Shown: one piece after another, positions 1 through 64,000 of the stretch
Position numbering within the stretch: the first letter of the stretch is position 1
Layout of the letters: every line of letters begins with the position of its first letter
NCBI GenBank assembly: GCA_900539605.1
Contig: UQCS01000001.1
Location: 17,169 to 81,168 of the forward strand
Origin: an uncultured Azospirillum sp.
GTDB lineage: Bacteria; Pseudomonadota; Alphaproteobacteria; RF32; CAG-239
Direction of reading: 5' to 3'
Length of the DNA stretch: 64,000 nucleotides
The notes under the pieces: generated by a model
What the model was told of the DNA's origin: nothing
Databases searched by the model: none
The model's input: the letters and a program-made list of their open reading frames with translations, nothing else
Made by a program: the position numbers and the translations under genes

Positions 1-1260
1 TAAGGGATTGACGTTCAGCACGCCGTTTTTCAGCACTGCCGTCAGTTTGACATCGTCGGCGGTAATGTCATTGTTGACAATCAGTTTGCCGACACTGAGT
101 TTCAAATCACCGTTAACAGTCCTGAGCAACTGATAAGGAATCTTATCGTTGGGTATCATGTCGCTGGCGGCAGCGGTTTTGATCAGCGGCGGCAGCACAA
201 ACGCCGTCGGACTTTGAGGGTTAAACGACGGCAGACTGATTGACGGGCTTTTCAAATCAGCTTTGATATACGGCACTTTTCCCGCAATATCGGCGCTGAC
301 GGTCCCCTTGATGACATTGTTGACGACATTGAGAGAGGAAATATTCAACGACACTTTCTTGAGATCGGCTTTTCCGTCACCGATCAAAGTGGTTTCCGGC
401 GCATTAAAATTGCCGGCCGGATTGTAAACATTGAGTTTAAAATCGGCCCGCAGATCATTTAACAGATCATAAAGCTGGGCATTGATCGATGCTTTGACAT
501 TAAGCGCCGCCACTTCTATATCGGCCGGCCACGCCTGATCGGAACTGAACAAGCCGGACAGCGAACCGGTATTGCCGCGTCCCTTGATATCCATGCCGTT
601 AAAGACCGCATCCCAGGTGATGTTCATCGGCGCCTGAATTCCTTCGGCCGAAAAAGTAAGACTTTTAACCTGCAATTTGAGCGGCGCCGAACCGGCAGCC
701 AAATATTGAACCGTGCTGTCATTAACCGCAACTTCACGCGCAATCACGTCGGACAGCGAGCTTAAAAATGCCGGTGCCGGCGTTGCTTTTTCTTCGGCAT
801 ATGCCTCTTTGATCAGCCAGCCGCCGGAAACTGAGGCGGTTTTGGCCGGTTGCGCCGGCTGAACCGGTTCAAACGTCCAATTGTTTTTGCCGTCGGCAGC
901 GGTTTCCAAATATATCCGCGCGCCGTTCAAAACCGCCTTATCTATTACAATCTGCTTTTTCAACAGCGGCAGCAACGAAAATTTCAGTTCCAGCGAACCG
1001 ATCTCCGCCATTTGCGAATTTTTGGCCCAGGAAGGATTCGACAACGTAACGTCATTGATGATCAAGGTCGGAATCAATGATATCCCCAAACTGGCGTCGC
1101 CTTTGACATCCAGTTTGCGACCGGTATGTTCATAAACAATTTTTGCCGCATAGGACTTATATTTATTTAAATCAAAATTCTTAAGGAAAAAATATCCCCC
1201 GACACCGGCAATCAAAACCACCAGAACCACAATTCCCAACAACCATTTCAAAAAACGCAT
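1..1260 (-). CDS. AsmA-family outer-membrane assembly protein, N-terminal part (ORF open to window edge, gene continues beyond position 1)
   Basis: Minus strand: ATG at 1260-1258; N-terminal hydrophobic anchor MRFLKWLLGIVVLVVLIAG, AsmA-like N-terminal region. Frame checked open by hand at several points down to position 1. Not in the ORF track because it runs off the edge. Confidence 0.65.
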   Translation of the reverse strand, partial: MRFLKWLLGIVVLVVLIAGVGGYFFLKNFDLNKYKSYAAKIVYEHTGRKLDVKGDASLGISLIPTLIINDVTLSNPSWAKNSQMAEIGSLELKFSLLPLLKKQIVIDKAVLNGARIYLETAADGKNNWTFEPVQPAQPAKTASVSGGWLIKEAYAEEKATPAPAFLSSLSDVIAREVAVNDSTVQYLAAGSAPLKLQVKSLTFSAEGIQAPMNITWDAVFNGMDIKGRGNTGSLSGLFSSDQAWPADIEVAALNVKASINAQLYDLLNDLRADFKLNVYNPAGNFNAPETTLIGDGKADLKKVSLNISSLNVVNNVIKGTVSADIAGKVPYIKADLKSPSISLPSFNPQSPTAFVLPPLIKTAAASDMIPNDKIPYQLLRTVNGDLKLSVGKLIVNNDITADDVKLTAVLKNGVLNVNPL

Positions 1261-1285
1261 CTTCGGCTCCTCATCTATCATCTTT

Positions 1286-2215
1286 TCAGGATTTAAACAC
1301 CAGCCCGGCCGCTTCCAGGCTGGCTTTAAAATGAGCCGGAAGCGGCGCGGCAATCACAATGTTCTTATTATATATGGCTGATAAATCAATTTTGTATGCA
1401 TGCAAGTGCAATTTGTCGGCAAAAAGATTAAATTTTTTGCGTTCACTGCCAAAATAGCGGTCATCACCGATAATCGGACACCCGACCGACTCGAGATGAG
1501 CCCGGATTTGGTGCGTCCTTCCGGTCAACGGCGACGCCTCAATCAACGCAAAACGCTCTCCGACGTTGTCCAGCACCCGGTATAAAGTGCGGGCGCTCTG
1601 CCCCCCGGAACCGACCACCATTTTTTCGCCTGCTTTTTCCAATGGCGCTTTGATTTCGCCCTCGGAAGGGCAAGGACAGCCGCTGACCAGCGCCAGATAA
1701 GTTTTTTTCAACCGGCGTTCACGAAAGGCACCGGTCAGCAGATCGGCCGCCTTGCGATGGCGCGCCAACAGCAAAACGCCGCTGGTGTCTTTATCAATCC
1801 GGTGAACCAGCTTGGGACGTTCTTCATTATCAAATTTCAGTCCGTCAAGCAAACCATCAACATGGAAGCTGGTGTTGGTTCCGCCCTGCACCGCCAGCCC
1901 GGAAGGTTTGTTAATCGCAATCAGGTTCTCGTCCTTAAAAATAACCAGGCTGCGAATAAAATCGATTTCCCTGGCCGACAGTTCGGCGCTTTTTTGCGGC
2001 AACGCTTCGTCATCTTTGAGCGGCGGCACCCGCACTTCCTGTCCCGCCATCAGCTTTAACCCGGCCTCGGCGCGTTTGCCGTCAACCTTAATCTGTTTGG
2101 TTCGCAGCAGCTTTTGCAACCGCCCGAGCGTAAGGTTGGGATAATATTTTAAAAACCAGCGGTTAAGCCGCATACCGTCATCAGCCGGCTTCACTTTTAT
2201 CAATTCTACAGACAT
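1286..2215 (-). CDS. RluA-family 23S rRNA pseudouridine synthase (RluC/RluD-like) with N-terminal S4 domain
   Basis: S4-like N-terminus (LNRWFLKYYPNLTLGRLQKLLRTKQIKVDG); catalytic motif HRIDKDTSGVLLLAR. Confidence 0.85.
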   Translation of the reverse strand: MSVELIKVKPADDGMRLNRWFLKYYPNLTLGRLQKLLRTKQIKVDGKRAEAGLKLMAGQEVRVPPLKDDEALPQKSAELSAREIDFIRSLVIFKDENLIAINKPSGLAVQGGTNTSFHVDGLLDGLKFDNEERPKLVHRIDKDTSGVLLLARHRKAADLLTGAFRERRLKKTYLALVSGCPCPSEGEIKAPLEKAGEKMVVGSGGQSARTLYRVLDNVGERFALIEASPLTGRTHQIRAHLESVGCPIIGDDRYFGSERKKFNLFADKLHLHAYKIDLSAIYNKNIVIAAPLPAHFKASLEAAGLVFKS

Positions 2216-2218
2216 GTA

Positions 2219-3025
2219 TTATTTTCTTTCCATCATTTCCCTTTTTAGCGCCATCAACTGCATGAAGTCGTCTTCTCTCCCGGCGTGATCGGCGCGCCGT
2301 TTCAGCTTTTCGCACCGTTCTAAATGCTGTTCCATCGGTGCCAGTTCAAGATTTTCCACAAAACGGTCAAAATCGTCTCCGGTTTTGAACGAAGGCTCTT
2401 TTTTGCCAAACTCATAAATTTCCATCGGCAGGCCGGCATCTGCCGCCTTCTGTACAAAATCCATTACCGCTGCCGAAACATTGAGTGACACACTCGGCTT
2501 AACCCCCAACGGATTGCCGGTCGGATAGCCGAATTTTTCCCTCAGGGCACGATGTTTTCCGTATGCTTCATCGTTATTCATTTTGCGTTCAACGACATTC
2601 AGCGCTGCCTGATATTCATCAACCAACATGACTTTAAGTTTGGTTGTATAACCAAACTTTGGAACATGTTCCAACATTTTTACGCTATTTTGCAACACCG
2701 AGGTATCATAAACAATATCCATTTGCTGCCGCACCGCCGCTTTATAGATTTCGTTTGACACTTTGGTGGCAAAGCGGCCGATTTCGGAATCGCAAAAATC
2801 CTCGCGAATATCAATGCCCAACGTTTTGGCATATTCTGCAATAATATGGTCGGAGGAAATGACGACGGCATTGTCAATCTGTGCCGCCAGTGTTGACTTT
2901 CCCGAACCGGGGGCACCGATCAGCGCATAAAAGGTCGGATTCTGCGACGGTGTTTTTCCTTCCAGAGCCTGGGCAATCATTTGTTCGGTAAAAACCTGTT
3001 GTTCATCTTCGGCAAGTTCCAGCAT
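2219..3025 (-). CDS. P-loop kinase, zeta-toxin/AAA_33-like
   Basis: Walker A GAPGSGKST near the N-terminus; length 268 aa; no adjacent antitoxin-like small ORF. Confidence 0.55.
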   Translation of the reverse strand: MLELAEDEQQVFTEQMIAQALEGKTPSQNPTFYALIGAPGSGKSTLAAQIDNAVVISSDHIIAEYAKTLGIDIREDFCDSEIGRFATKVSNEIYKAAVRQQMDIVYDTSVLQNSVKMLEHVPKFGYTTKLKVMLVDEYQAALNVVERKMNNDEAYGKHRALREKFGYPTGNPLGVKPSVSLNVSAAVMDFVQKAADAGLPMEIYEFGKKEPSFKTGDDFDRFVENLELAPMEQHLERCEKLKRRADHAGREDDFMQLMALKREMMERK

Positions 3026-4342
3026 CTATTCCTCCTGTTGTTTGTTTCTGTTTTTTTCCTGACGGAGTTTTTCAAAATACTCCACTCTTTTTTTCACTTC
3101 CCGCTCAAAGCCGCGTTCTACCGGACGATACAGTTTTTGACGACGAATTCCGTCGGGAAAATAATTCTGCCCCGAAAAACCGTCGTCCAAATCCTGATCG
3201 TAAACATAGCCCTGATTGTATCCCAGTTCTTTCATCAGCTTGGTCGGCGCATTTAAAATATGTTTCGGCGGCATCAGCGAGCCGGTCTTTTTGGCCAGAT
3301 CAAGCGCCTGATGCATCGCCTTATAGACGCCGGCCGATTTAGGCGCGGTTGCCAGATAAACCGTCAGTTGCATCAGGGCCAGATCACCTTCCGGCGAGCC
3401 CAGACGTTTGTAAGTGTCCCAACAGGCAATCGCCTGCTGAACCGCGTTGGGATCCGCCATCGACACATCTTCCACCGCAAAACGGGTTAATCGACGGAAA
3501 ATGTATTTCGGATCCTCGCCGGCAGTAATCATCCGCGCCACCCAGTACAGCGCCGCATCAACGTCGGAACCGCGCAACGACTTGTGAACCGCCGAAATCA
3601 GATTGTAGTGACCGTCGCGCCCTTTATCATACACCGGCGCCCGCGAACGAATAATCTTTAGCAGACTCTCCTTATCGAAAATTTCGCCCTCTTTGGCATA
3701 ATTCAACACGCTTTCCGCCAAATTGAGAATATAACGGCCGTCCCCGTCCGCAGTTGCCTTCATTAATTCACGCGCTTCGTCGTCTACCGGCAGTTTGCGT
3801 CCGGTTTCTTTTTCCGCCCGGCGCAACAGTTCCTCAAAATCGTCAGAATTTAAACGATTGAGAACAAATACCTGGCAGCGCGAAAGCAAAGCTGCGTTCA
3901 GTTCAAAAGACGGATTTTCAGTGGTGGCACCGACCAGAATGATCGTTCCGTCTTCAACATAGGGCAAAAAACCGTCCTGCTGCGACTTGTTAAAACGATG
4001 AATTTCATCGACAAACAACAAGGTTCCCTTGCCTTGAGCAACCCGCCGTTCCTGCGCGTATTGAAACACTCTTTTCAAATCGGCCACACCGGAAAAAACC
4101 GCCGATATCTGTTCAAAATACAAGTTAGTATGTTCCGCAATCAGCCGGGCAATTGTGGTCTTGCCACAACCGGGAGGCCCCCAAAGAATAAAGGAGGTGA
4201 TTTTGCGCGACGCAACCATCCGCCCCAGCGGCGCATCGGAACCGACCACATGATTCTGTCCCACGACTTCCGCGAGGGTTTGGGGGCGCAAACGGTCGGC
4301 AAGCGGCCGTTTGACATTATGTGAAAAAAGCGTGTCTTCCAT
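3026..4342 (-). CDS. rarA: Replication-associated recombination protein A (RarA/MgsA AAA+ ATPase)
   Basis: GPPGCGKTT Walker A; characteristic MgsA C-terminal region; 438 aa. Confidence 0.9.
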   Translation of the reverse strand: MEDTLFSHNVKRPLADRLRPQTLAEVVGQNHVVGSDAPLGRMVASRKITSFILWGPPGCGKTTIARLIAEHTNLYFEQISAVFSGVADLKRVFQYAQERRVAQGKGTLLFVDEIHRFNKSQQDGFLPYVEDGTIILVGATTENPSFELNAALLSRCQVFVLNRLNSDDFEELLRRAEKETGRKLPVDDEARELMKATADGDGRYILNLAESVLNYAKEGEIFDKESLLKIIRSRAPVYDKGRDGHYNLISAVHKSLRGSDVDAALYWVARMITAGEDPKYIFRRLTRFAVEDVSMADPNAVQQAIACWDTYKRLGSPEGDLALMQLTVYLATAPKSAGVYKAMHQALDLAKKTGSLMPPKHILNAPTKLMKELGYNQGYVYDQDLDDGFSGQNYFPDGIRRQKLYRPVERGFEREVKKRVEYFEKLRQEKNRNKQQEE

Positions 4343-4350
4343 CTTGTTTC

Positions 4351-5730
4351 CTATCGCTGATAACCGCCGCGGTCATGGCCGTTAAACATTTCCGGCATTT
4401 CTTTTTGCCGCCGCTTGGCCTCCAGCACCCGGCGCTTGCGTTCTTCGATCACATTGCGCAATTCCTCTTTGTTGGCCTTGTTCTGCTGACGGATATGTTC
4501 CAACGCTTCTTCGTCTTTTACCGGTGCTTTTTCCTTGCGCTTAAACGCCTTTTGTCCCAGTTTCACTAAATTCTGTACATCCATTCCCTTAAAACCCGAT
4601 ACATTGTAAACACCGAAATTACGGGCATCGTTAAGAAAAAAGTCGGTAAAGTCGATTCCCTTGCCACCCTTGCGCACTTTTTTCTTCGGGGCAAGAATTT
4701 TCTTCAGTTCCATCGCCGTCGGCACCCGTCCGAGCGCCTGAGCAATTTGTTCCGGCGTAATGATACATTCGCTCAAATCAAGTTCCGCAATGTTAACACC
4801 GGTAAAATCGACGCCGGTAAAATCAACCCCGCGCAAGCTGACTTTGCTCAGATCAATCTTGCGCAAATCCAGCATCGTTAAATTGATTTTGGTCAGATTC
4901 AGCTTATGCGGATAGTATTGTGCCAGATACTCCACCAGTTCCTGCAATTCTTCCAAACTGATATCGTCAATGGTGATATCAAGCAGAATGGCGTCCTGGA
5001 AATAAACATCAGTCAACACCACATTATTCATTATTGCGCCGGTAAAGTTGGTACCGATCAGCTGAGCGCCGGCAAAAATGGCACCGGTCAGGTCGGCACC
5101 GGAAAGATTGGTATCGGTCAGGTTGGCACCCGAAAAATCGGCGCCGCGCAAATCGGAACCCGAAAAGTTTACACCGGACAGGTTGGCAGCCGAAAAATTG
5201 GCGTTGGAAAGGTCTTCGTGATCAAACTCGCCGTTTTCAAGGTTTTTGCCGTTAAATTCAATATTGAGAATCGGCAAATCATCTTCAGGATCGCGAAAAA
5301 CGGCCCGCCACGGATCCGGCTCGCCGTCATCGTCGTCATCGGGCGGCAGCGGCAGATCGTCGCCGTTTTCCTCGCTTTCCGAAGTTATTTCTTCCTCATC
5401 GTCATCAAACGGAAACGCTTCATCGTCCTCATTGTAAAAATCGGCGTCATTGTCATCGTAAGGCACGGAATCGTCGTCATAATTGTCGGCGTCGTCAAAT
5501 TCATTTTCCCGGTAAGGCGGCTCATCGTCTTCGTACGCAGGATCGTCATAATCTTCATCTTCCGAATAAAAAGCGCCGTCATGCCGTATCGCGCGTGCGG
5601 GGCGGAACAAATCATCGTCATCTTGGTCACAGACAGCAAAAGCACCGTCTTCGGCCATTCCCTGGCGGGAGGCCCTGGCTTTGTCCCTGATTGCTTTCAG
5701 TGCGGCTATTTTTTCTTCGTCCGATGCCAT
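4351..5730 (-). CDS. Pentapeptide-repeat protein with long poly-acidic (D/E-rich) N-terminal region
   Basis: Run of A(D/N)LSG-type pentapeptide repeats (NFSAANLSGVNFSGSDLRGADFSGANLTDTNLSGADLTG...); D/E-rich stretch; lysine-rich C-terminus. Confidence 0.8.
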   Translation of the reverse strand: MASDEEKIAALKAIRDKARASRQGMAEDGAFAVCDQDDDDLFRPARAIRHDGAFYSEDEDYDDPAYEDDEPPYRENEFDDADNYDDDSVPYDDNDADFYNEDDEAFPFDDDEEEITSESEENGDDLPLPPDDDDDGEPDPWRAVFRDPEDDLPILNIEFNGKNLENGEFDHEDLSNANFSAANLSGVNFSGSDLRGADFSGANLTDTNLSGADLTGAIFAGAQLIGTNFTGAIMNNVVLTDVYFQDAILLDITIDDISLEELQELVEYLAQYYPHKLNLTKINLTMLDLRKIDLSKVSLRGVDFTGVDFTGVNIAELDLSECIITPEQIAQALGRVPTAMELKKILAPKKKVRKGGKGIDFTDFFLNDARNFGVYNVSGFKGMDVQNLVKLGQKAFKRKEKAPVKDEEALEHIRQQNKANKEELRNVIEERKRRVLEAKRRQKEMPEMFNGHDRGGYQR

Positions 5731-5800
5731 TTCTTACCCTTGCAAGCGTTGCCCTACCGGCTTTTTATAATAACGTAAGAAATATAATTTTACAAATATT

Positions 5801-6358
5801 TTATATGCTCTCCTCATAAAATTCACCGCCGATGACCTGTTTGGCGGTTTCGTAATCAAAACCGGCGCGAATCATGGCCGCCAGGTCTTTTTGCCGGCAG
5901 ACGCGGCGGCTTTCCTCATCGGCACGAAACGGACCGATTTTCTTCTTACGGGCAAAATTAACCGCGGCGCTTTCTTCATCAATTTCCGAATCTGCCAGAA
6001 TTTCGTTCACCAAAGCTTCGTCCACGCCTTTCTGCCGCATTTTAATGCGGATATAACGTTCCGGTTTTCCGGCCGCCAGATAACCGGCAATTTTAAATTC
6101 GGCATAACGGCGGTCATTAAGATAACCGACGCGTTCAAACTCCGTGATTATTTCTTCAATCCACTCTGCGGCCCGATGCATGTCTAAATCCGGCGTCTGT
6201 CTCGCGTTGTCGCGAACCCGGCGGGTCAGAACCTGACGGAGATTGTCGGCCGAAGAATCAAACCGCTGCAGATAATAAAGGGCTATATTCTTCAGTCGCA
6301 CCGGTGTCATTTTTCGTTTTTTTGGGGGCGTTACCGGCCTTTTTTCATCATTTTCCAT
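5801..6358 (-). CDS. recX: Regulatory protein RecX
   Basis: 185 aa; three-helix repeat pattern and LKNIALYYLQRFDSS...LRQVLTRR motif typical of RecX. Confidence 0.7.
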   Translation of the reverse strand: MENDEKRPVTPPKKRKMTPVRLKNIALYYLQRFDSSADNLRQVLTRRVRDNARQTPDLDMHRAAEWIEEIITEFERVGYLNDRRYAEFKIAGYLAAGKPERYIRIKMRQKGVDEALVNEILADSEIDEESAAVNFARKKKIGPFRADEESRRVCRQKDLAAMIRAGFDYETAKQVIGGEFYEESI

Positions 6359-6457
6359 TACAAAAACCTATTTTCACTTGATTTTTACAGACGGCATGTT
6401 AAACAATAAAATAGAATTTACAAGCATAAACCGTATTAACAACTATGGATTAAACCA

Positions 6458-7072
6458 ATGATTAAAAATATTCTTTCTATGTTCTGCGCTTTGGCCCTGA
6501 TTTCTACGCTTGCCGCCTGCGCTTCTGACAATGAGGCGGTTCCTCAGAAATACAACGAACCACGTTTTAACAGCGACGGCATTGTCAACCTGAAAGTCAA
6601 CAAAGTAGAAGTCATTTCCGAATTCACGCCTTCTTTTACCCGCCCCAACGTTGAACATCTGTTTCCGGTTTCGATCGAAAAAACAGCCAAACTTTGGGCA
6701 AACGACCGGTTGAAAGCAGTTGATTTCTCTTCTGACAAACAGGCTACCTTCGTTATTAAAGACGCCAGCGTAACCGAAGAAGTGGTTAAATCCGACAAAC
6801 TGTTCGAAAAAGACAGTCTCAAATACCGCGCCAAACTGTCGGTGGTTTTGAGAGTCAACGACCCTTACAAATTCTCCAGCGCCGAAACTTCGCTGGAAGC
6901 ATGGCGCGAGCTCACCATTCCGGTTGACACTTCCATTGAAGACAAGGAAAGATACTGGAACAACATGGTTGAAAAACTGTTTGAAGAGTTCAACGCCCGC
7001 ATGCAGATGAATATCAACAAATATCTCAACATGTATATTGAGAATTCTCAGTATATTCAAGACTACGAATAA
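6458..7072 (+). CDS. Lipoprotein, function unknown
   Basis: Signal peptide with lipobox LSTLAAC; hydrophilic mature protein. The antisense 205-aa ORF is F-rich and looks like an artefact. Confidence 0.7.
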   Translation: MIKNILSMFCALALISTLAACASDNEAVPQKYNEPRFNSDGIVNLKVNKVEVISEFTPSFTRPNVEHLFPVSIEKTAKLWANDRLKAVDFSSDKQATFVIKDASVTEEVVKSDKLFEKDSLKYRAKLSVVLRVNDPYKFSSAETSLEAWRELTIPVDTSIEDKERYWNNMVEKLFEEFNARMQMNINKYLNMYIENSQYIQDYE

Positions 7073-7095
7073 TCAGTCAATTGTTTTGCGGTCAA

Positions 7096-7130
7096 TAAAA
7101 CCCGGTTCCTAGACCGGGTTTTATTTTTGC
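7096..7130 (+). terminator. Rho-independent terminator after lipoprotein gene
   Basis: aaaacccggttcctagaccgggtttt hairpin followed by a T-run. Confidence 0.55.
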
Positions 7131-7335
7131 GGCTCTGCAATGATCAAACATCTCCAGGACCTAAAAAAACGATGACTTCCCGGCACGGAAAAAAATTCCT
7201 GCGAACTTAGGATCTCGGATCAACGGCAAAGCAGGCATTTTGACCATACGCGGCAGCAGAAAACACCGAAAAATCCTGTAAACCACAGGCAATAAAAAAG
7301 ACCGTAATCATACGGCCTTTTTTCGTTAAAATTAA

Positions 7336-7752
7336 TCAGTGCAAAACCGGAGCGGCACATCGGTGTCCGGCATCAAATTGCAATACCGGCAAACGGATAC
7401 TTTCGGCAATTTTGGCAGCACCTTTCAAAATTTTGCAACTGCCATAGAAAACAGCGTGGGCAGCCTTAAGCGGCGCGGTAGCACTGAATTCAAAATATTC
7501 ACCCGGTTCCAACTCGGGGATCTCGCCGCTGAAACCTTCGGAGTCATCGCAAAAACAACGACCGCTGTCGTCGGTAATATTCCAATTTTTACCAAGCAGA
7601 GTAATCTTCTGGTCCGAATTGTTTTCAATACAGAAGTAATATCCCCATAAAAACTCTTGTCCGGCATGATGAGACGCCTCCACCAGTTCCGACCCGGCGG
7701 TAATCGTCACGTCACCATCTTCGGTTACAATCATCTCCTGACTTGAATCCAT
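7336..7752 (-). CDS. apaG: ApaG (DUF525) protein
   Basis: GYYFCIENNSDQKITLLGKNWNITDDSGR matches the ApaG core. Confidence 0.8.
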   Translation of the reverse strand: MDSSQEMIVTEDGDVTITAGSELVEASHHAGQEFLWGYYFCIENNSDQKITLLGKNWNITDDSGRCFCDDSEGFSGEIPELEPGEYFEFSATAPLKAAHAVFYGSCKILKGAAKIAESIRLPVLQFDAGHRCAAPVLH

Positions 7753-8065
7753 TTCCTTAACCTTTTATTAACATTCATTAAGCAAACGTTAGCGGGAGTC
7801 GGAACAAATTGCAATTAGGGAATCGTTTTGTTCACAAAGTTATACACATGAATCAAATCGGACACAGCATCCTTTTGCCTGCTACCAAACACAAAAGAGC
7901 CGTTTGCAGAAACCATCTATGGCATAGAGCATAAAGCTTCACCGGCTGATACCGGTGGTATTAACCATTGCGAACGACGTTCGCCCAGCCCAACGACTAC
8001 GCAGGCCTGACGGCTGGGCTGGAATGTCTGCATCTGCCTGCTTACGCCGGTCGTATTACGCCCGA

Positions 8066-8100
8066 ACCATAAAAAATGGGTTACAATTTCTTGCAACCCA
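8066..8100 (-). terminator. Rho-independent terminator downstream of rplM-rpsI
   Basis: Minus-strand hairpin gggttgcaagaaattgtaaccc followed by TTTTTT. Confidence 0.55.
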
Positions 8101-8131
8101 TTGAAAATACTGCATAAACAGTTGATACCAA

Positions 8132-8602
8132 TTAACGTTTTGAGAACTGGTAAGAACGACGGGCTTTAGCTTTGCCGTATTTTTTACGTTCGACGGTTCT
8201 GTCGTCACGGGTCAGGAAGCCGGCGGCTTTCAGGACCGAACGCAGTTCCGGTTCGTAATCGTTCAGGGCTTTGGAAATGCCGTGCTTGATTGCACCGGCC
8301 TGGCCGGAAAGACCACCGCCGCTGACAGTGCATACAACGTCAAATTCGTTAACGCGGTTGGTAACTTCGAACGGCTGATTGATAATCATTTTCAAAACCG
8401 GACGGGCAAAATATTCGTCCAACGTTTTGCTGTTAACCGTGATGTTGCCTTTACCCGGTTTAACCCATACACGGGCAACCGCATCTTTTCTTTTGCCGGT
8501 GGCATAAGAACGTCCGAATTTGTCGCGTTTCGGCTTACGAACTTCCGCCGCGGTTTCGGCAGCAGATACTTTAATGTCTTTCAAAGATTCTAATTTAGCC
8601 AT
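8132..8602 (-). CDS. rpsI: 30S ribosomal protein S9
   Basis: C-terminal ...[11 protein letters not shown]; full-length S9 similarity. Confidence 0.95.
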
Positions 8603-9069
8603 TATAACGGACTCCTTTTATTTTTCGGATTCTGGGAAGCAATGTCCAGAACGATCGGGTTTTGGGCTGTATGCGGGTGTTCGGCGCCGGCATATACCTT
8701 CAGCTTAGTCATCTGCTGACGGCCCAGAGGATTGCGGGAAATCATTCTTTCAACCGCTTTTTCGATAACGCGGCCCGGGAACTTACCGGCAAGAATTTTA
8801 GCCGGAGTCGTTTCTTTGATACCGCCGATCCAGCCGGTGTGGCGATAATAAACTTTATCGGTCAGTTTTTTGCCGGTCAGTTTAACTTTGTCGGCATTGA
8901 TAACGATAACATAGTCGCCGCAGTCCAGGTTCGGAACAAAACTCGGTTTGTGTTTGCCGCGCAAAATCTTGGCAATTTCGGCCGAAAGTCTGCCCAATAC
9001 AACACCGCTGGCGTCAACGACATACCATTTTCTTTCAATGTCCGATGGCTTGGTTGCATAAGTGTTCAT
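8602..9069 (-). CDS. rplM: 50S ribosomal protein L13
   Basis: [20 protein letters not shown]... typical L13 N-terminus; rplM-rpsI operon. Confidence 0.95.
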
Positions 9070-9302
9070 ATTTTCTCTCTTTGTTAAAGATGGTTATTAA
9101 ATTCCTCGTCAATATAGCGAAAGTTTGACGCTTGTCAACATAAAAAAGCAGTGTTTTTCAATATTTTAATTGCTGGTATTATAGTACCGCAAACCATCTT
9201 ATTGATTTCATTGCTTTTTATGATACCAACATAAAAACGAAAGAAGCGGTATGAAAAATTTCACCCAACCGCTTCTTCTTCATTTGACCGTAATCTTGCT
9301 TT

Positions 9303-9872
9303 TTATTTCTGCAAATCGGCGACTACGTTCATCGAAACAATCTTGTCCGGGCTGTAAACTGTGCCGTTGGGACCGGTGCCGCGCTTGATTTTATCAACGG
9401 CCTGCATTCCCGAAATGACCTGTCCCCAAACCGTATACTGGCGGTCAAGAAAACGGGAATCGTCAAAACAGATGAAAAACTGGCTGTCCGCCGAATCGGG
9501 ACTCGCAGCCCGTGCCATCGAAACCGCACCGCGTTTGTGCGGGCGATTGTTAAATTCGGCCTTCAGGTTTTTGCCGCTGCCGCCGGTGCCGTTACCGCGC
9601 GGGTCGCCGGTCTGGGCCATAAAGCCGTCAATGACGCGATGAAATTTCAGGCCGTCGTAAAAGCCTTCCCGAACCAGTTGTTTAATTCGTGCCACATGGC
9701 GGGGCGCGTCTTCGGGAAACATTTGAATGAGAACATCCCCGTCTTTTAATTTTAACAGCAGGGTATTTTCCGGATCTTTAACATCGGCGTAGGGCTTGGC
9801 GGTTTCGGCAGCATCAGCGGCAACCGCGCTGATTCCCAGTGTGACCAACAGCGAACAGATAAATTTGAACAT
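9303..9872 (-). CDS. Peptidyl-prolyl cis-trans isomerase, cyclophilin type, secreted
   Basis: Signal peptide; cyclophilin motifs (FHRVIDGFMAQTGD, GTGGSG). Confidence 0.9.
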   Translation of the reverse strand: MFKFICSLLVTLGISAVAADAAETAKPYADVKDPENTLLLKLKDGDVLIQMFPEDAPRHVARIKQLVREGFYDGLKFHRVIDGFMAQTGDPRGNGTGGSGKNLKAEFNNRPHKRGAVSMARAASPDSADSQFFICFDDSRFLDRQYTVWGQVISGMQAVDKIKRGTGPNGTVYSPDKIVSMNVVADLQK

Positions 9873-9899
9873 TTTTTTATTTCTCCTTATATAATGTGT

Positions 9900-10325
9900 T
9901 TAAAAATTCAGTTGCCGAACGGCTTCGGGATAAAGCCGCGTTTCCGGCGCCAGCATCACCCATCGGGCGGCGGGATCTTCCGTACCCGGCTCAATAAAAG
10001 GCAGGCCTGTCGGGGAATACAGTTTTTCGTCAGCAAGAAAGGCTTCGAAAACAAAAATGATTTCGTGACCGTTTTTTCCCTCGTAACAAAAAATATTTTC
10101 TGCCACACCGAGCCGACGTCCGACTTTGATCTCAACACCGAACTCTTCGGCAAACTCACGTTGCAACGTTTGTTCGGCTGTTTCCCCAAATTCGATTCCG
10201 CCGCCGGGCAAGCGGAAAAATTCTTCGTTTTTCACATGGTCAATTCCCCGGACAGCCAGGACTTTCCCTTCGTAACGAACAACGGCAACCGCTAAAGACC
10301 GGATCTGGTTTGCGGTAAAGGGCAT
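9900..10325 (-). CDS. NUDIX hydrolase
   Basis: Nudix box LPGGGIEFGETAEQTLQREFAEEFG. Confidence 0.85.
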   Translation of the reverse strand: MPFTANQIRSLAVAVVRYEGKVLAVRGIDHVKNEEFFRLPGGGIEFGETAEQTLQREFAEEFGVEIKVGRRLGVAENIFCYEGKNGHEIIFVFEAFLADEKLYSPTGLPFIEPGTEDPAARWVMLAPETRLYPEAVRQLNF

Positions 10326-13003
10326 TACATTTCTCCCAACAAGTCTTTTAGACGATAAAGCTCATCCAGTGCTTCCCGCGGTGTCAGATTATCGGGGCAA
10401 ACTTCTGCCAGAGCTTTCTCAACCGGCGACGGCGCTTTGTGTTCTTCCTCTTTTTTCAGGTTGGCAAACAACGGCAGATCATCGGCCAGCACCTTAATAT
10501 TTGTGTTCTTCTTGTCGTTTTCCAATGAGGCCAAAACCTGTTCGGCCCGTTTTAACACAACCGCCGGCAACCCGGCCAATTTAGCGACGTGGATACCGTA
10601 AGAACGGTCGGCAGCGCCGTCAATGACTTCATGCAAAAAAATTACTTCATCATTAAACTCTTTAATCCGCATACAATGCAACGACATTTTATGCAGTTTG
10701 TCCACAAGAGAAGTCAGTTCATGATAATGGGTGGCAAAAAGCGCCCGGCAGCGATTGACCTCGTGCAGATGTTCCACCACCGCCCAGGCAATTGACAAAC
10801 CGTCAAAGGTGGCGGTCCCGCGTCCAATTTCGTCCAAGATTACCAGCGAGCGTTCATCCGCCCGGTTTAAGATACTGGCGGTTTCCACCATTTCCACCAT
10901 AAAAGTGGAACGCCCGCGCGCCAAATCGTCGGAAGCGCCGACACGGGAAAACAACTTTCCGACCACACCGATATGCGCGCTTTTAGCCGGAACATACGAA
11001 CCGATCTGTGCCATTACCGCAATAATTGCATTCTGACGCAAAAAAGTCGACTTACCGGCCATGTTGGGACCGGTAATCAGCCAAATATTGCTGTTGTCTC
11101 CGCCCAAACGGCAATCGTTGCCGACAAAAGCCGCACCGTGTTCCCGGGACAGCGATGCCTCCACCACCGGATGACGTCCTTCGGCAATTTCAAAACAAAA
11201 AGAGTCGTCAACCACCGGACGGCAATAATTTTTTTCTGCAGCCAAATCGGCCAAAGCGGCACCGACGTCAAGTTCTGCCAACGCTTTGGCGGTACGGGAT
11301 ATGTCATCGGCAGCAATGCGGATCTCGGTGACCAGCTTGTTAAACAGTTCCAGCTCGGTGGCAAGCGATTTTTCTCCGGCTCCGCGAATTTCATTTTCAA
11401 CTTCGGTCAGTTCCACCGTCGTAAAACGCACCGCATTCAAAACCGACTGGCGATGAATAAAATCTTTGTTCTCCAGCATCTGAGTTGCAAACTTCACCGG
11501 AACTTCCACAAAATAGCCGATCAAATTGTTATACTTGATTTTCAAATTCGCAATTCCGGTCGCAGCGGCATATTTTTCCTGCAACTGCAATATTACCTGT
11601 TGGCTGTTGTTTTTCAGTCTTTTGATTTCATCCAGCGGCGGATAATAGCCTTCGCGAATAAAACCGCCGTCCCGCGACAACAGCGGCAGTTCGTCTTCCA
11701 GCGCTCGTTCCAGCTCGTCAACCAGATTTTCGTGATGCCCCAATCGCGACACAATTTTTTTAAGCGCTTCGGGGAGCGCACCGTCAAGATTACTCTTCGA
11801 CTTGGCAGCCAGAATATTTTTCATTTTCGGCACCGCTGCCAACGTAGCCTTGAGCGCTGCCAGATCGCGCGGACCGCCCCGTTCCAGGCTGAGGCGGGAA
11901 ACCGCCCGTTCAATATCGGGACAGGACTTTAGCAGCAGGCGAAGATCCTGACGAACAAAATCTTCGTTCATAAAAAATTCCACCACATTCAAACGTTCGG
12001 TAATTTCGGCGGTATCAACCAGCGGGCTGGCAATGCGTCCGGCCAGCATCCGCGCCCCGGCGCCGGTAACGGTACGATCAAGCACCGCCAGCAACGAACC
12101 GTTTTTATCACCGGAAGACGATTCCAGCAATTCCAGGCTGCGGCGAGTGGCCCCGTCGATTTCCATCACCTGCTGTTCATAGATTTTGACCGGCTTTTCC
12201 ACCCGCGGCATTTGTCCCTTCTGAGTAGTTTCGACATAATCCATCAAGACGCCGGCAGCGGTGATTTCAGCGCGACTGAAACTGCCGAAAGCATCCAGGG
12301 TTTCTACCTTAAACAGTCGCAGCAGATTGCGGCGGGCGTTCTCGGCGTTAAAGCGCGCCTGCGGCAACACCGACAACTTTTTGCGGTATTCGTTAAAAAG
12401 TTCAAACAGCTTCGGCGATTGCAGATAATTATCAGATATCAGGATTTCTACCGGATTCAGGCGTGACAGCAACCCGCTGACCACGACGGCTTCAGGTTTG
12501 TTCTTCAGCGAGACTTCTTCCAAAAAGAAATCTCCGGTCGACAAATCAAGCCACGAAACGCCCAGTATTTCGCCGGTTTTGGCCAAACTGAGCAAAAAAT
12601 TGTTGCGGCGCGAATCGAGCAGATTATCTTCGGTCAGCGTACCGGCGGTAACCAGACGGATTACATCCCGGCGCACCACCGATTTGGCGCCGCGTTTTTT
12701 GGCCTCTTTGGGATCTTCCATCTGTTCGCAAATCGCCACTTTGAAACCGTGTTTTATCAGCCGCGCCAAATAGGCTTCGTAAGCATGAAAGGGCACCCCG
12801 CACATCGGCACGTCTTCGCCTTCGAGTTTGCCGCGTTTGGTCAGGGCAATATCCAGCGCTTTGGAGGCCTCTACCGCATCGTCAAAAAACATTTCATAAA
12901 AATCGCCCATACGATAAAACAGGAGATAGCCCGGGTAGGCTTTTTTGGTCTCAAGGTACTGTGCCATCATCGGCGTCAAGACGGGTGTTTTTCCTTCTGT
13001 CAT
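10325..13003 (-). CDS. mutS: DNA mismatch repair protein MutS
   Basis: 892 aa; Walker A GPNMAGKST; conserved MutS domains throughout. Confidence 0.95.
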   Translation of the reverse strand: MTEGKTPVLTPMMAQYLETKKAYPGYLLFYRMGDFYEMFFDDAVEASKALDIALTKRGKLEGEDVPMCGVPFHAYEAYLARLIKHGFKVAICEQMEDPKEAKKRGAKSVVRRDVIRLVTAGTLTEDNLLDSRRNNFLLSLAKTGEILGVSWLDLSTGDFFLEEVSLKNKPEAVVVSGLLSRLNPVEILISDNYLQSPKLFELFNEYRKKLSVLPQARFNAENARRNLLRLFKVETLDAFGSFSRAEITAAGVLMDYVETTQKGQMPRVEKPVKIYEQQVMEIDGATRRSLELLESSSGDKNGSLLAVLDRTVTGAGARMLAGRIASPLVDTAEITERLNVVEFFMNEDFVRQDLRLLLKSCPDIERAVSRLSLERGGPRDLAALKATLAAVPKMKNILAAKSKSNLDGALPEALKKIVSRLGHHENLVDELERALEDELPLLSRDGGFIREGYYPPLDEIKRLKNNSQQVILQLQEKYAAATGIANLKIKYNNLIGYFVEVPVKFATQMLENKDFIHRQSVLNAVRFTTVELTEVENEIRGAGEKSLATELELFNKLVTEIRIAADDISRTAKALAELDVGAALADLAAEKNYCRPVVDDSFCFEIAEGRHPVVEASLSREHGAAFVGNDCRLGGDNSNIWLITGPNMAGKSTFLRQNAIIAVMAQIGSYVPAKSAHIGVVGKLFSRVGASDDLARGRSTFMVEMVETASILNRADERSLVILDEIGRGTATFDGLSIAWAVVEHLHEVNRCRALFATHYHELTSLVDKLHKMSLHCMRIKEFNDEVIFLHEVIDGAADRSYGIHVAKLAGLPAVVLKRAEQVLASLENDKKNTNIKVLADDLPLFANLKKEEEHKAPSPVEKALAEVCPDNLTPREALDELYRLKDLLGEM

Positions 13004-13108
13004 AGTCTGCTTTTACCATTCGATATTTAACAAATTTAAACGTATTGTATTATATATTACTATTATCAGTAGTCTATCTTTTTTTAACACACTTCAAGGA
13101 TTATTACC

Positions 13109-14569
13109 ATGTTTCACAAGCGCCGGAGCAAGCTTTTCGAAATTGAAAAGGATACCAACTTCGCCAACCGCATTCTGGCGCTGTCGATGCCGCCGGCAAT
13201 GGTATTTATCATGCTGGTGGCCCTGAAACTGCTGCCGGCAAGCATTGCAGTGATGGCCTATGCCTCAATTATCTTATTTAACATCGTGTGGCTGTTTCCG
13301 CTCACTTTTGAACTACAACAGATCCGCAAATACATTTTTCGCCTCTCCAAAGAAGAAAACGTTGCCGATCAGGATTTTGACCTTACCGAAAGCGATACCC
13401 GGCAAATTGTAACCGCCGTTAACGAAATGCACCGTTTTTGGACCGAAAAGGCCGAAAAACTGGAAGCACAGACAATATCCGACACCGCCGTCCTCGATAC
13501 CCTGCCCGATCCGATTTTAATGATTGACCGTTCCGGCAACATTCTCGGTGCCAACATTTCCGCCCGCAATCTGCTCGGCGACAACATTACCGATTGCAAA
13601 GTGGAAACTATTTTCTCCTCCAACAATTTTATCAATGCGGTCGGAAGAGTGCTGCGCTCGGAAAGCGAATCAGAAAACCTGATTTTTTACGTCGACCGCG
13701 GCAACAAAGCCGGCAATCAGGAAAACATGCAAAAACTGTATGCTCATATTAAACAGCTGCCGTGGATTTCCAAAGGACGCGCGGTTGCTGTGATTTCGCT
13801 GTATGATTTTGCCAAAGCCACCAAAATCGAAAAAATGCAGTCCGACTTTGTGGCCAACGCCAGTCATGAACTGCGTACGCCGCTGTCGGTTATTTCCGGC
13901 TTTATCGAAACCCTTCAGACCTCGGCCAGAGACGATGAAAACGCCCGCGATACTTTTCTTAAAATCATGAGCGAGCAAGCCGCTTACATGTCAATGCTGA
14001 TCGAAAACCTGCTCTCGCTTTCCAAAATCGAAATGACACAAGACCAGGCGCCGGAAGAAAAAATCAGCCTTGCCCCGATTGCCGAAGACGTTACCAACGC
14101 CCTGATGCTGAAAGCACGCGCACGCAATGTCAAATTTGAATTGAACATTGCACCCGACCTGCCGGAAATAACTGCTGACTACGGGCAAATAAGGCAGTTG
14201 GTGCAAAACTTGTGCGACAACGCCATCAAATACGGCGAAGAAAATACCGCCATCACCGTATCGGTCCACACTGCCGAAACCGTGCCGCCTTCCAAGAGCT
14301 ATGAAGTCGCCGGCGGCAGGGCGGTCGTGATCGCCGTTCACAACTTCGGCGAAAAGATATCCGACCAGTATATCTCCCGTCTGACCGAACGATTTTACCG
14401 CATGCAGACCCATAAGAACAAAAATATTAAAGGCTCGGGCCTGGGACTGGCCATCGCCAAACACATCCTGATCCGCCACCGCGGGAATATGCGCGTAACA
14501 TCCACAACCGCCGACGGAACCACCTTTGCGGTTTATCTGCCGGTGGAACAAAGCTGCCCCACCGTTTAA
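13109..14569 (+). CDS. Sensor histidine kinase (TM + PAS-like + HisKA + HATPase)
   Basis: N-terminal TM helices; H-box ASHELRTPLS; G-boxes GSGLGLAIAKH. Confidence 0.85.
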   Translation: MFHKRRSKLFEIEKDTNFANRILALSMPPAMVFIMLVALKLLPASIAVMAYASIILFNIVWLFPLTFELQQIRKYIFRLSKEENVADQDFDLTESDTRQIVTAVNEMHRFWTEKAEKLEAQTISDTAVLDTLPDPILMIDRSGNILGANISARNLLGDNITDCKVETIFSSNNFINAVGRVLRSESESENLIFYVDRGNKAGNQENMQKLYAHIKQLPWISKGRAVAVISLYDFAKATKIEKMQSDFVANASHELRTPLSVISGFIETLQTSARDDENARDTFLKIMSEQAAYMSMLIENLLSLSKIEMTQDQAPEEKISLAPIAEDVTNALMLKARARNVKFELNIAPDLPEITADYGQIRQLVQNLCDNAIKYGEENTAITVSVHTAETVPPSKSYEVAGGRAVVIAVHNFGEKISDQYISRLTERFYRMQTHKNKNIKGSGLGLAIAKHILIRHRGNMRVTSTTADGTTFAVYLPVEQSCPTV

Positions 14570-14576
14570 CTTGGAC

Positions 14577-16322
14577 TCAGCCTTCTATTTCGGGCGAAGG
14601 ATAAATAATCAGCGGCTGACCGGCGTCAACGTCGTCTTCCAGCTCCACTTTTTCTTCCACCAGCGGCAGCTTATAAAAGTGAATAAAGGTGACCGGTTTC
14701 ATCTCGGTCGCTTTTTCGATTTTGCGCCGTACCTGCACCCGGATATAGTCGAGAATTGCCGTTTCTCTATAGTGCAGTCCTGCCACTACATCGGGCAAAG
14801 CCTCCGAAACGTCTTCAACAATTTGATCACGCAGGGCGGCAAACGCATCAGGTTCCAAAATGTCTTTCGAAGATATTCGCAACGCAATCAATTCCCACTT
14901 TTCACCGAAAATAACACTGATAAACACACTGCCGTTATAGGCAATCTGCTTGCGCCGTTTAACCACCTCGGAATTGAGTGACACAATCTCCGTCCGGTCC
15001 ACCGCCAGCGTATCGGTCGGAATAGTGCCGACAATTTTGGCCTGGTCTCCTTTAAGTTGCAGTACATCGCCGTTTTCCATGCTCATGACTTGCTTAATGC
15101 CGCATTCGGTCGCAAAACGCTTATGTTCGCGAATAAACTTCTTGTCACCGTGAACGGGCAGCACCAGCCGCGGTTTCAGAATCTGATACATTTTGCAAAT
15201 TTCTTCTTTGCTGCCATGGCCGGAGGTATGAACCAGTTCATCGCGGTCGGTAATCACATTGACCCCCTGAGCAATCAGTTTTTCCTGCATTTCACTGATT
15301 TTTTCTTCGTTGCCGGGAATAATTTTGGACGAGAAAATCACCGTATCCCCTTTGCCTAATTTAACGTAGCGACTCTGGTTGTTGACAATTGAAGTCAGGG
15401 CGGAACGATAATTGGCCTGTGATCCGGTACAGATATAAAGCGCATTGTCCGAAGGAATGTCAACCGCCTCTTTAATATCGTAGCAACGCGGCATCTCCTT
15501 GAAGTATCCGATTTCTTTGGCTACTTTCATATTGTTAAGCAAACTACGACCAATCAAAATCGGCGTCCGTCCGGCGGCATCTGCAGCCAAAATGAGACTT
15601 TCCAAACGGGTCAGGTTAGAGGCAAAACAAGTCGCCACAACTGTTTTTTTCAAACCCGGAATCAATTTCATCAGGCATTGCCGCACCTCAAATTCACTCG
15701 GCAAAGCGGTTTCGACTTCAATGTTGGTCGAATCGCAGACAAACATATCCACGCCGTGCTTTCCGGCATTTTCCAAACTTTCATAATCAGTTTGCAGAAT
15801 TTTCAACGCGCTGTCATCAAAACGCCAGTCGGTCGCATGGACCACCGTTTTATCGGCGGCCTTAATCACCAACGCCGCCGTCTCGGGCACCGAATGGACC
15901 ACCGGTACAAATTCAACCGAAAAATTTGCCGTTTTTATTGTCTGATGTCCCGCCATCGGATTAAGCGGCACCTGTCCGTCCAGTTTGCACTCCCGCAGAC
16001 GGTTGCGAATCAGTCCCAACGCAAACTCGCTGCCGTAAACCGGGCATTTCAGCAGCGGCCATACCTGAGCCACCGCACCGAAATGGTCTTCGTGAGCGTG
16101 GGTAATAAAAATTCCTTCAAAATCCTCAGCATAGTTGGCAAAGAACGAAGCATCGGCAAAACAAAGATCCATTCCGGGATAGTTATCGTTCAAAAAACCG
16201 TAACCGGCATCCACCATAATGAACTTGCCGTTGTGGGCATATATATACATATTCATGCCGATTTCGTCGGCACCGCCGAGGGTTATAAAATACAGTCCCT
16301 CTTTTTCAAATTTATTAATCAT
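14577..16322 (-). CDS. rnj: Ribonuclease J (metallo-beta-lactamase family)
   Basis: HAHEDHFG motif; RNase J architecture. Likely start is M at 16322 (MINKFEKEGLYFITLGG); the ORF track gives 16364. Confidence 0.85.
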   Translation of the reverse strand: MINKFEKEGLYFITLGGADEIGMNMYIYAHNGKFIMVDAGYGFLNDNYPGMDLCFADASFFANYAEDFEGIFITHAHEDHFGAVAQVWPLLKCPVYGSEFALGLIRNRLRECKLDGQVPLNPMAGHQTIKTANFSVEFVPVVHSVPETAALVIKAADKTVVHATDWRFDDSALKILQTDYESLENAGKHGVDMFVCDSTNIEVETALPSEFEVRQCLMKLIPGLKKTVVATCFASNLTRLESLILAADAAGRTPILIGRSLLNNMKVAKEIGYFKEMPRCYDIKEAVDIPSDNALYICTGSQANYRSALTSIVNNQSRYVKLGKGDTVIFSSKIIPGNEEKISEMQEKLIAQGVNVITDRDELVHTSGHGSKEEICKMYQILKPRLVLPVHGDKKFIREHKRFATECGIKQVMSMENGDVLQLKGDQAKIVGTIPTDTLAVDRTEIVSLNSEVVKRRKQIAYNGSVFISVIFGEKWELIALRISSKDILEPDAFAALRDQIVEDVSEALPDVVAGLHYRETAILDYIRVQVRRKIEKATEMKPVTFIHFYKLPLVEEKVELEDDVDAGQPLIIYPSPEIEG

Positions 16323-17040
16323 TTTCTCTTTTTCTTTCATCTTCAAAAAATACATCTCCGGCACTGATAACTTCCCGGCCGGCGGGCGTTTGCAAAATCA
16401 GCATCCCCTGATCGTCAAGACCGGTAAAAATGCCGCTTTTTTCTTCTTTGGCGGTACGTACGCAAATTCGGTCGCCGATCCCTTTGGCATAAGACTGCCA
16501 TAATGCGGCAACCGCTTCGGTTCCTTTTTGTGTCCATAAGGCGTACAATCCGTCAAAGCAGTTAAGATATTTCTCCATAAATGTCCGGCGATCGGTAACT
16601 ATTCCGGCCTGCAGCAGGCTGGTCACCCGGTAAAGGGTTCCGTTCTCCGGTGCGGCTTTCAAATTGACGCCGATCCCGATAATCATATAATCACCGACAC
16701 CTTTTTCTAACAGAATACCTGATATTTTAGCACCGGTTAACAAGACATCGTTGGGCCATTTAAGAACGACATCGGCCGCCGGATCAAGTTCTTTTACCGC
16801 CTGCAAAAGCGCCAACCCGGAAATGAGTACCAAAGCGCCGCAGTTTGCCAGATCAAAAGGCAGTGCCATCGATAAAAATAAATTGCCTTCCAAACTCTGC
16901 CAGTTGCGCCCGCGGCGCCCGCGACCGGCAGTCTGTCTTTCAGCCGTAACCGCCAAACAGCACCCGGCAGCCGCGGCAGACAAACGTATTGCTTCGTCGT
17001 TGGTGCTTTCCAGCTCGTCATATTCAAAACATTGCCACAT
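16315..17040 (-). CDS. birA: Biotin--[acetyl-CoA-carboxylase] ligase (no N-terminal HTH)
   Basis: GRGRRGRNW biotin-binding motif; 241 aa. Confidence 0.8.
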   Translation of the reverse strand: MWQCFEYDELESTNDEAIRLSAAAAGCCLAVTAERQTAGRGRRGRNWQSLEGNLFLSMALPFDLANCGALVLISGLALLQAVKELDPAADVVLKWPNDVLLTGAKISGILLEKGVGDYMIIGIGVNLKAAPENGTLYRVTSLLQAGIVTDRRTFMEKYLNCFDGLYALWTQKGTEAVAALWQSYAKGIGDRICVRTAKEEKSGIFTGLDDQGMLILQTPAGREVISAGDVFFEDERKREND

Positions 17041-17056
17041 CTCCGGGGCTCCTCAA

Positions 17057-18475
17057 TTACAAAATTGCCACCAGCATCATTTCAACATCGTGCATCAGAT
17101 ATTTGGGATTTAACACAGTGATTGCGATCAGCAGTATATTAACCGCCAAGTATATATACACCCCTTTGTCGACTCTGTCAAAGCTAATGTTGCGCGGCTC
17201 AAAATAGATAACGGTGATGATTTTGAGATAGGCATAGACCAAAATCAGCATCGAAAACGCAATCACTGCCATCAAACCATAGCTGCCTCCGGTCACCAGA
17301 GCATTGATTACCGACAGTTTGCCTAAAAAACCCAAAAGCGGCGGCGTGCCGATCAGAGAAATCATATACACCAGCAACGCGGCGGCCACAAACGGCCGCT
17401 GAGTCGAAAGTCCGCGGATTTCGCTCAATTCCCGCAAATATTCTCCCTTGCTGCGACAACCGAAAAACACCGTATACACACCAAAAATCGCCATGATATA
17501 TACCAACAGATAGATAAAAGCGCCGAGCAGGCTCTGATCATTGACATCCGCCGCCGCAATAATCAGAACACCGGTATAATAAAGACTGGCATAGGCAAAG
17601 ATACGACGCAGGTTATCTTCGCTGTTAGCACCGATCGCACCGATAAAGACCGACAATACGCCAAACACCAGCAATGCCGGCATAAACCAGTCATAAAGGG
17701 GATAAAAAACGTTGACAATCAAATTGATCAGGCAGGCAAAATAAGCAAACACCGGTACTACCGTCAAATAGCCGCCCACCGGCAAAATAGCGCCTGAGAC
17801 CACTTCGGCAAACCAAAAATGAAACGGCGCCACCCCCAGCGCAAACAAGAAAAATATCATTATCAGCACAAACGAAACTTCAATCTGCCATCCCGGAGAA
17901 GGCGTTTGGTTCAGAAAATCTTCCAACCCGGCATAATCGACCATACCCGCATAATGCTGCAATGCGGTGACGCCGGCGGCCAGAGCGGCCGAAAACAGAA
18001 AGGCAAACAGCAGATAACGGCGAAAGCGCGGATAAAACTGTTCTTCGGCATCAATTTTCAACAGAGGATAATTGAGTAGTTGACAAGGAATTAAGGCCGC
18101 GGCCAGCACCCACAGAGAACGGGCGGAAATGGCCAGCGAAAAGCAGAGCAGATAGAACAATATCAAAAAGTAAAAAGCAAAGCTGGAGATGTTACGGCTT
18201 TGAAAACGTTTCAGCGACAACGAGCTCCACCACAAGGTGAAAATGCAGATAATCACTTTAAACAAGGTTGTATAATTATTGTTGCTGAAATATGTGCCGG
18301 CGTTTTGATTATAAAAAACCGCTGTCAGTATCATTGTTACGACAATTGTCCATTTGGCCATCGTAAAAAAGGTTCTCGGCGTGTTGCCGCGGCGCAACCC
18401 GCGTACCGCCAAGCTCAAGATCATTCCGAGGATTAAAACAACTTCCGGCAACAAAGCAATATAATTAACCAGCAT
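17057..18475 (-). CDS. nuoN: NADH-quinone oxidoreductase subunit N
   Basis: Polytopic antiporter-like subunit; third in the L-M-N order. Confidence 0.85.
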   Translation of the reverse strand: MLVNYIALLPEVVLILGMILSLAVRGLRRGNTPRTFFTMAKWTIVVTMILTAVFYNQNAGTYFSNNNYTTLFKVIICIFTLWWSSLSLKRFQSRNISSFAFYFLILFYLLCFSLAISARSLWVLAAALIPCQLLNYPLLKIDAEEQFYPRFRRYLLFAFLFSAALAAGVTALQHYAGMVDYAGLEDFLNQTPSPGWQIEVSFVLIMIFFLFALGVAPFHFWFAEVVSGAILPVGGYLTVVPVFAYFACLINLIVNVFYPLYDWFMPALLVFGVLSVFIGAIGANSEDNLRRIFAYASLYYTGVLIIAAADVNDQSLLGAFIYLLVYIMAIFGVYTVFFGCRSKGEYLRELSEIRGLSTQRPFVAAALLVYMISLIGTPPLLGFLGKLSVINALVTGGSYGLMAVIAFSMLILVYAYLKIITVIYFEPRNISFDRVDKGVYIYLAVNILLIAITVLNPKYLMHDVEMMLVAIL

Positions 18476-18484
18476 ATTTTTCTC

Positions 18485-19927
18485 CTAACCGATAAACCAC
18501 AACGGATTGACGAATGACAAAATCAACAGCGCCGCCGTCAACAGCATTACCGCAAAAATCCGCGGCGAAATATCAGCCGCCGTGCATTCGCCGTTCAAAA
18601 CCGGCAAGGCTTCTTCGGTGTCGGGCGGATACTTAAGATAAAACAACTGTTGCAGCAAACTGACCGAACTTAAGATAATCGCCAACAAAATACAAACAGC
18701 CATTTGGATATTAAATTTCAACAATCCGGCAAAAATTACCATATTATTTAAAAACATTGATGACAACGGCATACCGATGGCGGCCAAAATCAAAAAAGAG
18801 AACACCCACGACGTACGGCGAATGTTGCATAAAATGCCGCATTCGCTGATCTCGTTGCATTGACGTTCGTTATCAATATGGGCAACCATCACTTCCAGCG
18901 CTGCCATAATGATCAGATAAGAAAAGAGCGAAAAGCCAATATTCATCAACAGGGCATCAGTCGGCAATAAGGCCCCCAGCAGATACATAATGTAATAAAC
19001 CGTCATGTAGGCAAATATTTTGTATTGGATATCACGCTTGGCAAACCCGATCAGCGCAATCATCAGCATGGTTACGATACTGATGACTTCCAAAACCAGC
19101 AGGTAGGGATCCAGCGCTTCCGGCGCATTAACCGGAAAAAAGCGTACCAGACCGTAAACACCGCTCAATGGAATAAGGTTGGCAATGATAAAGACCAGCG
19201 GGTTGGAGATGTTGACGTTTACCGAAGCGATCCAATAATGAAACGGCCAAACCGGAATCCGCGACAAAAAAGCAATAAAAATGGAACCCCACACCAACAC
19301 TTCCCATCGTTGTCCCAAAACAATCCGGCTGACTTCACGGATACTGACGTTCTGATAATTGTATAAAACCACCAGCGCAATAAACAAAAATACCGCACCC
19401 AGCAGATTATAGAGAAAAAACCGATACAGCACCGGCTGTTTTTTGATATCGCCGAATATCCCGATCAACATGAACAACGGCAACAGCATTGCCTCAAAAA
19501 AGATATAAAAAGAAAAGAAATCGGATGCCAGAAAATAACCGCTGATCATGCTGAGAAACATCAGCGAAAAGACGATCAAAGCCTTTTGACGGTAGGTATT
19601 GTGACGAACCCCGATCATACCCAGCAAAACCGCCAAATGAACGGCGGCGATCAGCATCAGGGAAAAAATATCTATGCCAAAGACCAACTCAATTTTCGGA
19701 TTTTCGAGCCAGTTAAATTTTTCCACCACCTGCCAGCCGTCTTTGCTGACGTCAACCTGCAATGCAGTACGCCACAAGACCACCAGATTGGAAAGAACGG
19801 TAAAGATACCGACCGCGAGAGCATTTCCCGCCGTTTTACGGGCGCCCTCGCGCGAAAGCGAAGCAAACAGCGCACCCAACAACGGCACCATAATGACGGC
19901 ATTTACCAGTGAACTCAGATTTTCCAT
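18485..19927 (-). CDS. nuoM: NADH-quinone oxidoreductase subunit M
   Basis: Polytopic antiporter-like subunit, about 480 aa, middle of L-M-N. Confidence 0.85.
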   Translation of the reverse strand: MENLSSLVNAVIMVPLLGALFASLSREGARKTAGNALAVGIFTVLSNLVVLWRTALQVDVSKDGWQVVEKFNWLENPKIELVFGIDIFSLMLIAAVHLAVLLGMIGVRHNTYRQKALIVFSLMFLSMISGYFLASDFFSFYIFFEAMLLPLFMLIGIFGDIKKQPVLYRFFLYNLLGAVFLFIALVVLYNYQNVSIREVSRIVLGQRWEVLVWGSIFIAFLSRIPVWPFHYWIASVNVNISNPLVFIIANLIPLSGVYGLVRFFPVNAPEALDPYLLVLEVISIVTMLMIALIGFAKRDIQYKIFAYMTVYYIMYLLGALLPTDALLMNIGFSLFSYLIIMAALEVMVAHIDNERQCNEISECGILCNIRRTSWVFSFLILAAIGMPLSSMFLNNMVIFAGLLKFNIQMAVCILLAIILSSVSLLQQLFYLKYPPDTEEALPVLNGECTAADISPRIFAVMLLTAALLILSFVNPLWFIG

Positions 19928-19930
19928 TTG

Positions 19931-21583
19931 TCAGCCTCCATAACGCCAACTCCACCAGATCACCGCAAATCCCAGCAGAACAAACAAAACTGCCCCACCC
20001 AAAGTCCCAGAATGGATGCGACGGAAGATAAAAATCATAAATCTCAGTGCGTTTTGAACCGAATTGATGATGGTTCTTTCAATAAAAATGAAGTCCACCG
20101 TCAACCACAAGACCCGACCGATAACCTTTACCGGTGTAATAATCAGCCATTCGTAAAGCGCATTCATATAATCTGCTTCCTGTACGATATCACTCTCATA
20201 CCAGCGGTCCAGTTGACGCAGGGGGCGCACCGCAAATAACAACAGCCAGCCGCTCAACACCGGAACCAAATAAAACGGTGCAATCCGAAAATAATACCCC
20301 ATTCCGGCAGCCATGCACGCCGCCGGCAGCCACATCAATGCCGGAGGATTATGCAGCATCGCCTGCACCCGTTCGTCAGCATGACTTTCTCCAAGCAAAA
20401 TCTGACCGATAATCTGAGAAGACACGAGACCAAACAATACAATATAACCCCACACCAACCAGAGGTTGTCCGGCTGCAACATCAACAGTGCACTGAAATA
20501 AGCCGATAAAATCGCGACAATGAGCAAAAAAGTGAATTTGAGGTTTTTGATAAAACCGCCCATTTCCGACACCATGTTTTCATTTGAGGCAGCAACGCTA
20601 ATCAACAATAAAATTTGGCTGAACAAAAACGCCGCCATCAGAAGCATGGCAAAATCCAAAGAAGCCAGCCGGCTGCCAAAAGCCGCAAAAGCATATACCA
20701 GTCCCCAAAACATCAGAGCAAAATAAACCGCCTTCTGACGGAGATTATCAATAATCAGCGCTCCGTAAACACCCCACAAAATCGAAGCCAGCGCAAATAT
20801 TTTCAATAACGGGTACGAATAGGCTGAAATCGTCAAAAGCGACTCGGTTTTTAACAACAACAGATAGCCGGTTAGCGGTGTGGCGGTAAATACAATTAAA
20901 TTCAGGCGGTTAAAACCCAGCAACCGAAGGCCGACATAAGTTCCCTGAAACAAAAACAGACCGGTTTTAATAAAAATGCACAACAGCAGCATAATGGCCA
21001 CAAAGTCTTTATGATGACCGAGTCGTGCATAATCGGCCAACGGTCCGAGCTCAATATTGCCGCTTTGCCCCAAAATAACCGCAAAAATGCTTACCAAGCC
21101 GATATCAGCTAAAAAGTTGGCATAAATATACCTTTTTTTGGCTTCGACTTTATTAATAATACTGAACACCAGCACATCGGAAACCCCCACCGCCACCAGC
21201 ATTTGAATATAGTTTGCCGCAAAAACAAGCATCAGGGCAGACAACAAATTAAGCAGCACCAGACCGTTTAAAGCATTTTTGGCAGTTTCGGAACCAAAAG
21301 TGTTTTGCATCAATACCAACAAGGCCAAAACCAACAATGCCGACACCAGATAAATATTGTGAGCATTAATCGTAATTTCGAGATTTATCGACAGATTAGG
21401 AATTTTGAGCCACGGATAAACCAGCCGAAAGTCGGGGGCTGCCCCCAGCAGATAAAGCCGGTAAATGAAATACATGACCGCCGCGGAAGAAAATAACGAC
21501 CATAAAACCGGCAGCCGGTTTTTCGGAACCAGTTCCGAAACCAGTCCGGCACCTAAAATCAAAAAGAGCAAATTTACCAGCAT
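19931..21583 (-). CDS. nuoL: NADH-quinone oxidoreductase subunit L
   Basis: Largest antiporter-like subunit, first of L-M-N. Confidence 0.85.
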   Translation of the reverse strand: MLVNLLFLILGAGLVSELVPKNRLPVLWSLFSSAAVMYFIYRLYLLGAAPDFRLVYPWLKIPNLSINLEITINAHNIYLVSALLVLALLVLMQNTFGSETAKNALNGLVLLNLLSALMLVFAANYIQMLVAVGVSDVLVFSIINKVEAKKRYIYANFLADIGLVSIFAVILGQSGNIELGPLADYARLGHHKDFVAIMLLLCIFIKTGLFLFQGTYVGLRLLGFNRLNLIVFTATPLTGYLLLLKTESLLTISAYSYPLLKIFALASILWGVYGALIIDNLRQKAVYFALMFWGLVYAFAAFGSRLASLDFAMLLMAAFLFSQILLLISVAASNENMVSEMGGFIKNLKFTFLLIVAILSAYFSALLMLQPDNLWLVWGYIVLFGLVSSQIIGQILLGESHADERVQAMLHNPPALMWLPAACMAAGMGYYFRIAPFYLVPVLSGWLLLFAVRPLRQLDRWYESDIVQEADYMNALYEWLIITPVKVIGRVLWLTVDFIFIERTIINSVQNALRFMIFIFRRIHSGTLGGAVLFVLLGFAVIWWSWRYGG

Positions 21584-21679
21584 ATATTCTTCCGTCTTTT
21601 TATACTACAGCTGTACATAATAACAAGAAATAAGGGCTTTTAAAGCCCTCATCCAAATTATCGTTTATCACCGCCCGTT

Positions 21680-22015
21680 TTATGCCAACGCCTGCAGGTT
21701 TTTAACCACACGGACCGGAACTTTGTATTCGCGGGCCACATCGTCATTTTCAATTTCGACCATCAACACTTCGTTAACCGATTTCAGCGGCATCCGTGCT
21801 TCGGCAGCAATAGAATTCAGCATGAAAGCGCTTTCGCGGCTGCGATATAACAGGGCCTGTTCGCCGCCGTCATAGACCAGACGCGGATTTTCCGGGCCTC
21901 CCTCGCGGTATTCGATAATGATCAGTATCTCTCCGGCAGCATTCTGCAGCATATCATAACGTCCGGCCTGCTGTGAATTCTTACTATCTGACATATCCCA
22001 AATCCTTAAAAACAA
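21680..22015 (-). CDS. Hypothetical protein (111 aa)
   Basis: Host-like GC; no recognisable motif; lies where nuoK would be expected but is not NuoK-like. Confidence 0.45.
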   Translation of the reverse strand: MFLRIWDMSDSKNSQQAGRYDMLQNAAGEILIIIEYREGGPENPRLVYDGGEQALLYRSRESAFMLNSIAAEARMPLKSVNEVLMVEIENDDVAREYKVPVRVVKNLQALA

Positions 22016-22155
22016 AGTTTAATAATCAAATTTGAAATGGATGATAACATACAATTTTTAACAAATAAACTATTTTTTACAATTTTTAATTTTTTTGAAT
22101 TTTTTTTATTGACTAACTGTTTTTTATCTATTATACCTTGCTTCGTTATTGATGA

Positions 22156-22231
22156 GGGCCCGTAGCTCAGTCGGTAGAGCATTTGACTTTTAATCAAAGG
22201 GTCATGGGTTCGAATCCCGTCGGGCTCACCA
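22156..22231 (+). tRNA. tRNA-Lys (anticodon UUU), CCA encoded
   Basis: Cloverleaf checked by hand: acceptor GGGCCCG/CGGGCTC, D-arm agctcagtcggtagagc, anticodon stem tttga/tcaaa with loop cTTTTaa, T-loop TTCGAAT, discriminator A, then CCA. Confidence 0.9.
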
Positions 22232-22240
22232 ATTAGTACT

Positions 22241-22277
22241 CGGGTTAGATTTTCAGGTCTAACCCGTTGTTTTTTAT
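22241..22277 (+). terminator. Rho-independent terminator of tRNA-Lys
   Basis: cgggttaga...tctaacccg hairpin followed by ttgttttttat. Confidence 0.65.
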
Positions 22278-22284
22278 CTGAAAA

Positions 22285-22971
22285 TTGGAGTTCTAATAAA
22301 TCCATATTATCATTTCCGGCTGTTTGGTTAGAAAGTTTTGCATATCCTTTAATTTCCAATGGTTTCACGAGTTCTAACAGGTTCTGATTGGTTCTCTTAA
22401 CATTTTTCTCTTCAAACAACTCAAATGGGAAGTTTAGTTCATAGGTTAGCTTACCTTCAGTGAGCCATAAGTTCTTGAAAACAAACTTTAATAAGAACCT
22501 TTTAAGTTCTATATTTTGAGAACGGGAGAACAAATATCCAGATTCTGTTGCAATGTCTAAAAGTTCTAAAAGAGTATTATTGAAGCTTTCATCTGCTTTT
22601 TCGTGAGCAAGAATCTTATCTTTTACTCTGTTTACCTTTAACTGAAGCTCGTTTCGTTTGGCATCAAATGTTTCTCTGTCAAGTTCGCCATCAAGCCTTA
22701 AATCAAACAAGTGGTCAAGTTTGTCCTTTAAGTTTTTTTGTTCTTTTTTTAGTTTTACAACAGCATCTTTGCAGTATTTTCGTTCATTGGCTTTGGCTTT
22801 TTTAAGTTCTTCTTTTAATTCTGCCACAATATTATCCGGCAAATGAATGCGGTTGAGGATAGATGCCAAGTCATTTAAGATGTTTTGTTCAGACACATAT
22901 TGTCTTGAACCATCGGCATGATAGCAAAAAATATAGATATATCTGTTTTTCTTAATTTCACAGATGCACAT
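22285..22971 (-). pseudogene. Large serine recombinase, C-terminal (zinc-ribbon plus coiled-coil) fragment lacking the catalytic domain
   Basis: Begins in the Cys cluster (RCG...MCICEI...YIFCYH) with an in-frame stop 6 codons upstream. Coiled-coil LFDLRLDGELDRETFDAKRNEL resembles the LSR motif L.DLY.DG.I....F. The track ORF continues antisense through the terminator and tRNA (GEPDGIRTHDP), which is not coding. Confidence 0.45.
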
Positions 22972-23111
22972 TTGATTGGTGAGACCACAACGAATTTATA
23001 CCGCCTGTATTTGGAGTAAAGAATGGCTGCGATTCTTAATATTAATAAACCTTGACTTTTATAAAATTCCGACTAATCTAAAATAATACCTTGTATTAGT
23101 CGGAGTTTGTT

Positions 23112-24332
23112 ATGTATATTAAAAGAACTATAGAAAAAAGCATTGAGAAAGCCAACAAGTTTTTTTCGGTAGTGTTAGTTACCGGACCGCGTCAGGTCGG
23201 TAAGACAACGGTTTTGCAAAACTGCAAAACCCAGCCTCGGACTTATGTGTCACTAGATACTCTGGAGAACAGAGAACTGGCGAAAAATGATCCGATGTTA
23301 TTTCTGCAGCGTTATCCTGCGCCGGTGCTGATTGACGAGATCCAGTATGCTCCGGAATTGTTTCCTTACATTAAGGCCAGCGTAGATAAAGAAAAAAAGA
23401 GCGGTATGTATTGGCTGACCGGTTCGCAACAGTTTCATCTGATGAAAAACGTCTCAGAAAGTTTAGCCGGACGGGTTGGTATTTTGCAATTGGAAGGTTT
23501 GTCTCAGGACGAAAAAAATGGGCATCCTGATGTTCCTCCCTTTCTGCCGACGGAAGAATACATCAAAACAAAAGTACAGAGTGCGACTGAAACAGATTTG
23601 TTAAAAATTTACGAACTGATTTGGAAAGGTTCATATCCGAAGCTTTATCCGGCAGACAGCGATTATTGGGCAGTCTTTTACGAATCTTATATGCAAACCT
23701 ATATTGAACGCGATATTAAAGCGCTAAGCGCGGTGGGCAATGAGCTTGATTTTGTGAAATTTATGCGAGCGCTGGCGGCCAGAACCGGAGAGATGCTGAA
23801 TTACAGTGAACTGGCAAACGACGTCGGCGTTTCACAACCGACAATAAAGTCCTGGCTTTCCATTTTGCAAACTTCTGGGCTTGTTTATATTCTGCGTCCA
23901 TATTATAACAATGTCGGCAATCGTTTCATCAAAACGCCGAAAGTCTATTTTATGGATACAGGACTTGCCTGTTACCTGACCGGCTGGAAAACGCCGGAAG
24001 TTCTGGAAAGCGGCGCAATGGGCGGCAATATGTTTGAGACCTATGTCGTTTCTGAAATCATCAAAAGCTATTGGCATAACGGCAAGCAACCGGATATCTA
24101 CTATTATCGCGACAAAGACAAACGAGAAATTGACGTGCTGCTCCATGAAAACGGCACGCTGTATCCGGTGGAGATTAAGAAAAAAAGCAACCCGGACAAG
24201 GGAGACATTAAGGCTTTTAATGTTATCGAAGACCTCCGGCAAAAAAGAGGAAGCGGTGCCGTTGTCTGTATGGCACCGACACATCTGCCGCTGACCGATG
24301 ACGTCAATATCATTCCGGTTGGGTATTTATAA
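23112..24332 (+). CDS. AAA ATPase with DUF4143 C-terminal domain (COG1373-like)
   Basis: Walker A VVLVTGPRQVGKTT near the N-terminus; 406 aa architecture typical of the family. Confidence 0.8.
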   Translation: MYIKRTIEKSIEKANKFFSVVLVTGPRQVGKTTVLQNCKTQPRTYVSLDTLENRELAKNDPMLFLQRYPAPVLIDEIQYAPELFPYIKASVDKEKKSGMYWLTGSQQFHLMKNVSESLAGRVGILQLEGLSQDEKNGHPDVPPFLPTEEYIKTKVQSATETDLLKIYELIWKGSYPKLYPADSDYWAVFYESYMQTYIERDIKALSAVGNELDFVKFMRALAARTGEMLNYSELANDVGVSQPTIKSWLSILQTSGLVYILRPYYNNVGNRFIKTPKVYFMDTGLACYLTGWKTPEVLESGAMGGNMFETYVVSEIIKSYWHNGKQPDIYYYRDKDKREIDVLLHENGTLYPVEIKKKSNPDKGDIKAFNVIEDLRQKRGSGAVVCMAPTHLPLTDDVNIIPVGYL

Positions 24333-24348
24333 TCCGCCAGCATAAAAA

Positions 24349-24420
24349 TTTTTGATTAAAACACGCAAAAACTTTGAATTTTTATAAGGTTTTTGATTGA
24401 AATGCACAAAAACTTTTCGA
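24349..24420. repeat. Two about 30-bp direct repeats (TTTTTGATTAAAACACGCAAAAACTTTGAA / TTTTTGATTGAAATGCACAAAAACTTTTCGA)
   Basis: Read directly in the AT-rich intergenic region upstream of the hyp-HhH-primase operon. Confidence 0.5.
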
Positions 24421-24601
24421 CTAATTTTAAATAAGGCCTTAGATTAATCGAATTTGCTTATATAAGCCGTCAATATTTATTAAAAAATAATATATAACAG
24501 CAATAAGTTAAGAAATCTGCAGTGGGGCATCAGCTTTACTACTCCCTACATCGTGGAAAATGGCAGAAACGTTAAGAATGGCATTGTAACTTCTAACAAT
24601 T

Positions 24602-25096
24602 ATGGAGCTTATGATGCAACCGACAAACATTATTTATGAAATAGCCTCAAAGCCGATCGGCGAACTGGCTGAACTCCCCGCAGCAGAGCTGGCAGAGATG
24701 CAAAAGGAAGTGGAAACACTGATCGCGCTGGCGGATAATGTACGCAAGTGGCTGAATGGCGCGTTAATGCTAAAATACAACACCCAGATTAATGAGGAGC
24801 GCACAAAAACTAACCGCCCCTATGGTGAAATCAGCTTCTCCGACAACGAATACATTGTAACGGAAGACCGGCCATTGGTACTGGAATGGCAGAAAGACAA
24901 ACTCAAAGAATATGCCAAACACATTGCGGCCAACGGCGGCAACCCGGAAGACTACATGGATATCGACTATACGATTTCAGAGAAAAAGTATTGTTCGCTC
25001 AGCGATGAAGCCCGCAAGAGCCTGAATACAGCCGGAAACATCCGCCCCGGATGTACGGTCATTACTCTGGTCAAAAGGGAAACTGTCAATGACTGA
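24602..25096 (+). CDS. Hypothetical protein (164 aa), first gene of primase operon
   Basis: ORF with stop overlapping the next start (ATGACTGA); no motif recognised. Confidence 0.5.
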   Translation: MELMMQPTNIIYEIASKPIGELAELPAAELAEMQKEVETLIALADNVRKWLNGALMLKYNTQINEERTKTNRPYGEISFSDNEYIVTEDRPLVLEWQKDKLKEYAKHIAANGGNPEDYMDIDYTISEKKYCSLSDEARKSLNTAGNIRPGCTVITLVKRETVND

Positions 25097-25310
25097 TACC
25101 GAAAACCTGCATGAACGGCCGTTGTCCTCTTTTGCCGAATTAGGCAAAGTTGCTGTTAATCGGTTGGCGGAAAACAAAATTATTACCGTTGCGGATTTAC
25201 TAAAACGCTTAAAACGAGATTTGCTCTATATTCCCGGTTTTGGGCCGAAAAGCATTGATCAGGTTCTGAAACTGCTAAAGAAATATAACCTCAAAATCCG
25301 CGAACGCTAA
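25089..25310 (+). CDS. Small helix-hairpin-helix-like DNA-binding protein (73 aa)
   Basis: LLKRLKRDLLYIPGFGPKSIDQVL resembles an HhH / RNAP-alpha-CTD-like motif; translationally coupled upstream. Confidence 0.45.
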   Translation: MTDTENLHERPLSSFAELGKVAVNRLAENKIITVADLLKRLKRDLLYIPGFGPKSIDQVLKLLKKYNLKIRER

Positions 25311-25333
25311 AGTTTATCGAGGGGGATAAGCCG

Positions 25334-27343
25334 ATGCAATTTTATTATGACAGCGGGCTCTTGAAAAAAAGAGTCCTGCGGGATTTGGAAATCTGGCTGC
25401 CGCAATGGTATCCGAAAGGACGCGGCAGCAAAGGATATTTTGAAATCGGAGATATTGGCGGCACACCCGGCGACAGCTTGAAAATCTGCCTTGCCGGTGC
25501 GAAACGCGGCTTGTGGTATGATTTTGCCACGGCCGAGGGCGGCGACGTTTTCTCTTTATGGGGAATTAACCGTGGTATCTCCGGTTTTGGCAATATTCTC
25601 AAGGACATTGCCGGATATTACGGCATTAACGGCTGTGAAGTCCCCGGAACTAAGGAAAAACGCGGCAGCCCGAACCGGCGGCATGTTTACCTTAACGCCG
25701 ATGGCGATATAAGCTGTTATATCTATCGCTATGAATATACAGACGGCCGCAAAGAGTTTCTGCCGTGGAACGAGGCAACCGGCAAGACCGAATTTCCGTC
25801 ACCGCGGCCGCTTTACCGCCTGCCGCAGCTTATGAAGACCGACAAAATTATTCTGGTTGAGGGCGAAAAATGCGCCGATGTGCTGGTGGCAGCCGGATTT
25901 TCAGCAACGACGCTGATGGGCGGCGCCAATACCCGGATTGAGAAAACCGACATTTCGCCGCTCAAAGGCAAAGAAGTTACTCTTTGGCCGGACAACGACG
26001 TACCGGGACGGAAAGATGCCGACAATGTGGCGGAAGCTTTGCTGAAGCTGCCTGTCTCCTCGCTCAAAATTACCCCGCCGACGCCGGATAAGCCTGCCAA
26101 ATGGGATGTGGCGGATGCGGTGGCGGAGAAATTTGACATTGCCGGATTTCTGGCCAAAGCGGAAATTTATAAACCGCAGGAAAAGACAGAAGCAAACGGA
26201 CGCTTGAAAATCGCCGATTTTACCGGCGCAATGTTCGCCGCTGAGCCACCAGAACTGCAATTTGTGGTCAAAAACACAATTCCGCGCGGCGTGGTCGGGT
26301 TGCTTTCAGCAATGGGAGACACCGGCAAGGGTATGCTGTTATTGGATTTGGCGCTCAAAATCTGTCAGGACAAGACCGGAATGAGCCTGAAGGCCTTTGG
26401 CAACACGGTTACAACAACCGGCAGCGCGGTCATCTTTGCCGGAGAGGACACTGCCGACGAAATTCACCGCCGTATCTACAAATTGATGCCGGGTGGACTG
26501 AACGGACGGATTGACCCGGCGAAACTCCATATTATCCCGCTGCCGAATACCGGCGGGCCGTTTGCAATTGCCCGAAAATGCCGTGGCAGCGACGAATTCT
26601 GCCTGACCGAAGAATTTGAAAGCATCAAAATGCAGCTTAAAGCCATTCCGGACTTGGCGCTGGTGGTGTTTGATCCGCTGGCCTCGTTTGCCGGATTGGA
26701 TCTGAATGCTGATCCGCGGGCGGCAAGCTATATTACCGGCCAGTTGGCCGCGCTGGCGACCGCAACCAATGCCGCTGTTATTGTTGCCCACCATATTCGC
26801 AAAAACGATGGAATCACGACACCACAGGAAGCACGCGATGCTATTCGCGGCACAACCGCAATCGTGGACGGAGTACGGTTTGCGATTGCTTTTTGGGCAA
26901 ATACCGCTGAAGAAAAGAAGATTTTCGCCGAACTGGATCAGGAATATCGCCCGAATGACTGTTTCAAAGGCGCGGTAGTCAAAGCGAACTTCGGAGCCGA
27001 TCGGACGGTACGCAACTACATACGCAGCAGAGCCAGAGCCGTGTTGGAAGAAGTGCCGGTCAAGATTATGCCGAAAACCCTGTCGGCGGAAGAATTTGAC
27101 AAGCTGCTGATTGAAGCCATCGGCGAAGCGGAGAATGCCGGAACGCCGTTTGCGATTTCGGGCATTTCCGGACTTTATGAAAATCGTGAGAAATTGCCGC
27201 TTGAACTGCAGGATGCCTCCCGTGACTTTATCCGCAATACGGCCAAACGGCTGTTGGCTTCCGGACAGATTTGCCGCACCAGCCAGACTGGCAATGGCGA
27301 TAAAAAATGGCTCGGTATTCCCGATGCCGGGAGGTGCGCATGA
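25334..27343 (+). CDS. Bifunctional primase-helicase (Toprim domain + RepA/AAA_25-like RecA-fold ATPase), P4-alpha-like
   Basis: Toprim: ILVEGEKCADVLVAAG and LWPDNDVPGRKDADN. ATPase: GLLSAMGDTGKGMLLLDLA plus LVVFDPLASF (Walker B-like). RBS gaggggga before the ATG. Confidence 0.75.
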   Translation: MQFYYDSGLLKKRVLRDLEIWLPQWYPKGRGSKGYFEIGDIGGTPGDSLKICLAGAKRGLWYDFATAEGGDVFSLWGINRGISGFGNILKDIAGYYGINGCEVPGTKEKRGSPNRRHVYLNADGDISCYIYRYEYTDGRKEFLPWNEATGKTEFPSPRPLYRLPQLMKTDKIILVEGEKCADVLVAAGFSATTLMGGANTRIEKTDISPLKGKEVTLWPDNDVPGRKDADNVAEALLKLPVSSLKITPPTPDKPAKWDVADAVAEKFDIAGFLAKAEIYKPQEKTEANGRLKIADFTGAMFAAEPPELQFVVKNTIPRGVVGLLSAMGDTGKGMLLLDLALKICQDKTGMSLKAFGNTVTTTGSAVIFAGEDTADEIHRRIYKLMPGGLNGRIDPAKLHIIPLPNTGGPFAIARKCRGSDEFCLTEEFESIKMQLKAIPDLALVVFDPLASFAGLDLNADPRAASYITGQLAALATATNAAVIVAHHIRKNDGITTPQEARDAIRGTTAIVDGVRFAIAFWANTAEEKKIFAELDQEYRPNDCFKGAVVKANFGADRTVRNYIRSRARAVLEEVPVKIMPKTLSAEEFDKLLIEAIGEAENAGTPFAISGISGLYENREKLPLELQDASRDFIRNTAKRLLASGQICRTSQTGNGDKKWLGIPDAGRCA

Positions 27344-27565
27344 CGGCGCCGTTACCATACTTTCCTAAATGTAAAAAGCCGGAATACGCCGTCAGGAATC
27401 CGCAATGCCGAAAAACTGCGGGTTATAGCGGAATGACTGCTAAGACACAGGTGGGCTTCCGTCATGAGCGTGACGGATTCCGGTGTTTAGAAATTGGTTC
27501 GGGAATCGCTTTTAACTTATTGAAAAACAATCATTACCATTTGGCGAAATTCACAACAGCGTGGT

Positions 27566-27597
27566 CGGTATATATATTTTTTAAAATATATATACCG
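27566..27597. promoter_or_regulatory. 32-bp perfect palindrome CGGTATATATATTTT-TT-AAAATATATATACCG
   Basis: 15-bp arms with a 2-bp spacer, verified base by base; lies between the primase operon and the next gene. Confidence 0.6.
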
Positions 27598-27650
27598 GCT
27601 GCCGTGACCATCGTCAGGAATGGAAAACAGGAACAACAAAGGAAATCACC

Positions 27651-28088
27651 ATGGCAGAATTAATTTGGACACGGGAGATGGTCAAAGACTGGTTTGAGAG
27701 CGCCGTCTATACCCTCAAGAAAATGCCGAGAGAAAAGGTTCAAGGTTATAAAACCTATTGGCCCGGCATCCGGTATACCGAGATGGAATTGTTACAGATG
27801 GATAGGAAACCCATTCGTCTGGTAGCCAACAGTCTGGATATTGCCCGTTTGGACGCAGTGCTGGAATGGATCTATCTGGTGGATAATGTAGACCAGCGGT
27901 GGATTATCTGGCAGCGGGCCAAACGTTATCCCTGGCGGCTGATCTGCAAAAGATACGGCAAAACCAGTCGAACGCTGATTGACTGGCACAATGCCGGGAT
28001 TGATGTCATCGTCAAGGTACTGAATAATCCGAAAAGTGATTTCTTTGCCAAGAACCGCGTTCTTTTAAGCAAATATTTGTCTTATTAA
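27651..28088 (+). CDS. Hypothetical protein with HTH-like segment (145 aa)
   Basis: Segment ICKRYGKTSRTLIDWHNAGIDVIV looks like an HTH; otherwise unrecognised. Confidence 0.45.
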   Translation: MAELIWTREMVKDWFESAVYTLKKMPREKVQGYKTYWPGIRYTEMELLQMDRKPIRLVANSLDIARLDAVLEWIYLVDNVDQRWIIWQRAKRYPWRLICKRYGKTSRTLIDWHNAGIDVIVKVLNNPKSDFFAKNRVLLSKYLSY

Positions 28089-28093
28089 CTATA

Positions 28094-28157
28094 TGTACAT
28101 ATTATCCTTGACATTGTACAAAATGTACATTATAATGTACACAGAGTACATTATAAT
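28094..28157 (+). promoter_or_regulatory. Consensus sigma70 promoter (TTGACA-17-TATAAT) overlapped by four TGTACA palindromic hexamers
   Basis: TTGACA 28108-28113, TATAAT 28131-28136; TGTACA at 28094, 28115, 28124, 28137; second TATAAT at 28152; RBS aaagg; ATG at 28171. Confidence 0.55.
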
Positions 28158-28170
28158 AAAGGAAAAATAA

Positions 28171-29193
28171 ATGGAAAGAATCACATTTTGGAATAATAAA
28201 GGTGGAACAGGAAAAACCAGCTTAGCTTTTCAAACAATTTGCCAATACGCACATGAAAATCCATCTGAAAAAATTTTGGTTATTGATGTTTGTCCTCAAG
28301 CAAATCTTTCAGAATTACTCCTTGGAGGATTACACCAAGGTGGAAGTAATATTTTATTACAAAGACAAGGGGCAACTCCTCGTGCAACCATTGGCGGCTA
28401 TTTTCAGCTTCGTCTTCCTTCTCCATATACGCCACCTTCATTTACAGCTCAAGACTTTTTAACTCAACCATATAAATACAATAAAAATATACCAGAAAAT
28501 ATAGACTTATTGTGTGGTGATCCAATGTTGGAATTGCAATCAAATGCTATTTCTACATTAGCTAATAACCAAATCCCCGGAACAAATACATGGATTGCAA
28601 TTATCGATTGGATTAATGATTTTTTAAAAAAAATTGAAAATGAATATGACATTGTATATTTCGACCTAAATCCTAGCTTTTCAATCTATACCCAAATTGC
28701 TTTGGCTGCTACATCTAAATTGCTCCTTCCTGTGATGGCGGATGATTCATCAAGACGTGCAATTCAGAATGCATTTTCTTTAATTTATGGGCTAAAGTTA
28801 CCATCCGAAATATACACAAAATATGCTTTTGCCCAAAAACTTAAAGATGAGGGGCGACAATTGCCTAAAGTACATATGATTTTGAAAAATCGACTAACCC
28901 AATACATGGGGCCAGCATCCGCTTTTACAACAGTTCTAAGTGCTATAGAGCAAGATATTACTGATCTTCTAAAGGTTCATCCTCAGTTGTTTACTTTTTC
29001 ATCTATTAAACAAGGAATTGTTGAAATTCGTGATTTTGGAACAACTGGCGTAGTATCTGCGGCTAGAGGATGCCCCTTCTATACGCTTCCCTATGGAAGA
29101 TTAGATTTGCTTGGACAACGGGTTCAAGTCAAAGAAGATTATAGAATAGACTGCGAGCATAATATTCGAGAAATAACTTCAAAAATTTTTTAA
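28171..29193 (+). CDS. ParA/MinD-like ATPase (340 aa) with C-terminal extension, orphan (no parB)
   Basis: Deviant Walker A NNKGGTGKTS at residues 8-17; Walker A' VIDVCPQAN; Walker B IVYFDLNPS. Region about 35% GC. Confidence 0.7.
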   Translation: MERITFWNNKGGTGKTSLAFQTICQYAHENPSEKILVIDVCPQANLSELLLGGLHQGGSNILLQRQGATPRATIGGYFQLRLPSPYTPPSFTAQDFLTQPYKYNKNIPENIDLLCGDPMLELQSNAISTLANNQIPGTNTWIAIIDWINDFLKKIENEYDIVYFDLNPSFSIYTQIALAATSKLLLPVMADDSSRRAIQNAFSLIYGLKLPSEIYTKYAFAQKLKDEGRQLPKVHMILKNRLTQYMGPASAFTTVLSAIEQDITDLLKVHPQLFTFSSIKQGIVEIRDFGTTGVVSAARGCPFYTLPYGRLDLLGQRVQVKEDYRIDCEHNIREITSKIF

Positions 29194-29469
29194 CAATTAA
29201 TCAGCCTAAAAATTTATTTTGGGCTGATTTTTTTATAAAAATCTGCCTTTTCAAGTGAAGTGTACTTCAAAGCCTTATTCTACAAGGGATTACGGCGGAA
29301 CGGACAGGCGGAAATTTTTCAGATGGAAGGCTGCAAAGGCCCGGATTTCCTTGAATCGTACTTCACATATTCTTTTACTTCACATTTTCGCAAAAATGGT
29401 TTATCAAACCAGGTATAATTGGGGCGTTGTATAGATACCGCTCCGGCGAAAAAGGAAAATCCCCCTCAT

Positions 29470-30027
29470 ATGATCATCACGGAACTCCAAATAAATGACG
29501 CTGCGGAACGGCAGCTGCATCTGATTGCTTCGCGGCAAATTCCCTTTGCCGTGGCGGCTTCTCTGACGGCAGTGGCAAAGATTGCCCAAGCCGAAGTGCG
29601 TGATCATATCAACGAAACCTTTACCATTCGCCGGAAAAGTGGTGGGTTTGCCAGCAGCATTGCCGTTAAACCGGCAACAAAGCAAAGCCAGACCGCAGAA
29701 GTTTATACAATGGCCCGACTTGCAGCTTTACAGCAGATCGGTGGGTTGCGGCAGCCACAGGGAAGCAACTTGGCAATCCCTTCCTATCAGAATTTGAGCG
29801 AAGTTAAGGTGCGGCGGTCAGTACGCAGTATTGCCGATGCCTTTGAAATGAAACTCCAAGATGGTCAGACGGCTTTAGTTCGGCGCAAAGGAAAAGGCTT
29901 GCGGTTTCTTTTTTTCCTCAGAAAACAGGCCGATGTGCCGAAACGCTTCAAAATGATTGAAATTGTTTTGGAAACAGCCAAACGGGAGTTTGGGCGGACA
30001 TTGGAAGCCAAAATGCGTGAACTATAA
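29470..30027 (+). CDS. Hypothetical protein (phage-like), alternative start 29419
   Basis: RBS aaagga before ATG 29470; no confident family. Confidence 0.4.
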   Translation: MIITELQINDAAERQLHLIASRQIPFAVAASLTAVAKIAQAEVRDHINETFTIRRKSGGFASSIAVKPATKQSQTAEVYTMARLAALQQIGGLRQPQGSNLAIPSYQNLSEVKVRRSVRSIADAFEMKLQDGQTALVRRKGKGLRFLFFLRKQADVPKRFKMIEIVLETAKREFGRTLEAKMREL

Positions 30028-30690
30028 GAACTCTTTCAGATCCGGATGCTGACGGACTTTTTCCTGAATTTGACGGAGCGATTGGGGATTAAGCCTGCGC
30101 ATAACAGTTTTGCGGTGGCTATGATTGTAAACGTTTCCGGTTCGGATATCTAAAACCTGATTGCCGTGATGTCCATGCAGGCGAAACGGCCACGAATCAT
30201 CTTCAGCGCTCAAGTGAAAACGCCAACGATAGGTATCAATCGTTGCTGTCCCCTCATAAAGGTCAGCATCTTCCGGATTGGGATCTTCAACGGACAAAAT
30301 AAAGAAAAATTCATAAATACGGCATAGAGAATCGAAAAAAGAATCTACCGCAGCAACATTATTGAACTCTCCGCTCAGACAGAGGGCATAATCGCAGGTG
30401 CGGATTTGGACATTAACTTCAAGAAAAGCTACTTGCAATGCGGAATGGTATTTTTTATCAATCGAAATGTTTATTTGCGTTTGATACTTTTTCCGCTCTG
30501 GGCAAAAATGAAGCCTTCCACATAATCTGCCGTTGAAAAACAGGTATTCGTTGATGACTTTTATGAGCGCATTGTCGCCATAGGTTTTGATTTTATGGTA
30601 TTTGGCAGAATTATTTGACATCGCTGTCCAAGCTAAAAAACAGGGTATCTTCCTGTGATATCTTGATATTTTGTGTCTGGGTATTGACAA
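30022..30690 (-). CDS. Hypothetical protein (222 aa)
   Basis: ORF only; convergent with the previous gene; no motif recognised. Confidence 0.4.
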   Translation of the reverse strand: MSIPRHKISRYHRKIPCFLAWTAMSNNSAKYHKIKTYGDNALIKVINEYLFFNGRLCGRLHFCPERKKYQTQINISIDKKYHSALQVAFLEVNVQIRTCDYALCLSGEFNNVAAVDSFFDSLCRIYEFFFILSVEDPNPEDADLYEGTATIDTYRWRFHLSAEDDSWPFRLHGHHGNQVLDIRTGNVYNHSHRKTVMRRLNPQSLRQIQEKVRQHPDLKEFL

Positions 30691-31117
30691 TGATCGGCTG
30701 CGACGGATCTATATCCAAAGTCGTGCCATTTGACCTGTTAGGCTGTACCGATTTGAAATCTATTGAAAGAATTGGCGTGCTGCGGCCATCTGCATCTGAA
30801 ATATAGGCGTTGCGCCCGATAAACCTAATTGAATACTGCTTCATTCGTGCCTCCGTCGCGTATTAAAAAATAAAAATCGGGAATGGGCAAGAAAAACCGG
30901 ACGGTTACTAACTTTAATATCGTTCAATAAAGCATGTTTCAGATATTGTCAGGAAGTAAGGCCGTCCCAAAGTGTTGTTTGGCTGTTCATTTAGATTTGA
31001 GCCGAGAGCCGAAAAAACACATTTTTTAATTTATTTCGTTGAAAAAGGTACTGTTGGAAGATTTTTCGACGCGGGTAACGCGAACCCCGCCGCGTCGCTA
31101 CCGACAGACTAAAAAAA

Positions 31118-31288
31118 GGGTTCGCACCAAGTTCGCACCGAATTTGCACTAAATCCATATATTACAAGGTTTTGCGCGAATATTATTATAAAAAAGACAG
31201 GTTCGCACCTAATTCCGCTCAATCCCTTGTTTTGCATGCGATACAACGGAATTTAACCTATAACAACACAGGTTCGCAGTTGCGAACC
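31118..31288. repeat. Iteron-like repeats GGTTCGCAC(C) x4, last copy palindromic (GGTTCGCAgtTGCGAACC)
   Basis: Copies at 31118, 31131, 31199 and 31271-31288, immediately upstream of the C5-MTase start. Confidence 0.6.
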
Positions 31289-31315
31289 TCTTTTTTATGT
31301 AAGGAAGCAAGAATT

Positions 31316-32407
31316 GTGGATATACCTACCTGCCGAGTATTATCACTCTGTTCCGAGGTCGGAGGCCTTAACCTTGGACTTAAACTCGCAATGCCAACTA
31401 GCCGAACAGTCGCTTATATGGAGATCGAAGCCTATGCGTGCGAAATTCTGGTTAAACGCATGCAAGAAAAAATCTTGGATCCGGCACCTCTTTGGTCAGA
31501 TATCAAATCCTTCGATGGCAAACCATGGCGTGGAAAAGTGGATCTCATCACTGGCGGATATCCATGCCAGCCGTTTTCAGTTGCAGGAAAGAAACTCGGA
31601 GACAAAGACCCCAGACATCTCTGGCCCCACGTGCGAAGAATTGTTTCCGAAATTGAGCCAGCTCTCTGTTTCTTTGAAAATGTCGGAGGACATCTACAGC
31701 TGGGCTTTGAACAAGTCCACAATGACCTACAAAGACTGGGTTATAAAGTTAAGGCAGGCTTGTTCTCTGCGGAAGAAGTCGGTGCTCCGCATCGCCGTGA
31801 GCGCCTCTTTATCTTGGCCTACCGTAATGACGGCAGATGCAACAGTAGCGGAAACGATAACACCGAACGACAAGTATGTCCAAACCAAGAACGGTACTCT
31901 GCGCCGATACATCAAGAGCGGACACAACTGCAGTCTGGGATTAGCGAGAACGGCACGTCTCTGGCCGACGGTTTTGGTATCGGAAGCCAATGGCGCATCT
32001 CTCAAAAAAGTTCAGACCGGATATTCTCGGAGCCGTCTAAAAGAGGAAGTTTTGTTGTGGAAACAGCCGTTGAGATGGCGGACACCGAATGCCTCGGATG
32101 CCGAAGGCGGCGTGATGGAAATCAGAACGGAAACCTCTGCCTGGATCAAACTTCGCGATCATTCCGTACATGTAGCAAATTGCCTCTTTGGCCCCCCAGA
32201 CCAAATGACTTTGATGACTGGCGAAATATCCCGGAGAACCTTAAACCCGCGGTTTACCGAATGGCTGATGGGCTGGCCGACCGGGTGGACAGAGTTAGAG
32301 CCTGCGGCAACGGCGTGGTGCCTCTGGTGGCGGCGTATGCGTTTACAGTTCTTACGTCTAACCTTGAATTTACAACAACAGGTATCTTAAATGAACGAGA
32401 AAGTTAA
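31316..32407 (+). CDS. Phage-type DNA (cytosine-5)-methyltransferase; conserved motifs split between two overlapping open frames (possible frameshifts)
   Basis: Frame +2: motif I LSLCSEVGGLNLGL, IV GGYPCQPFS, VI ENV, VIII VGAPHRRERLFILA, X GNGVVPLVAAYA. Frame +0: WPTV / WRTPNASDAEGG and NPRFTEWLMGWPTGWT. RBS AAGGAAG 8 nt before GTG 31316. Confidence 0.7.
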   Translation: MDIPTCRVLSLCSEVGGLNLGLKLAMPTSRTVAYMEIEAYACEILVKRMQEKILDPAPLWSDIKSFDGKPWRGKVDLITGGYPCQPFSVAGKKLGDKDPRHLWPHVRRIVSEIEPALCFFENVGGHLQLGFEQVHNDLQRLGYKVKAGLFSAEEVGAPHRRERLFILAYRNDGRCNSSGNDNTERQVCPNQERYSAPIHQERTQLQSGISENGTSLADGFGIGSQWRISQKSSDRIFSEPSKRGSFVVETAVEMADTECLGCRRRRDGNQNGNLCLDQTSRSFRTCSKLPLWPPRPNDFDDWRNIPENLKPAVYRMADGLADRVDRVRACGNGVVPLVAAYAFTVLTSNLEFTTTGILNERES

Positions 32408-33722
32408 ATTAAAAGTTGAATATGTAAAGCTGGAAGAACTCATTCCTTTCGAGTTGAATGCCAGAACACACTCTAAGGAACAGGTCGGACAGATTGTCAA
32501 TTCCATCGGAGAGTTTGACTTCGTCAATCCTATTCTGGTCGGCGTCGACAATATGATTATTGCCGGTCATGGGCGCTTGTTGGCAGCGAAAAAAGCTGGA
32601 TTGGAAACGGTTCCGATCATCCGGCTCCCGCATCTTGACTATAACCAGTGCATGGCTTTGTCTCTGGCTGATAATAAAATTGCCGAAAATGCTGGTTGGG
32701 ATGAAGATAAAATCGTTGAAATTCTCGGAAAACTTGAGGATGCACATTTCAACATTGATATTTTGGGCTTTTCCAACAAAGAGCTTGAAAATTACCGTGA
32801 TGAATTTGAAACCAACGATGAAGACCTCGAGTTTGAAAACGAAGTCCCTGATTTTGTGGAAAAACCGGTTGCCAGGCGCGGCGATGTTTGGATTTTAGGC
32901 GACCACCGATTGTTATGCGGCGACGCAACAAGTCAGACAGATGTTGAAAAGGTTATGGACGGCGAAAAAGCCCAGATGGTTTTCACCGATCCGCTGTATA
33001 ATGTGAATTACGGCAATGCTTTGCGAGACAAACTGGCAGGAAAGGAAGGCGAGCGTTCAATTCTAAACGACAATCTTGGTGAGGGTTTCCCTGCTTTTCT
33101 GTATGATTTCTGCTGTAATATCTTAGAAGTCAATGTTGGTTCCTTTTATATTTGTATGGGCGGGTCGGAGTTGCATACTCTATACCAAGCCTTTACGGCT
33201 GCGGGCGGCAAATGGGAAGCCTACATCGTCTGGGTTAAAGACAAATTCACGCTTTCACGTTCCAAGCATCAACATCAGCACGAATGGATTTTGTTCGGCA
33301 ATCCTTACGAAGAACAGCATGAAGAAATCCTGTTGGGTGCGAAACCCGGTACGGCTCCGGCTTGCTATGGCGGACGCAACCAAACAGATGTCTGGGAATT
33401 TCCCCGACCGCAGAAAAGCGCACTGCATCCAACAATGAAGCCTATCGCACTGGTTGAAAGAGCCATCCGCAATTCCAGCAGGGTAACAGATATTGTCTTG
33501 GATACCTTCGGTGGCAGCGGTTCAACGCTGATTGCCTGTGAAAAAAGTGGCCGGCGCTGCCGGATGATTGAACTCGATGAGAAATATGTCGATGTTATTA
33601 TTAAACGCTGGGAGGAATATTCCCGAAAAAAAGCCGTTCATGAACAAACCGGCAAAAGTTATGATGCCCTCAAAATTGAAAGAGAAAAGGAAGAAACACT
33701 CACAGAAAAAGCTCCGAAATAA
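32391..33722 (+). CDS. ParB-like nuclease domain fused to N6A/N4C DNA methyltransferase
   Basis: N-terminal ParB domain (NPILVGVDNMIIAGHGRLLAAKKAG); MTase motif IV-like TDPLYN; motif I FGGSGSTLIACEKSGRRCRMIELDEKY. Confidence 0.85.
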   Translation: MNEKVKLKVEYVKLEELIPFELNARTHSKEQVGQIVNSIGEFDFVNPILVGVDNMIIAGHGRLLAAKKAGLETVPIIRLPHLDYNQCMALSLADNKIAENAGWDEDKIVEILGKLEDAHFNIDILGFSNKELENYRDEFETNDEDLEFENEVPDFVEKPVARRGDVWILGDHRLLCGDATSQTDVEKVMDGEKAQMVFTDPLYNVNYGNALRDKLAGKEGERSILNDNLGEGFPAFLYDFCCNILEVNVGSFYICMGGSELHTLYQAFTAAGGKWEAYIVWVKDKFTLSRSKHQHQHEWILFGNPYEEQHEEILLGAKPGTAPACYGGRNQTDVWEFPRPQKSALHPTMKPIALVERAIRNSSRVTDIVLDTFGGSGSTLIACEKSGRRCRMIELDEKYVDVIIKRWEEYSRKKAVHEQTGKSYDALKIEREKEETLTEKAPK

Positions 33723-33746
33723 TATGGAGCCTTACTTTTTTACAGG

Positions 33747-34559
33747 ATGACAATGAAATTCTTGGCTTGGTTTAGTTGTGGGGTTACGTCAGCAGTTACC
33801 TGTAAACTGGCGGTTGATAAATACGGCGATGATGTCGATATCTGGTATATTGAAACCGGTGCGGCACATCCAGACAATCACCGATTTATTGAAGATTGCG
33901 AAAACTGGTATGGCAGAAAAATTCTGACGGCTCAACATTCTAAATTTAAGAATCCTTTGGAAATTGCTGCCGTTGAAGTTTTTAATACACCGTGGGGTGC
34001 CCCCTGCACTAAATATTTAAAGAAGGAAGTCCGCCAAAGAATCGAAAAAGATTACTCTGAACCAATCCACATATTTGGCTTTGAGTATAATAAAAAAGAA
34101 ATTAACCGGGCCTTTCGGTGGAAGCAGCAGAATTCCTCAAGAGTTTATTTCCCGCTTATTGAACAAGGGTGGAACAAACGGCGTTGTCTGCAGGAGCTTT
34201 TGCTTAACAAGATCGAAATCCCTGCCATGTACCTGCTCGGATACAATAACAACAACTGTATCGGCTGTTTTAAAGGTGGCAAAGGGTACTGGAACAAAAT
34301 ACGGACAGATTTCCCGGACATTTTCAGACAAACTGCAGAGTTGGAACTAAAAACAAAACATACCTGCCTCAAAGATCGTGGCAAACAACTCTATCTGGCT
34401 GAATTAGAACCAGATGCAGGTAAACACCAAAACATTGACATTCCCGAATGCGGAATATTTTGTGAGCTTGAAATGGCCGGATTGCCAATCAAAGATATTA
34501 ACGAAATTTTAGAATTCATAAAATTTAACCCGGAAAAACTAATGAATACAGCAAAATAA
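33747..34559 (+). CDS. PAPS-reductase-like PP-loop family protein (phage-type)
   Basis: N-terminal AWFSCGVTSAV resembles a PP-loop; C-terminal CIGCF Cys pair; commonly next to ParB-MTase in prophages. Confidence 0.55.
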   Translation: MTMKFLAWFSCGVTSAVTCKLAVDKYGDDVDIWYIETGAAHPDNHRFIEDCENWYGRKILTAQHSKFKNPLEIAAVEVFNTPWGAPCTKYLKKEVRQRIEKDYSEPIHIFGFEYNKKEINRAFRWKQQNSSRVYFPLIEQGWNKRRCLQELLLNKIEIPAMYLLGYNNNNCIGCFKGGKGYWNKIRTDFPDIFRQTAELELKTKHTCLKDRGKQLYLAELEPDAGKHQNIDIPECGIFCELEMAGLPIKDINEILEFIKFNPEKLMNTAK

Positions 34560-34584
34560 ACTGCGATAAACAAATGATGAAAAC

Positions 34585-34815
34585 ATGGAAATTTCAATCA
34601 GAGCTTATGCTGCCCGCAAAGGTGTCTCCGATACCGCTGTTCGCAAGGCAATCAAATCCGGGCGGATAACGCTCACTAAAAACGGGAAAATCAATCCGGC
34701 ATTGACTGACCGCCAATGGGAAGCCAACACAGACCCCGCTCAGGTATATGCTATTAAAGAGGATGCGTCGGCACGAACCGCTTCTCCGGGACCTGCATCA
34801 TCGGCACCGCCGTGA
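34585..34815 (+). CDS. Small HTH protein, possibly a truncated terminase small subunit / excisionase-like stub
   Basis: ISIRAYAARKGVSDTAVRKAIKSGRI looks like an HTH; the 3' end runs antisense into the RTX-like repeat, so it is probably truncated. Confidence 0.35.
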   Translation: MEISIRAYAARKGVSDTAVRKAIKSGRITLTKNGKINPALTDRQWEANTDPAQVYAIKEDASARTASPGPASSAPP

Positions 34816-35006
34816 ACAATATCTTTTCCGATGCCTCCAATATATCTGTCATTTCCGCCAGTATATTCATCAGAACCGGCTCCGAGATAGACAGTATTAT
34901 AACCGCTTCCAGATACAATATCTTTACCAATACCGCCGATATAACGATTTTGACCACCTCCGAGACTTACATTATTTACATCTGTTGAAGAATCCGTCAT
35001 TCCCAT
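34740..35006 (-). CDS. RTX-nonapeptide-like glycine-rich micro-ORF (88 aa)
   Basis: GGIGKDIV matches the GGXGXDXUX calcium-binding nonapeptide, repeated every 33 aa. Confidence 0.3.
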   Translation of the reverse strand: MGMTDSSTDVNNVSLGGGQNRYIGGIGKDIVSGSGYNTVYLGAGSDEYTGGNDRYIGGIGKDIVHGGADDAGPGEAVRADASSLIAYT

Positions 35007-35013
35007 TGATCAG
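34817..35013. repeat. Two copies of a 99-bp imperfect tandem repeat (encodes the RTX-like repeat)
   Basis: Units start at 34817 and 34916 (caatatctttt/accg...). Confidence 0.6.
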
Positions 35014-35179
35014 CGCCTATCACCTTTTGCTTTTGATGAGAGAATATGATTTTATTAAGGAAATAGTGGATGAGATGGTTATACAATGAGAAACGGCTGG
35101 AAAATACCAGAATCTGCTTGAAAAACAGAATAATCACGGTAAAATTGATTAAATTTAGCTGAATTTAATATGAAAGTCT

Positions 35180-37951
35180 ATGAACGAAAACAATAAAATA
35201 ATTGCAAATGCTCTTTCTTTGCGAACACCGCAGAGGAAAAGCCTTGATTTGCTTGAGCAAATTGTACAAAAGATTGCTCTGAAACCGGATGCCGACCTCA
35301 AGGAAGCCTTGGCAGCCATTCATGAAGTTGTGCCTAAGATAGAGGATTTTGAACGAAAATTTCCTTCTGTTTGTTTTGCTCTGGCAACCGGTGTCGGCAA
35401 AACCCGCCTCATGGGAGCGTTTATCGCTTATCTACATTTGGAAAAAGGAATCAAGAACTTTTTTGTTTTGGCTCCCAACTTGACTATTTACAATAAACTC
35501 ATTGCCGATTTTACACCGAATACTCCGAAATATGTCTTTCCGGGAATTCAGGAATTTGTAATGAACCAGCCGCAGGTTATTACCGGCGAGACCTACTTGC
35601 AAGTTGGCGACCTGTTGGATAAAGCCAATCAAGAGCGGGTTAAAATCAATATTTTCAATATTTCAAAAATAAATTCTGACAAAGATAGCCGCGGAACCCC
35701 CAGAGTACGTGCCTTTTCGGAATACCTCGGACAGTCATATTTTGATTATCTGTCCAGTCTTGATGACTTGGTCATTGTTATGGACGAAGCACACCGGTAC
35801 CGGGCAAGTGCCGGAATGAAAGCTATCAACGAGTTAAAGCCTGTTTTAGGCTTGGAGTTAACGGCAACACCGAAATCTACCGGCTCTAAAGGACAAAGAT
35901 TTAAGAATATCGTTTATGAATATTCATTGGCAGAAGCGATCCGTGACGGATATGTGAAGAAACCGGCCATTGTCGGGCGTTCCAATTTTGATACCGACCG
36001 TTATACTGAAGAAGCGATCAATGAAATTAAAATCAAAGACGGTTTACAAATCCATGAAACGATTAAGGCTGAGTTGGAAGTTTATTCGGCCAACCACAAT
36101 GTTCGCAAAGTCAAACCTTTTGCGCTTATTATTGCCCGAAACATTGAACATGCGCGTGAACTTAAGACCTTAATAGATAACGATGACTTTGAGGACGGAC
36201 GTTATAAAGGAAAAGTGATTGAAGTAGATTCCCAGGCCAGCGGCGCAGAAAAAGATGAAACGATTGAAAAACTGCTGCGGGTCGAAAAATATGACGAACC
36301 AACGGAAGTTGTCATTCACGTTGATATGCTGAAAGAAGGCTGGGACGTCAATAACCTTTGCACAATCATTCCGCTTAAGGCAGCTGATTCCAAGATATTG
36401 GTGGAACAGTCCATTGGTCGCGGATTGCGTCTGCCGTTTGGCGAATGTACCGGAGTTGATGCGATTGACCGGCTGAATATCATTGCCCATGACAAATTCC
36501 AGGCAATTGTCAAAGCAGCGGAAGACCAGCAGTTTGAATTCCAGAAAATACAATTGGAAGAAGATACTGCGACAGGAAAAGTCAAGGCTGTTGACAATGT
36601 TTCCCTTTTGGAACAGCAAATAACCCGGATTATTTCCGAACAAATCGTTTCTCCGGCAGAGAAAAAGACGAGCGAATCTGCCATAGAAGCTAAAAAAGCT
36701 ACGCTGGAAACAGCTCCAATTCAACCGGCCTTGGATGTTTACAAATCTAACAAAGTCAATGAAATTGCCTCAGCAACACTGGATGTTATTGAGGATTTCG
36801 GGAAAAAAGTCAGTTCGTCCAAGGAATTGGCCAAACCCGAGAATAAGGCTCAACTGGTAGAAGGAGTCAAAGCTGTCCTTGCCGCAAAGACAACTGAACC
36901 ATCCCTGCAGTTTGACACAGAACAGGTAGACATTGATAAAACGGTCGATGCCGTGGTGGAACAATTTATCAATTTCAATATAGATATTCCAAAAGTAATT
37001 GTCAGTTTCAAATTTAAGGAACCGGGGTTTACTTTCGGACATTTTGATGCGGACGTTAGTAAATTTGCAGAATTAAAGGCAATTACACAAAAAATTCTGG
37101 TAAAAGACCTTGTCTCCGGCAAAAGAGAAGAAAAAGGCGTGGCTAAATTTCAAAAGCTCTATGATAACCTTGAAGACTATGTTCTTGAACCGTTATTAAA
37201 CAATCTGGAAGTTAACTACGATACTGAGAGTGATTTACTGTACCACCTTATAGGACAGGTAATTGAGTATCTTCGCGGTTATGCTGAGGATGAGGAAGAA
37301 CTGGAAAAAGTCCTGTTCTTTAACGGGCAATACATCTCCGATGAACTGTTAGCCCAGATGAAACAGCACTTGATTCCGGGAGAATGCGAGGTTGCGACCA
37401 CTGTCGGCAGCGCATATGCATCCCTCAGAACTTATAAAATTATTGAAAATGAACAGTTTCCGGCAGTTTCTTTCCGTAATAAGCCTCAGGATAAAACCAA
37501 GATTAAATCAATGGTGTTTGAAGGCTTTGATAAATGCCTGTTTCCTAAACAGAAATTCGACAGCGATACGGAACGACAGCTGGCCTGTCTCCTGGAAGAT
37601 ACGCCGGATGTCCTTAAATGGCTGAAACTCAACGATGACCGGGCAAAATCAATTTTCACCCTGCGTTATACTGACCCTGATACCCGGGAAGTAAAAGGGT
37701 ATTATCCGGACTTTGTTATTGAAACGACTGATGCCAAATACATTGTTGAAACTAAGGCCCGCAATAAAATGAGCGATGCGGCAGTCTTGGCCAAGGCAAA
37801 AGTTGCCAAACAGTGGTGTCAGACGGCAAACGATTTTGAAACCAGATATCGCGGAAAAAATTGGATATATTTGCTTGTCCCTGACGATATGCTGTTTGAT
37901 GCTACGCTGACATTTGAAAAATTAACCAGTATTTGTATTGTGAGAGAATGA
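35180..37951 (+). CDS. Type III restriction enzyme Res-like subunit (SF2 DEAH helicase + C-terminal PD-(D/E)xK nuclease)
   Basis: Motif I ALATGVGKT; motif II VIVMDEAHRY; motif III ELTATPK; motif VI QSIGRGLRLP; C-terminal YYPDFVIETTDAKYIVETKARNK. Confidence 0.8.
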   Translation: MNENNKIIANALSLRTPQRKSLDLLEQIVQKIALKPDADLKEALAAIHEVVPKIEDFERKFPSVCFALATGVGKTRLMGAFIAYLHLEKGIKNFFVLAPNLTIYNKLIADFTPNTPKYVFPGIQEFVMNQPQVITGETYLQVGDLLDKANQERVKINIFNISKINSDKDSRGTPRVRAFSEYLGQSYFDYLSSLDDLVIVMDEAHRYRASAGMKAINELKPVLGLELTATPKSTGSKGQRFKNIVYEYSLAEAIRDGYVKKPAIVGRSNFDTDRYTEEAINEIKIKDGLQIHETIKAELEVYSANHNVRKVKPFALIIARNIEHARELKTLIDNDDFEDGRYKGKVIEVDSQASGAEKDETIEKLLRVEKYDEPTEVVIHVDMLKEGWDVNNLCTIIPLKAADSKILVEQSIGRGLRLPFGECTGVDAIDRLNIIAHDKFQAIVKAAEDQQFEFQKIQLEEDTATGKVKAVDNVSLLEQQITRIISEQIVSPAEKKTSESAIEAKKATLETAPIQPALDVYKSNKVNEIASATLDVIEDFGKKVSSSKELAKPENKAQLVEGVKAVLAAKTTEPSLQFDTEQVDIDKTVDAVVEQFINFNIDIPKVIVSFKFKEPGFTFGHFDADVSKFAELKAITQKILVKDLVSGKREEKGVAKFQKLYDNLEDYVLEPLLNNLEVNYDTESDLLYHLIGQVIEYLRGYAEDEEELEKVLFFNGQYISDELLAQMKQHLIPGECEVATTVGSAYASLRTYKIIENEQFPAVSFRNKPQDKTKIKSMVFEGFDKCLFPKQKFDSDTERQLACLLEDTPDVLKWLKLNDDRAKSIFTLRYTDPDTREVKGYYPDFVIETTDAKYIVETKARNKMSDAAVLAKAKVAKQWCQTANDFETRYRGKNWIYLLVPDDMLFDATLTFEKLTSICIVRE

Positions 37952-38667
37952 TGGAGTTACCTGTAATTAATATTTATTGTGACGAATCTTGTCATTTAGA
38001 AAATGATAAGCACACTTCGATGGTTCTTGGAGGTGTATCTTGTCCGATCAGCAAGGTGAGAGATATTTCCGTAAGAATAAAGGAACTCAAAGAAAAATAT
38101 GGAATGTCTAAATATCGAGAAATTAAATGGGTTAAGGTTTCTCAGGGAAAAGCAGATTTCTATCATGAACTCATTGACATTTTTTTGACTAACGAATGTT
38201 TACGCTTTCGTGCAGTAAAAGTTAAAGATAAAAGCTGTCTCTCTCATGCTAAATTCCATCAAACCCATAATGAATGGTATTATAAAATGTACTACACCAT
38301 GCTTCGGCAGGTTATTCAGCCATATAAAAATTATAATATTTATCTGGATATTAAAGATACAGTTGGCGGAGAGCGGGTTGCAAAATTAAAAGAATTTTTA
38401 AACAATTTGAATCCAAATAAAAATACTAGTGAAATACTTAAAATCCAACAAATTCGTTCGTTTGAATCTGAAATTATTCAACTAGCAGATATATTAATTG
38501 GGGCTGTGGGATATCAGGATAGACTGCCTGAAATTAAAACAGCACCTAATGCAACGAAATTAAGTTTATGTAAAAAAATTGAAGAAGGTTTACAAATTAA
38601 TTTTAACAGGAAAACTCCTTATCTTAACTCAAAATTTAATTTATTGATTTGGGAAGGACAACAATGA
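37948..38667 (+). CDS. DUF3800-family protein
   Basis: N-terminal VINIYCDESCH matches the DUF3800 YxDES signature. ATG 37948 overlaps the Res stop TGA (ATGA coupling). Confidence 0.6.
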   Translation: MMELPVINIYCDESCHLENDKHTSMVLGGVSCPISKVRDISVRIKELKEKYGMSKYREIKWVKVSQGKADFYHELIDIFLTNECLRFRAVKVKDKSCLSHAKFHQTHNEWYYKMYYTMLRQVIQPYKNYNIYLDIKDTVGGERVAKLKEFLNNLNPNKNTSEILKIQQIRSFESEIIQLADILIGAVGYQDRLPEIKTAPNATKLSLCKKIEEGLQINFNRKTPYLNSKFNLLIWEGQQ

Positions 38668-39152
38668 GTCTGGTTCTCCCCGATTTAATAGATATTGACA
38701 TCAATAAATATACAGAAGAATTGGAAAATCTGTATAGAATTTATTTGGATGAATTATATATACCACAAATCGAAGTTTTAGGAAAACCCATAACCTGCCG
38801 TCAAAATCCTGAAGACGCTGGAAAACATGAGTGTTTTTGGCATTTGATAACCGAAGGGGATCCCGAGAGAACACCCGATTTTAATCGCATCAGGAGATTA
38901 CATTGGTGTGCTTATGTTCTTTTACACTATACTGACAGAGAAATAGTATGTTGGGAGAAAGAATGTACTACTCCTAAAGGTAAACAACGCAGAATTTTCT
39001 TTTGGCTTCCCAACGAAAAATATTATGTTATTCTTGGTGAAAATAGAGCAAAAACATCTTTCGAGTTAATCACAGCGTATTGTGTCAGCTATTACGGTAC
39101 ATTAAGATGCATTCAGAGAGATATGTCCTCTTGTCCTGATCCTAGGTTTTAA
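38664..39152 (+). CDS. Hypothetical Cys/His-rich protein (163 aa), coupled to the DUF3800 gene
   Basis: ATG 38664 overlaps the DUF3800 stop (ATGA); RBS ggaagg; residues KHECFWH, HWCAYVLLHY, CWEKEC suggest metal binding. Confidence 0.5.
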   Translation: MSLVLPDLIDIDINKYTEELENLYRIYLDELYIPQIEVLGKPITCRQNPEDAGKHECFWHLITEGDPERTPDFNRIRRLHWCAYVLLHYTDREIVCWEKECTTPKGKQRRIFFWLPNEKYYVILGENRAKTSFELITAYCVSYYGTLRCIQRDMSSCPDPRF

Positions 39153-39270
39153 AAAGCGGAGACCGCTCAAGAGAACGGTCCCGAAAATCCTTCTACAACA
39201 TGGTAGATGATCAATAACTGTATATTACATTTAGTATTATTCTTGTCAATATGTAATATTGCTATATCTT

Positions 39271-39315
39271 CTTAGTGACTGATGAATTTGAAATTCAAAT
39301 TCATCAGTCACTAAG
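39271..39315. repeat. 45-bp perfect palindrome (22-bp arms, 1-bp centre) CTTAGTGACTGATGAATTTGAA-A-TTCAAATTCATCAGTCACTAAG
   Basis: Verified base by base; no adjacent U-tract on either strand. Confidence 0.85.
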
Positions 39316-39555
39316 AAATTTCTACTATTACTGTGTAGTAATTTAACACATTTATTTTAATTTGTCAATACTACCGCGCTATTTTTCAACAATTTTTAAA
39401 TAAAAAAGAGGTAATGCAGTTGAAACCACCAGTAACGGTTTCTCAGCTGAACCTCTGTATGAGAGTAAAATACAGAAGCGATAAAATGTCAAGAACAGAT
39501 AAAAATAAAATAGAGAGATACTAATAAAATTCATTGTAATTGTTCTTTAGTTTTT

Positions 39556-39584
39556 TTGACTTTTTAGATTTCCTCCGATATAGT
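39556..39584 (+). promoter_or_regulatory. Putative sigma70 promoter of mod (TTGACT-17-TATAGT)
   Basis: Hexamers at 39556-39561 and 39579-39584; RBS gaggaaa; ATG 39622. Confidence 0.45.
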
Positions 39585-39621
39585 GCGTAAAAAGTAAAAT
39601 ATCCTAGTGTTGAGGAAATAA

Positions 39622-41265
39622 ATGTCAGATAAATTGCAAAAATTAGAGCTGGTATGGCCGGGAAAGAATGAGCATGTTGACGTCGAACCGCGGATTTTAA
39701 TTGAGGATGCGGAAAAATCATACTCGGCGAATTCTAAGATTCAGGAAAAAATAAACCGGCAGCTTTTTGAGCAAGAACCGGAAATTGCTCCGACTTTTGA
39801 CAACATGCTTATCCACGGTGATAATTTATTGGCATTAAAAGCTCTGGAAGCCAAGTATTCAGGCCAAATTAAATGTATTTATATAGATCCGCCATATAAT
39901 ACAGGTAATGCTTTTGAACATTATGATGATGGATATGAGCATTCTATTTGGCTTTCGTTAATGCGAGAGCGATTGGAAATTTTGAAAAATCTATTGGCCG
40001 ATGATGGAAGTATTTGGATATCATTAGATGATAATGAGCAAGCCTATTGCAAGGTGCTTTGTGATGAAATATTTGGTAGGAAAAACTTTGTCTGTAATGT
40101 TATTTGGCAAAAAAAATACTCTCCGGCTAATGATGCAAAATGGTTATCTGACAATCACGATTTTGTTATTGTTTATGCGAAAAATAAAATGATATGGCGC
40201 CCCAATTTGCTACCGAGAACGAATGAACAAAATAAATATTATAAGTACGATGATAATGATGGACGAGGTAAGTGGCGTTCTGATAATGTATTAGTAAAAA
40301 CATTTTCGAAAACAGGAGTTTTTGCTATTGTTAATCCCAACACAGGGGTTGAGTATTATCCTCCAGAAGGAAGTTGTTATAGATTTAATGCAGAAACAGC
40401 AAAAAGAATGTTACAAGAAAATCGTTTTTATTTTGGGAAAGATGGGAAAGGCGCCCCTCAATTGAAAAGATATTTATCGGAAGTTAAACAGGGTATGACT
40501 CCTTTAACTATTTGGTCATACGAAGAAGTAGGGCATAATCAAGATGCAAAATTGGAAGTTAAACAATTTAACCCTACTGATATTTTTGCCACTCCCAAAC
40601 CAGAAAGGCTCCTTTACCGTATTTTAACTTTAGCCACTAAACCCGGCGATTTAGTCCTTGATAGTTTTTTAGGCTCAGGTACAACAGCTGCGGTCGCTCA
40701 TAAAATGGGGCGGCGCTGGATTGGGATTGAGATGGGAGACCACATTTATTCCCACTGTTTGCCGCGACTGAAGAAAGTTATTGATTGTGAAGATGCCGGT
40801 GGTATCACGAAATCAGTTAAATGGCAGGGCGGCGGCGGTTTTAAATTCTATGAACTTGGCTCTACCCTGATTGTAACGGATAAACATGGGCGGCAGGTTA
40901 TTTCGGACAAATATAATCCGGAAATGTTGGCTGAAGCTATGTGCAAGCTGATGGGATACAAGTACGCTCCAGATAAGGAAACTTACTGGAAACAAGGTTA
41001 TTCCAGCGAAAAGAGTTTTATTTTCACAACAACGATGAATGTTGAGGAACAGTTGCTGGCAGAGATGTCTCAAGCCCTAGGGGACAGCAACCTGCTGATC
41101 TGCTGCGGCGCTTTCACCGGTAACAAAACGGCTTATGACAATATTACCATTAAGAAGATCCCTCAGGCAATTCTTAAGAAATGCCAATGGGGCTCTGCCG
41201 GTTATCCGTTACCAATTCGGGAAGATTTTTCTGATGAAGATTTTGAATTTGAGGATGAAGAATAG
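39622..41265 (+). CDS. Type III R-M Mod subunit (N6-adenine methyltransferase, beta class)
   Basis: N-terminal LELVWPGK; IHGDNLLALKAL; motif IV CIYIDPPYNTG; downstream FLGSGTT (AdoMet binding). Confidence 0.85.
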   Translation: MSDKLQKLELVWPGKNEHVDVEPRILIEDAEKSYSANSKIQEKINRQLFEQEPEIAPTFDNMLIHGDNLLALKALEAKYSGQIKCIYIDPPYNTGNAFEHYDDGYEHSIWLSLMRERLEILKNLLADDGSIWISLDDNEQAYCKVLCDEIFGRKNFVCNVIWQKKYSPANDAKWLSDNHDFVIVYAKNKMIWRPNLLPRTNEQNKYYKYDDNDGRGKWRSDNVLVKTFSKTGVFAIVNPNTGVEYYPPEGSCYRFNAETAKRMLQENRFYFGKDGKGAPQLKRYLSEVKQGMTPLTIWSYEEVGHNQDAKLEVKQFNPTDIFATPKPERLLYRILTLATKPGDLVLDSFLGSGTTAAVAHKMGRRWIGIEMGDHIYSHCLPRLKKVIDCEDAGGITKSVKWQGGGGFKFYELGSTLIVTDKHGRQVISDKYNPEMLAEAMCKLMGYKYAPDKETYWKQGYSSEKSFIFTTTMNVEEQLLAEMSQALGDSNLLICCGAFTGNKTAYDNITIKKIPQAILKKCQWGSAGYPLPIREDFSDEDFEFEDEE

Positions 41266-41267
41266 AA

Positions 41268-41648
41268 ATGAAAATAGACTATGATTTCTTGAAACAGATT
41301 TTAACTGTAATGATTGATAATGAAAGTCATTTTATTCGTACAGATCAATTAACAGATAAACTTGATCTTGACATTTGCAATAAATTACTTTGGGATAAGT
41401 TTTGGGGGCATATGTTTATTTTAAATGATAATCTTTGTTTGGATTGTGATGATGAAAGTTTGGGAACTTTTCGAGAACAGGATGGCTGTATTTCCTATCG
41501 TTCTCAAACTTTTCGCCTTACAGCTCAAGGATATCAATTTTTAGATATTCTGAAAAATGATACAATCTTCCGTAAAATCAAAGATTTTAGCGTTTCAACC
41601 GCTATCGAGGTTGGAAAAGCTGCTTTGATAAATTGGATAGTAAAATAA
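41268..41648 (+). CDS. Hypothetical protein (126 aa), coupled to mod
   Basis: ATG 3 nt after the mod stop; RBS gagga; possibly YjcQ/DUF2513-like (weak). Confidence 0.45.
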   Translation: MKIDYDFLKQILTVMIDNESHFIRTDQLTDKLDLDICNKLLWDKFWGHMFILNDNLCLDCDDESLGTFREQDGCISYRSQTFRLTAQGYQFLDILKNDTIFRKIKDFSVSTAIEVGKAALINWIVK

Positions 41649-41657
41649 ATGGTCATC

Positions 41658-44528
41658 TTATAAAAAAGTGGTAAATGTACAATCAAAAACAAGCTCGGAA
41701 GAATAATCAAACTTAAGAGCCTTCTTTTTCTTTTCTAAAAGGCGCTTATAGGCAAGATTTATTGCTTTTTCCTTGTCCAGGGATGCAAAGTTATCCATTT
41801 CGTATTTTTCCTGTAAATGGGCAATTTTCTTACGGAGGGCCAGTTTCCTGCTGATTATTTTTTCTGTAAGCAACTTTTTATGCGCGGCATCAATTTTATT
41901 TTTTATCTTGGCTGCTCCTAAACGGATGCCATTAATTTCATCATATTGCCAACGGTTCAACTTCTCAGTTTCCTCCCTTAAAAGTTCTGCCGTTGCTTTT
42001 CTATCGTTATCTGCAGCGGATTTTATATCATTATCATGCAAAGACACCAACAAATTGGCAAAACCATAATCACGGATTGGCTCCACAGCTACAATATTGT
42101 CAAAAAATGTTTCTGGAGAAATATCCAGCTTTTCTCCTTCATGGCTGATAAAAGTACAAATAAGGCGTTGGTTGATATCCGGAGCCGTTTGCCTATACAG
42201 ACTGACATTGACACGCCCCTGTAATCCGGATTTTAGCTTGGGTGTCTTTATAATCAGATGCGCCGGTGGTGTTTTAAGCTCTAGTGCAGTGGTCAGAACC
42301 CTTTTCCCGAATGCAGATTGAGGGTTATATGCTGCAGGTTGGCGGCGAAGCGCTTTTTTATCCTTGTAATACATATAAGTCGTATCGCGCTTGGTATAAT
42401 CCAAACGATGGGAAAAATTGACGGCAAAATTAATCTCCGAATGAACATCTGGAAAAACCTGAGCCTCAAATTGTCCGAAAGTTTTTGTATCCTCATTGAT
42501 AAAAAAGCCCGGTTCAATAATTTTGAGAATATTTTTTGTCAGATTCCAGAAAACCTGCTTGTCCCGGCTCAAAAAGGTCTCAACACGAGTCTGAGTTACA
42601 TGGAGCTTTTCCTGCAACGTCGGATTCAAATTTTCCAAAACAAGCTGTTTTGCCTGTTCAATACCTTGTTCCCTCTTAAAATTCAACATTTCCTGTAAAG
42701 CGTCAAAGGCTTTGGCTATTTCTTCTTCTGTCCGGCATTCATCTAAGATTTTCGCGACGGCTCGTTCAAAGTCGACACCGTCAAACATGGAGCCGAGAAT
42801 TTCGTCGCTGGCTCCGAAAACGCCATCAAACAGCTTAAATTTATATTGCAGGATATCGTATAAACGAATATCAGCCAAATTTTTCTTATTAATGAAGTTA
42901 ATGATGACAACATCCTGTTTCTGCCCATAGCGGTGGACACGTCCGATCCGCTGTTCTATTCGCTGCGGGTTCCACGGCAGATCATAATTGATCAAAAGAG
43001 AGCAGAACTGTAAGTTTAATCCTTCCGCTGCCGCTTCCGTTGCAATCATAATTTCTGCATCATCCCGAAAGTGATTGACAATTGCCTGCCGCATGTCTGT
43101 CGCCTTAGAAACTGTTACTTTTCCGGGATACCGGCGGCAATATTCCTTGTATATCCGATTATGCAGCGGAGAGTTATTATTGCCGCTAAAAGTGATAATT
43201 TTATCCTGAAAGCCGTTTTCCGTCAGAAAATCAAACAAATACTCCAAAGTACGATAACTTTCGGTAAAAATGATGACTTTCCGCTGTTTTTTCTTTGCAA
43301 AACCTTCCTCTATGGCTGAAATCAGCTTCAGAGTTTTGCCATCAACCTTAATACTGTCGGCAAGAGCAATCAAATTGTCTAATAACTTTCCTTCCGGATC
43401 TATTTCCATCGGATTAAGTATCTTCCCGCGGCCTTTATAAAGCCTGTTGTAATTCTTAATTTCCGGGTCATATTGTGATGTCATGTCGTAAATGTTTATT
43501 AAATCGGTCACATCTTCGCCGTTGTCCATAAGCCCCTGAAGCATGGAAACCTTATTTCTTATTCCCTCTAACGTACCTTTGACGGCAGCAGTAGAGGAAC
43601 TCATGAGCTTACGAATCATCATGATAACTAAATTACGGGCATGACTTTGTATCCCAAATTTCGCATGAAGTTTAATATACAATGAAACCTGATTATATAA
43701 TTCCTCTTCTTTCGGCGTAGGTTCAAAAGCTACGGTCATGGCTTCGCGGTTCGTATAACGAATATACTCCAGAACATCTTTGCGCAGTGTGCGATGCAGA
43801 ACTGATTGTAACCGCTGGCGAAGTTCTTGATGTTTTCGTTCCGTATATAAATAGGTATCAATAAAAGAATCCTGATTGCCCAAGATATTCGCATCAATGA
43901 GAGACACTAGTGAGAAAATATCCATCAGGGAATTTTGAATCGGCGTTGCCGTTAACAGCAGTTTCTTCGTATTTACAAAGGTTTTATAGATAATATTAGC
44001 TGTTTTATTATCCCCTTTATAAAAATTCCGAAGTTTATGTGCTTCATCAAAAACCACTAAATCCCACGGATACGGGCTAAAATCCTTAGTTCCTTGTACA
44101 ACGAAATTATAAGAAACTATAGTTACACCTTCAAAGTCAAATGGACTGATACCTTTTTTGCGGTGGGGCTGATGCCAGATACTACTGTCAACGATTTGGG
44201 CCGGAAGATTAAATTTCTCCTCCAGTTCGTTTTTCCATTGTGTTCGTAAAGAAGCGGGCGCAATTACCAGCAGATGTTTTTTGCTGCGGGAAAAATACTC
44301 CGACAGGATAATTCCGGCTTCAATGGTTTTACCAAGACCTACCTCGTCAGCGAGAATGGCCCCTTGAGAAACAGGAGATTTCAAAGCAAACAAGGCGGCA
44401 TCAATCTGATGCGGATTAAGATCAATATTGGACGTTACCAAAGAACCGGATAATTTATTAATATCCGTATTATTGGCCGATGTTTGAACCTCTAAGGCCC
44501 AATATTTGCTTTGATAGTCTGAATTCAT
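41658..44528 (-). CDS. SNF2-family helicase (956 aa) with about 350-aa uncharacterised C-terminal domain
   Basis: Motif I LADEVGLGKTIEAG; motif II VVFDEAHKLRN; helicase-C QRIGRVHRYGQ; convergent with mod. Confidence 0.85.
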   Translation of the reverse strand: MNSDYQSKYWALEVQTSANNTDINKLSGSLVTSNIDLNPHQIDAALFALKSPVSQGAILADEVGLGKTIEAGIILSEYFSRSKKHLLVIAPASLRTQWKNELEEKFNLPAQIVDSSIWHQPHRKKGISPFDFEGVTIVSYNFVVQGTKDFSPYPWDLVVFDEAHKLRNFYKGDNKTANIIYKTFVNTKKLLLTATPIQNSLMDIFSLVSLIDANILGNQDSFIDTYLYTERKHQELRQRLQSVLHRTLRKDVLEYIRYTNREAMTVAFEPTPKEEELYNQVSLYIKLHAKFGIQSHARNLVIMMIRKLMSSSTAAVKGTLEGIRNKVSMLQGLMDNGEDVTDLINIYDMTSQYDPEIKNYNRLYKGRGKILNPMEIDPEGKLLDNLIALADSIKVDGKTLKLISAIEEGFAKKKQRKVIIFTESYRTLEYLFDFLTENGFQDKIITFSGNNNSPLHNRIYKEYCRRYPGKVTVSKATDMRQAIVNHFRDDAEIMIATEAAAEGLNLQFCSLLINYDLPWNPQRIEQRIGRVHRYGQKQDVVIINFINKKNLADIRLYDILQYKFKLFDGVFGASDEILGSMFDGVDFERAVAKILDECRTEEEIAKAFDALQEMLNFKREQGIEQAKQLVLENLNPTLQEKLHVTQTRVETFLSRDKQVFWNLTKNILKIIEPGFFINEDTKTFGQFEAQVFPDVHSEINFAVNFSHRLDYTKRDTTYMYYKDKKALRRQPAAYNPQSAFGKRVLTTALELKTPPAHLIIKTPKLKSGLQGRVNVSLYRQTAPDINQRLICTFISHEGEKLDISPETFFDNIVAVEPIRDYGFANLLVSLHDNDIKSAADNDRKATAELLREETEKLNRWQYDEINGIRLGAAKIKNKIDAAHKKLLTEKIISRKLALRKKIAHLQEKYEMDNFASLDKEKAINLAYKRLLEKKKKALKFDYSSELVFDCTFTTFL

Positions 44529-44658
44529 AGCGAAATGTTATCCAATAATATTTTAAGATTCAATGAAAAGCTTGAGGTAAAATGCGATATTTGGTTGAAA
44601 CACACATAAGAAAAAGTTAGCATCATATAAAATAACAGAAATAAAATAGGGATAAATA

Positions 44659-44958
44659 ATGATAAATTATATTGATGACTTGCCTTTTCCTAACCATTTA
44701 ATTCCATCAAAATTGAAAGAATTATTATCTCCTATTGATGCTTCTCCATTGAATAATATAGAGGTAGCCTGCTCCTATGAGATTACTTCTCCGTCTGTGC
44801 TGTCCCGTGAAATACGTTATGATATGACAACGGTTACTGTTCCTCTGGATAAAATAAATAATATGCCTCTATTGTATTTGAATCACGGCGTCGTTTCCAC
44901 AGGTCCTGATAATGATAGCGAAGGAATGTGTGATAGCCGTGTTTTTCATGCGCTATAT
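44659..44958 (+). CDS. Hypothetical AT-rich ORF at island edge (no stop before host DNA)
   Basis: ORF only; composition changes abruptly at about 44960. Confidence 0.25.
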
Positions 44959-46389
44959 TTACCAGCGGCAGTTGTCGCGCCCCCATGGGCGAGGGCCGTA
45001 AGCTTCCGGTTCGGCAACCGCCGGCTGAGGCTTTTGCTGTTCTTTGAACAACTCGGCAGCATTGAGGTTTTGCAGATAATCGGTCAGTTCTTTTTGGCGC
45101 TCTGCATCAGAAGACGTGCGGTTGAGATAATTGCGCACTGCCTTGATTTCTGCTTCGCTGAGACCGGTTTTATCTTCAATCTTAGCGGCTAGGCTGCGCC
45201 GTACTTCCTGTTTTATATTTTCGGGCAAACGGCTGACTTTATCCATTTCAACATATTTTTCCAGTCCGCTTAACAACGGCAGATCCAACTCCCGGACCCC
45301 CGGATTATTGCCGACAGCGGCCCAAATGTCGCAAATTCGTTTTTTCAGTTCCACTCGGTCGCCGACGACGATGCCGCCGATATCTTTATCATCCAAATTA
45401 TATAATCCGGCCGTAACCAGCTGAGCCTGATAGCCTTTAGCATATTGTTCGGTCCACATTTTGCAGGTACCCTGCACCATCAGTTTTTGTCCTTCGGGAC
45501 CGAGCGGATCCATTCCCGCCGCAACTGCCTGCTGGAAAAAAGCAAAATGGATATCACCCTGATCAAACACCTGCAACGCTTTTTGGGGCGGAACACCCTG
45601 CTCGATTTTCTGCTGATAATAACAGATACACAGATACAATTCAGATGCAACCGCCGCCATTTCGTCGTTCATATTGACAATCGCGCGTTGTTCCGGACTG
45701 ATACCGGGACCGTAGACATGGTGACGATCGGCGCATTCATGACCACGCTCATGAAGCCGGGTTCGCGGCATCACACGATTCACCTTGGAGATAATGGCTT
45801 CGTCTTTAGCCGATAAGGTCTCATTTTTGCCTTTCACCAGTTTATTGAGATTGATGCTTTTGCTGCTGAAACTGTACCCACCCAAACGCACGCCACCGTC
45901 CGGACAACGCACTTCGGAAAGCGTTTTCCGGCGGATAATAACTTTGCCGGCATTTTCGCGATAAAAAGCTTCACGTTGCTGGCGAATATACGCTGCTTTG
46001 AGGTCGCCGGCGTGTTTAGCATTGACGATCATACGGGTTTTCGGCCCCATGCTGACAATCTTTATCTCACCTTTGCGATCTTTTGCCGCTTTCAATCCCA
46101 TTTTTTGGGCCAGTTGATATTCGTCATTTTCGGTCGCTTGCACATAATCCAGATAATCGGCCGTATCTTCACGGTTTGCCGCATCTGCTTTCATCTCTTC
46201 AACGTCCAGAAGATGTTCGTTATTGGCAACCTTCGGATCTTGCGGCAATGTTTTTTCCGCTTTGGCCGTGCCGGCGTTTAAGGCCATCGCCAGCGACAAA
46301 GTTTCAATTGCCGTTTTGGACGCATTCAAACGACCGACGGCATTTTGCACTTTTTTCATCAAATTTTCAAAAGATATTTTGTCAGACAT
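44959..46389 (-). CDS. Hypothetical protein (476 aa) with HExxH-like motif
   Basis: Host-like GC; LHERGHECADRHH contains HExxH; otherwise unrecognised. Confidence 0.55.
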   Translation of the reverse strand: MSDKISFENLMKKVQNAVGRLNASKTAIETLSLAMALNAGTAKAEKTLPQDPKVANNEHLLDVEEMKADAANREDTADYLDYVQATENDEYQLAQKMGLKAAKDRKGEIKIVSMGPKTRMIVNAKHAGDLKAAYIRQQREAFYRENAGKVIIRRKTLSEVRCPDGGVRLGGYSFSSKSINLNKLVKGKNETLSAKDEAIISKVNRVMPRTRLHERGHECADRHHVYGPGISPEQRAIVNMNDEMAAVASELYLCICYYQQKIEQGVPPQKALQVFDQGDIHFAFFQQAVAAGMDPLGPEGQKLMVQGTCKMWTEQYAKGYQAQLVTAGLYNLDDKDIGGIVVGDRVELKKRICDIWAAVGNNPGVRELDLPLLSGLEKYVEMDKVSRLPENIKQEVRRSLAAKIEDKTGLSEAEIKAVRNYLNRTSSDAERQKELTDYLQNLNAAELFKEQQKPQPAVAEPEAYGPRPWGRDNCRW

Positions 46390-46671
46390 ATCACATTCTT
46401 TCCAACTTTGTATTCTTTATACATGTATTTTTGTCCAAAATCAATCTATTTTTGATAACAGACGTACCAACCATAAAAAAAGAATTTCCGTCAAAGGAAA
46501 TTCTTTTTTTATCGCACTAATCAGCTGTTGTTTAATTTCTTCAGTTTTCATAATTAATAATTATTTTGTAAATTGTAGTCTGCCATGTTTATCAATTGAT
46601 GTCAAGTTGCCAAAAGACAACACTGTTTACAGCCACGGCAGCATCGACTATGATTTGTTGAAAGGAATCAA

Positions 46672-47023
46672 AATGGTTACGGAAGATATATTCGAACGCT
46701 TAAACCGGTCTGACTTTCGTCGCCGTTTCCGGTTGCGGACAGCCGAAATCTCATATGTTCGGCAAAAAGGAAAGGAAATTATCCGCAAACACGCCGAAGA
46801 TTTTATCGCTAAGCGGTTGGCTCCGGCACAAATAGCCAACGACGGCAAGCAAACACCGATGCGGGGGCATCCGGTTTTTATTGCCCAGCACGCAACGGCA
46901 ACCTGCTGCCGGCAATGCCTGTATAAATGGCACCACATCCCTCCCGGTATTGAACTGACCGCCGAACAACAGCAGTATATCGTCGAGCTGATTATGGAAT
47001 GGATTTGCCGGCAAAGCCGTTAA
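46672..47023 (+). CDS. DUF4186-like protein
   Basis: CCRQCLYKWHHIPPG motif; the track ORF start at 46223 is an upstream read-through. Confidence 0.5.
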
Positions 47024-47027
47024 GGTT

Positions 47028-47378
47028 TTATTCGCACATATGTTCCAGCGCTTTTTCCCAAATGATCCGCACATGGTCGTCATTGAGAGAATAGTATACG
47101 TTTTTGCCTTTTTTGTCGGCACGGACAAGTTTGGCGGTGCGCAAAATTTTCAGTTGGTGAGAAACTGCGGACTTGGTCATGTTCAGCAAAACCGCCAAAT
47201 CACTGACGCAAAACGATTGTTTTTCCAGTGCCCACAGAATATTAATTCGGGTCGGATCGCCCATAACCTTAAAAAAATCGGAAAGGCCATACAACAGGTT
47301 ATCTTCCGGCATTTGCGGACGTATATTTTCGACAATCTGCGGATTGAGGGCAGTACAGTCGGCAACATTATTTTCCAT
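47028..47378 (-). CDS. ArsR/SmtB-family metalloregulator
   Basis: HTH LAVLLNMTKSAVSHQLKIL; divergent from the metal ATPase. Confidence 0.85.
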   Translation of the reverse strand: MENNVADCTALNPQIVENIRPQMPEDNLLYGLSDFFKVMGDPTRINILWALEKQSFCVSDLAVLLNMTKSAVSHQLKILRTAKLVRADKKGKNVYYSLNDDHVRIIWEKALEHMCE

Positions 47379-47458
47379 TTGGCTTTTCTCCGGTTGTTTT
47401 CATAAAGTCAGAATAATCAAATCGTCTGGGAAGTACAAGCATTTTTATTATTTTGTTA

Positions 47459-47510
47459 TTGACAATTGAACAATTGTTCAACTATTATAACATTAATACA
47501 GTTGAACAAC
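47459..47510. promoter_or_regulatory. ArsR/SmtB-type operator TTGAACAATTGTTCAA in the -35/-10 spacer of the ATPase promoter, plus downstream half-site GTTGAACAAC
   Basis: TTGACA 47459-47464; palindrome 47466-47481; TATTAT 47483-47488; half-site 47501-47510. Confidence 0.65.
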
Positions 47511-47531
47511 CATTTAAATAAGGATAACGTC

Positions 47532-49427
47532 ATGTGCGATCATCACCACCATTGTCCGGCCAACCCGTGCGGCTGCTGCCACCATCATCAATCCGAAAAC
47601 AGACATATGCTTTACCGAATTGCCGCTGCGGTGATTTTATCGGCAGCGGCGTTCAGCGGTCTGTTTACTCCCTCATGGCAGATCGGTTTGTTCATTGCCG
47701 CTTATTTTGCCGCCGGCTATGACATCATCTGGCTCGCCCTGAAAAATTTATTGCACGGCGCATGGTTGGATGAAAATGCGCTGATGACGATTGCCACCGC
47801 CGGCGCTTTGGCAATCGGCGAATACCCGGAAGCGGTCTTGGTAATGATTCTTTACCAAAGCGGGGAATATCTTCAGCACAAAGCCGTTGAAAAGTCCAAA
47901 CGTTCCATTGCCGGCCTGATGGACATCCGCCCCGATTCCGCTACCGTGGAAGAGAACGGCAACTTGGTCCGAAAAGCTCCCACAGAGGTAGCCGTCGGTA
48001 CGGTTATTGTTGTAAAAAGCGGCGAAAAAATCCCGTTGGACGGCATTGTCATCAGCGGCGAAGCTGCCGTTGACACCTCAGCCTTAACCGGAGAATCACT
48101 GCCGCGCGTTCTGCATCCGGGCGATCCGGCTTTGAGCGGATGCATCAACACCAACGGTATTTTGAGAATCGAAGTCAACAAAAGCTTCGGCGAATCGACG
48201 GCAGCCAAAATTTTGGAACTGGTTGAACACGCCGACGCACGCAAAGCCCGCACCGAAAAGTTTATTACCCGTTTTGCACGCTACTATACCCCCGCCGTGG
48301 TCGGCGCTGCCGTTTTGCTGGCAATATTACCGCCGTTGATCATGCCGGAAGCCTCTTTTTCGCAATGGCTGCAGCGGGCCCTGACCTTTTTGGTGATTTC
48401 GTGTCCCTGCGCACTGGTCATTTCGGTACCGTTGACATTCTTTGCCGGTATCGGCGGCGCTTCGCGCAACGGTATTTTAATTAAAGGCAGTAATTATCTG
48501 GAAACCCTTTCTCGTACCGGAACTGTTGTTTTTGACAAGACCGGCACCCTCACCCGCGGCGTTTTCGAAGTATCGCGAATTATACCGCAACACGGCGTGA
48601 ACAAGCGAGAACTGCTCGAAGCTGCCGTTGCAGCCGAAAACATTTCCAACCATCCGATTGCCTTGTCAATCCGTCGGACAATGTCTTCAACAAATCCGGC
48701 TGCGGCAGACGGGAAAGCGGAAGAGCTTGCCGGGATGGGAGTGCGGCTGACTTACGACAACAACGAGATTCTGGCCGGAAATTTAAAGATGATGCAAAAG
48801 TTTAAAATTGCGGCAGTGCCGCAATCGGTCAGCGGCACCGTTGTTTATGTGGCCAAAAATCAGCGCTATCTTGGCGCATTGGTTATTTCCGACCAAATCA
48901 AAGATACGGCGGAAAATGCCGTCCGACATCTGCACCGTATGGGAATTGACACCGTTATGCTGAGCGGCGATACATGCCAAGCCGCCGAAAATGTCACTCA
49001 TCAGCTTGGCATTGATACTTTCCGCGCCGGTTTGTTGCCGGAACAAAAAGTGGCAGAACTGGAAAGACTGATCGGCAAAAGCGGTTTTAAAAGCGTCATT
49101 TTTGTCGGCGACGGCATTAACGATGCGCCGGTTCTTACCCGCGCCGACGTCGGAATTGCCATGGGAGCACTGGGTTCCGACGCCGCCGTCGAAGCTGCCG
49201 ACGCCGTCATTATGGACGACAACCCCGAAAGAATTGCCGAAGCGATAAAAGCATCCCGCAAAACCATGAGCATTGTCCGTCAAAACATTATTTTGGCACT
49301 GGCTGTCAAAGGCGCTTTCCTGTTGTTGGGCGCAGCAGGACTGATGACCATGTGGGGAGCCGTTTTTGCCGACGTCGGCGTCACCATGCTTGCCGTTCTC
49401 AATGCTTTGCGGGCATTAAAGGCCTGA
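47532..49427 (+). CDS. Heavy-metal (Zn/Cd/Co-type) translocating P1B-type ATPase with His/Cys-rich N-terminus
   Basis: MCDHHHHCPANPCGCCHHH; CPC motif SCPCALV; DKTGTLT phosphorylation site; GDGINDAP. Start moved to ATG 47532 (RBS aagga). Confidence 0.9.
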   Translation: MCDHHHHCPANPCGCCHHHQSENRHMLYRIAAAVILSAAAFSGLFTPSWQIGLFIAAYFAAGYDIIWLALKNLLHGAWLDENALMTIATAGALAIGEYPEAVLVMILYQSGEYLQHKAVEKSKRSIAGLMDIRPDSATVEENGNLVRKAPTEVAVGTVIVVKSGEKIPLDGIVISGEAAVDTSALTGESLPRVLHPGDPALSGCINTNGILRIEVNKSFGESTAAKILELVEHADARKARTEKFITRFARYYTPAVVGAAVLLAILPPLIMPEASFSQWLQRALTFLVISCPCALVISVPLTFFAGIGGASRNGILIKGSNYLETLSRTGTVVFDKTGTLTRGVFEVSRIIPQHGVNKRELLEAAVAAENISNHPIALSIRRTMSSTNPAAADGKAEELAGMGVRLTYDNNEILAGNLKMMQKFKIAAVPQSVSGTVVYVAKNQRYLGALVISDQIKDTAENAVRHLHRMGIDTVMLSGDTCQAAENVTHQLGIDTFRAGLLPEQKVAELERLIGKSGFKSVIFVGDGINDAPVLTRADVGIAMGALGSDAAVEAADAVIMDDNPERIAEAIKASRKTMSIVRQNIILALAVKGAFLLLGAAGLMTMWGAVFADVGVTMLAVLNALRALKA

Positions 49428-49516
49428 TATTTTGACGAGGTCCCCTTGATAACCGCGACAACGCGGCTTACCTGATAAGATATGGCTTTATTTAACCGAA
49501 TCATAGGAGATTTATC

Positions 49517-49996
49517 ATGTCTGATCCATTGTCAAATGAGCAGGAACACGGCCGTAGTCGAGTCGGACTGCCCAAAGAACTGAATGCTCTGGTTACCAAC
49601 TTCTTTAGCCGCTGGCTTGATTTTTCGGCAGAAAAAAATGCGGTTTCACCCAACCAGCCCAAAGTTGAAATAACCGAAAACCAAAATGAAGTGGTGGTTC
49701 GCGCTGAAATGCCGGGTGTCCAGGAAGACGATATTGATTTGGAAATGTCTTCGGACGGTTACCTCGCCATTTCGGGCGAAAGAAAACAGGAACAACAGGA
49801 AGAAAACCATGACAGCTATTTTTCTGAATTTTCTTACGGGTCTTTTTGCCGTTGTATTCCGCTGCCGTGGGATCTGAAGCTTGACGAAGCTCAGGCAGAT
49901 TTTGAAAACGGCATTTTGCGTATTGTTTTTCCCAAGTCTCCCGACGAACAAAACAAGAAACGAAAAATTGCCATCAGCCGCAAACAGCCCCAATAA
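49517..49996 (+). CDS. Hsp20/alpha-crystallin family small heat-shock protein
   Basis: ACD core (VVVRAEMPGVQEDDIDLEM ... GILRIVFPK). Confidence 0.85.
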   Translation: MSDPLSNEQEHGRSRVGLPKELNALVTNFFSRWLDFSAEKNAVSPNQPKVEITENQNEVVVRAEMPGVQEDDIDLEMSSDGYLAISGERKQEQQEENHDSYFSEFSYGSFCRCIPLPWDLKLDEAQADFENGILRIVFPKSPDEQNKKRKIAISRKQPQ

Positions 49997-50054
49997 CAAA
50001 AAACAACCCCGATTCCGTCTTGTGACGGTATCGGGGGCTTGAAAAAAAGCGGCG

Positions 50055-50357
50055 TTATAAACGTCCCATTTGCTTAAGAGTGCGGGCGATTCCGCAGCAA
50101 GTATCGCGCAGCGAAGAATCGGCGTTCCACCCATCCTGATCGTTAACATACATATCCAGTTTTTTGTCAACGGCGATCAGGACAAAAGCCATGTCCAACG
50201 AATCGGCATCGAGGTCATTTTTCCAGCGGGCACTGAGAATAAGTTTCTTTTCTTCGCAATGGACCGTTTCGGCAATAATGTCTTTGATCTGGTCCAACAC
50301 CTGCTGTGCTTCCTGCTCGCTTATCGCGGCTTGTTCGATAATTTTGTTTTCTTGCAT
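50055..50357 (-). CDS. Acyl-carrier-protein-like small protein
   Basis: DLDADSLDMAFVLIA resembles the ACP DSL phosphopantetheine site. Confidence 0.5.
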   Translation of the reverse strand: MQENKIIEQAAISEQEAQQVLDQIKDIIAETVHCEEKKLILSARWKNDLDADSLDMAFVLIAVDKKLDMYVNDQDGWNADSSLRDTCCGIARTLKQMGRL

Positions 50358-50471
50358 AAATTGTTATATTAAAAATTGTATATCAGCGGTTATTTATAGC
50401 ACCAATCGGTTTTTTGTCAATCTGTCAAATATATTTTGTTCGCTAAACGTCCCAGTCGCCAGGGCAAGGCC

Positions 50472-50975
50472 TCAGACTGTCAGCGCTGCCGTTTTCAAAG
50501 GAACGATTTTTTGCAACTCGGTTATCGAAGTCTCGACCTGAAAGCCGATTTTGCCGGCACTGAAAATAACGGTTGCAAATCCGACGGCGGTTTCGTCGAT
50601 AAAAGTCGGGAAAGTTTTTTTCATCCCGATCGGTGAACAGCCGCCGTGGATATATCCGGTTAATCCCAGCAGTTCTTTGGACTTGACCATTTCCACCGCT
50701 TTTTCCCCGGCTGCCACGGCAGCTTTTTTTAAATCCAACTCTTCGGCAACCGGAATCATAAACACATAATTCTGACGTGATTTGCCAACGGTTACCAAAG
50801 TTTTGAACACTTGCTTCGGATTTTGTCCGAGAACGGTCGCTACTTCAATTCCGCTCAGGGCAATTGTGCCGTCATAACGGTATGAACGATAAAACGCCTT
50901 ATGCTTGTCCAGCAGTCTCATTGCGTTGGTTTTAACTTCCATTGTTTTTACTCCGTTTTCTTTTTCGAAAATCAT
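50472..50975 (-). CDS. ybaK: Cys-tRNA(Pro)/Cys-tRNA(Cys) deacylase YbaK
   Basis: YbaK/EbsC family similarity along its length; start may be M at 50942. Confidence 0.8.
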   Translation of the reverse strand: MIFEKENGVKTMEVKTNAMRLLDKHKAFYRSYRYDGTIALSGIEVATVLGQNPKQVFKTLVTVGKSRQNYVFMIPVAEELDLKKAAVAAGEKAVEMVKSKELLGLTGYIHGGCSPIGMKKTFPTFIDETAVGFATVIFSAGKIGFQVETSITELQKIVPLKTAALTV

Positions 50976-51105
50976 ACCATAAGTTAGAAGAGATTCGCCG
51001 ATAGTTCAACATTGAATTAACGATAAAACCAATGTCTAGTAAAAACAATGAGTTCGTGGGGTTGTTTTAGCCGATTGACAGTACATATTATTTCTAAATA
51101 AGGAG

Positions 51106-51303
51106 GTGGCCCCTATGAGTGATTTAAAAATTTTGATTCATAACCTTGCCGACCTTGCGCCGGATTACGACCGCAGGCATCATTACCGAGTCGTGGATAT
51201 TATGGTTGAGCACTGGTCGGAGCAACACTATATTACTTATAATTATGCAGAAAAAAAACTTCAGGTTCAGATCCGCAAAGATACGCCTTTTTTCAAAAAC
51301 TGA
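51106..51303 (+). CDS. Small hypothetical protein (65 aa)
   Basis: Strong SD aaggaggt 6 nt before the ATG. Confidence 0.45.
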   Translation: MAPMSDLKILIHNLADLAPDYDRRHHYRVVDIMVEHWSEQHYITYNYAEKKLQVQIRKDTPFFKN

Positions 51304-51492
51304 TTTGCACCTTGAACCGAGTTGGAAATGAATCCTACTAAAACAAATGATTAGCGGCAAATTATTCCTCCTTATCCGTGTACTTATTTTTGGTTAACTC
51401 GATCCGAATTTTACCTACTACCGCAATTTGACGGCTATGATAAAATCGTTTTGTAACCTAAAAACAATTCCATAAGTGAAGGAGGACAAAAA

Positions 51493-51726
51493 ATGGGACA
51501 GGATATCAGAAAAAAGTTAATACAGAATACGGACGACGAGCGTGATATCATGTTAATCGGTAAAATATACAAAAGCTTTGAGGCTCTGGAAGAAACACTC
51601 GGAAAACTGCAACTTGAAGAGCCTCTGTTTATTACCTATATGGCAAAAAAATCTTTTGCCGATACCGTTTTTTCACAAATAAAACATAATAACGAAAAAG
51701 CCCAGGTTCAACGCCTGATCAACTAG
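51493..51726 (+). CDS. Small hypothetical protein (77 aa)
   Basis: Strong SD gaaggagga before the ATG. Confidence 0.45.
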   Translation: MGQDIRKKLIQNTDDERDIMLIGKIYKSFEALEETLGKLQLEEPLFITYMAKKSFADTVFSQIKHNNEKAQVQRLIN

Positions 51727-53126
51727 TCGGCTTTTTTCCATGTGGTTCCGGCGGGCGTGTCTTCCAGAACAATTCCGGCATTTTTCAACCGGTTGCGGAT
51801 TTCGTCGGCTTTGGCATAATCTTTTGATTTTTTAGCCAACGCACGTTCTTCAATCAGCTTGTTTATCTGATCTTCGCCGATCAAATCCGCCGCGCCGCCC
51901 TTAAACCAGCTTTCGGGATCCTGATAAAGCAGCCCCAGAATTTCGGCCGAAGCCAACAACAGGGATTTGTATTTCTGCTTTTCGGCATCCGTCTCGGCTT
52001 TGTTAAGACTGTTTACGATATCGTGAAGATAAGAAATTGCCAGCGGCGTATTGATATCATCGCAAAGCGCCGCAACAACCCGTTCGTCAGGCGTAACATT
52101 TTCGGCAACAATGCCGGCAACTCGCAACAACGCGTTATAAAACTTATCCAAAACCGTTTTCGCCTGTTTCAGACCGTCAAAAGTAAAATTAAACGGCTGA
52201 TGATAGTGGGTACTGATAAACAGCAGCCGCAGCGCTTCCGCCGGATATTCTCCGATCAGTTGGTTGACGGTATAGAAGTTGCCCAAAGACTTTGACATCT
52301 TGACACCGTCAACCATCAGCATTCCGGCATGTACCCAGTAACGGGCAAAACAATCATCGGGATGGGCGCACATTGACTGAGCGCATTCGTTCTCATGATG
52401 AGGAAATATCAGATCGGAGCCGCCGCCATGGATGTCAAACGAGTTGCCGAGATATTTTGAACTCATGGCCGAGCATTCCAAATGCCAGCCCGGACGTCCG
52501 AAACCCCAAGGGCTGTCCCAGCCCGGCTGTCCTGCCTCTGAGGGCTTCCACAAAATAAAATCGGCCGGATTTTTCTTATAATCGGCAACATCAATCCGGG
52601 CGCCAGCCAGCATTTCTTTCATGCTTCGGCCCGACAAATAACCATAATTTTTCATCGAATCGACAGCAAACAGAACATGCCCCTCGGCCTCGTAGGCATG
52701 ACCGTTTTTCAGCAACAGTTTCACCAGCTCAATCATCTCGCCGACAAACTCGGTTGCCCGCGGCCGATAATCGGGATCCGCTACGTTCAACGCATGCATG
52801 TCATCCAGATACCACTGATAGGTTTCGCGGGTAATTTCGCTGATCGGTTTGCCGGTTTCCTGATGCTTGTTGAGAATCTTGTCGTCAATATCGGTGATGT
52901 TGGAAACGTAAACAACATTTTGCTTGCCGTAAACCTGGCGCAAAACCCGGTTCAAAATGTCAAAAACGACGGCGGATTTGGCATTGCCGAGATGGGCGCG
53001 ATCATAGACCGTCGGCCCGCAAACGTACATACGCACCTTTTGGGAATCCAAAGGCACAAACTTTTCTTTGCGCCGGGTTAGAGTGTTATGTAAATACATT
53101 TCCTGCATCTGTCCTCTCCTATGCAT
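51723..53126 (-). CDS. cysS: Cysteine--tRNA ligase
   Basis: HIGH (HLGNAKS) and KMSKS motifs; Zn-binding Cys residues. Confidence 0.95.
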   Translation of the reverse strand: MHRRGQMQEMYLHNTLTRRKEKFVPLDSQKVRMYVCGPTVYDRAHLGNAKSAVVFDILNRVLRQVYGKQNVVYVSNITDIDDKILNKHQETGKPISEITRETYQWYLDDMHALNVADPDYRPRATEFVGEMIELVKLLLKNGHAYEAEGHVLFAVDSMKNYGYLSGRSMKEMLAGARIDVADYKKNPADFILWKPSEAGQPGWDSPWGFGRPGWHLECSAMSSKYLGNSFDIHGGGSDLIFPHHENECAQSMCAHPDDCFARYWVHAGMLMVDGVKMSKSLGNFYTVNQLIGEYPAEALRLLFISTHYHQPFNFTFDGLKQAKTVLDKFYNALLRVAGIVAENVTPDERVVAALCDDINTPLAISYLHDIVNSLNKAETDAEKQKYKSLLLASAEILGLLYQDPESWFKGGAADLIGEDQINKLIEERALAKKSKDYAKADEIRNRLKNAGIVLEDTPAGTTWKKAD

Positions 53127-54441
53127 TTTGTCCGCTCAGGCGGCGATAAACTCTTTCGCGACCGATCAACGGCAGTAAAAATTTCAATTCCGGACCGTTT
53201 TCCATCGCAGTGATGGCTTTGCGCAAAGGATGAAACAAATCTTTTCCCTTGCGCCCGGTCTGCTGTTTTATCTGTTCAATCCAGTTTTTAAACGTCTCTT
53301 CATCCCACGGTTCCGGGGGCAATAATGCCGCCGCCGCGTCGGACAGGGACTTGTCCTCAATAACCGGCATAACCGGTTTTTGACAGATGGCCTGCCAAAC
53401 TTCAATATCTTTCAACACTGTCAGATTTCCGCGCACCGCATTCCAAAAAGCTTCGTCGACCTCCACTCGGTCCCGTACTGCCTGGTAATCCAAACTACGT
53501 ACCAGCCGGATATTAAAATGCTGCAGATCCTGCTCGCAAAACTTCGGCTGAGCACGCCCCAGTTTATCAAAATCCAGACTTTCGGCCAAAACCCGAAGAT
53601 CGGCATAGGGCTCGATTGCCTCCGAAGTTCCTAATTTGGCCAAGTACGAACAAATAGCCATCGCTTCTATACCTTCCGCACGCAAGTCGGCAACGCCGAT
53701 TGATCCCAGACGTTTGGAAAGTTTTCCTTCTTTTCCGGTCAAAAGCGGCAGATGGGCAAAAACCGGCACCGCACCGCCGACCGCTTCAAACATTCTGATT
53801 TGGGAAGCCGTGTTGGTTACATGATCTTCACCACGAACAATGTGGGTGATTGAAAAATCAATATCATCAATCACCGACGGCAGGTGATATAAATAACTGC
53901 CGTCTTCACGGATAACAACCGGGTCACTCAAATTTTCCGCCCGGTAGTGACAACGCCCTCGCACCATATCTTCCCAAACAATATCGCCGGCCGTCAGCTT
54001 GAAACGATAATGCGGCTTGCGTCCTTCGGCCCGATAGGCTGCAATTTGAGCCTCGCTCAACGACAAGGCCCGACGGTCATAAATTGGCGGCAATCCTTTG
54101 GTCAACAAGCTTTTGCGCATCAGTTCCAACTCTTCGGGCGTTTCAAAGCAGGGGTAAATCAACCCGTCTTTAATCAATTTGGCCGTCACTTCCCGATAAC
54201 GTTCAAAACGTGCCGATTGACGTGCTTCCTCTTTCCAGTTCAAGCCAAGCCATTTTAGGGCATCGCGGATAGCTGTTTCATATTCGGGCTTGGAACGTTC
54301 CTTATCGGTATCGTCAATCCGCAACATAAATTCGCCACCCAATTTTTGAGCCAGCAACCAGTTAAATAAAGCTGTTCTGGTATTGCCGATATGCATATAT
54401 CCGGTCGGCGACGGTGCAAATCTGACTTTTATTTTTGACAT
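53119..54441 (-). CDS. gltX: Glutamate--tRNA ligase
   Basis: HIGN motif in FAPSPTGYMHIGN; KLSKR (KMSKS). Start chosen at M 54441; the track gives 54504. Confidence 0.9.
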   Translation of the reverse strand: MSKIKVRFAPSPTGYMHIGNTRTALFNWLLAQKLGGEFMLRIDDTDKERSKPEYETAIRDALKWLGLNWKEEARQSARFERYREVTAKLIKDGLIYPCFETPEELELMRKSLLTKGLPPIYDRRALSLSEAQIAAYRAEGRKPHYRFKLTAGDIVWEDMVRGRCHYRAENLSDPVVIREDGSYLYHLPSVIDDIDFSITHIVRGEDHVTNTASQIRMFEAVGGAVPVFAHLPLLTGKEGKLSKRLGSIGVADLRAEGIEAMAICSYLAKLGTSEAIEPYADLRVLAESLDFDKLGRAQPKFCEQDLQHFNIRLVRSLDYQAVRDRVEVDEAFWNAVRGNLTVLKDIEVWQAICQKPVMPVIEDKSLSDAAAALLPPEPWDEETFKNWIEQIKQQTGRKGKDLFHPLRKAITAMENGPELKFLLPLIGRERVYRRLSGQNA

Positions 54442-54592
54442 TTGAGTTTTCCCCGCTAATTTTGAACAATTGCTGAGTATATAAGCATCCCCGGACGATT
54501 TCAAGATTTTTTTGCCTTAAAACGATCACTGCCAATGACAGGGCGGCCAAGATACAAAGAATAAAAAACCCCGGAAGATCCGGGGTTTTTTA

Positions 54593-55411
54593 TTATGCTT
54601 CAACCACTGCCGGTTTGGCCTTTTTGGCTCTGGTTGCTTTTTTGGCCTTGGCTGCCGCTTTTTTCTTTTCGGCCACCTTTTTCTCAGTCGCTTTCTTTTT
54701 GGCAGCAGCTTTTTTTTCGGCCGCCTTTTTCTTTTCCGCGGCTTTTTTGGCAGCGGCTTTTTCCTTTTCCGCCGCTTTTTTCAAAGCTGCTTTCTTTTTG
54801 GCGGCAGCTTTTTCTGCCGATTTCATCACTTTTTTACCGGTTGCCTTTTTCTTTTTGACTGTCTTTTTCTTCGGTTGACTTTTCTGTTCATTCCACTTTT
54901 TCGAAACCGCAATTGCATCGTCAAGATCTTTTTCTTTACACAAACCGATCGCTACCGGATTTTTGGGACGCAGATTAGCCATATCACGATGCGTTCCGTC
55001 ACGCAGGGCGGCAATGGTCGGCTTGGTGGTTCCGATCAGTTTACAAATCTGAGAATCGATAATTTCGGGACAATTGCGGAGAATCCACAAAATGGCAGCC
55101 GGTTTGTCGCTGCGTTGAGACGGCGACAGCACTTTTTTGTTTTTGCTGTTTTGGACTTTGACGTTTCGTTCCGGTTCAACCGCCGTTAACGAAGCTGCCG
55201 CGTTTTTTTCGCAACGGGCAATTTCCTCTTCGGTCAACTGACCGGCAGTTACCGGATTGAGACCGACAATATTAAACGCAACGTCACCGTCGGCAATCGC
55301 CTGTACTTCCAATTCATGCAGTTCGCAAAAATCGCCGATTTGTTTAAATGTTAAAGTTGTATTTTCAACCAGCCAGACGGCGGTTGCCTTAGGCATTAAC
55401 GGAGCTGTCAT
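54593..55411 (-). CDS. Conserved alphaproteobacterial DUF1013-like protein with Lys/Ala-rich histone-H1-like C-terminal tail
   Basis: N-terminus MTAPLMPKATAVWLVENTTLTFKQIGDFC; about 100-aa AKKAAEKK repeat tail. Confidence 0.55.
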   Translation of the reverse strand: MTAPLMPKATAVWLVENTTLTFKQIGDFCELHELEVQAIADGDVAFNIVGLNPVTAGQLTEEEIARCEKNAAASLTAVEPERNVKVQNSKNKKVLSPSQRSDKPAAILWILRNCPEIIDSQICKLIGTTKPTIAALRDGTHRDMANLRPKNPVAIGLCKEKDLDDAIAVSKKWNEQKSQPKKKTVKKKKATGKKVMKSAEKAAAKKKAALKKAAEKEKAAAKKAAEKKKAAEKKAAAKKKATEKKVAEKKKAAAKAKKATRAKKAKPAVVEA

Positions 55412-55522
55412 TATTTTGTCCTTTCTTTTTGTTTTCAGCGCACAGATTTTGTGAGCAAAAAACCCACATTCGTTGATAGAATGCAGGTTAATTGAAAAAA
55501 TTTAAGATAGTATTAAAAAATA

Positions 55523-55759
55523 CTATTCGCTGTCGGAAGTTTTGAGACCGAAAGCACCAAATTTATTCTTAAACTTGGACAACTGACCGCCGGTATCAAC
55601 CAGACGATAAACGCCGGTCCAGGCCGGGTGCGATTTCGGATCAATTTCCAAAGTCATTTTGTCTCCGGCTTTTCCCCAGGTCGATCTGGTGGTGGCGACG
55701 CTGCCGTCACTCATTACATAAGTAATCTCATGATAATCCGGATGAATACCTTTTTTCAT
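55523..55759 (-). CDS. rpmE: 50S ribosomal protein L31
   Basis: [12 protein letters not shown]... canonical L31 N-terminus. Confidence 0.9.
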
Positions 55760-55855
55760 CTTATTTTCTCCATAACGAATTGCTAGTTGCCGCTTTTATA
55801 CATTAGAGTTTGGAATAAAGCAAGCATTAATTTTAATTTTTTTCCCGATTTCAAA

Positions 55856-56716
55856 TCAGTCGGCTTCTTCCGTCACTTCAGCGGTATTTTTTCTCAAATG
55901 ATTGTCCGTATTTATAATTCGGATACTGAAGTTGGTATAACCGCGTGTCATCAGATAGGAACGAACGGCAACCGCCCGGTTTAAATTCAGCCGTTTGCTC
56001 TTAAAGCTGTTTTCACCGTCATCATAATTGAAAGCGGAAATGATAATTTTATTGCTGCCGGGTTGTCGAAAACCATCGGCCAACTCAGCCAGTTTTTCCA
56101 AATTCTCTGAAGACAAATCCGAACGGCCGGGCATAAATACGATTGTATCGGCCGCAATTACGGGCTCACCGACCGGGATTAAAGGCTCAAGCAGCTCGGG
56201 CGCCTTCTCTTGGCGCAGCGGAAGCAAATCCGCAACGGCAGGCCGCCTGTTCTCTTCCCCGGCAACATCCGGTTTTTCTTTCATAACCGCCGTTTCCGCA
56301 ACGTCTTTTAAAACCGGTTCTGTTACCGGAGCAGCAACCGGCAAGACAGCCGGAATTGTTTTTCCAACCGCCGGTTCGGACAAACGCGTCAGCAACGAAT
56401 CAGCGGCTGTTTCTTTGACAACAGCAGCCGGTTTGGATGGCGGCGGCGTTGTCGGCGCTTGCGGAAACTTCGGTTTTGACGGCTGCAGCGGCACCGTTCT
56501 CGGCGCCGCTTTCTGCTTGGGTTTATGGTGAGGACGAACAACGTCCGGATGCGGCAACGACTGCAAAGAAAAAGCGTCAAACGGCAATTGACGGAATTCG
56601 GAAGAGCCGCTGTCAATTTGATCCAACACCGAAAGATCGACATATACTTCCTGTGCGACAGCCGCGGACATCAAAAAGCAACCGGAAACCGACAACAACA
56701 GTCTTAATTTGCGCAT
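55856..56716 (-). CDS. OmpA-family protein with proline-rich linker
   Basis: Signal peptide MRKLRLLLSVSGCFLMSAAVAQ; Pro-rich middle; C-terminal OmpA-like NLNRAVAVRSYL. Confidence 0.6.
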   Translation of the reverse strand: MRKLRLLLSVSGCFLMSAAVAQEVYVDLSVLDQIDSGSSEFRQLPFDAFSLQSLPHPDVVRPHHKPKQKAAPRTVPLQPSKPKFPQAPTTPPPSKPAAVVKETAADSLLTRLSEPAVGKTIPAVLPVAAPVTEPVLKDVAETAVMKEKPDVAGEENRRPAVADLLPLRQEKAPELLEPLIPVGEPVIAADTIVFMPGRSDLSSENLEKLAELADGFRQPGSNKIIISAFNYDDGENSFKSKRLNLNRAVAVRSYLMTRGYTNFSIRIINTDNHLRKNTAEVTEEAD

Positions 56717-56738
56717 CGTGCCTCCCCGACGTTTTTTA

Positions 56739-57539
56739 TTATCCGGCCAAGCGGACAACCAAAGCTTCCAACGAAGCGTTGGTCGCTGCAATTTGATCGG
56801 AAACAATGACCTGCTCGATTTTTTCGGGTGCAAATTCGGCACGTTTCAGGTTATAAACGTATCCGCCGGCTTCGCGCACCAGCAACAAACCGGCCGCGAC
56901 GGCATTCAGATGATTGCCGAGACTGAGACAGGCGTCGAATTTACCGGCGGCAACATTTGCCATCTCGAGCGATACCGAACCCAAAACGCGAACATTATCG
57001 GTTTCGGCAAACAAATCGCGATAAGCGGCGGTATATTCAGCACTGCCGTGCTGGAAACCGATCTGAGCACTGACCAGCGCCTGAGCCGGTTCTTTGGTGG
57101 CCGAAACGCGCAGACGCTCATGATTGCGAAAACCTTCCTTATAAGCGCCGTTGCCTTTTTCGGCAAAATACAATTCATCGCTGGCACGGTTGTAAACAAC
57201 CGATGCTTTGACCTCGCCATTCTCACAGTAAGCAACCGTGGTTGCAAACAACGGCATGCCGCGAATAAAATTGCCGATGCCGTCAATCGGATTGACCATA
57301 AAACAGGCCCCCCGCCCCAACGGCTGGTTGTTTTCGACAAACGCCGCATCGGGACGAATCCGCATCAGTTCGTTGCGCAGAGTTTGAGAAACTTTTTCAA
57401 ACGAACGGGTGACAAAGGTCTGGTAATTGCGGACCGAAGACTGAAGTTTTTCAATTTCGCTGAAATCGCGGTCCAGCGACGAGGTAGCCTTCTTAACCGC
57501 ATTAACCAGCAAAGTCAGTGTAGGAGAAAGATATGACAT
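56739..57539 (-). CDS. suhB: Inositol monophosphatase family protein
   Basis: IMPase motifs (DPIDGT-like INPIDGIGNF, WDxAAG-like). Confidence 0.85.
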   Translation of the reverse strand: MSYLSPTLTLLVNAVKKATSSLDRDFSEIEKLQSSVRNYQTFVTRSFEKVSQTLRNELMRIRPDAAFVENNQPLGRGACFMVNPIDGIGNFIRGMPLFATTVAYCENGEVKASVVYNRASDELYFAEKGNGAYKEGFRNHERLRVSATKEPAQALVSAQIGFQHGSAEYTAAYRDLFAETDNVRVLGSVSLEMANVAAGKFDACLSLGNHLNAVAAGLLLVREAGGYVYNLKRAEFAPEKIEQVIVSDQIAATNASLEALVVRLAG

Positions 57540-58102
57540 TATTTGGCTCTTTCAATATAGTTGGCTTCGGCAGTACCGACTACAACTTTTTCGCCCTGAT
57601 TGATAAACGGCGGTACCATGATTCTGACGCCGTTATCCAAAATTGCCGGCTTATAAGAAGAAGCCGCCGTTTGTCCCTTGACCACCGGTTCGGTTTCGGC
57701 AATGGTGCAAACAACCTGCTGCGGCAATTCGACCGCAACCGGACGACCGTCGATAAAGTTGATATAAACCGTCATGCCTTCAACCATAAACGGACGTGCA
57801 TCGCCGAGGATATCAGCGGGCATAACAAATTGTTCAAAAGTTTCCGAATCCATAAAAGTGAGCCCAAGCGCATCTTCATAAAGGAACTGGCAGTCCTTTT
57901 CTTCAACCATCAGTTTTTCAACCGTATCTTCGGAACGGAAACGCTCGTTGGTCTTGGTTCCTTCCTCGACCGACTTCATTTCGACCTGCATAAACGCACC
58001 GCCTTTGCCCGGTTTGATGTGCGTTGCCTTGACAATCGTCCACGGTTTACCTTTATATTCGATAACCCAGCCAATTCTGATCGATACTGCTTGTTGCTTC
58101 AT
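57539..58102 (-). CDS. efp: Elongation factor P
   Basis: 187 aa; KPGKGGAF loop with the conserved Lys. Confidence 0.9.
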   Translation of the reverse strand: MKQQAVSIRIGWVIEYKGKPWTIVKATHIKPGKGGAFMQVEMKSVEEGTKTNERFRSEDTVEKLMVEEKDCQFLYEDALGLTFMDSETFEQFVMPADILGDARPFMVEGMTVYINFIDGRPVAVELPQQVVCTIAETEPVVKGQTAASSYKPAILDNGVRIMVPPFINQGEKVVVGTAEANYIERAK

Positions 58103-58158
58103 TCTTATTCACTCCTTAAATTTTGATTTTTGATTTTTATCGATAATTACTCTAATCT

Positions 58159-58692
58159 TTATTTTTTAGCAACTAAAATCTTATATGCTTCGGGACTTAA
58201 AATCGCCATATCACAAGGATAGGCCAAAGCGTCGGCATCTTCGTCTTCCGGTTCGACTGCCATCTGAAGCAGAAAGAACTCATGATACCATTCGGCCAGC
58301 TCACGGGTCTTTTCCGCACCGTCGCGCCAAATCTTAAATATAATAAAATCGGGCTCGTTTTCACTGACAATCATCGCTTCGTGGCGGCGATTGCGGCATA
58401 TTACTCCCAGAAAACGCGAACCGATTTGCCGCCGCAAGGCCGCCATATCCTTTTTTACGGCTGCGGAAGCCGACAAATCGGCAATTATTCCGTCGGCATT
58501 AAGACGCTGGCACAGCGTTGCGGCGTTTTCGCCTTCCAGCAAAGCGATCTTGCCGGCTTGGGCCGCACGCACCGTCTGTATGTGCAGATAATCTTCCGGC
58601 AACGCGGAAGAGAAAACGAAACATTCAAGATTCGGATCTTCGAGAAGAGCTTCGGCGCCCGGCCGACTGATTTTGATAATAAATTTTGGCAT
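58159..58692 (-). CDS. Hypothetical protein (177 aa)
   Basis: ORF with host-like GC; no confident family. Confidence 0.4.
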   Translation of the reverse strand: MPKFIIKISRPGAEALLEDPNLECFVFSSALPEDYLHIQTVRAAQAGKIALLEGENAATLCQRLNADGIIADLSASAAVKKDMAALRRQIGSRFLGVICRNRRHEAMIVSENEPDFIIFKIWRDGAEKTRELAEWYHEFFLLQMAVEPEDEDADALAYPCDMAILSPEAYKILVAKK

Positions 58693-58783
58693 ATTTGTTT
58701 TTGCTGCTTGAAAAAATAGTTAATGACCGATATTATGGGGAGATTATAAGCCAACCGCACAGAAAAGAAAGAGAAATTTTAGT

Positions 58784-58972
58784 ATGGATGTACAAATTTC
58801 ACATTTTCGGGCCACCATGCAGGTTCTTTCCGAGATTGAAGAAACGCTCGGTTTGCTGCAGTCGGCACTCGAAACCAAACAGGAAAACATTTCCCGTTTG
58901 AAAGAAACCGCGCGCCGCACGGTCGAACGGGTAGACGTTTTGATTAACAAACTTGACAAGACGGCAGATTAA
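58784..58972 (+). CDS. Small coiled-coil protein upstream of zapA (DUF4164-like)
   Basis: 62-aa coiled-coil immediately preceding zapA, a synteny typical of alphaproteobacteria. Confidence 0.5.
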   Translation: MDVQISHFRATMQVLSEIEETLGLLQSALETKQENISRLKETARRTVERVDVLINKLDKTAD

Positions 58973-58973
58973 A

Positions 58974-59321
58974 ATGGCACAGGTTACCATTACCATCAAT
59001 TCGCGCGAATATCCGATCGCCTGCGAAAGCGGACAGGAAGCACGCATCCTGCAACTGGCGGCTGTTTTGGAACAGAAAGCCCAGCTGCTTAAGCATATCA
59101 GCGGACAAATAAACGAAAACATGCTGTTGGCCATGATCGGCATTTTGGTCGCCGACGATCTGCTGGAGGCACGCAAAAACACGCCGGCACCGGCAGAACC
59201 GCAGATTTCCGCCACAGAAACCGAGCAAATGATTGCAGAGGCCGACCGTCTCATTGCCGAACGGCTTCGGGTTGTGGGAGAAACAATAAAAGCTGTTGCA
59301 AAACGGATTGAAACATTATAA
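58974..59321 (+). CDS. zapA: Cell division protein ZapA
   Basis: MAQVTITINSREYPIACESGQEARI matches the ZapA N-terminus; start adjusted to ATG 58974. Confidence 0.8.
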   Translation: MAQVTITINSREYPIACESGQEARILQLAAVLEQKAQLLKHISGQINENMLLAMIGILVADDLLEARKNTPAPAEPQISATETEQMIAEADRLIAERLRVVGETIKAVAKRIETL

Positions 59322-59332
59322 TATAAAGCTAT

Positions 59333-59498
59333 GGAGAGGTGACTGTCCGGTTCGTACTTCCGCAGATCTTCCGAGCCAACGTATTTAACCCGGGAATTGT
59401 CCCTGTCAGGATTGTGGTCCTGTCATATGATGCCCACTTATTGAGATGCGGTTCGAGACAGAATGTAACTATACGGCCGGACGGTTCTCTCTTTTTTT
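59333..59498 (+). ncRNA. ssrS: Candidate 6S RNA (SsrS)
   Basis: Conserved zapA-ssrS synteny. 5' GGAGAGGTGACTGTCCGG pairs with 3' CCGGACGGTTCTCTC to close the stem; followed by a T7 tract and a second hairpin-terminator. Confidence 0.5.
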
Positions 59499-59505
59499 AA
59501 TTTTC

Positions 59506-59530
59506 AACTCCGGCAGCCGGAGTTTTTTTA
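59506..59530 (+). terminator. Rho-independent terminator
   Basis: ctccggcagccggag hairpin followed by TTTTTTT. Confidence 0.6.
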
Positions 59531-59546
59531 ATTGACGGAGTGAACA

Positions 59547-60341
59547 TTGAAAATTGTTTATTGCGGAGACGTGGTCGGACGCGCCGGCAGAGACGCCGTT
59601 TTACATAACCTGTCCTTGATGCGGGAAAAATATAAAGCCGACGTGATTATTGTCAATGTCGAAAATGCGGCTCACGGGTTTGGCGTCACGCCGGGAATCG
59701 CCCGCGAGTTTTTGGAACGCGGCGCCGATCTTTTGACCACCGGCAATCATGTTTGGCAGCAACGCGACATTATCCCTTTTTTGGATGAAAGCAAAAGGAT
59801 CATCCGGCCGCTCAACTATCCCGACAACGCCCCCGGCCGTGGTTTTGCAGAATTTGAGCTTTTGAACGGCAAAAAAATACTGATTACTCAGGTTTTGGGC
59901 CGGGTATTTATGGACAATATCGACAACCCGGCTTTTGCCCTCGACAAATTGCTGCGGAACTACACTTTGGGTCGCAATGTGGCAGCCATATTTGTTGACA
60001 TTCATGCAGAATCGACCTCGGAAAAACTTTCTCTCGGCCATTATCTGGACGGGCGCGTTTCAATTGTGGCCGGCACTCATACGCATATTCCGACCGCCGA
60101 TGCCCATCTCCTCAACGGCGGCACTGCTTATATCACCGACGTCGGTATGTGCGGCAATTATGATTCCGTTCTCGGGTTTGACAAACAGGCACCGATCGAC
60201 CGCCTGTGTCAGCGTTATAACGGCAACCGGCTGGAAGTTTGCCGCAGCGGCGGTTCGGTTTGGGGGATTGTTGTCGAAACCAACGATCGGACCGGGTTGG
60301 CCCAAAGCATTGAACAATTCAGGCTCAACGGAGAAGATTAA
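59547..60341 (+). CDS. YmdB-like metallophosphoesterase (TIGR00282 family)
   Basis: MKIVYCGDVVGRAGR N-terminus; GNHVW; metallophosphatase motifs. Confidence 0.8.
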   Translation: MKIVYCGDVVGRAGRDAVLHNLSLMREKYKADVIIVNVENAAHGFGVTPGIAREFLERGADLLTTGNHVWQQRDIIPFLDESKRIIRPLNYPDNAPGRGFAEFELLNGKKILITQVLGRVFMDNIDNPAFALDKLLRNYTLGRNVAAIFVDIHAESTSEKLSLGHYLDGRVSIVAGTHTHIPTADAHLLNGGTAYITDVGMCGNYDSVLGFDKQAPIDRLCQRYNGNRLEVCRSGGSVWGIVVETNDRTGLAQSIEQFRLNGED

Positions 60342-60775
60342 TGGCGGAAAAAGAATATATCAGTTACGATGAAATTAATGCCGAATGCAAAAAACTGGCT
60401 TATCTTCTGGCCAGCAAAGGTTTCAAACGTATCATTGCCGTTGCCCGCGGCGGTTTGGTACCGGCTTGTATTCTTGCACAGTTTTTGAATATTCGTGAGA
60501 TCAGCAGCATTTCTCTGGCAAGTTATGAAGGAGAGAAACGTTCCGAATTAAAATGTCTGGTACCGCCGAAAATTTGCATTGATGAACAAACTCTGTTTGT
60601 AGACGACCTGTACGATTCCGGCAACACCTACCGCTATTTGAAGGAAAAATATCCTTTGGCCAAAGCAGTGGTTCTGTTCTGTAAAAATCCGACTGCCGTA
60701 CTCGACTTTCCCGCTGCTTTGAAGAAAGCCGAAAAATGGCTGGTCTTTCCATGGGAATTTGATCCTTTGCCCTGA
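60341..60775 (+). CDS. gpt: Xanthine-guanine phosphoribosyltransferase
   Basis: PRPP-binding LFVDDLYDSGNT; about 145 aa, typical of Gpt. Confidence 0.75.
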   Translation: MAEKEYISYDEINAECKKLAYLLASKGFKRIIAVARGGLVPACILAQFLNIREISSISLASYEGEKRSELKCLVPPKICIDEQTLFVDDLYDSGNTYRYLKEKYPLAKAVVLFCKNPTAVLDFPAALKKAEKWLVFPWEFDPLP

Positions 60776-60796
60776 CACTAATCCAGCGCATTGTTG

Positions 60797-60840
60797 TCAG
60801 AACACAAAAAACCTCCCCGATTTTCGGGGAGGTTTTTCTT
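60797..60840. terminator. Bidirectional rho-independent terminator
   Basis: cctccccgattttcggggagg hairpin flanked by A-run and T-run between convergent genes. Confidence 0.55.
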
Positions 60841-60856
60841 TTGTGCCCTTTTTATG

Positions 60857-63280
60857 TTAGAAGGCGTAATTCAACCCCAAACCGACGGCGGTGGCATCAT
60901 AGTCACTGCCGAAGGTATAGTTTGCCCAGCAGTAAGCTGAGAGGCGCTCGTTAAAACCGTAACGGCCGCCGATTTCAATCCGGCCTAATGTGCTGTCATC
61001 ATAGGTACCAAGCTTGTTCAGACCCGTGATACGGACCGTATCATCGCTGGTAAAAGTTTCGATAACGCTTGGTTTTACATAAACTTTAGCCATCTCAAAT
61101 TGCTTTTCCAATTTTACGCCGAACTCAGCTTCAATATGTTTGATGTCTTCCCAGCTATACTTTTTGCCAACATTGTCTTTCGCATCGTCAAAGTTAATTT
61201 GCGTATAGTACAAACCAACACTCGGAGATAAGGTCAGGTCTTGGGACAAGGCAAATGTGTGTCCAAGTTCCACACCCGCGCCAAATTCAACGCCGTCTGT
61301 ATCCAATTTTGCAATACCGTCGTCAGTCTTGGCATTTGCTTGCTGGATACCGCCATAAACAGTGGCAAACAACCAGTTCATATTTTTGTCATAGCGATAG
61401 TACAAACCGGCTAAATAGCTATCGATATCAAGCTCAGAACCGCCGGTCGAGCGCAGGTTCTTAATTTTGCCGTTCAGATCATATTCCCCCTTACGGTAAG
61501 AAGCAAAAACCCCCAATGTATTATGGTCATCGTTTTGAACATCAAATCCGGCCTCAACACCCCAGATATCGGCATCCATTTTAACCGGCTTATCTATTGT
61601 CGCGTTTTCTCCCTGAGCCAACACCCAGATATTGCGAAGCTGTTTGCCGTCCCATTCGGCGGAATACATACCGCAGCCGGGGCAATATTCGCGGCCTGAA
61701 GAAACCTTATTGTTTACATTGCGGACAACGCTTCGGGTCTGTTCAATTGCGGCCTCATGCAAACCAACGCCAACAACAACTTCAGGAGCAACCGGACGGG
61801 CGACAGGTTTAGAGGGCTTGTCTTCGTCAGGTTTATCTTCACCGGGCTTGTTTTCACCGGGCTTGTCTTCACCGGGCTTGTCTTCACCGGAACCATAATC
61901 CGGATTAAGAGTGTCAGTCAAATTCAGATACCAGGTTGAACCTTTGTTTTCGCCTTTGGCATTGACTGCCCCCTCCCATAAATATGGAGAACCTATTACA
62001 CGAGCAACACTGAACGAAGAAAGAGTGCCAACCTCATCATCCGGAGCAAATAAGAACGGCACGATAGCATCATCCTTATTACTCAAAACATCTGGAGTAA
62101 GCGCGTTAACTATAACGCTATAGTTACCAACTACATCTCCTCCAACATGAATTGCACCGGTATGAACAGTATTCGCGACTTGGTCAACTTTGACATCAAC
62201 CTTCAGAATCGGAGACTTTTGAGAATTAGAAGCCACCAACATATTTTGTGTTTGGATGTCGGCATTTATACCAAGGTTAACAACGGAAGAATCCGAGATA
62301 TTAAGATTCGTTACGTCATCTACCAAATTGTTAAATCTAACGACACCTTGACCATCTCCCATAATATGGATATTATAATTAGAGCCTGTTATCCCATCCT
62401 CAAAAGTAACAATACCTTTGTTGGTTGCAGACAAGCTTAAATCAGCATCTTCTATATAAATAGCATTGCTGGTTTGATTATCTTCGGTTCCGACATAGTT
62501 GCCCGAAAACAGACTCTCTCCCTTATCAGCAGAAATCCTTAAATCTGTTTCGCTACAAATGGCTCCGCCGTAATAATCAGCATGATTACCGATAAAAGAA
62601 CTATTGCTAAATTCTTTTACTGCAGCTTCTGAAGATATATATATCGCTCCTCCAAACACACCGCTGTTTTGTGAAAAAGTGCTGCCTTTTATTTCCATAG
62701 TTCCAACATTGGTTCCGATAGCTCCCCCCATATCATTTTTATTATTTTCGAAAACGGAATTCTCTATCGTTTGTTTTATTCCTGCTGATGATCGGTCTTT
62801 AATAAAACCTACCGCACCACCATGCGAAAACATCCCTGAATTATTTTCAAAACGGGAATTTTTTATGACAACATCCCCAAATGCCTGAATTGCGCCAGAC
62901 GCCCCCATCACTTTATTATCTGCAAATGTTACATTTTCTATTTCTAAAGTGGATTTTGGAGAACTATAAAGAGCAGTATTGGTAAAACTTTTAAATGTTA
63001 AATTTTTAAGAGTTAATTTATGATCAAAGACTTTTACTGCAGTTTGTCCATGTCTTTTTTCTGCTTCAAAAACAGCATGATCGTTACTAAATATTTCAAA
63101 ATCTTTATTTATTTTTACAATCTTATTCCACATTATATCTGTAGCAACATCTACAGAAGCAGTTGTAGAATCCTCGGCATATTGTTCAAGTTCATCAATA
63201 GAATTGACCTTTTGCGCCACCGCAGGAAAGCTCAAAAAAGTTCCTGTTAATAATAAGCCTAGCAAGCTGGTTTTATTCAT
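60857..63280 (-). CDS. Autotransporter with Pmp-like (GGA[I/V] + FxxN) passenger repeats and C-terminal beta-barrel
   Basis: Signal peptide; repeated FENN/FSQN + GGAI/GGAV motifs; PGEDK repeat linker; barrel ending ...GLNYAF. Confidence 0.8.
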   Translation of the reverse strand: MNKTSLLGLLLTGTFLSFPAVAQKVNSIDELEQYAEDSTTASVDVATDIMWNKIVKINKDFEIFSNDHAVFEAEKRHGQTAVKVFDHKLTLKNLTFKSFTNTALYSSPKSTLEIENVTFADNKVMGASGAIQAFGDVVIKNSRFENNSGMFSHGGAVGFIKDRSSAGIKQTIENSVFENNKNDMGGAIGTNVGTMEIKGSTFSQNSGVFGGAIYISSEAAVKEFSNSSFIGNHADYYGGAICSETDLRISADKGESLFSGNYVGTEDNQTSNAIYIEDADLSLSATNKGIVTFEDGITGSNYNIHIMGDGQGVVRFNNLVDDVTNLNISDSSVVNLGINADIQTQNMLVASNSQKSPILKVDVKVDQVANTVHTGAIHVGGDVVGNYSVIVNALTPDVLSNKDDAIVPFLFAPDDEVGTLSSFSVARVIGSPYLWEGAVNAKGENKGSTWYLNLTDTLNPDYGSGEDKPGEDKPGENKPGEDKPDEDKPSKPVARPVAPEVVVGVGLHEAAIEQTRSVVRNVNNKVSSGREYCPGCGMYSAEWDGKQLRNIWVLAQGENATIDKPVKMDADIWGVEAGFDVQNDDHNTLGVFASYRKGEYDLNGKIKNLRSTGGSELDIDSYLAGLYYRYDKNMNWLFATVYGGIQQANAKTDDGIAKLDTDGVEFGAGVELGHTFALSQDLTLSPSVGLYYTQINFDDAKDNVGKKYSWEDIKHIEAEFGVKLEKQFEMAKVYVKPSVIETFTSDDTVRITGLNKLGTYDDSTLGRIEIGGRYGFNERLSAYCWANYTFGSDYDATAVGLGLNYAF
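61813..61889. repeat. 15-bp tandem repeat (GGCTTGTCTTCACCG, about 5 copies) encoding the PGEDK pentapeptide repeat
   Basis: Read directly from the sequence. Confidence 0.7.
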
Positions 63281-63436
63281 TATTCATAGTCCTCTTTTGT
63301 CGTTAACATAAATGATCGTTTTTTTTGATACGGCGTTAATAATACATTAATTTGAGTTTAAAATCAATTGAAGTCTTTTGAAATCAACAATTTTATTTAT
63401 TTTGAAAGAAATTATGCACTATCATTTATCTGTATC

Positions 63437-63574
63437 AAAAAAAGGATCGTTTTTTTGCTGCACTTTATTCTCTTTTGATATCTTATGATAACTTGTTGAT
63501 AGCTTTATAAACATATTGCAACAAAGGATTTGTTACTGTAGTATTCAGGCATATCAAAAAAACGATCCTTTTTT
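63437..63574. promoter_or_regulatory. Inverted A7-(G/C)GATC(G/C)-T7 elements flanking a 99-bp promoter-like segment upstream of the autotransporter; a third half-copy at 63310-63327
   Basis: AAAAAAAGGATCGTTTTTTT at 63437-63456 and its reverse complement AAAAAAACGATCCTTTTTT at 63556-63574. Confidence 0.6.
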
Positions 63575-63646
63575 AGCATGGCATCAATTTCCTGTTCTGC
63601 AAAACAGGCATCTCTAATTTTTCTGTTGCTAAAATGTCAATTTTAT

Positions 63647-63982
63647 CTAAGGCAGTTCGTTGGATTTTGCCGAGATTTTACTGTTTTCCGGAATTGGCGT
63701 TCCGATCCCTTTCTTGAGCTGACGGGCCTGCACAAACCCCATCTCACCGTTATCAAGCATAATCCGGTACCATTTTTTATCCGGCGTAAATCCGGTCAGG
63801 CGCACGGTATGTCCCTGCTTCAGCGAAGCCAAAACATCAAATTGCGTCCCCGGTCCGTACATCACTTTGCCGTCCGCCGCCAGATGATAGAGCATTTTGT
63901 GGTCATAAACATCCACCGGAATATCAAAAACTTTTGACACTACAACATCATCAAAGGTTTCGCCGCCATCATTGAACTGCAC
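63647..63982 (-). CDS. SH3b-like domain protein (possibly N-terminally incomplete at window edge)
   Basis: Composition consistent with a bacterial SH3-like fold; weak call. Confidence 0.35.
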   Translation of the reverse strand: MQFNDGGETFDDVVVSKVFDIPVDVYDHKMLYHLAADGKVMYGPGTQFDVLASLKQGHTVRLTGFTPDKKWYRIMLDNGEMGFVQARQLKKGIGTPIPENSKISAKSNELP

Positions 63983-64000
63983 TTTCTGAAAATAGGTAAT

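Follow-up and report, generated by a model that had tools for sequence, protein, structure and literature searches.

The window analysed here is a 64-kb stretch from an uncultured gut alphaproteobacterium, in which an island 22.7 kb in length sits directly 3' of a tRNA-Lys gene. The first-pass annotation had placed the island downstream of tRNA-Lys(UUU), as an interruption of the housekeeping backbone, and had listed a recombinase fragment, a DUF4143 ATPase, a P4-like primase-helicase operon, an orphan ParA, phage remnants, a defence cassette and three DNA methyltransferases. The position and the tRNA were borne out, and the gene content was recovered with Pfam, PADLOC and PHROGs; the three methyltransferases are Dcm, a ParB_N-N6/N4 enzyme and a Type III Mod. 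The features are listed below, with large serine recombinase abbreviated as LSR.

22156–22231, +, host tRNA-Lys(UUU) (ARAGORN and Rfam, anticodon ttt); same left flank in all alleles
22226–22233, +, predicted attL core TCACCAAT, left edge of the island
22234–22995, −, segment A: P' arm and LSR 3' remnant; GC 33.5%
22996–28090, +, segment B1, first prophage fragment, with the end of a 233-aa phage gene (8 codons) at its left breakpoint; 89% blastn identity to IMG/VR loci L008–L010
23112–24332, +, B1: DUF4143/AAA_14 ATPase (PDC-S01; Pfam, PADLOC)
24602–25096, +, B1: 164-aa gene (called gene)
25089–25310, +, B1: 73-aa gene (called gene)
25334–27343, +, B1: primase-AAA_25 helicase (Pfam/PHROGs)
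27340–27663, +, B1: 107-aa gene (called gene)
27651–28088, +, B1: DUF6362 gene (Pfam)
28091–29230, +, low-GC cassette in a variable phage slot; GC 33.9%
28171–29193, +, ParA-like ATPase within that cassette (AAA_31/CbiA Pfam matches)
29231–34806, +, segment B2, second prophage fragment; 88–91% blastn identity to L009/L010
29419–30027, +, B2: tail-like gene of 185–202 aa
30022–30690, −, B2: gene of 199–222 aa
31172–32407, +, B2: Dcm (Pfam/PHROGs)
32391–33722, +, B2: ParB_N-N6/N4 methyltransferase (Pfam/PHROGs)
33747–34559, +, B2: PAPS-reductase-like gene
34585–34806, +, B2: first ~74 codons of terS, cut at the segment end
34807–35008, −, segment X: RTX-repeat scrap of ~200 bp
35009 to ~44938, no strand assigned, segment C: defence cassette, 9.9 kb (PADLOC and Pfam)
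35009–35089, +, C: codons 67–92 of p92
35180–37951, +, C: Type III Res (model match E 1e-167)
37933–38667, +, C: PDC-M04A/DUF3800 (PADLOC)
38649–39152, +, C: PDC-M04B (PADLOC)
39269–39317, C: 24+24 palindrome
39622–41265, +, C: Type III Mod (model match E 5e-181)
41268–41648, +, C: DUF2513 gene
41658–44528, −, C: DrmD-like SNF2 helicase (DrmD match 2e-184)
44659 to ~44938, +, C: codons 1 to ~93 of a 582-aa gene
44939–44956, no strand assigned, stretch of ~18 nt between the end of segment C and the host gene stop codon
44959–46389, −, host 476-aa gene without Pfam match, adjoining all three alleles; 88–90% blastn identity

The edges were mapped by blastn against two related MAGs (L001 and L002, 92–94% nucleotide identity) and contigs L004–L007. 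Relatives are collinear with the window on both sides only: collinearity extends through position 22233, two bases beyond the CCA end of tRNA-Lys(UUU), breaks exactly after ...CACCAAT, and resumes at 44957/44958, at the stop codon of the convergent 476-aa gene. Between these positions blastn found no sequence common to the window and L001, L002 or L004–L007, the relatives being filled here with unrelated DNA, either 1.2 kb or 4.2 kb in length. Among the 23 contigs read at this locus, 14 carry a Tag/TfoX filling, 5 an acetyltransferase filling and 4 the island. As judged from these alignments, the 22.7-kb stretch is confirmed as a genuine, horizontally acquired and lineage-specific island with exact edges. 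No att site forms the right edge, which falls on the stop codon of the adjoining host gene; homology to the 582-aa-gene protein fades at about residue 93, and host homology begins at 44957/8. A plus-strand ORF near 44960 had been described as running antisense into the host gene with no stop. The edge and the antisense fusion are real, the ORF joining the first ~93 codons of the 582-aa gene to antisense host sequence, but the reading frame does end, at a stop codon at 45192.

At the left edge, the last 6 nt of tRNA-Lys together with the next 2 nt appear to form an LSR crossover core, and homology to L001/L002 stops right behind it. A P' arm that includes the tRNA terminator hairpin follows (22234 to ~22283), and then codons ~285 onward of a 565-aa LSR gene. 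The fragment shares 76–77% amino-acid identity with residues 285–547 of the intact 565-aa protein P0055, in which Pfam identifies a Resolvase and a Recombinase domain; both catalytic domains are missing from the remnant, as the first-pass annotation had recognised. Segment A as a whole is 78% identical at the nucleotide level to L033/L034, and the ~55 nt behind the tRNA CCA end are identical in the window and L033. The 8-mer TCACCAAT occurs at attL in L014, L028 and L033 and at an attP-like site in L015/L016. In L014, L028, L027, L031 and L033 the 3' end of the LSR gene lies directly against tRNA-Lys, tRNA-Gln or tRNA-Glu. The intact element in L033 is flanked by two copies of the 8-mer, the second being attR, and carries a detached LSR tail exon at its far end: the recombinase ORF of these relatives contains the att core, and on integration its final ~43 codons are carried to the opposite end of the element. 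From these few loci we deduce that tRNA 3' ends are the probable targets of the P0055-type LSR family and that its crossover core is 8 bp long. The island's left edge has the build expected of an LSR attL: the tRNA 3' end and the core are followed by a P' arm, which supplies the tRNA terminator, and by the 3'-terminal 45% of the LSR gene. Since the 20 nt that follow tRNA-Lys in L002/L005 match the B' arm of the L033 attR, the proposed alignment to relatives does reveal an empty attB in these two loci.

Segment B (22996–34806, 11.8 kb) is 89–91% identical to IMG/VR viral contigs of 45–63 kb, which are complete tailed phages with their own 580-aa LSR and run on into TerS, TerL, portal, protease, capsid and baseplate genes. 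The nearest deposited relatives of its primase belong to Wolbachia phage WO (40% identity over 99% of the length), and the segment is the early/replication/methylase arm of a WO-like full-size tailed prophage. It is cut 5' of the lysogeny module and LSR and again inside terS, and one moron slot has had its content exchanged for a ParA-like gene. In phage relatives this slot is filled by a 599-aa DUF4365 gene (L010) or by other DNA, and the ParA cassette has no match in any fetched locus. We rejected the satellite identity implied by the earlier description of a P4-like primase-helicase operon in an older phage-like integrative element; the relatives are full tailed phages with virion genes, and the primase is WO-like. 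Assignment of the recombinase fragment to the phage or to the defence cassette was likewise rejected, as it shows no relation to the LSR that the phage itself encodes; by its homology it is what a separate, tRNA-targeting LSR element left behind.

The translation of segment X shows GGxGxD (RTX-type) repeats and a weak HemolysinCabind match, and the segment has no match among the B-type or C-type loci. Segment C shares 92–97.5% nucleotide identity with at least 11 human-gut metagenome contigs (L035–L046), whose host DNA is only 72–77% identical to that of the window or unrelated. The copies elsewhere are always followed by p92, a 512-aa LSR (LSR512) and ParB/RepB, and in L035, L044 and L046 the full 577–582-aa gene precedes the cassette. 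These comparisons show segment C to be a fragment of a widespread LSR/ParB mobile element, truncated inside genes at both ends. The first-pass annotation had taken it for AT-rich cargo inserted in a phage-like element, whereas it abuts the phage piece end to end, not inside it, and is a fragment of a third element. Its Res and Mod match Type III restriction-modification models and differ from the usual arrangement in that res and mod are split by the nested two-gene DUF3800 cassette PDC-M04. The SNF2 protein is DrmD-like, but a DISARM identity for its locus was rejected because DrmA and DrmB are absent. The DUF3800 pair resembles PDC-M04A/B and the DUF4143 ATPase PDC-S01, the PDC systems of PADLOC being candidates only.

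Mean GC is 41.6% in the island and 47.4–47.9% in the host flanks. The phage pieces are like the host (B1 47.2%, B2 45.1%, with 50–54% at 25–27 kb), and only A, the ParA cassette and C (38.3%; Res 42%, PDC-M04 32%) are AT-rich, so that an earlier estimate of 35–38% throughout the island does not hold. In the 64-kb window, no repeat of at least 14 nt of 22100–22340 was found, in keeping with the failure to see a repeat of the tRNA 3' end by eye; nor were a terminal repeat pair, another recombinase homologue, a tyrosine integrase, or the distal core, P arm and detached tail exon. Because the recombinase has lost its catalytic half and the window holds no other recombinase and no att pair, the element is immobilised, a layered mosaic as first supposed, and unable to excise by site-specific recombination. 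The missing tRNA repeat is itself no evidence of decay, since the P0055-type family leaves just an 8-bp repeat; that evidence is the absence of the distal core, P arm and tail exon from the window.

These results lead us to regard the locus, with good though not full confidence, as a composite, decayed genomic island in an LSR-element attB that overlaps the 3' end of tRNA-Lys(UUU). Rather than one element with later cargo, it is a set of four truncated scraps (A, B, X and C) joined at breakpoints within genes, and the pieces come from at least three different mobile elements, every recombinase gene being lost. Beyond LSR codon ~285 everything has been replaced, by the prophage arm, then the RTX scrap, then the defence-element piece. 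An LSR element would have entered first, into an L002-like empty site consisting of tRNA-Lys, core, B' hairpin, acetyltransferase gene and 476-aa gene. Prophage and defence element may have followed, nested or in tandem, or a single illegitimate capture may have brought them in. Illegitimate deletions would then have taken all recombinase genes, attR, the B' arm and the acetyltransferase gene, halting where the tRNA on one side or the 476-aa gene on the other would suffer damage. We infer both the order of arrival and the integrate-then-delete history, and no intermediate state was found among the island-bearing contigs. As all the pieces have lost their recombinase genes, what remains is an ordinary graveyard of defence genes, immobilised at a hotspot of integration. 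Its intact ORFs (restriction-modification, SNF2, PDC-M04, the PDC-S01 ATPase and methyltransferases) are, from their family matches, probably fixed anti-phage and DNA-modification cargo in this one lineage.

A patchwork assembled beforehand in another genome or ancestor could also have been imported as a block by homologous recombination through the conserved flanks. Both edges lie exactly at the ends of conserved genes, one slot holds three unrelated fillings, and the island allele is clonal, which resembles the turnover of defence hotspots between core genes. However, the flanks on both sides differ uniformly by ~6–8% from relatives lacking the island, with no visible recombination tract, and at least the first step was site-specific because a genuine LSR attL, at the core used by the family, forms the left edge. 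We consider block import unlikely as the whole account, and it is compatible with our composite-island reading for the later steps. Considerably less probable is a single older P4-type phage-like element at tRNA-Lys that later took up AT-rich defence cargo. A primase-helicase operon does lie near the tRNA with a recombinase fragment, AT-rich blocks do alternate with GC-richer ones, and the ParA cassette in the phage piece is one true internal replacement. Against this stand the recombinase fragment, which is unrelated to the phage's own LSR, phage relatives of 45–63 kb with terminase, portal, capsid and baseplate, and a window with neither a tyrosine integrase nor a tRNA-derived repeat; the defence cassette, moreover, lies beyond the terS breakpoint and comes from a separate LSR512/ParB element seen in many contexts.

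That the 22.7 kb is ancestral and was lost by the relatives would agree with the unchanged island in all contigs of the same lineage. The idea is nevertheless very hard to sustain: cassette C is 97.5% identical to the copy in L046, whose housekeeping flank is only 73–77% identical, segment B is ~90% identical to free viral contigs, and L002/L005 retain an intact core and a B' arm matching the L033 attR, that is, an unoccupied site with no deletion scar. Metagenomic mis-assembly, in which the sharp junctions would be chimeric joins, might be suspected in a metagenome-type assembly with junctions between unrelated mobile elements, and can be given practically no credence. Identical A|B, B|X|C and C|host junctions are present in contigs from at least five samples or assemblies (ERZ19692907, ERZ914376, ERZ914205, ERZ914058 and the 99.5% identical variant strain ERZ1755087), all island-bearing contigs being 99.5–100% identical. 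With its junctions repeated in independent assemblies, the island is not an assembly chimera.

Like tRNA-linked genomic or defence islands, whether of the Islander/TIGER type or with a P4-like integrase, the island lies directly 3' of a tRNA, is missing in relatives, and carries mosaic cargo dominated by restriction-modification and defence genes with a composition unlike that of the host. It differs in that the scar was left by an LSR instead of a tyrosine integrase, the repeat consists of an 8-bp core in place of a tRNA fragment of 15–60 nt, and neither integrase nor distal att site survives. An att core within the recombinase ORF, as in the relatives of the window LSR, is also found in intP/intX of Myxococcus phage Mx8. 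The archaeal SSV-type "suicidal" integrases (PMC8371274) share this layout, integration splitting the gene. By comparison, the LSR relatives are serine rather than tyrosine recombinases, a short C-terminal tail rather than the catalytic half is detached, the hosts are bacterial, and the window retains the attL half only.

WO-type phages also use an LSR. Like defective ("grounded", cryptic) prophages (PMC6379469), segment B is stripped of integrase and virion genes and keeps intact accessory, replication and methylase ORFs. Unlike defective prophages and WO, it retains ~12 kb of a 45–63 kb phage, is fused to foreign DNA at both ends and, as far as can be told, lies away from the phage's own att site. 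Composite and recombinase-less "pseudo" SCC cassettes are common. Staphylococcal SCC/SCCmec and the Enterococcus cassette chromosome are cassettes that serine recombinases insert at the 3' end of a conserved gene (PMC6222049). With these cassettes the locus shares serine-recombinase insertion at a housekeeping gene 3' end and a single site that gathers successive elements, whereas its host is an uncultured gut alphaproteobacterium, its target a tRNA 3' end and not rlmH, its recombinase a single LSR and not CcrAB, and its cargo phage and defence DNA.

The tRNA-Lys(UUU) gene at 22156–22231 (+) is the sole tRNA in the window, as called by ARAGORN and Rfam. By scanning one genome per species with the 550-aa protein that adjoins this tRNA we found two related uncultured alphaproteobacterial MAGs from mouse gut, L001 and L002. 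Each aligns collinearly to window positions 9934–22233 at 93–94% identity, and collinearity resumes at 44957/44958 with 88–92% identity, while the interior has no sequence in common with either MAG (all by blastn). On the left, identity among the three genomes extends through ...GGGCTCACCAAT, ending two bases beyond the CCA end of the tRNA, and is lost with the base that follows; on the right, the point where they rejoin is precisely the stop codon of a convergent gene of 476 aa, 44959–46389 (-). The first-pass annotation had noticed an island at 22156–44958. That observation is confirmed as a whole: the island (22234–44956) is absent from the relatives, and the breaks against L001 and L002 bear out the coordinates given there to a single base. 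The open reading frame described there as running across the right edge without a stop (44659–45192) does have a stop codon. The two conserved genes that bracket the site, the 476-aa gene and the 550-aa gene at 19931–21583 (-), are without Pfam match.

Alternative fillings of the tRNA-Lys(UUU) locus
Window allele: 22.7 kb, island
L002 allele: 1.16 kb, Mac/hexapeptide acetyltransferase
L001 allele: 4.2 kb, Tag glycosylase, TfoX_N protein and an 829–921-aa protein

No sequence common to the island and the alternative fillings of the relatives was found. The 104-aa flank gene is present in 687 index blocks by exact-protein lookup, which shows that the organism is common. Among 23 contigs read, 4 carry the island, 14 the Tag/TfoX allele and 5 the acetyltransferase allele. 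The island contigs are all 99.5–100% identical to the window, compared with ~92–94% for the flanks of all non-island contigs, and the island is thus limited to one lineage. Its junctions were found again in contigs of at least five samples or assemblies, so the island is not a chimera, and mis-assembly as its explanation has a negligible probability.

The island consists of four truncated pieces from four sources, with breakpoints inside genes at 22995/6, 34806, 35009 and ~44938.

Pieces of the island
22234–22995 (-): segment A, part of a large serine recombinase (LSR) gene, GC 33.5%
22996–34806: segment B, prophage piece, GC 45–47%, interrupted by a ParA-like gene cassette at 28091–29230, GC 33.9%
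34807–35008 (-): segment X, orphan 200-bp scrap with RTX-type GGxGxD repeats, between the prophage and defence pieces
35009 to ~44938: segment C, defence cassette, GC 38.3%

The GC content of segment B is host-like, and the uniform 35–38% previously ascribed to the island does not hold. The ~18 nt at 44939–44956 match no identified source, and no match to segment X was found among all fetched loci.

The minus-strand reading frame of segment A is 76–77% identical to residues 285–547 of P0055, an intact 565-aa LSR with Resolvase and Recombinase Pfam domains, and it matches the PHROG 95 integrase at profile positions 395–583. The alignment to P0055 covers the C-terminal zinc-ribbon and coiled-coil domain. 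The first ~284 codons are missing, and with them the N-terminal Resolvase (catalytic) and Recombinase domains, which are present in the 76%-identical full-length P0055 and in the distantly related locus L028; the earlier reading of a recombinase without its catalytic part was correct in this respect. Neither another recombinase homologue nor a tyrosine integrase was found in the 64-kb window. A profile search with segment A returned 1015 matches at E ≤ 1e-10, many of them proteins of ~500 aa.

A search with the primase-helicase of segment B retrieved three IMG/VR viral contigs of 45–63 kb, which are 88–91% identical to window 22996–28090 and 29231–34806. Past the point where the window's homology stops, these contigs have genes for TerS, TerL, portal, protease, major head and baseplate proteins, and a 580-aa LSR with a DUF2924 partner is encoded ~5 kb left of the position where homology to the window begins. 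At the left break, 22996, 8 codons remain from the end of a 233-aa phage gene, and at the right break, 34806, the first ~74 codons of terS, the only trace of packaging or virion genes in the segment. The primase-helicase has 40% identity over 99% of its length to proteins of Wolbachia phage WO. Segment B represents the early arm of a temperate WO-like phage from this group of bacteria, and is a defective remnant of a phage family whose intact members have packaging and virion genes; it is of the kind described as a "grounded" prophage (PMC6379469). The DUF4143 ATPase, which is 96% identical in the phage relatives and matches the PADLOC candidate PDC-S01, belongs to the phage. The ParA-like cassette occupies a slot that in relatives holds a 599-aa DUF4365 gene or other DNA, and no match to it was found in any fetched locus. 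The first-pass annotation had called the primase-helicase operon "P4-like"; its relatives are real tailed phages with virion genes and an LSR, and we rejected a P4-like satellite given the lack of a tyrosine integrase and the TerS, TerL, portal, protease, capsid and baseplate genes of the intact relatives. We also rejected the idea that the fragment in segment A is the phage's own recombinase, as comparison showed it to be unrelated to the 580-aa phage LSR.

Segment C encodes a Type III Res, PDC-M04A (DUF3800), PDC-M04B, a Type III Mod, a DUF2513 protein and a convergent DrmD-like SNF2 helicase (PADLOC and Pfam). A metagenome scan with the SNF2 protein produced 12 loci with the same cassette at 92–97.5% nucleotide identity, in host flanks that are either unrelated to the window or 72–77% identical to it, and the cassette therefore moves horizontally. 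In all 12 loci, Res precedes a 92-aa gene, a gene for a 512-aa LSR (LSR512, with Resolvase and Recombinase domains) and one for a ParB_N/RepB protein, and in three of them (L035, L044, L046) a complete 577–582-aa gene precedes the SNF2 gene. The window keeps codons 67–92 of the 92-aa gene (35009–35089) and codons 1 to ~93 of the 582-aa gene (44659 to ~44938), which shows that segment C was cut inside genes at both ends and lost its LSR. The cassette holds a predicted Type III restriction-modification system (PADLOC MTase_III, 5e-181; REase_III, 1.6e-167; Pfam N6_N4_Mtase and ResIII; a C-terminal TnsA-like nuclease match just under the cutoff) with a nested PDC-M04 pair. Its res and mod genes lie in the same orientation 1.65 kb apart. 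The PDC-M04 genes, overlapping reading frames matching A (DUF3800) at 5.7e-84 and B at 1.5e-28, form a candidate defence system. DISARM was rejected: the DrmD-like SNF2 gene is its sole component here, with no match to DrmA or to DrmB (DUF1998) among the island's reading frames.

Some further features of the cassette copies deserve mention. The res–mod gap (window 37952–39602) is a variable slot, holding PDC-M04A/B in the window and most copies and ~1.9 kb of other DNA in L037, L038 (15665–17600) and L040; in L038 this includes a different DUF3800 protein (292 aa) and a 237-aa partner. The centre of the Type III Mod gene (window 40107–40585) is poorly conserved or unaligned among copies that are otherwise 90–97% identical, which is consistent with swapping of target-recognition domains. 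A perfect palindrome of 24+24 nt with a 1-nt spacer at 39269–39317 lies in a 470-bp gap upstream of mod; the gap that bears it is conserved in other cassette copies, and the palindrome could be an operator or a terminator. One by-product of the analysis is a widely shared LSR/ParB defence element with a res–mod slot for alternative DUF3800 cassettes.

Homologues of the segment A LSR are mostly short (130–405 aa), and many of the called reading frames extend into the antisense strand of a tRNA gene with a ...GIRTH... motif. The 3' end of the LSR gene adjoins tRNA-Lys(UUU) in L014 and L028, tRNA-Gln(UUG) in L027 and L031, and tRNA-Glu(CUC) in L033 and L034, the last two with an intact LSR. Immediately past the CCA end, ~55 bases are identical between the window and L033 despite their different tRNAs, and the last 26 nt of the two tRNAs differ at only 2 positions. 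Locus L014, an integrated copy, and L015/L016, which have no tRNA, possess near-identical LSRs and diverge directly after ATTGGTGA, which is TCACCAAT in the sense of the tRNA. In L033 a second copy of the TCACCAAT 8-mer is located at 1093–1100, in an intergenic gap at the expected end of the element. After it comes a stretch with homology to the L015 arm (56% identity at the amino-acid level, E 2e-7), and before it a hairpin, 20 nt of which, CAAGCGGCAGGTATAAAAAC, equal the sequence directly after tRNA-Lys in L002 and the related contig L005. The same hairpin arm hence occurs at L033:1072–1091 (the tRNA-Glu attR), L002:9331–9350 and L005:9742–9761, that is, at different tRNA loci in different genomes.

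The two groups of LSR genes also differ in their 3' ends. In L015/L016 and five other homologues the reading frame crosses the core into a conserved tail of ~43 residues, ...NFFLAHREEILAMKEQVQ..LLAA, which 6 of 54 homologues carry, while in integrated copies (at least 18 of the 54) it enters the tRNA antisense strand instead of the tail. In L033 the tail exon is detached and lies 10.5 kb away at attR. Side by side (window 22006–22995 (-), L015:5350–5552, L016, L033:1093–1224 and 11560–11622, L014:2150–2338), L015/L016 have an attP-like form compared with the attL of L014, L033 an attL/attR pair, and the window the attL half only. These comparisons suggest that the family of the 565-aa LSR (LSR565) uses for integration a TCACCAAT core that overlaps the 3' end of the tRNA, that the L002/L005 allele would be an unoccupied attB, and that window 22226–22233 together with the sequence from 22234 onward would be an attL. 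In relatives of the window's LSR, attP appears to lie within the LSR gene. A core within the LSR reading frame would explain the 321-aa reading frame that runs antisense through tRNA-Lys in the window.

For such a family a long tRNA-derived repeat would not be expected. No repeat of at least 14 nt from 22100–22340 was found in the window, where exact and near searches gave chance-level matches only, in agreement with the failure to see a repeat of the tRNA 3' end at the right edge by eye. Terminal direct or inverted repeats across 21900–45300 were likewise at chance level. The 8-bp core in the attL orientation occurs once in the window. Searches of the window and L033 for an inverted copy of the P' arm, with 3–7 mismatches allowed, gave nothing convincing; the P arm was not found in the window, and tblastn with the LSR tail gave only noise for a detached tail exon there. 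Lacking a second core in the same orientation, a P arm and a tail exon, the window points to deletion of the distal end of the segment A element. The core also occurs in inverted form (ATTGGTGA) at 22975–22982 (+), 13 nt from the A/B breakpoint and in the part of the LSR gene coding for the conserved CGLTNQ motif, probably by coincidence.

The island thus resembles Islander-type islands in lying directly 3' of a tRNA gene and in being missing from related genomes, and departs from their formal definition by an intact integrase and an att pair: LSR codons ~285–547 are all that remain of an integrase, and no direct repeat of the tRNA 3' fragment was found at a distal end (attR). At SCC/ECC sites, composite and recombinase-less cassettes accumulate. 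These serine-recombinase cassette sites at the 3' end of a conserved gene are the closest mechanistic analogue (PMC6222049). Between tRNA-Lys and the LSR element of L028 lies, in tandem with that element, an island with a tyrosine integrase and a classic tRNA-Lys repeat of 47 nt, so that tRNA-Lys is a multi-element hotspot in this bacterial group. L028, a distant relative with nuoN, the 550-aa gene and the 104-aa gene in its flank, has this 5.6-kb tyrosine-integrase/Fic island at 10560–16366, and its LSR is called as two reading frames of 338 and 223 aa.

We propose the following history. An element of the LSR565 type would have entered an L002-like site, and a WO-like prophage and the LSR512/ParB defence element would then have come in, nested or in tandem. 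Illegitimate deletions may subsequently have taken three recombinase genes, the lysogeny and virion modules of the phage, attR, the B' arm and the acetyltransferase gene, stopping short of harming the tRNA or the 476-aa gene. The surviving reading frames are full length and 93–99% identical to their mobile counterparts, as would fit either recent decay or selection for the cargo. Import of the whole block by homologous recombination is a rather unlikely alternative to this stepwise history. The first-pass annotation regarded the island as a single older phage-like integrative element into which AT-rich cargo had been inserted; we find this very improbable, and descent of the region from a common ancestor more improbable still. 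The earlier interpretation is therefore partly supported: a degraded composite island at tRNA-Lys stands, the single element and its P4-like character do not.

The island is a degraded composite defence island of an ordinary kind at a tRNA hotspot. The window provides a clean, base-resolved case of a tRNA hotspot gathering and then stripping mobile elements, in which recombinases are lost and defence cargo is kept, leaving a fixed, lineage-specific defence island. The host is an abundant uncultured alphaproteobacterium of the human gut, and the island is useful for annotation and unsurprising.

The arrangement of attP inside the LSR gene is a lead rather than a result on the window. It leads us to speculate, at somewhat less than even confidence, that the scar next to the tRNA derives from an undescribed bacterial LSR clade with attB at tRNA 3' ends, attP in its own reading frame and a directionality switch. 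In such a clade, attB would consist of the 3' end of a tRNA gene (Lys-UUU, Glu-CUC or Gln-UUG) and a downstream hairpin, with an 8-bp core. Integration would exchange the last ~43 residues of the recombinase for residues encoded by the tRNA antisense strand and relocate the tail exon to the element's opposite end, and the exchange could serve as a built-in switch between integration and excision. For attP inside an integrase gene, intP/intX of Mx8 is a bacterial precedent among tyrosine recombinases. As in SSV-type "suicidal" integrases, the att core in relatives of the window's LSR appears to lie inside the recombinase reading frame, while the enzyme class differs (serine). A review (PMC8371274) states that archaea are the only known source of recombinases that interrupt their own gene. 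A shallow literature search found no description of serine integrases targeting tRNA genes or of a self-splitting att arrangement for serine integrases, and reports may exist. If the clade is real, it would be a bacterial, serine-recombinase counterpart of the archaeal integrases, and its elements would be recurrent carriers of defence genes whose decay leaves C-terminal LSR stubs beside tRNAs. The analysis also yields a candidate core and attB/attP pair for a family of serine integrases that target tRNA genes and whose gene would span its own attP, a potential integration tool. Two more distant LSRs of ~500 aa, P0070 and P0094, have tRNA-antisense-like tails (e.g. ...GDRDSNPG...), and a much larger clade of LSRs may thus target tRNA 3' ends.

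Elsewhere in the window, a 6S RNA (SsrS) gene is located at 59337–59491 (+) with an Rfam score of 62 bits. The 36–38% GC at the right end is accounted for by the gene of an 807-aa autotransporter-like surface protein at 60857–63280 (-), and this appears to be a gene of low GC, not a further island.

Follow-up and report, generated by a model that had tools for sequence, protein, structure and literature searches.

Two fully overlapping reading frames that most likely encode the halves of a phage cytosine DNA methylase

In a stretch of 64,000 nucleotides from an uncultured Azospirillum sp. (contig UQCS01000001.1; hereafter, the window), positions 31314 to 32407 most likely hold two genes, read in different frames of one DNA segment, that encode the halves of a single phage cytosine DNA methylase. 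Gene A (alpha, 363 amino acids [aa]; plus strand, 31316 to 32407) encodes a C5-cytosine methylase large domain, followed by a linker, a WPPxP..W element, and motif X; its frame (position mod 3 = 2) is open from 31172 to 32407, with the GTG at 31316 as the likely start. Gene B (beta, 358 aa; plus strand, 31314 to 32390) starts at a TTG and lies in the +1 frame of A (position mod 3 = 0). A Shine-Dalgarno-like sequence (AAGGAAG; plus strand, 31301 to 31307) is located 6 nt upstream of the B start and 8 nt upstream of the A start, and directly 5' of this ribosome-binding site a terminator scan returned a terminator-like hairpin, AGGTTCGCA-GT-TGCGAACCT, followed by a T-run (plus strand, 31270 to 31298; a consensus match only). 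On the other side, the ATG of a downstream gene (plus strand, 32391 to 33722; ParB_N and N6/N4 DNA methylase in the open reading frame [ORF] listing and Pfam) adjoins the B stop codon (TAAATG), and the first 17 nt of this gene lie within the end of A.

The ORF listing bore out an earlier claim, made in a preliminary description of this DNA, that two overlapping ORFs of more than 1 kb are present, and their joint openness far exceeds what chance would give. Within the core of the gene, the window has 26 stop codons in the third frame and none in A or B. Relatives of the locus, approximately 80 of which were compared, behave in the same way: among the 72 used for stop counts, 69 had a core free of stops in frame A, and 69 had one in frame B, but the third frame was never stop-free (mean of 9.1 stops), low-GC members included. 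Stop depletion was assessed by permutation of synonymous codons, run per lineage. In the window, B has no stop within the first 165 A codons, with 4.3 expected (P = 0.004), and A has none in the middle of the gene, with 4.7 expected (P = 0.002), in line with the earlier judgment that such double openness is improbable by chance. The same held for B stops over the A catalytic domain in the window, L004, L079, L063, and L077 (0 versus 3 to 4 expected; P values of 0.000 to 0.012) and for A stops over the B-conserved middle in the window, L004, L079, L073, and L001 (0 versus 3 to 6 expected; P values of 0.001 to 0.011). Neither permutation test showed depletion of third-frame stops. Each frame is held open by selection where the other frame encodes conserved protein.

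Purifying selection is frame specific and interleaved between A and B. Codon-phase variability and per-codon diversity assigned A codons 1 to 168, 292 to 302, and 326 to 346 to frame A and the middle of the gene, plus 309 to 325, to frame B. In the first segment (plus strand, 31316 to 31819), which comprises motifs I, IV (PCQ), VI (ENV), and VIII, the third codon position of A is the most variable (0.45 to 0.67 versus 0.2 to 0.3), and frame B shows selection for the absence of stops only. In the middle (plus strand, 31812 to 32111), a candidate target-recognition region with SWPTVMTADATV (31812 to 31847), the beta module PNDKYVQTKNGTLRRYIKSGHNCSLGLARTARLWPTV, and WRTPNASDAEGG (32076 to 32111), it is the B third position that varies most; amino acid diversity is lower in B than in A, and the B alignments contain conserved columns. 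Per-codon diversity next assigns to frame A the patch WPPRPNDFDDW (plus strand, 32189 to 32221; A codons 292 to 302), in which P294, P296, and W302 are invariant in the A alignments, and to frame B the motif IX-like element LNPRFTEWLMGWPTGWT (plus strand, 32241 to 32291; B residues 310 to 326), where B diversity is 0.00 to 0.12 at L, N, P, E, L, M, G, P, G, W, and T, versus 0.5 to 0.9 for A. The motif X region, RVRACGNGVVPLVAAYAF..L (plus strand, 32291 to 32353; A codons 326 to 346), returns to frame A, with A diversity near 0 and a variable A third position. GC3 frame plots of high-GC relatives placed the switch from A to B after approximately nt 520. An alternation of conserved methylase features between A and B had been proposed before, with switch points near 31810 and 32290; the interleaved segments agree with this, and the changes in selection (at approximately 31812 to 31820 and at 32291) fall within a few bases of both points. 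Of the explanations originally entertained, dual coding is the one that the data favor.

The motifs themselves were found where they had been placed in A and B. Motif I (31340 to 31366), GYPCQPFS (31556 to 31579), FFENV (31670 to 31684), GAPHRRERLFILA (31781 to 31819), and GNGVVP (32306 to 32323) are all read in frame A, whose chain holds motifs I, IV (PCQ), VI (ENV), VIII (QxRxR), and X (GNxV). Pfam family PF00145 matched A with an E value of 6e-38 and 131.5 bits (cutoff, 22), although only over residues 7 to 209 and profile positions 2 to 193 of 324; TIGR00675 scored 96.8 bits, slightly below its cutoff of 100.65, and phrog_363 matched A over its full length. In the AlphaFold model, residues 1 to 173 have pLDDT values of 76 to 95, and Foldseek aligned this domain to M.HhaI and M.HaeIII with a probability of 1.0 over approximately 175 columns (root mean square deviation [rmsd] of 2.5 to 3 Å), pointing to an M.HhaI-like fold for the large domain. 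The motif X helix is likewise modeled with some confidence (pLDDT of 76 to 89). Between these parts lies a linker of 117 residues rich in S, R, G, Q, and N (plus strand, 31835 to 32185; residues 174 to 290), which is unconserved, varies in length among homologues, and is predicted to be disordered (pLDDT below 50), yet is free of stops. A non-protein-like middle of frame A had indeed been described, but its length was given as 200 aa and is nearer to 117. Since the interval from motif VIII to motif X is occupied by this unconserved, length-variable, disordered linker, the A chain offers no conserved candidate there for a target-recognition domain and motif IX.

Gene B is laid out as an N-terminus (MWIYLP), an overprinted N-terminal part, a target-recognition-like middle, the motif IX-like element, and a C-terminal helix. 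The profile phrog_1008 ("DNA methyltransferase") matched B with an E value of 2.9e-18 (residues 72 to 328 on profile positions 34 to 281 of 329) and matched its relatives P0132, P0202, and P0259 with E values of 1e-32 to 1e-38. A B profile search returned 1,737 proteins, most of them covering 84 to 100% of B, and 2,621 representative proteins were matched at E values of ≤0.001. Searches of B against Pfam, NCBIfam, and PDB sequences gave nothing significant; matches to capsid VP1, at E values of about 0.02, were put down to chance. AlphaFold predicted no compact domain for B (pTM of 0.25) but only islands with pLDDT values above 80, among them residues ~178 to 215 (84 to 88). We take LNPRFTEWLMGWPTGWT to resemble C5-methylase motif IX (R.L.P...W/RLMGxP), presumably as seen in M.HhaI, although short peptides of motifs IX and X found nothing significant in the PDB, the best relevant hit being prophage methylase 3g7u (E value of 0.55). 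When an A-B-A chimera was scored, the PF00145 alignment extended to profile position 294 of 324, at 126.8 bits versus 131.5 bits for A; because the alignment lengthens but the score does not rise, this result is only suggestive of a motif IX in B. It is the motif resemblance, together with the lack of a conserved candidate in A, that leads us to name B as the putative target-recognition subunit. The 165-residue overprinted extension at the B N-terminus is a puzzling cost and counts against the two-protein reading.

The start sites of the two genes are adjacent. In the window, they overlap as TTGTG (plus strand, 31314 to 31318), with the TTG at 31314, the earliest frame B start codon downstream of the stop preceding B, and the GTG at 31316 for A; that both of these are weak start codons is a point against the two-protein reading. 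In a survey of 73 loci, a frame B start followed by M(x)W[LI]Y was present in 69, the A start lay 4 nt upstream of the B start (ATGnATG) in 62, and it lay 2 nt downstream (NTGTG) in 6, the arrangement seen in the window; relatives L004, L063, and L007 carry GTGTG at this site. To judge from these loci, B has its own conserved start and N-terminal peptide (M-x-W-L-Y-x-P).

The two-frame layout recurs in essentially all of the approximately 80 relatives, at 36 to 94% identity, and its carriers include phage contigs, an isolated Synechococcus phage, metagenome-assembled genomes, and an Acinetobacter isolate. The gene of Synechococcus phage Yong-M2-251 spans 6369 to 7508 of record OM868082. Nucleotide searches with the window locus found no match in GenBank phages or in E. 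coli genomes, and protein searches of plasmids gave two weak matches only. Two relatives deviate in an instructive manner: in L084, A ends after motif VIII, with the recognition region and motifs IX and X all in B, while in L055, the A sequence is divided between two ORFs, one of 193 aa and one of 87 aa that has its own ATG, and B is intact. Both architectures would fit a multisubunit enzyme. Frame A contains midgene stops in L055 (8) and in L059 (14), with motif X still conserved in that frame. Indel variants were limited to single, uncompensated 1-nt deletions, all in other contigs; in L085, GG is reduced to G at 31803, and in L086, the A6 run at 32004 to 32009 (plus strand) is an A5, which fuses frame A to frame B. 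We considered this run as a slippage site and rejected it, as the family as a whole does not share it and the variant is a simple loss of 1 nt.

Taken together, we consider it probable that alpha and beta, encoded by two fully overlapping genes and initiated at adjacent starts, form one methylase; that both are made, that they associate, and that they methylate DNA is what we infer from the sequence. A single ribosome-binding site would recruit ribosomes that initiate at either TTG 31314 (B) or GTG 31316 (A). Alpha would consist of the catalytic large domain (motifs I to VIII) and a disordered linker in which only openness is needed, and its C-terminal module (WPPxP..W and the motif X helix) would complete the AdoMet-binding domain. 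Beta would begin with the conserved MxWLYxP peptide, continue through an overprinted stretch that likewise needs only to stay open, and then supply the target-recognition-like region and the motif IX-like LNPxFxEWLMGxPxGWT. The two chains would assemble into an active methylase that modifies phage DNA. Beyond the window, we lean, if only slightly, toward the view that a big, widespread group of phage and prophage C5-methylases consists of such full-overlap pairs of more than 1 kb, with adjacent starts (ATGnATG or NTGTG) and interleaved subunit segments.

A single polypeptide could also be made from both frames by programmed frameshifting, from A to B (+1) after motif VIII and from B to A (-1) before motif X, and the main blocks of selection do run in the order A, B, A. 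We nevertheless hold this to be unlikely, since the patch WPPxP..W, selected in frame A, lies inside the supposed B segment and would raise the number of shifts to four. Moreover, the end of motif VIII in A (FILA) and the B motif SWPT are written on the same nucleotides; therefore, one chain cannot hold both. The chimera that such shifts would produce carries the PF00145 alignment to position 294 of 324 but at a score lower than that of A (126.8 versus 131.5 bits), and the conservation of motif X in frame A of L055 and L059 in spite of their midframe stops, which might speak for a shift back into A, is in the case of L055 offset by the ATG preceding its motif X piece. A nucleotide alignment of 16 diverse members contained no conserved slippery heptamer, in-frame stop, or rare codon at the boundaries. 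Finally, frameshifting leaves unexplained why B stays open over the catalytic domain and A over the middle, as well as the conserved B start and N-terminal peptide. The preliminary description had inferred a native protein requiring shifts from frame +2 to frame +0 and back; with both frames kept open over the length of the gene, a B start, an additional A patch, no shift signal, and separate full-length homologues, we find such a protein not to be supported. Those homologues had been put forward as a test, in that they might align to one frame end to end: they do so with A, covering 97 to 100% in that frame, but a separate set does so with B as well. Low-level frameshifting may still occur besides the two-protein route.

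Alternatively, frame A alone might be a working methylase, with B an overprinted gene with an unrelated job (e.g., as a regulator or in anti-defence). The lack of a Pfam or NCBIfam domain in B, together with the failure of AlphaFold to give it a compact fold, would be in keeping with this, but we think it quite improbable: A is without a candidate target-recognition domain between motifs VIII and X, and the element that we take to resemble C5-methylase motif IX lies in B, even if the chimera adds little weight to that comparison. Furthermore, PHROGs classes the B family as DNA methyltransferase, and motif X of L084 is read in frame B, which ties B to the methylase. A decaying pseudogene, or a normal single-frame gene broken by paired indel errors, both suggested at the outset, can be discounted almost entirely, for although 1-nt deletions are known from contigs L085 and L086 and an unusual Glu replaces Gly in motif I of the window copy, the frame structure is common to essentially all relatives, both frames are under purifying selection, close relatives L002, L003, and L087 share the structure of the window with no indels, and the only deletions found are uncompensated and in other contigs.

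The reading as two subunits has precedents among split methylases. M.EcoHK31I is reported to have an alpha polypeptide with motifs I to VIII and X and a beta polypeptide with motif IX, beta being coded in another frame wholly within the alpha gene and activity requiring both (PMC2836561; PMC3404938, citing Lee et al. 1995). By layout, our locus resembles this enzyme (E. coli HK31, YGGCCR) in that the second frame overlaps the variable region of alpha and would supply motif IX. A second ORF in another frame within the methylase gene, as in M.EcoHK31I, was found in 69 of 72 loci, and the alpha motifs correspond; for beta, there is the resemblance of LNPRFTEWLMGWPTGWT to motif IX, with no gain in chimera score and with nonsignificant PDB matches. 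The beta polypeptide of M.EcoHK31I has approximately 176 aa and is encoded inside a 309-aa alpha gene, whereas here B is about as long as A (358 versus 363 aa), starts 2 nt before it, uses the same ribosome-binding site, and begins with a peptide that is conserved. Also, the target-recognition domain of M.EcoHK31I is assigned to alpha in the literature; in our locus, by contrast, B holds the conserved candidate, and the segment of alpha is disordered. M.AquI (Agmenellum quadruplicatum, CYCGRG) consists of two polypeptides, the larger with motifs I to VIII and the smaller with part of the variable region and motifs IX and X (PMC3404938). Relative L084 splits its motifs in the same way (A, I to VIII; B, recognition region, IX, and X), whereas the window locus keeps motif X in alpha. 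The overlap of the M.AquI genes is only brief; here, in contrast, the second ORF reaches back over the entire first gene. With M.HhaI and M.HaeIII (PF00145), A shares its large domain, in sequence and predicted fold, along with PCQ, ENV, and motif X, but the interval from motif VIII to motif X, which in those enzymes holds a target-recognition domain and motif IX in the same frame, is the disordered linker in A.

As for the adjacent starts, a study in E. coli reports that at AUGUG and GUGUG sites both starts are used, in two frames (Kohl et al. 2022, PMC9841429). Our locus is alike in having starts 2 nt apart behind one Shine-Dalgarno sequence (TTGTG in the window and GTGTG in L004, L063, and L007). 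The second products in those cases are, however, mostly short or unknown, unlike the conserved 358-codon ORF described here, and the sites described there are AUGUG and GUGUG (PMC9841429), whereas the window site begins with UUG and most relatives have ATGnATG. Our literature searches found no description of such a phage methylase family, and a methylase of this type is also absent from the frameshifting review by Atkins et al.

For bacteria and double-stranded DNA (dsDNA) phages, long overlapping genes on the same strand are disputed, and annotation pipelines drop them. With alternating frame-specific selection over approximately 1.07 kb and deep divergence, this family is an unusually clean comparative case and, if our reading is true, would rank with the longest and most widely conserved cases of same-strand dual coding in dsDNA phages and bacteria. 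The recognition subunits missing from annotated methylases would then already be in the databases, as thousands of "hypothetical proteins" of the phrog_1008 type, and M.EcoHK31I, far from being a curiosity, would be the one characterized member of a big family. Pipelines annotate one frame, with A as a methylase and B as a hypothetical protein, or the reverse; therefore, the enzyme would be misdescribed in many genomes, and predictions of specificity from frame A alone would be wrong. The adjacent starts might also offer a natural system in which one initiation site feeds two frames at a fixed ratio. Naturally split methylases have a use in targeted methylation, as scaffolds (PMC2836561), and many more of them would come from this family.

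One peculiarity concerns the window copy alone: its motif I reads CSEVGG, with Glu at residue 14 in place of the Gly of CSGVGG found in 50 of 50 aligned homologues, and because of this substitution this copy of the methylase could be impaired.

Both the ORF listing and the raw sequence contain two long, overlapping plus-strand ORFs, as claimed in the preliminary description, and the methylase motifs listed there were all found where stated. Frame A, the C5-cytosine methylase frame (position modulo 3 = 2), stays open between 31172 and a stop codon at 32405 to 32407 and encodes 363 amino acids from GTG 31316, a plausible start located 8 nt past AAGGAAG (31301 to 31307). Frame B (position modulo 3 = 0), which is the +1 frame relative to A, runs from TTG 31314, its first start codon past the upstream in-frame stop, to a stop codon at 32388 to 32390 and encodes 358 amino acids. 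In Pfam, frame A matched the C5-cytosine methylase family over residues 7 to 209 only (PF00145, E = 6e-38), and a search with frame B gave no match. At codon 14 of frame A (31355 to 31357), the window has CSEVGG as its motif I, against CSGVGG in each of the 50 homologues aligned, some of them relatives of more than 90% identity. This variant represents a single G-to-A change in a near-invariant glycine of the AdoMet loop; the change might impair catalysis by the window copy of the methylase, or it might be a base error.

Thousands of relatives were retrieved with the frame A protein, the full-length ones covering 97 to 100% of the query in a single frame, down to approximately 45% identity. 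While single-frame homologues had been proposed as a sign that B is spurious, A does align end to end, yet so does B. Frame B is not spurious, because its middle part, used as a query, matched proteins predicted independently by gene callers, because an exhaustive HMMER search with B returned 2621 representative proteins at E ≤ 0.001, and because a profile search found 1737 proteins, the majority covering 84 to 100% of B. In PHROGs, A falls in phrog_363 and B in phrog_1008, both labeled DNA methyltransferase. One B-type protein (P0132), 29% identical to B, stems from a high-GC phage-like contig, where the same DNA (L001) also codes for a 338-aa methylase, one frame back and with nearly identical start and stop. 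We compared 80 loci from IMG/VR and 8 from bacterial genomes. Counting stops in the core gene of 72 loci, frame A was stop-free in 69, frame B likewise in 69 and the third frame, with a mean of 9.1 stops, in none. The layout also holds in low-GC members (49 to 53% GC; 18 to 26 stops in the third frame), in the isolated Synechococcus phage Yong-M2-251, in an Acinetobacter calcoaceticus isolate and in Pseudomonadota and Alphaproteobacteria metagenome-assembled genomes 82 to 91% identical to the window. Judging from these loci, the two-frame layout is a trait of the methylase family.

Openness was assessed by permuting synonymous codons, leaving protein and codon usage unchanged. Upon permutation of the first 165 A codons, 3 to 4 stops were expected in B and 0 were observed (P = 0.000 to 0.012; five divergent lineages); with the B codons of the middle permuted, 3 to 6 stops were expected in A and, again, 0 were observed (P = 0.001 to 0.011). 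Neither permutation test showed stop depletion in the third frame. By this measure, selection maintains the openness of each of the two frames. In GC3 frame plots, 20 high-GC relatives showed A-like coding to about nt 500 and B-like coding beyond. In codon alignments of 16 non-redundant members (<80% nucleotide identity), the selected frame was A over A codons 1 to 168 (motifs I to VIII); B, more weakly, over the middle (about 169 to 290; A amino-acid diversity, 0.73 to 0.89); A over 292 to 302 (WPPxP..W); B, strongly, over 309 to 325 (LNPxFxExLMGxPxGWT; B diversity, 0.00 to 0.12 at eleven positions); and A over 326 to 346 (motif X), so that the selected patches follow the order A, B, A, B, A. 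This comparative evidence supports well the dual coding of A and B, one of the options already raised in the preliminary description; we infer, moreover, that B is a recognition subunit and that both products are coexpressed from adjacent start codons.

The preliminary description had also proposed one native protein made via two frameshifts. Such a double ribosomal frameshift, yielding a single chain, is unlikely: because the selected patches alternate between frames, four shifts rather than two would be required to join all conserved parts, one and the same stretch of nucleotides at the first boundary encodes SWPT in B and the tail of motif VIII in A, and the patch boundaries contain no conserved slippery sequence or in-frame stop. 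A decaying pseudogene or paired indel sequencing errors were rejected, with the layout present in 69 of 72 loci and both frames under selection.

Some loci depart from the architecture of the window. In L084 (29 to 1262), frame A encodes only 168 aa, stopping 7 codons past the motif VIII strand, and frame B, starting 4 nt later, encodes 409 aa in which the recognition region is joined by the motif IX-like element and by motif X. In L055 (2944 to 4597), 8 stops in the middle of frame A leave a 193-aa ORF (motifs I to VIII) and an 87-aa ORF that has an ATG of its own (WPPxP.. to motif X), next to an intact, 549-aa frame B. In L059, frame A has 14 stops in the middle, and frame B is stop-free over about 1.5 kb; in L083, both frames are of the window type. 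By analogy with M.AquI and M.EcoHK31I, an enzyme put together from separate chains would make the arrangements in L084, L055 and L059 understandable. Three other B-type proteins from the HMMER search, P0202 (500 aa), P0234 and P0280, combine recognition repeats with the EWLMGxP element and a motif X-like LGNxxVP, all in a single frame that lacks a catalytic domain, and probably represent further L084-type genes.

Some database proteins (P0105, P0014 and P0015) cross from A into B, and they come from contigs with one uncompensated 1-nt deletion each relative to the window. A GG-to-G change at window position 31803 (L085) and an A6-to-A5 change at 32004 to 32009 (L086) fuse A to B, giving 357-aa proteins that end at the B stop; the window and loci L002, L003 and L087 have neither deletion, and in other lineages the junctions lie at differing positions. 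The fusion clusters have 13 (P0105), 14 (P0336) and 3 (P0014 and P0015 each) members, versus 446 for the normal form (P0001). Since both frames are open, the product of a 1-nt deletion is a fusion of full length and not a truncated protein. These deletions resemble scattered mutations or errors of assembly, not a programmed event.

On comparative grounds, frame B has its own start. Of 73 loci, 69 have a B-frame start codon that opens the peptide M(x)W[LI]Y (most commonly MTWLYLPP; MWIYLP in the window), and nucleotide changes in this peptide are synonymous in B (e.g., Leu as CTT, CTC or TTG). The A start precedes the B start by exactly 4 nt (ATGnATG) in 62 of the 73 loci and follows it by 2 nt in 6 (GTGTG or TTGTG, the latter in the window). 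At AUGUG and GUGUG sites in E. coli, initiation in both frames has been demonstrated experimentally (PMC9841429). The M(x)W[LI]Y[LIV]P at the B N-terminus (31314 to 31331 in the window, with corresponding sites among L001 to L092) is conserved, and the remainder of the N-terminal half of B shows no selection beyond openness; the peptide may serve a protein function or act as an initiation-region signal. In many relatives (high-GC, e.g., L010, L018 and L020), about 45 nt ahead of the match start, only 1 nt separates the TGA of the upstream gene from the adjacent starts (..TGAcATGcATG..), which suggests termination-reinitiation coupling feeding both frames. In the window, a terminator-like hairpin with a T-run (31270 to 31298) is located directly upstream of the methylase ribosome-binding site, and a second copy of GGTTCGCA is found at 31200 to 31207. 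Downstream (32388 to 32407), the B stop codon adjoins the ATG of the next gene as TAAATG, and the last 17 nt of frame A lie within that gene. It encodes a ParB_N plus N6/N4 methylase (32391 to 33722) and seems likely to be translationally coupled with B.

AlphaFold models were built from alignments of 51 (A) and 76 (B) sequences. In A, residues 1 to 173 had pLDDT values of 76 to 95 and a confident helix covered motif X, with residues 174 to 290 below 50 and without secondary structure; in Foldseek, the high-confidence part matched M.HhaI and M.HaeIII with a probability of 1.0. On the basis of this confidence profile and these matches, A is modeled as a large domain followed by a disordered linker in the place expected for a target-recognition domain. 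The B model (pTM 0.25; first 135 residues of low confidence) contained confident islands at 139 to 162, 178 to 215 (a small beta module), 311 to 320 (the NPRFTEWLMG helix) and 331 to 357, which would fit, but do not prove, a subunit that becomes ordered only within a complex.

M.EcoHK31I has been described as a C5 methylase that is naturally a heterodimer (PMC2836561, PMC3404938), and M.AquI is split after motif VIII (PMC3404938). The window gene appears to follow the same logic and, comparing M.EcoHK31I by its description, could be regarded as a variant of that type of split methylase. It differs, however, in that B equals A in length, shares its initiation site with A, and has a conserved N-terminus and a conserved recognition-like region. 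Our literature search found no description of the phage family or of methylase genes that overlap over their full length; the clean two-frame signal and the large family make the case notable.

From its gene content, the window looks like a replication and modification region of a phage or phage-plasmid, with ParA-like, primase/helicase, other helicase and C5 methylase genes. Besides the C5 methylase, DNA modification genes are abundant at 32391 to 34559 and 39622 to 41265, including the ParB_N-N6/N4 methylase fusion, a PAPS-reductase-like gene (phrog_424) and a third methylase (phrog_67). Finally, a plus-strand tRNA-Lys (anticodon TTT; 22156 to 22231) falls within the span of a 321-aa minus-strand ORF (22006 to 22971), which therefore may not be a real gene, at least across the tRNA part.

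Follow-up and report, generated by a model that had tools for sequence, protein, structure and literature searches.

A predicted RapA-like SNF2 ATPase encoded with a Type III-like Mod and Res in an uncultured Azospirillum sp.

Classical Type III restriction enzymes cleave DNA only between inversely oriented unmodified sites, and phages that carry all of their sites on one strand therefore escape them. In E. coli ECOR22, the Type III restriction-modification system EcoR22I has an associated DrmD-like SNF2 helicase; its mod and res alone restricted unmodified lambda and, in the presence of the anti-restriction protein Ocr, caused cell death, and transposon insertions that suppressed the phenotype were found in mod and res only (10.1101/2023.04.06.535777). 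The combination of a RapA-like SNF2 protein with an adenine methyltransferase is also a module common to DISARM class 1, ARMADA and BREX type 3 (PMC12458937; PMC12839542).

The window (the whole stretch of 64,000 nucleotides that was analysed) has the same gene set as EcoR22I, namely a SNF2-like helicase, a Mod and a PD-(D/E)xK Res on a mobile island. The initial annotation had proposed an unclassified arrangement, but the SNF2-Mod-Res association had already been noted briefly for EcoR22I of E. coli (10.1101/2023.04.06.535777). The trio of E. coli E24377A is presumed to be representative of the EcoR22I type (a DrmD/RapA-like SNF2 encoded alongside mod and res within a mobile island, as found in the window), and its SNF2 protein is equal in length to that of the window and 44% identical over residues 5-669. 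The E. coli trios have long forms of Mod (~1040 aa) and Res (~1126 aa) with all genes co-directional in the order SNF2>Mod>Res, whereas the window has short forms (547 and 923 aa), res before mod, and a convergent SNF2 gene. Like the classical Type III enzyme EcoP15I (Mod2Res1), the window has a Mod of the beta class whose recognition domain is central and a Res made of an SF2 ATPase plus a PD-(D/E)xK nuclease; it differs in the third conserved gene (SNF2), in a Res that is only remotely similar, and in having res before mod with two embedded genes and a gap of 470 bp between them.

The Res-like subunit (35180-37951, plus strand, 923 aa), assigned by Pfam, PADLOC, a PDB match and motifs, has the SF2 helicase motifs (GVGKT near residue 75 and DEAH at residue 202) and, from the motif PDF...ETK, the C-terminal PD-(D/E)xK endonuclease of a Type III Res. 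It matches ResIII (1e-24) and a TnsA-like endonuclease in Pfam, REase_III in PADLOC (1.6e-167) and, weakly, EcoP15I Res in the PDB (E = 1e-4). Mod (39622-41265, plus strand, 547 aa) is a beta-class N6-adenine methyltransferase according to Pfam (N6_N4_Mtase, PF01555, 9e-50), PADLOC (MTase_III, 5e-181), PDB matches (6k0w, 3e-55; EcoP15I Mod, 3e-33) and motifs, with motif IV (DPPY at residue 89) before motif I (FLGSG at residue 349, of the form FxGxG) and the recognition domain in between. Its sequence thus identifies it as a genuine Type III Mod, in agreement with the initial annotation, and it would probably methylate adenine at an asymmetric site. In L002, one of two related loci used to delimit the cassette, blastn shows a different sequence in place of the recognition-domain region (40107-40585).

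Similarity of the window to these two loci (L001 and L002) in blastn starts at 35009 and stops at 44600, with none beyond, and identity is 95%, 84% and 93% in three blocks. The 9.6-kb interval from Res to SNF2 (35009-44600, without strand) is marked by composition as well, its G+C content being 0.33-0.42 compared to ~0.48 in the flanks, and a 94%-identical relative has exactly this interval in common with the window in a different genomic context. Pfam scans covered the ORFs between 22 and 49 kb one by one and the flanks as the 25 commonest of 48 matched families, all 25 of which are housekeeping. Because the window and L001 share only Res-to-SNF2 and differ in their surroundings, co-transfer as one cassette is indicated, and on balance the interval appears to be a single horizontally transferred defence cassette that consists of a Type III-like restriction-modification pair and SNF2. 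The gene order is Res-[PDC-M04A/B]-Mod-[126-aa ORF]; the SNF2 gene runs towards the Mod operon from the opposite strand and must therefore be transcribed separately, with nine bases (41649-41657) between its stop codon and that of the 126-aa ORF.

The SNF2 ATPase (41658-44528, minus strand, 956 aa) was characterized by Pfam, NCBIfam, structure models, Foldseek and linkage. The motifs GLGKT, DEAHKLRN and QRIGRVHRYGQ are all present, as previously noted, and Pfam assigns SNF2-rel_dom to residues 43-294 and Helicase_C to residues 405-535, with no domain in the Pfam scan past residue ~545. The uncharacterized C-terminus pointed out in the initial annotation therefore comprises ~400 aa rather than 350, since Pfam ends at ~545, and it is predicted to be a RapA-type C-terminal module. 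In the models, the core (residues ~35-560) leads into a spacer of helices, then a small alpha+beta domain, and finally a beta-sheet domain into which a coiled coil of two helices is inserted. The pLDDT is 84 in the model of the tail, and in the full model it is ~90 across residues 650-956; the C-terminal domain topology described for RapA/BrxHII fits these models (PMC12839542). Foldseek matches the tail alone to RapA with E = 1e-5 and the full model end-to-end with E = 9e-18, the best match of the full model being an N-terminally truncated RapA, such that no structure matches the full length, including the spacer and C-terminal domains, better than RapA; for the C-terminal similarity, TM-scores are ~0.3. 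By predicted models the architecture is that of the RapA/BrxHII/DrmD class, and comparison of the C-terminal region with the E. coli RapA sequence by hhalign found nothing. A nuclease or reader fold, for which a search of the C-terminus had been suggested, is not what was found: the match is to RapA, and the region has no conserved acidic or lysine catalytic set. SNF2 thus appears, as far as its sequence can tell, to be a motif-intact RapA-like ATPase without a nuclease.

The ATPase core is 33-46% identical to RapA (HepA) in blocks. However, the first helicase motif lies near residue 37, the N-terminal RNA polymerase-binding domain of RapA with its tandem Tudor-like domains is missing, the NCBIfam RapA model scores 160 bits compared to a cut-off of 576, and the gene lies in a low-G+C defence cassette rather than a housekeeping context; identity with housekeeping RapA was rejected. 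The initial annotation had named two things that would together count against it, clustering of the SNF2 protein with housekeeping RapA-like proteins and its occurrence without defence neighbours in related genomes; its fold resembles that of RapA, but the protein is neither housekeeping nor found without defence neighbours. Kinship to DISARM DrmD was correctly recognized, with a match to the PADLOC DrmD model (1.8e-184) that covers the helicase core only, as does the match to HmaA (1.6e-53), and an NCBIfam DrmD_b score of 617 bits that falls below the cut-off of 950, with only positions 23-658 of 868 in the model aligned. Zorya was rejected because there is no MotA/B-like (ZorA/ZorB) match in the Pfam scans of the ORFs at 22-49 kb or among the top 25 families of the flanks, and ZorD scores 75 compared to a cut-off of 1500.

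Members of the SNF2 family show tight linkage to genes for a Type III-like Mod and Res, and the trio is widespread. In a search seeded with SNF2, of the kind that the initial annotation had suggested for this clade, Mod and Res were both present in 36 of 40 informative genome loci (those with 8 kb or more on either side); in a search seeded with Res, SNF2 was present in 35 of 40 informative metagenome loci and absent in five, and in one of these five the gene just upstream of Mod encodes IleRS. The order SNF2>Mod>Res was found in 41 of 50 triads, and of 39 co-directional loci, 15 have no gene between SNF2 and Mod and 26 have none between Mod and Res; in one locus with the order Mod-Res-359 aa-SNF2, neighbouring genes overlap or abut. 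Pairwise distances are correlated between SNF2 and Res (r = 0.57) and between SNF2 and Mod (r = 0.41), and none of 500 permutations reached either value. The trio is also found on plasmids of Klebsiella, E. coli and Salmonella and in the chromosome of E. coli E24377A. Due to the ~90% synteny in both directions, the correlated divergence and the co-transfer as one cassette, the functional tie of SNF2 to Res/Mod that had been proposed earlier is supported, and SNF2 is probably an accessory with a functional link to the Type III system.

Several observations count against an accessory role: EcoR22I phenotypes trace to mod and res, with SNF2 unneeded (10.1101/2023.04.06.535777); some Mod-Res pairs lack SNF2 (the five Res-seeded loci); SNF2 is retained beside a decayed remnant of Res in L011; and in the window SNF2 is convergent with the Mod operon and separately transcribed. 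All of these would fit an independent single-gene defence or mobile-element factor that comes to lie near Type III genes through defence clustering and an insertion hotspot, and the Res/Mod/SNF2 operon is indeed a hotspot for embedded defence genes, with 97 embedded ORFs in ~60 unrelated clusters across related loci, including GmrSD, ApeA, Abi_2, Fic/SoFic and AAA_21+DUF4276 (HEC-01). However, any single embedded family is found in at most five loci, whereas SNF2 is in ~90% of loci across many phyla with a preferred position and orientation; together with the correlated divergence of the three genes, their inclusion within the cassette boundaries and the adjacent or overlapping reading frames of many loci, this makes an independent factor unlikely. 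A regulator or sensor, which instead of helping mechanically might permit incoming DNA to be methylated or restricted, or might act as a guard against anti-restriction proteins, is suggested by the ATPase that related methylation-based systems need for loading the methyltransferase (MANTIS preprint), by the sensing of Ocr in EcoR22I-type systems (10.1101/2023.04.06.535777), and by BrxHII, whose fast-diverging C-terminal alpha+beta domains are read as sensors (PMC12839542). EcoR22I nevertheless methylates, restricts and senses Ocr without the SNF2 gene (10.1101/2023.04.06.535777), and neither Pfam nor residue conservation points to a ligand-binding or effector domain in the SNF2 sequence; a sensor is equally improbable.

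A remnant or variant form of class 1 DISARM (DrmD plus DrmMI), ARMADA, BREX type 3 or Hma/MANTIS is a far less probable identity for the locus, even though the top PADLOC and NCBIfam matches of SNF2 are DrmD models and the RapA-like SNF2 plus adenine methyltransferase module is common to DISARM class 1, ARMADA and BREX type 3. DISARM class 1 (DrmD/DrmMI), ARMADA (ArmA/ArmB), BREX type 3 (BrxHII) and Hma/BREX-related/MANTIS systems resemble the window in placing a RapA-like SNF2 beside an adenine methyltransferase that marks asymmetric sites, and their operons likewise hold embedded defence genes, but their methyltransferases are of the PglX or DUF1156 type and their effectors are YprA/DUF1998, PglZ or a fused nuclease, whereas those of the window are a Type III Mod and a Type III Res. 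DISARM class 1 was rejected on the subthreshold DrmD_b score, confined to the helicase core, and on the methyltransferase, which is PF01555 and not a PF13659-type DrmMI; DrmA (YprA-like helicase), DrmB (DUF1998) and DrmC (PLD) are absent from the Pfam scans of the ORFs at 22-49 kb and the top 25 families of the flanks, as the initial annotation had said of DUF1998 and PLD and of the MotA/B partners of Zorya. Hma/DUF499-centred BREX-related/MANTIS and BREX type 3 were rejected because their defining partners are missing, there being no Pfam or PADLOC match to an ATPase of the DUF499 or BrxC kind, to a methyltransferase of the DUF1156 or PglX kind, or to PglZ among the scanned ORFs of the window. 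YprA/DUF1998, PLD, PglZ, BrxC and DUF499 are likewise absent from the families listed for embedded genes of related loci, and the Res of one such locus (L008) can be aligned over the full length of the canonical Type III Res model.

Because mod and res of EcoR22I sufficed alone, the best reading of SNF2 is a conserved accessory motor. Such a motor would be a double-stranded DNA translocase that shares its DNA substrate with the Mod-Res complex, and its likeliest role would be to clear bound proteins or to release or recycle stalled Mod-Res complexes; restriction would then gain in efficiency or breadth but would not depend on SNF2. RapA releases RNA polymerase, and by analogy a specific remodelling or recycling role may be tentatively suggested for SNF2. 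It is doubtful that the SNF2 motor alters the rules of Type III restriction; if it did, a directional translocase that hits site-bound Mod-Res, or strips proteins off incoming DNA, could make cleavage possible at single or same-orientation sites and could equally overcome DNA-mimic or DNA-coating counter-defences, and the trio would then count as a restriction class of its own, and a very widespread one, rather than Type III plus a passenger.

The genes embedded in the window would be cargo carried in the operon. Between res and mod are a DUF3800 protein (37933-38667, plus strand; Pfam 2e-13) that matches the PADLOC candidate PDC-M04A (5.7e-84) and a 167-aa protein (38649-39152, plus strand) that matches PDC-M04B (1.5e-28) and PHROG 16230 (2e-20); in another locus (L089) the same pair lies between SNF2 and Mod. 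Two terminator-like hairpins, found by consensus scan and sequence reading, follow the pair (39159-39316, no strand assigned), the second with a perfect 20-bp stem (39270-39316). The promoter that the initial annotation had placed upstream of Mod is present as TTGACT-17-TATAGT (39556-39584, plus strand; 10 of 12 consensus positions), but it is weak evidence alone since such matches are barely enriched in the AT-rich stretch (46 found versus 35 ± 5.5 expected); in L001 this region is conserved too and stands ahead of an additional gene of 212 aa. Downstream of Mod, the 126-aa ORF (41268-41648, plus strand) is a variable accessory gene that resembles DUF2513 (Pfam 4e-5, below the cut-off) and PHROG 585 (1e-11). 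As in the ORF layout first described, its ATG at 41268 follows the Mod stop codon (TAG, 41263-41265) with 2 nt in between, so close that translational coupling to Mod is predicted. Its close homologs always come after Mod in cassettes of this type, and a 43%-identical homolog is located 10 nt past an MmeI-type RM gene.

The Mod gene, the 126-aa gene and the SNF2 gene make up the right-hand half of a larger unit, a cassette (window 35009-44600) lying in a block with 33-42% G+C, compared to approximately 48% in the flanks. The left half encodes a 923-aa Res-like protein (35180-37951, on the same forward strand as Mod and upstream of it), which has the ResIII helicase motifs GVGKT and DEAH, a C-terminal PD-(D/E)xK motif (PDF...ETK) and a PADLOC match to REase_III at 1.6e-167, and the pair PDC-M04A (DUF3800) and PDC-M04B (37933-39152, between Res and Mod), recognized by Pfam and PADLOC matches. 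Mod (39622-41265, forward strand) is a beta-class Type III methyltransferase (DPPY at 89, FLGSG at 349) that matches MTase_III of PADLOC (5e-181) and the H. pylori and EcoP15I Mod proteins in the PDB. ORF calling reproduced the positions of Mod, of the DUF2513-like 126-aa ORF directly after it (41268-41648, forward strand) and of the 956-aa SNF2 protein (41658-44528, reverse strand), as well as the 2 nt between the Mod stop codon TAG and the following ATG, the 9 nt between the convergent stop codons of the 126-aa ORF and SNF2, and the SNF2 motifs GLGKT, DEAHKLRN and QRIGRVHRYGQ. The consensus promoter assigned to Mod by the initial annotation exists as a sequence (TTGACT-17-TATAGT, 39556-39584), but such matches are barely above chance in this AT-rich stretch (46 observed versus 35 +/- 5.5 expected). 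Between PDC-M04B and Mod is a gap of 470 bp that contains a perfect hairpin with a 20-bp stem (39270-39316) and a second, G+C-rich hairpin (39159-39182).

The closest SNF2 homolog found (94% identical) is encoded on contigs from gut metagenomes that carry the same genes, and nucleotide alignment of the window with these contigs finds exactly 35009-44600 in common and nothing outside, a stretch that runs from slightly upstream of Res to slightly past the start of SNF2; the cassette is transferred as a single piece. The relatives have two extra genes that are absent from the window, one of 212 aa just upstream of Mod and one of 296 aa after the 126-aa gene. In one relative (L002), Mod has another recognition-domain segment, leaving window 40107-40585 without nucleotide similarity while the remainder is 88-95% identical, which suggests a recent swap of specificity in the central target-recognition region. 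The cassette lies within a larger insertion that adjoins tRNA-Lys (22156-22231) and also contains mobile-element genes, and both flanks of the window consist of alphaproteobacterial housekeeping genes. The part of the insertion next to the tRNA gene (22156-30690) encodes a DUF4143 ATPase, a primase/helicase-like protein (Toprim and AAA_25), a ParA-like ATPase and further ORFs with weak phage-tail PHROG matches; no integrase was found in it, and a search for direct repeats of the tRNA-Lys 3' end that would define the ends of the island found none that reached 13 nt. Three co-directional genes of mobile-element type (31172-34559) lie just beyond the shared cassette and encode a C5-cytosine methyltransferase, a ParB-domain N6/N4 methyltransferase and a PAPS-reductase-like protein with a weak SspD match. 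Upstream of SNF2, and also outside the cassette, is a 476-aa ORF (44959-46389) that has no match in Pfam, NCBIfam, PADLOC or PHROG. When the region was searched against E. coli genomes by megablast, nothing matched. In the nearest genome among the matches listed, that of an uncultured mouse-gut alphaproteobacterium (L011, 8184-12133), SNF2 is intact and Res is only a 109-aa remnant, with tRNA-Lys alongside; the cassette has decayed in this copy, whose insertion site may be of the same kind as that of the window.

Numerous homologs match SNF2 over its whole length, including the C-terminal region. A genome scan with an alignment of that region matched at least approximately 600 stretches, and ORFs were called in the best 80 of these loci and labelled with phmmer seeds. 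Both Mod and Res were present in 36 of the 40 loci, among these 80, that had at least 8 kb on each side of SNF2, and of the four exceptions two had a truncated SNF2 gene. Most triads (41 of 50) have the three genes on one strand in the order SNF2, Mod, Res; the convergent layout of the window (5 of 50) is a clade-specific variant. In the reciprocal scan of metagenomes seeded with Res, 35 loci had SNF2 and five lacked it despite at least 7 kb upstream, one of these Mod-Res pairs having IleRS directly upstream of Mod, and a further 40 were too short to judge. Pairwise distances are correlated between SNF2 and Res (r = 0.57), SNF2 and Mod (r = 0.41) and Mod and Res (r = 0.92), and none of 500 permutations gave correlations as high. 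The trio is common and occurs in many phyla, and two public collections each yielded at least approximately 600 matches; hosts of the loci examined include Alpha-, Beta- and Gammaproteobacteria, Bacteroidota, Planctomycetota, Cyanobacteria, Desulfobacterota and one archaeon. It is also found on plasmids of Klebsiella, E. coli and Salmonella and on the chromosome of E. coli E24377A, where its genes have only generic RefSeq names, and related SNF2 genes are present in approximately 250 of 5426 complete E. coli genomes. The trios fall into a short size class (Mod of ~550-650 aa, Res of ~890-1000 aa) and a long one (Mod of ~1030-1140 aa, Res of ~1070-1145 aa); the Res of another related locus (L008) aligns end to end with the canonical Type III Res model.

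Pfam domains cover residues 43-535 of SNF2 and none lies beyond, and the C-terminal domain had been regarded as unknown; AlphaFold and Foldseek now explain it as a predicted RapA-type module. In a model of residues 561-956, based on 24 family members (mean pLDDT 84), the predicted elements are a helical spacer, a small domain of alpha+beta type and a beta-sheet, the last strand of which would come after two coiled-coil helices of 45-65 residues. RapA is the only significant Foldseek match of the tail in the PDB (E ~1e-5). The full-length model aligns end to end with RapA (E 9e-18, ~1040 columns), its best match being an N-terminally truncated RapA, and matches eukaryotic remodellers and ZorD over the core only. 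RapA and BrxHII have been described as having C-terminal domains of this same topology (PMC12839542). The likeness is structural only, because comparing a profile of the C-terminal alignment with the sequence of E. coli RapA gave no match; with this, and with TM-scores of only ~0.3 for the RapA matches, the assignment depends on structure prediction. In the tail, the conserved residues are Gly, Phe, Trp, Tyr, His and Thr, together with an EKLNRW motif in the coiled coil; they include no acidic or lysine catalytic set, and thus the tail is not the nuclease that had been considered.

SNF2 is not housekeeping RapA (160 with the NCBIfam RapA model, cut-off 576); its helicase core begins near residue 37, so the N-terminal Tudor-like domain of RapA is absent. 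Nor is it the DrmD of DISARM (617 bits with DrmD_b, cut-off 950, aligning over the core only) or the ZorD of Zorya (75, cut-off 1500), and the helicases of the plasmid trios give the same pattern. The initial annotation had noted the absence of DISARM and Zorya partners, and a search of the window ORFs (in the flanks, of the 25 commonest of 48 families) likewise found no DUF1998, PLD or MotAB, nor the PglZ, BrxC or DUF499 of BREX type 3 and Hma/MANTIS. Membership in DISARM, Zorya, BREX or Hma/MANTIS fails because the defining features tested for were not found.

A RapA-like SNF2 helicase with an adenine methyltransferase is a recognized module of DISARM class 1, ARMADA, BREX type 3 and DUF499-centred systems (PMC12839542, PMC12458937, MANTIS preprint). 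The arrangement in the window had been suggested to be an unclassified variant, but the association is already on record for EcoR22I, a Type III system of E. coli ECOR22, in the sole statement found on a Type III-associated SNF2 helicase (10.1101/2023.04.06.535777). According to the same source, transposon suppressors of Ocr-induced death map only to mod and res, and these two genes alone restrict unmodified lambda and mediate Ocr-triggered death. Its Res nuclease residues, D1024 and D1043, occupy positions that fit the long size class; the long-class SNF2 of E24377A is 44% identical to that of the window over residues 5-669. In the literature searched, no systematic description of the trio, its breadth or the role of its helicase was found. 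The trio is rated as belonging to a known but under-described kind.

The comparisons show that three proteins, catalytically intact to judge by their motifs, are inherited together. Linkage in both scans, correlated distances and the shared cassette support the proposed functional tie of SNF2 to Res and Mod, and it is unlikely that SNF2 is an unrelated passenger. By analogy with EcoR22I, Mod and Res would be functional as a Type III enzyme even in the absence of the helicase, which the available data suggest is dispensable for the core restriction activities. SNF2 would then be an accessory double-stranded DNA translocase acting on the substrate of Mod and Res. RapA releases RNA polymerase from DNA, and on this analogy the most economical guess, a tentative one, is that SNF2 clears DNA-bound obstacles or frees stalled Mod-Res complexes; slow dissociation of Type III enzymes from DNA is reported in one study (PMC3413136). 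A regulator or sensor is a less probable role than clearance or release, and it is equally doubtful that SNF2 acts as a motor to relax the two-site orientation rule. RapA-like helicases recur beside adenine methyltransferases in DISARM class 1, ARMADA, BREX type 3 and Hma/MANTIS, and in almost none of these is the job of the helicase established. The other two proteins make up a Type III enzyme that is well understood, and for this reason the trio is the simplest setting for this question; its main value is as the simplest system for learning what RapA-like helicases do in methylation-based defence; being common and present on enterobacterial plasmids, it is an experimentally tractable handle.

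The operon is also a hotspot for embedded defence genes, and is therefore useful for discovering new ones. Among 39 co-directional loci, SNF2 and Mod are adjacent in 15 and separated by 0.8-3.6 kb in the other 24, and Mod and Res are adjacent in 26. The 97 embedded ORFs form approximately 60 unrelated clusters, the largest of which has five members, ruling out a universal fourth gene; they include AAA_21/AAA_15 with DUF4276 (PADLOC HEC-01), GmrSD, ApeA, Abi_2, Fic/SoFic, RhuM, DUF1016 and Schlafen-like proteins. New candidates are PDC-M04, of which no published mention was found in the literature searched and which is likewise embedded in another locus (L089) between SNF2 and Mod, and the DUF2513-like gene found downstream of methyltransferase genes. 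Among the variable passengers is the 126-aa gene; its product has a sub-threshold Pfam match to DUF2513 and matches PHROG 585 at 1e-11. Its close homologs are always found after Mod in this cassette, and a 43% identical homolog (L176 8001-8405; L176/L177) begins 10 nt after the gene of an MmeI-type enzyme. Occurrence behind a methyltransferase gene in two unrelated restriction-modification types hints at a recurrent accessory protein or regulator. The window lacks a small HTH regulator upstream of SNF2, as do some of its relatives; in nine loci (L008, L021, L027, L040, L051, L054, L060, L091, L092) a small HTH protein, of the excisionase/HTH_17 or Xre type and resembling a controller protein, ends at or overlaps the start of SNF2. 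A 55% identical trio (L004 1033-9950) has a WYL-domain regulator directly upstream of SNF2, and adjoins a second helicase of 1155 aa (HEPN_Swt1 and SNF2 core) with a 1166-aa partner, which may be another defence system.
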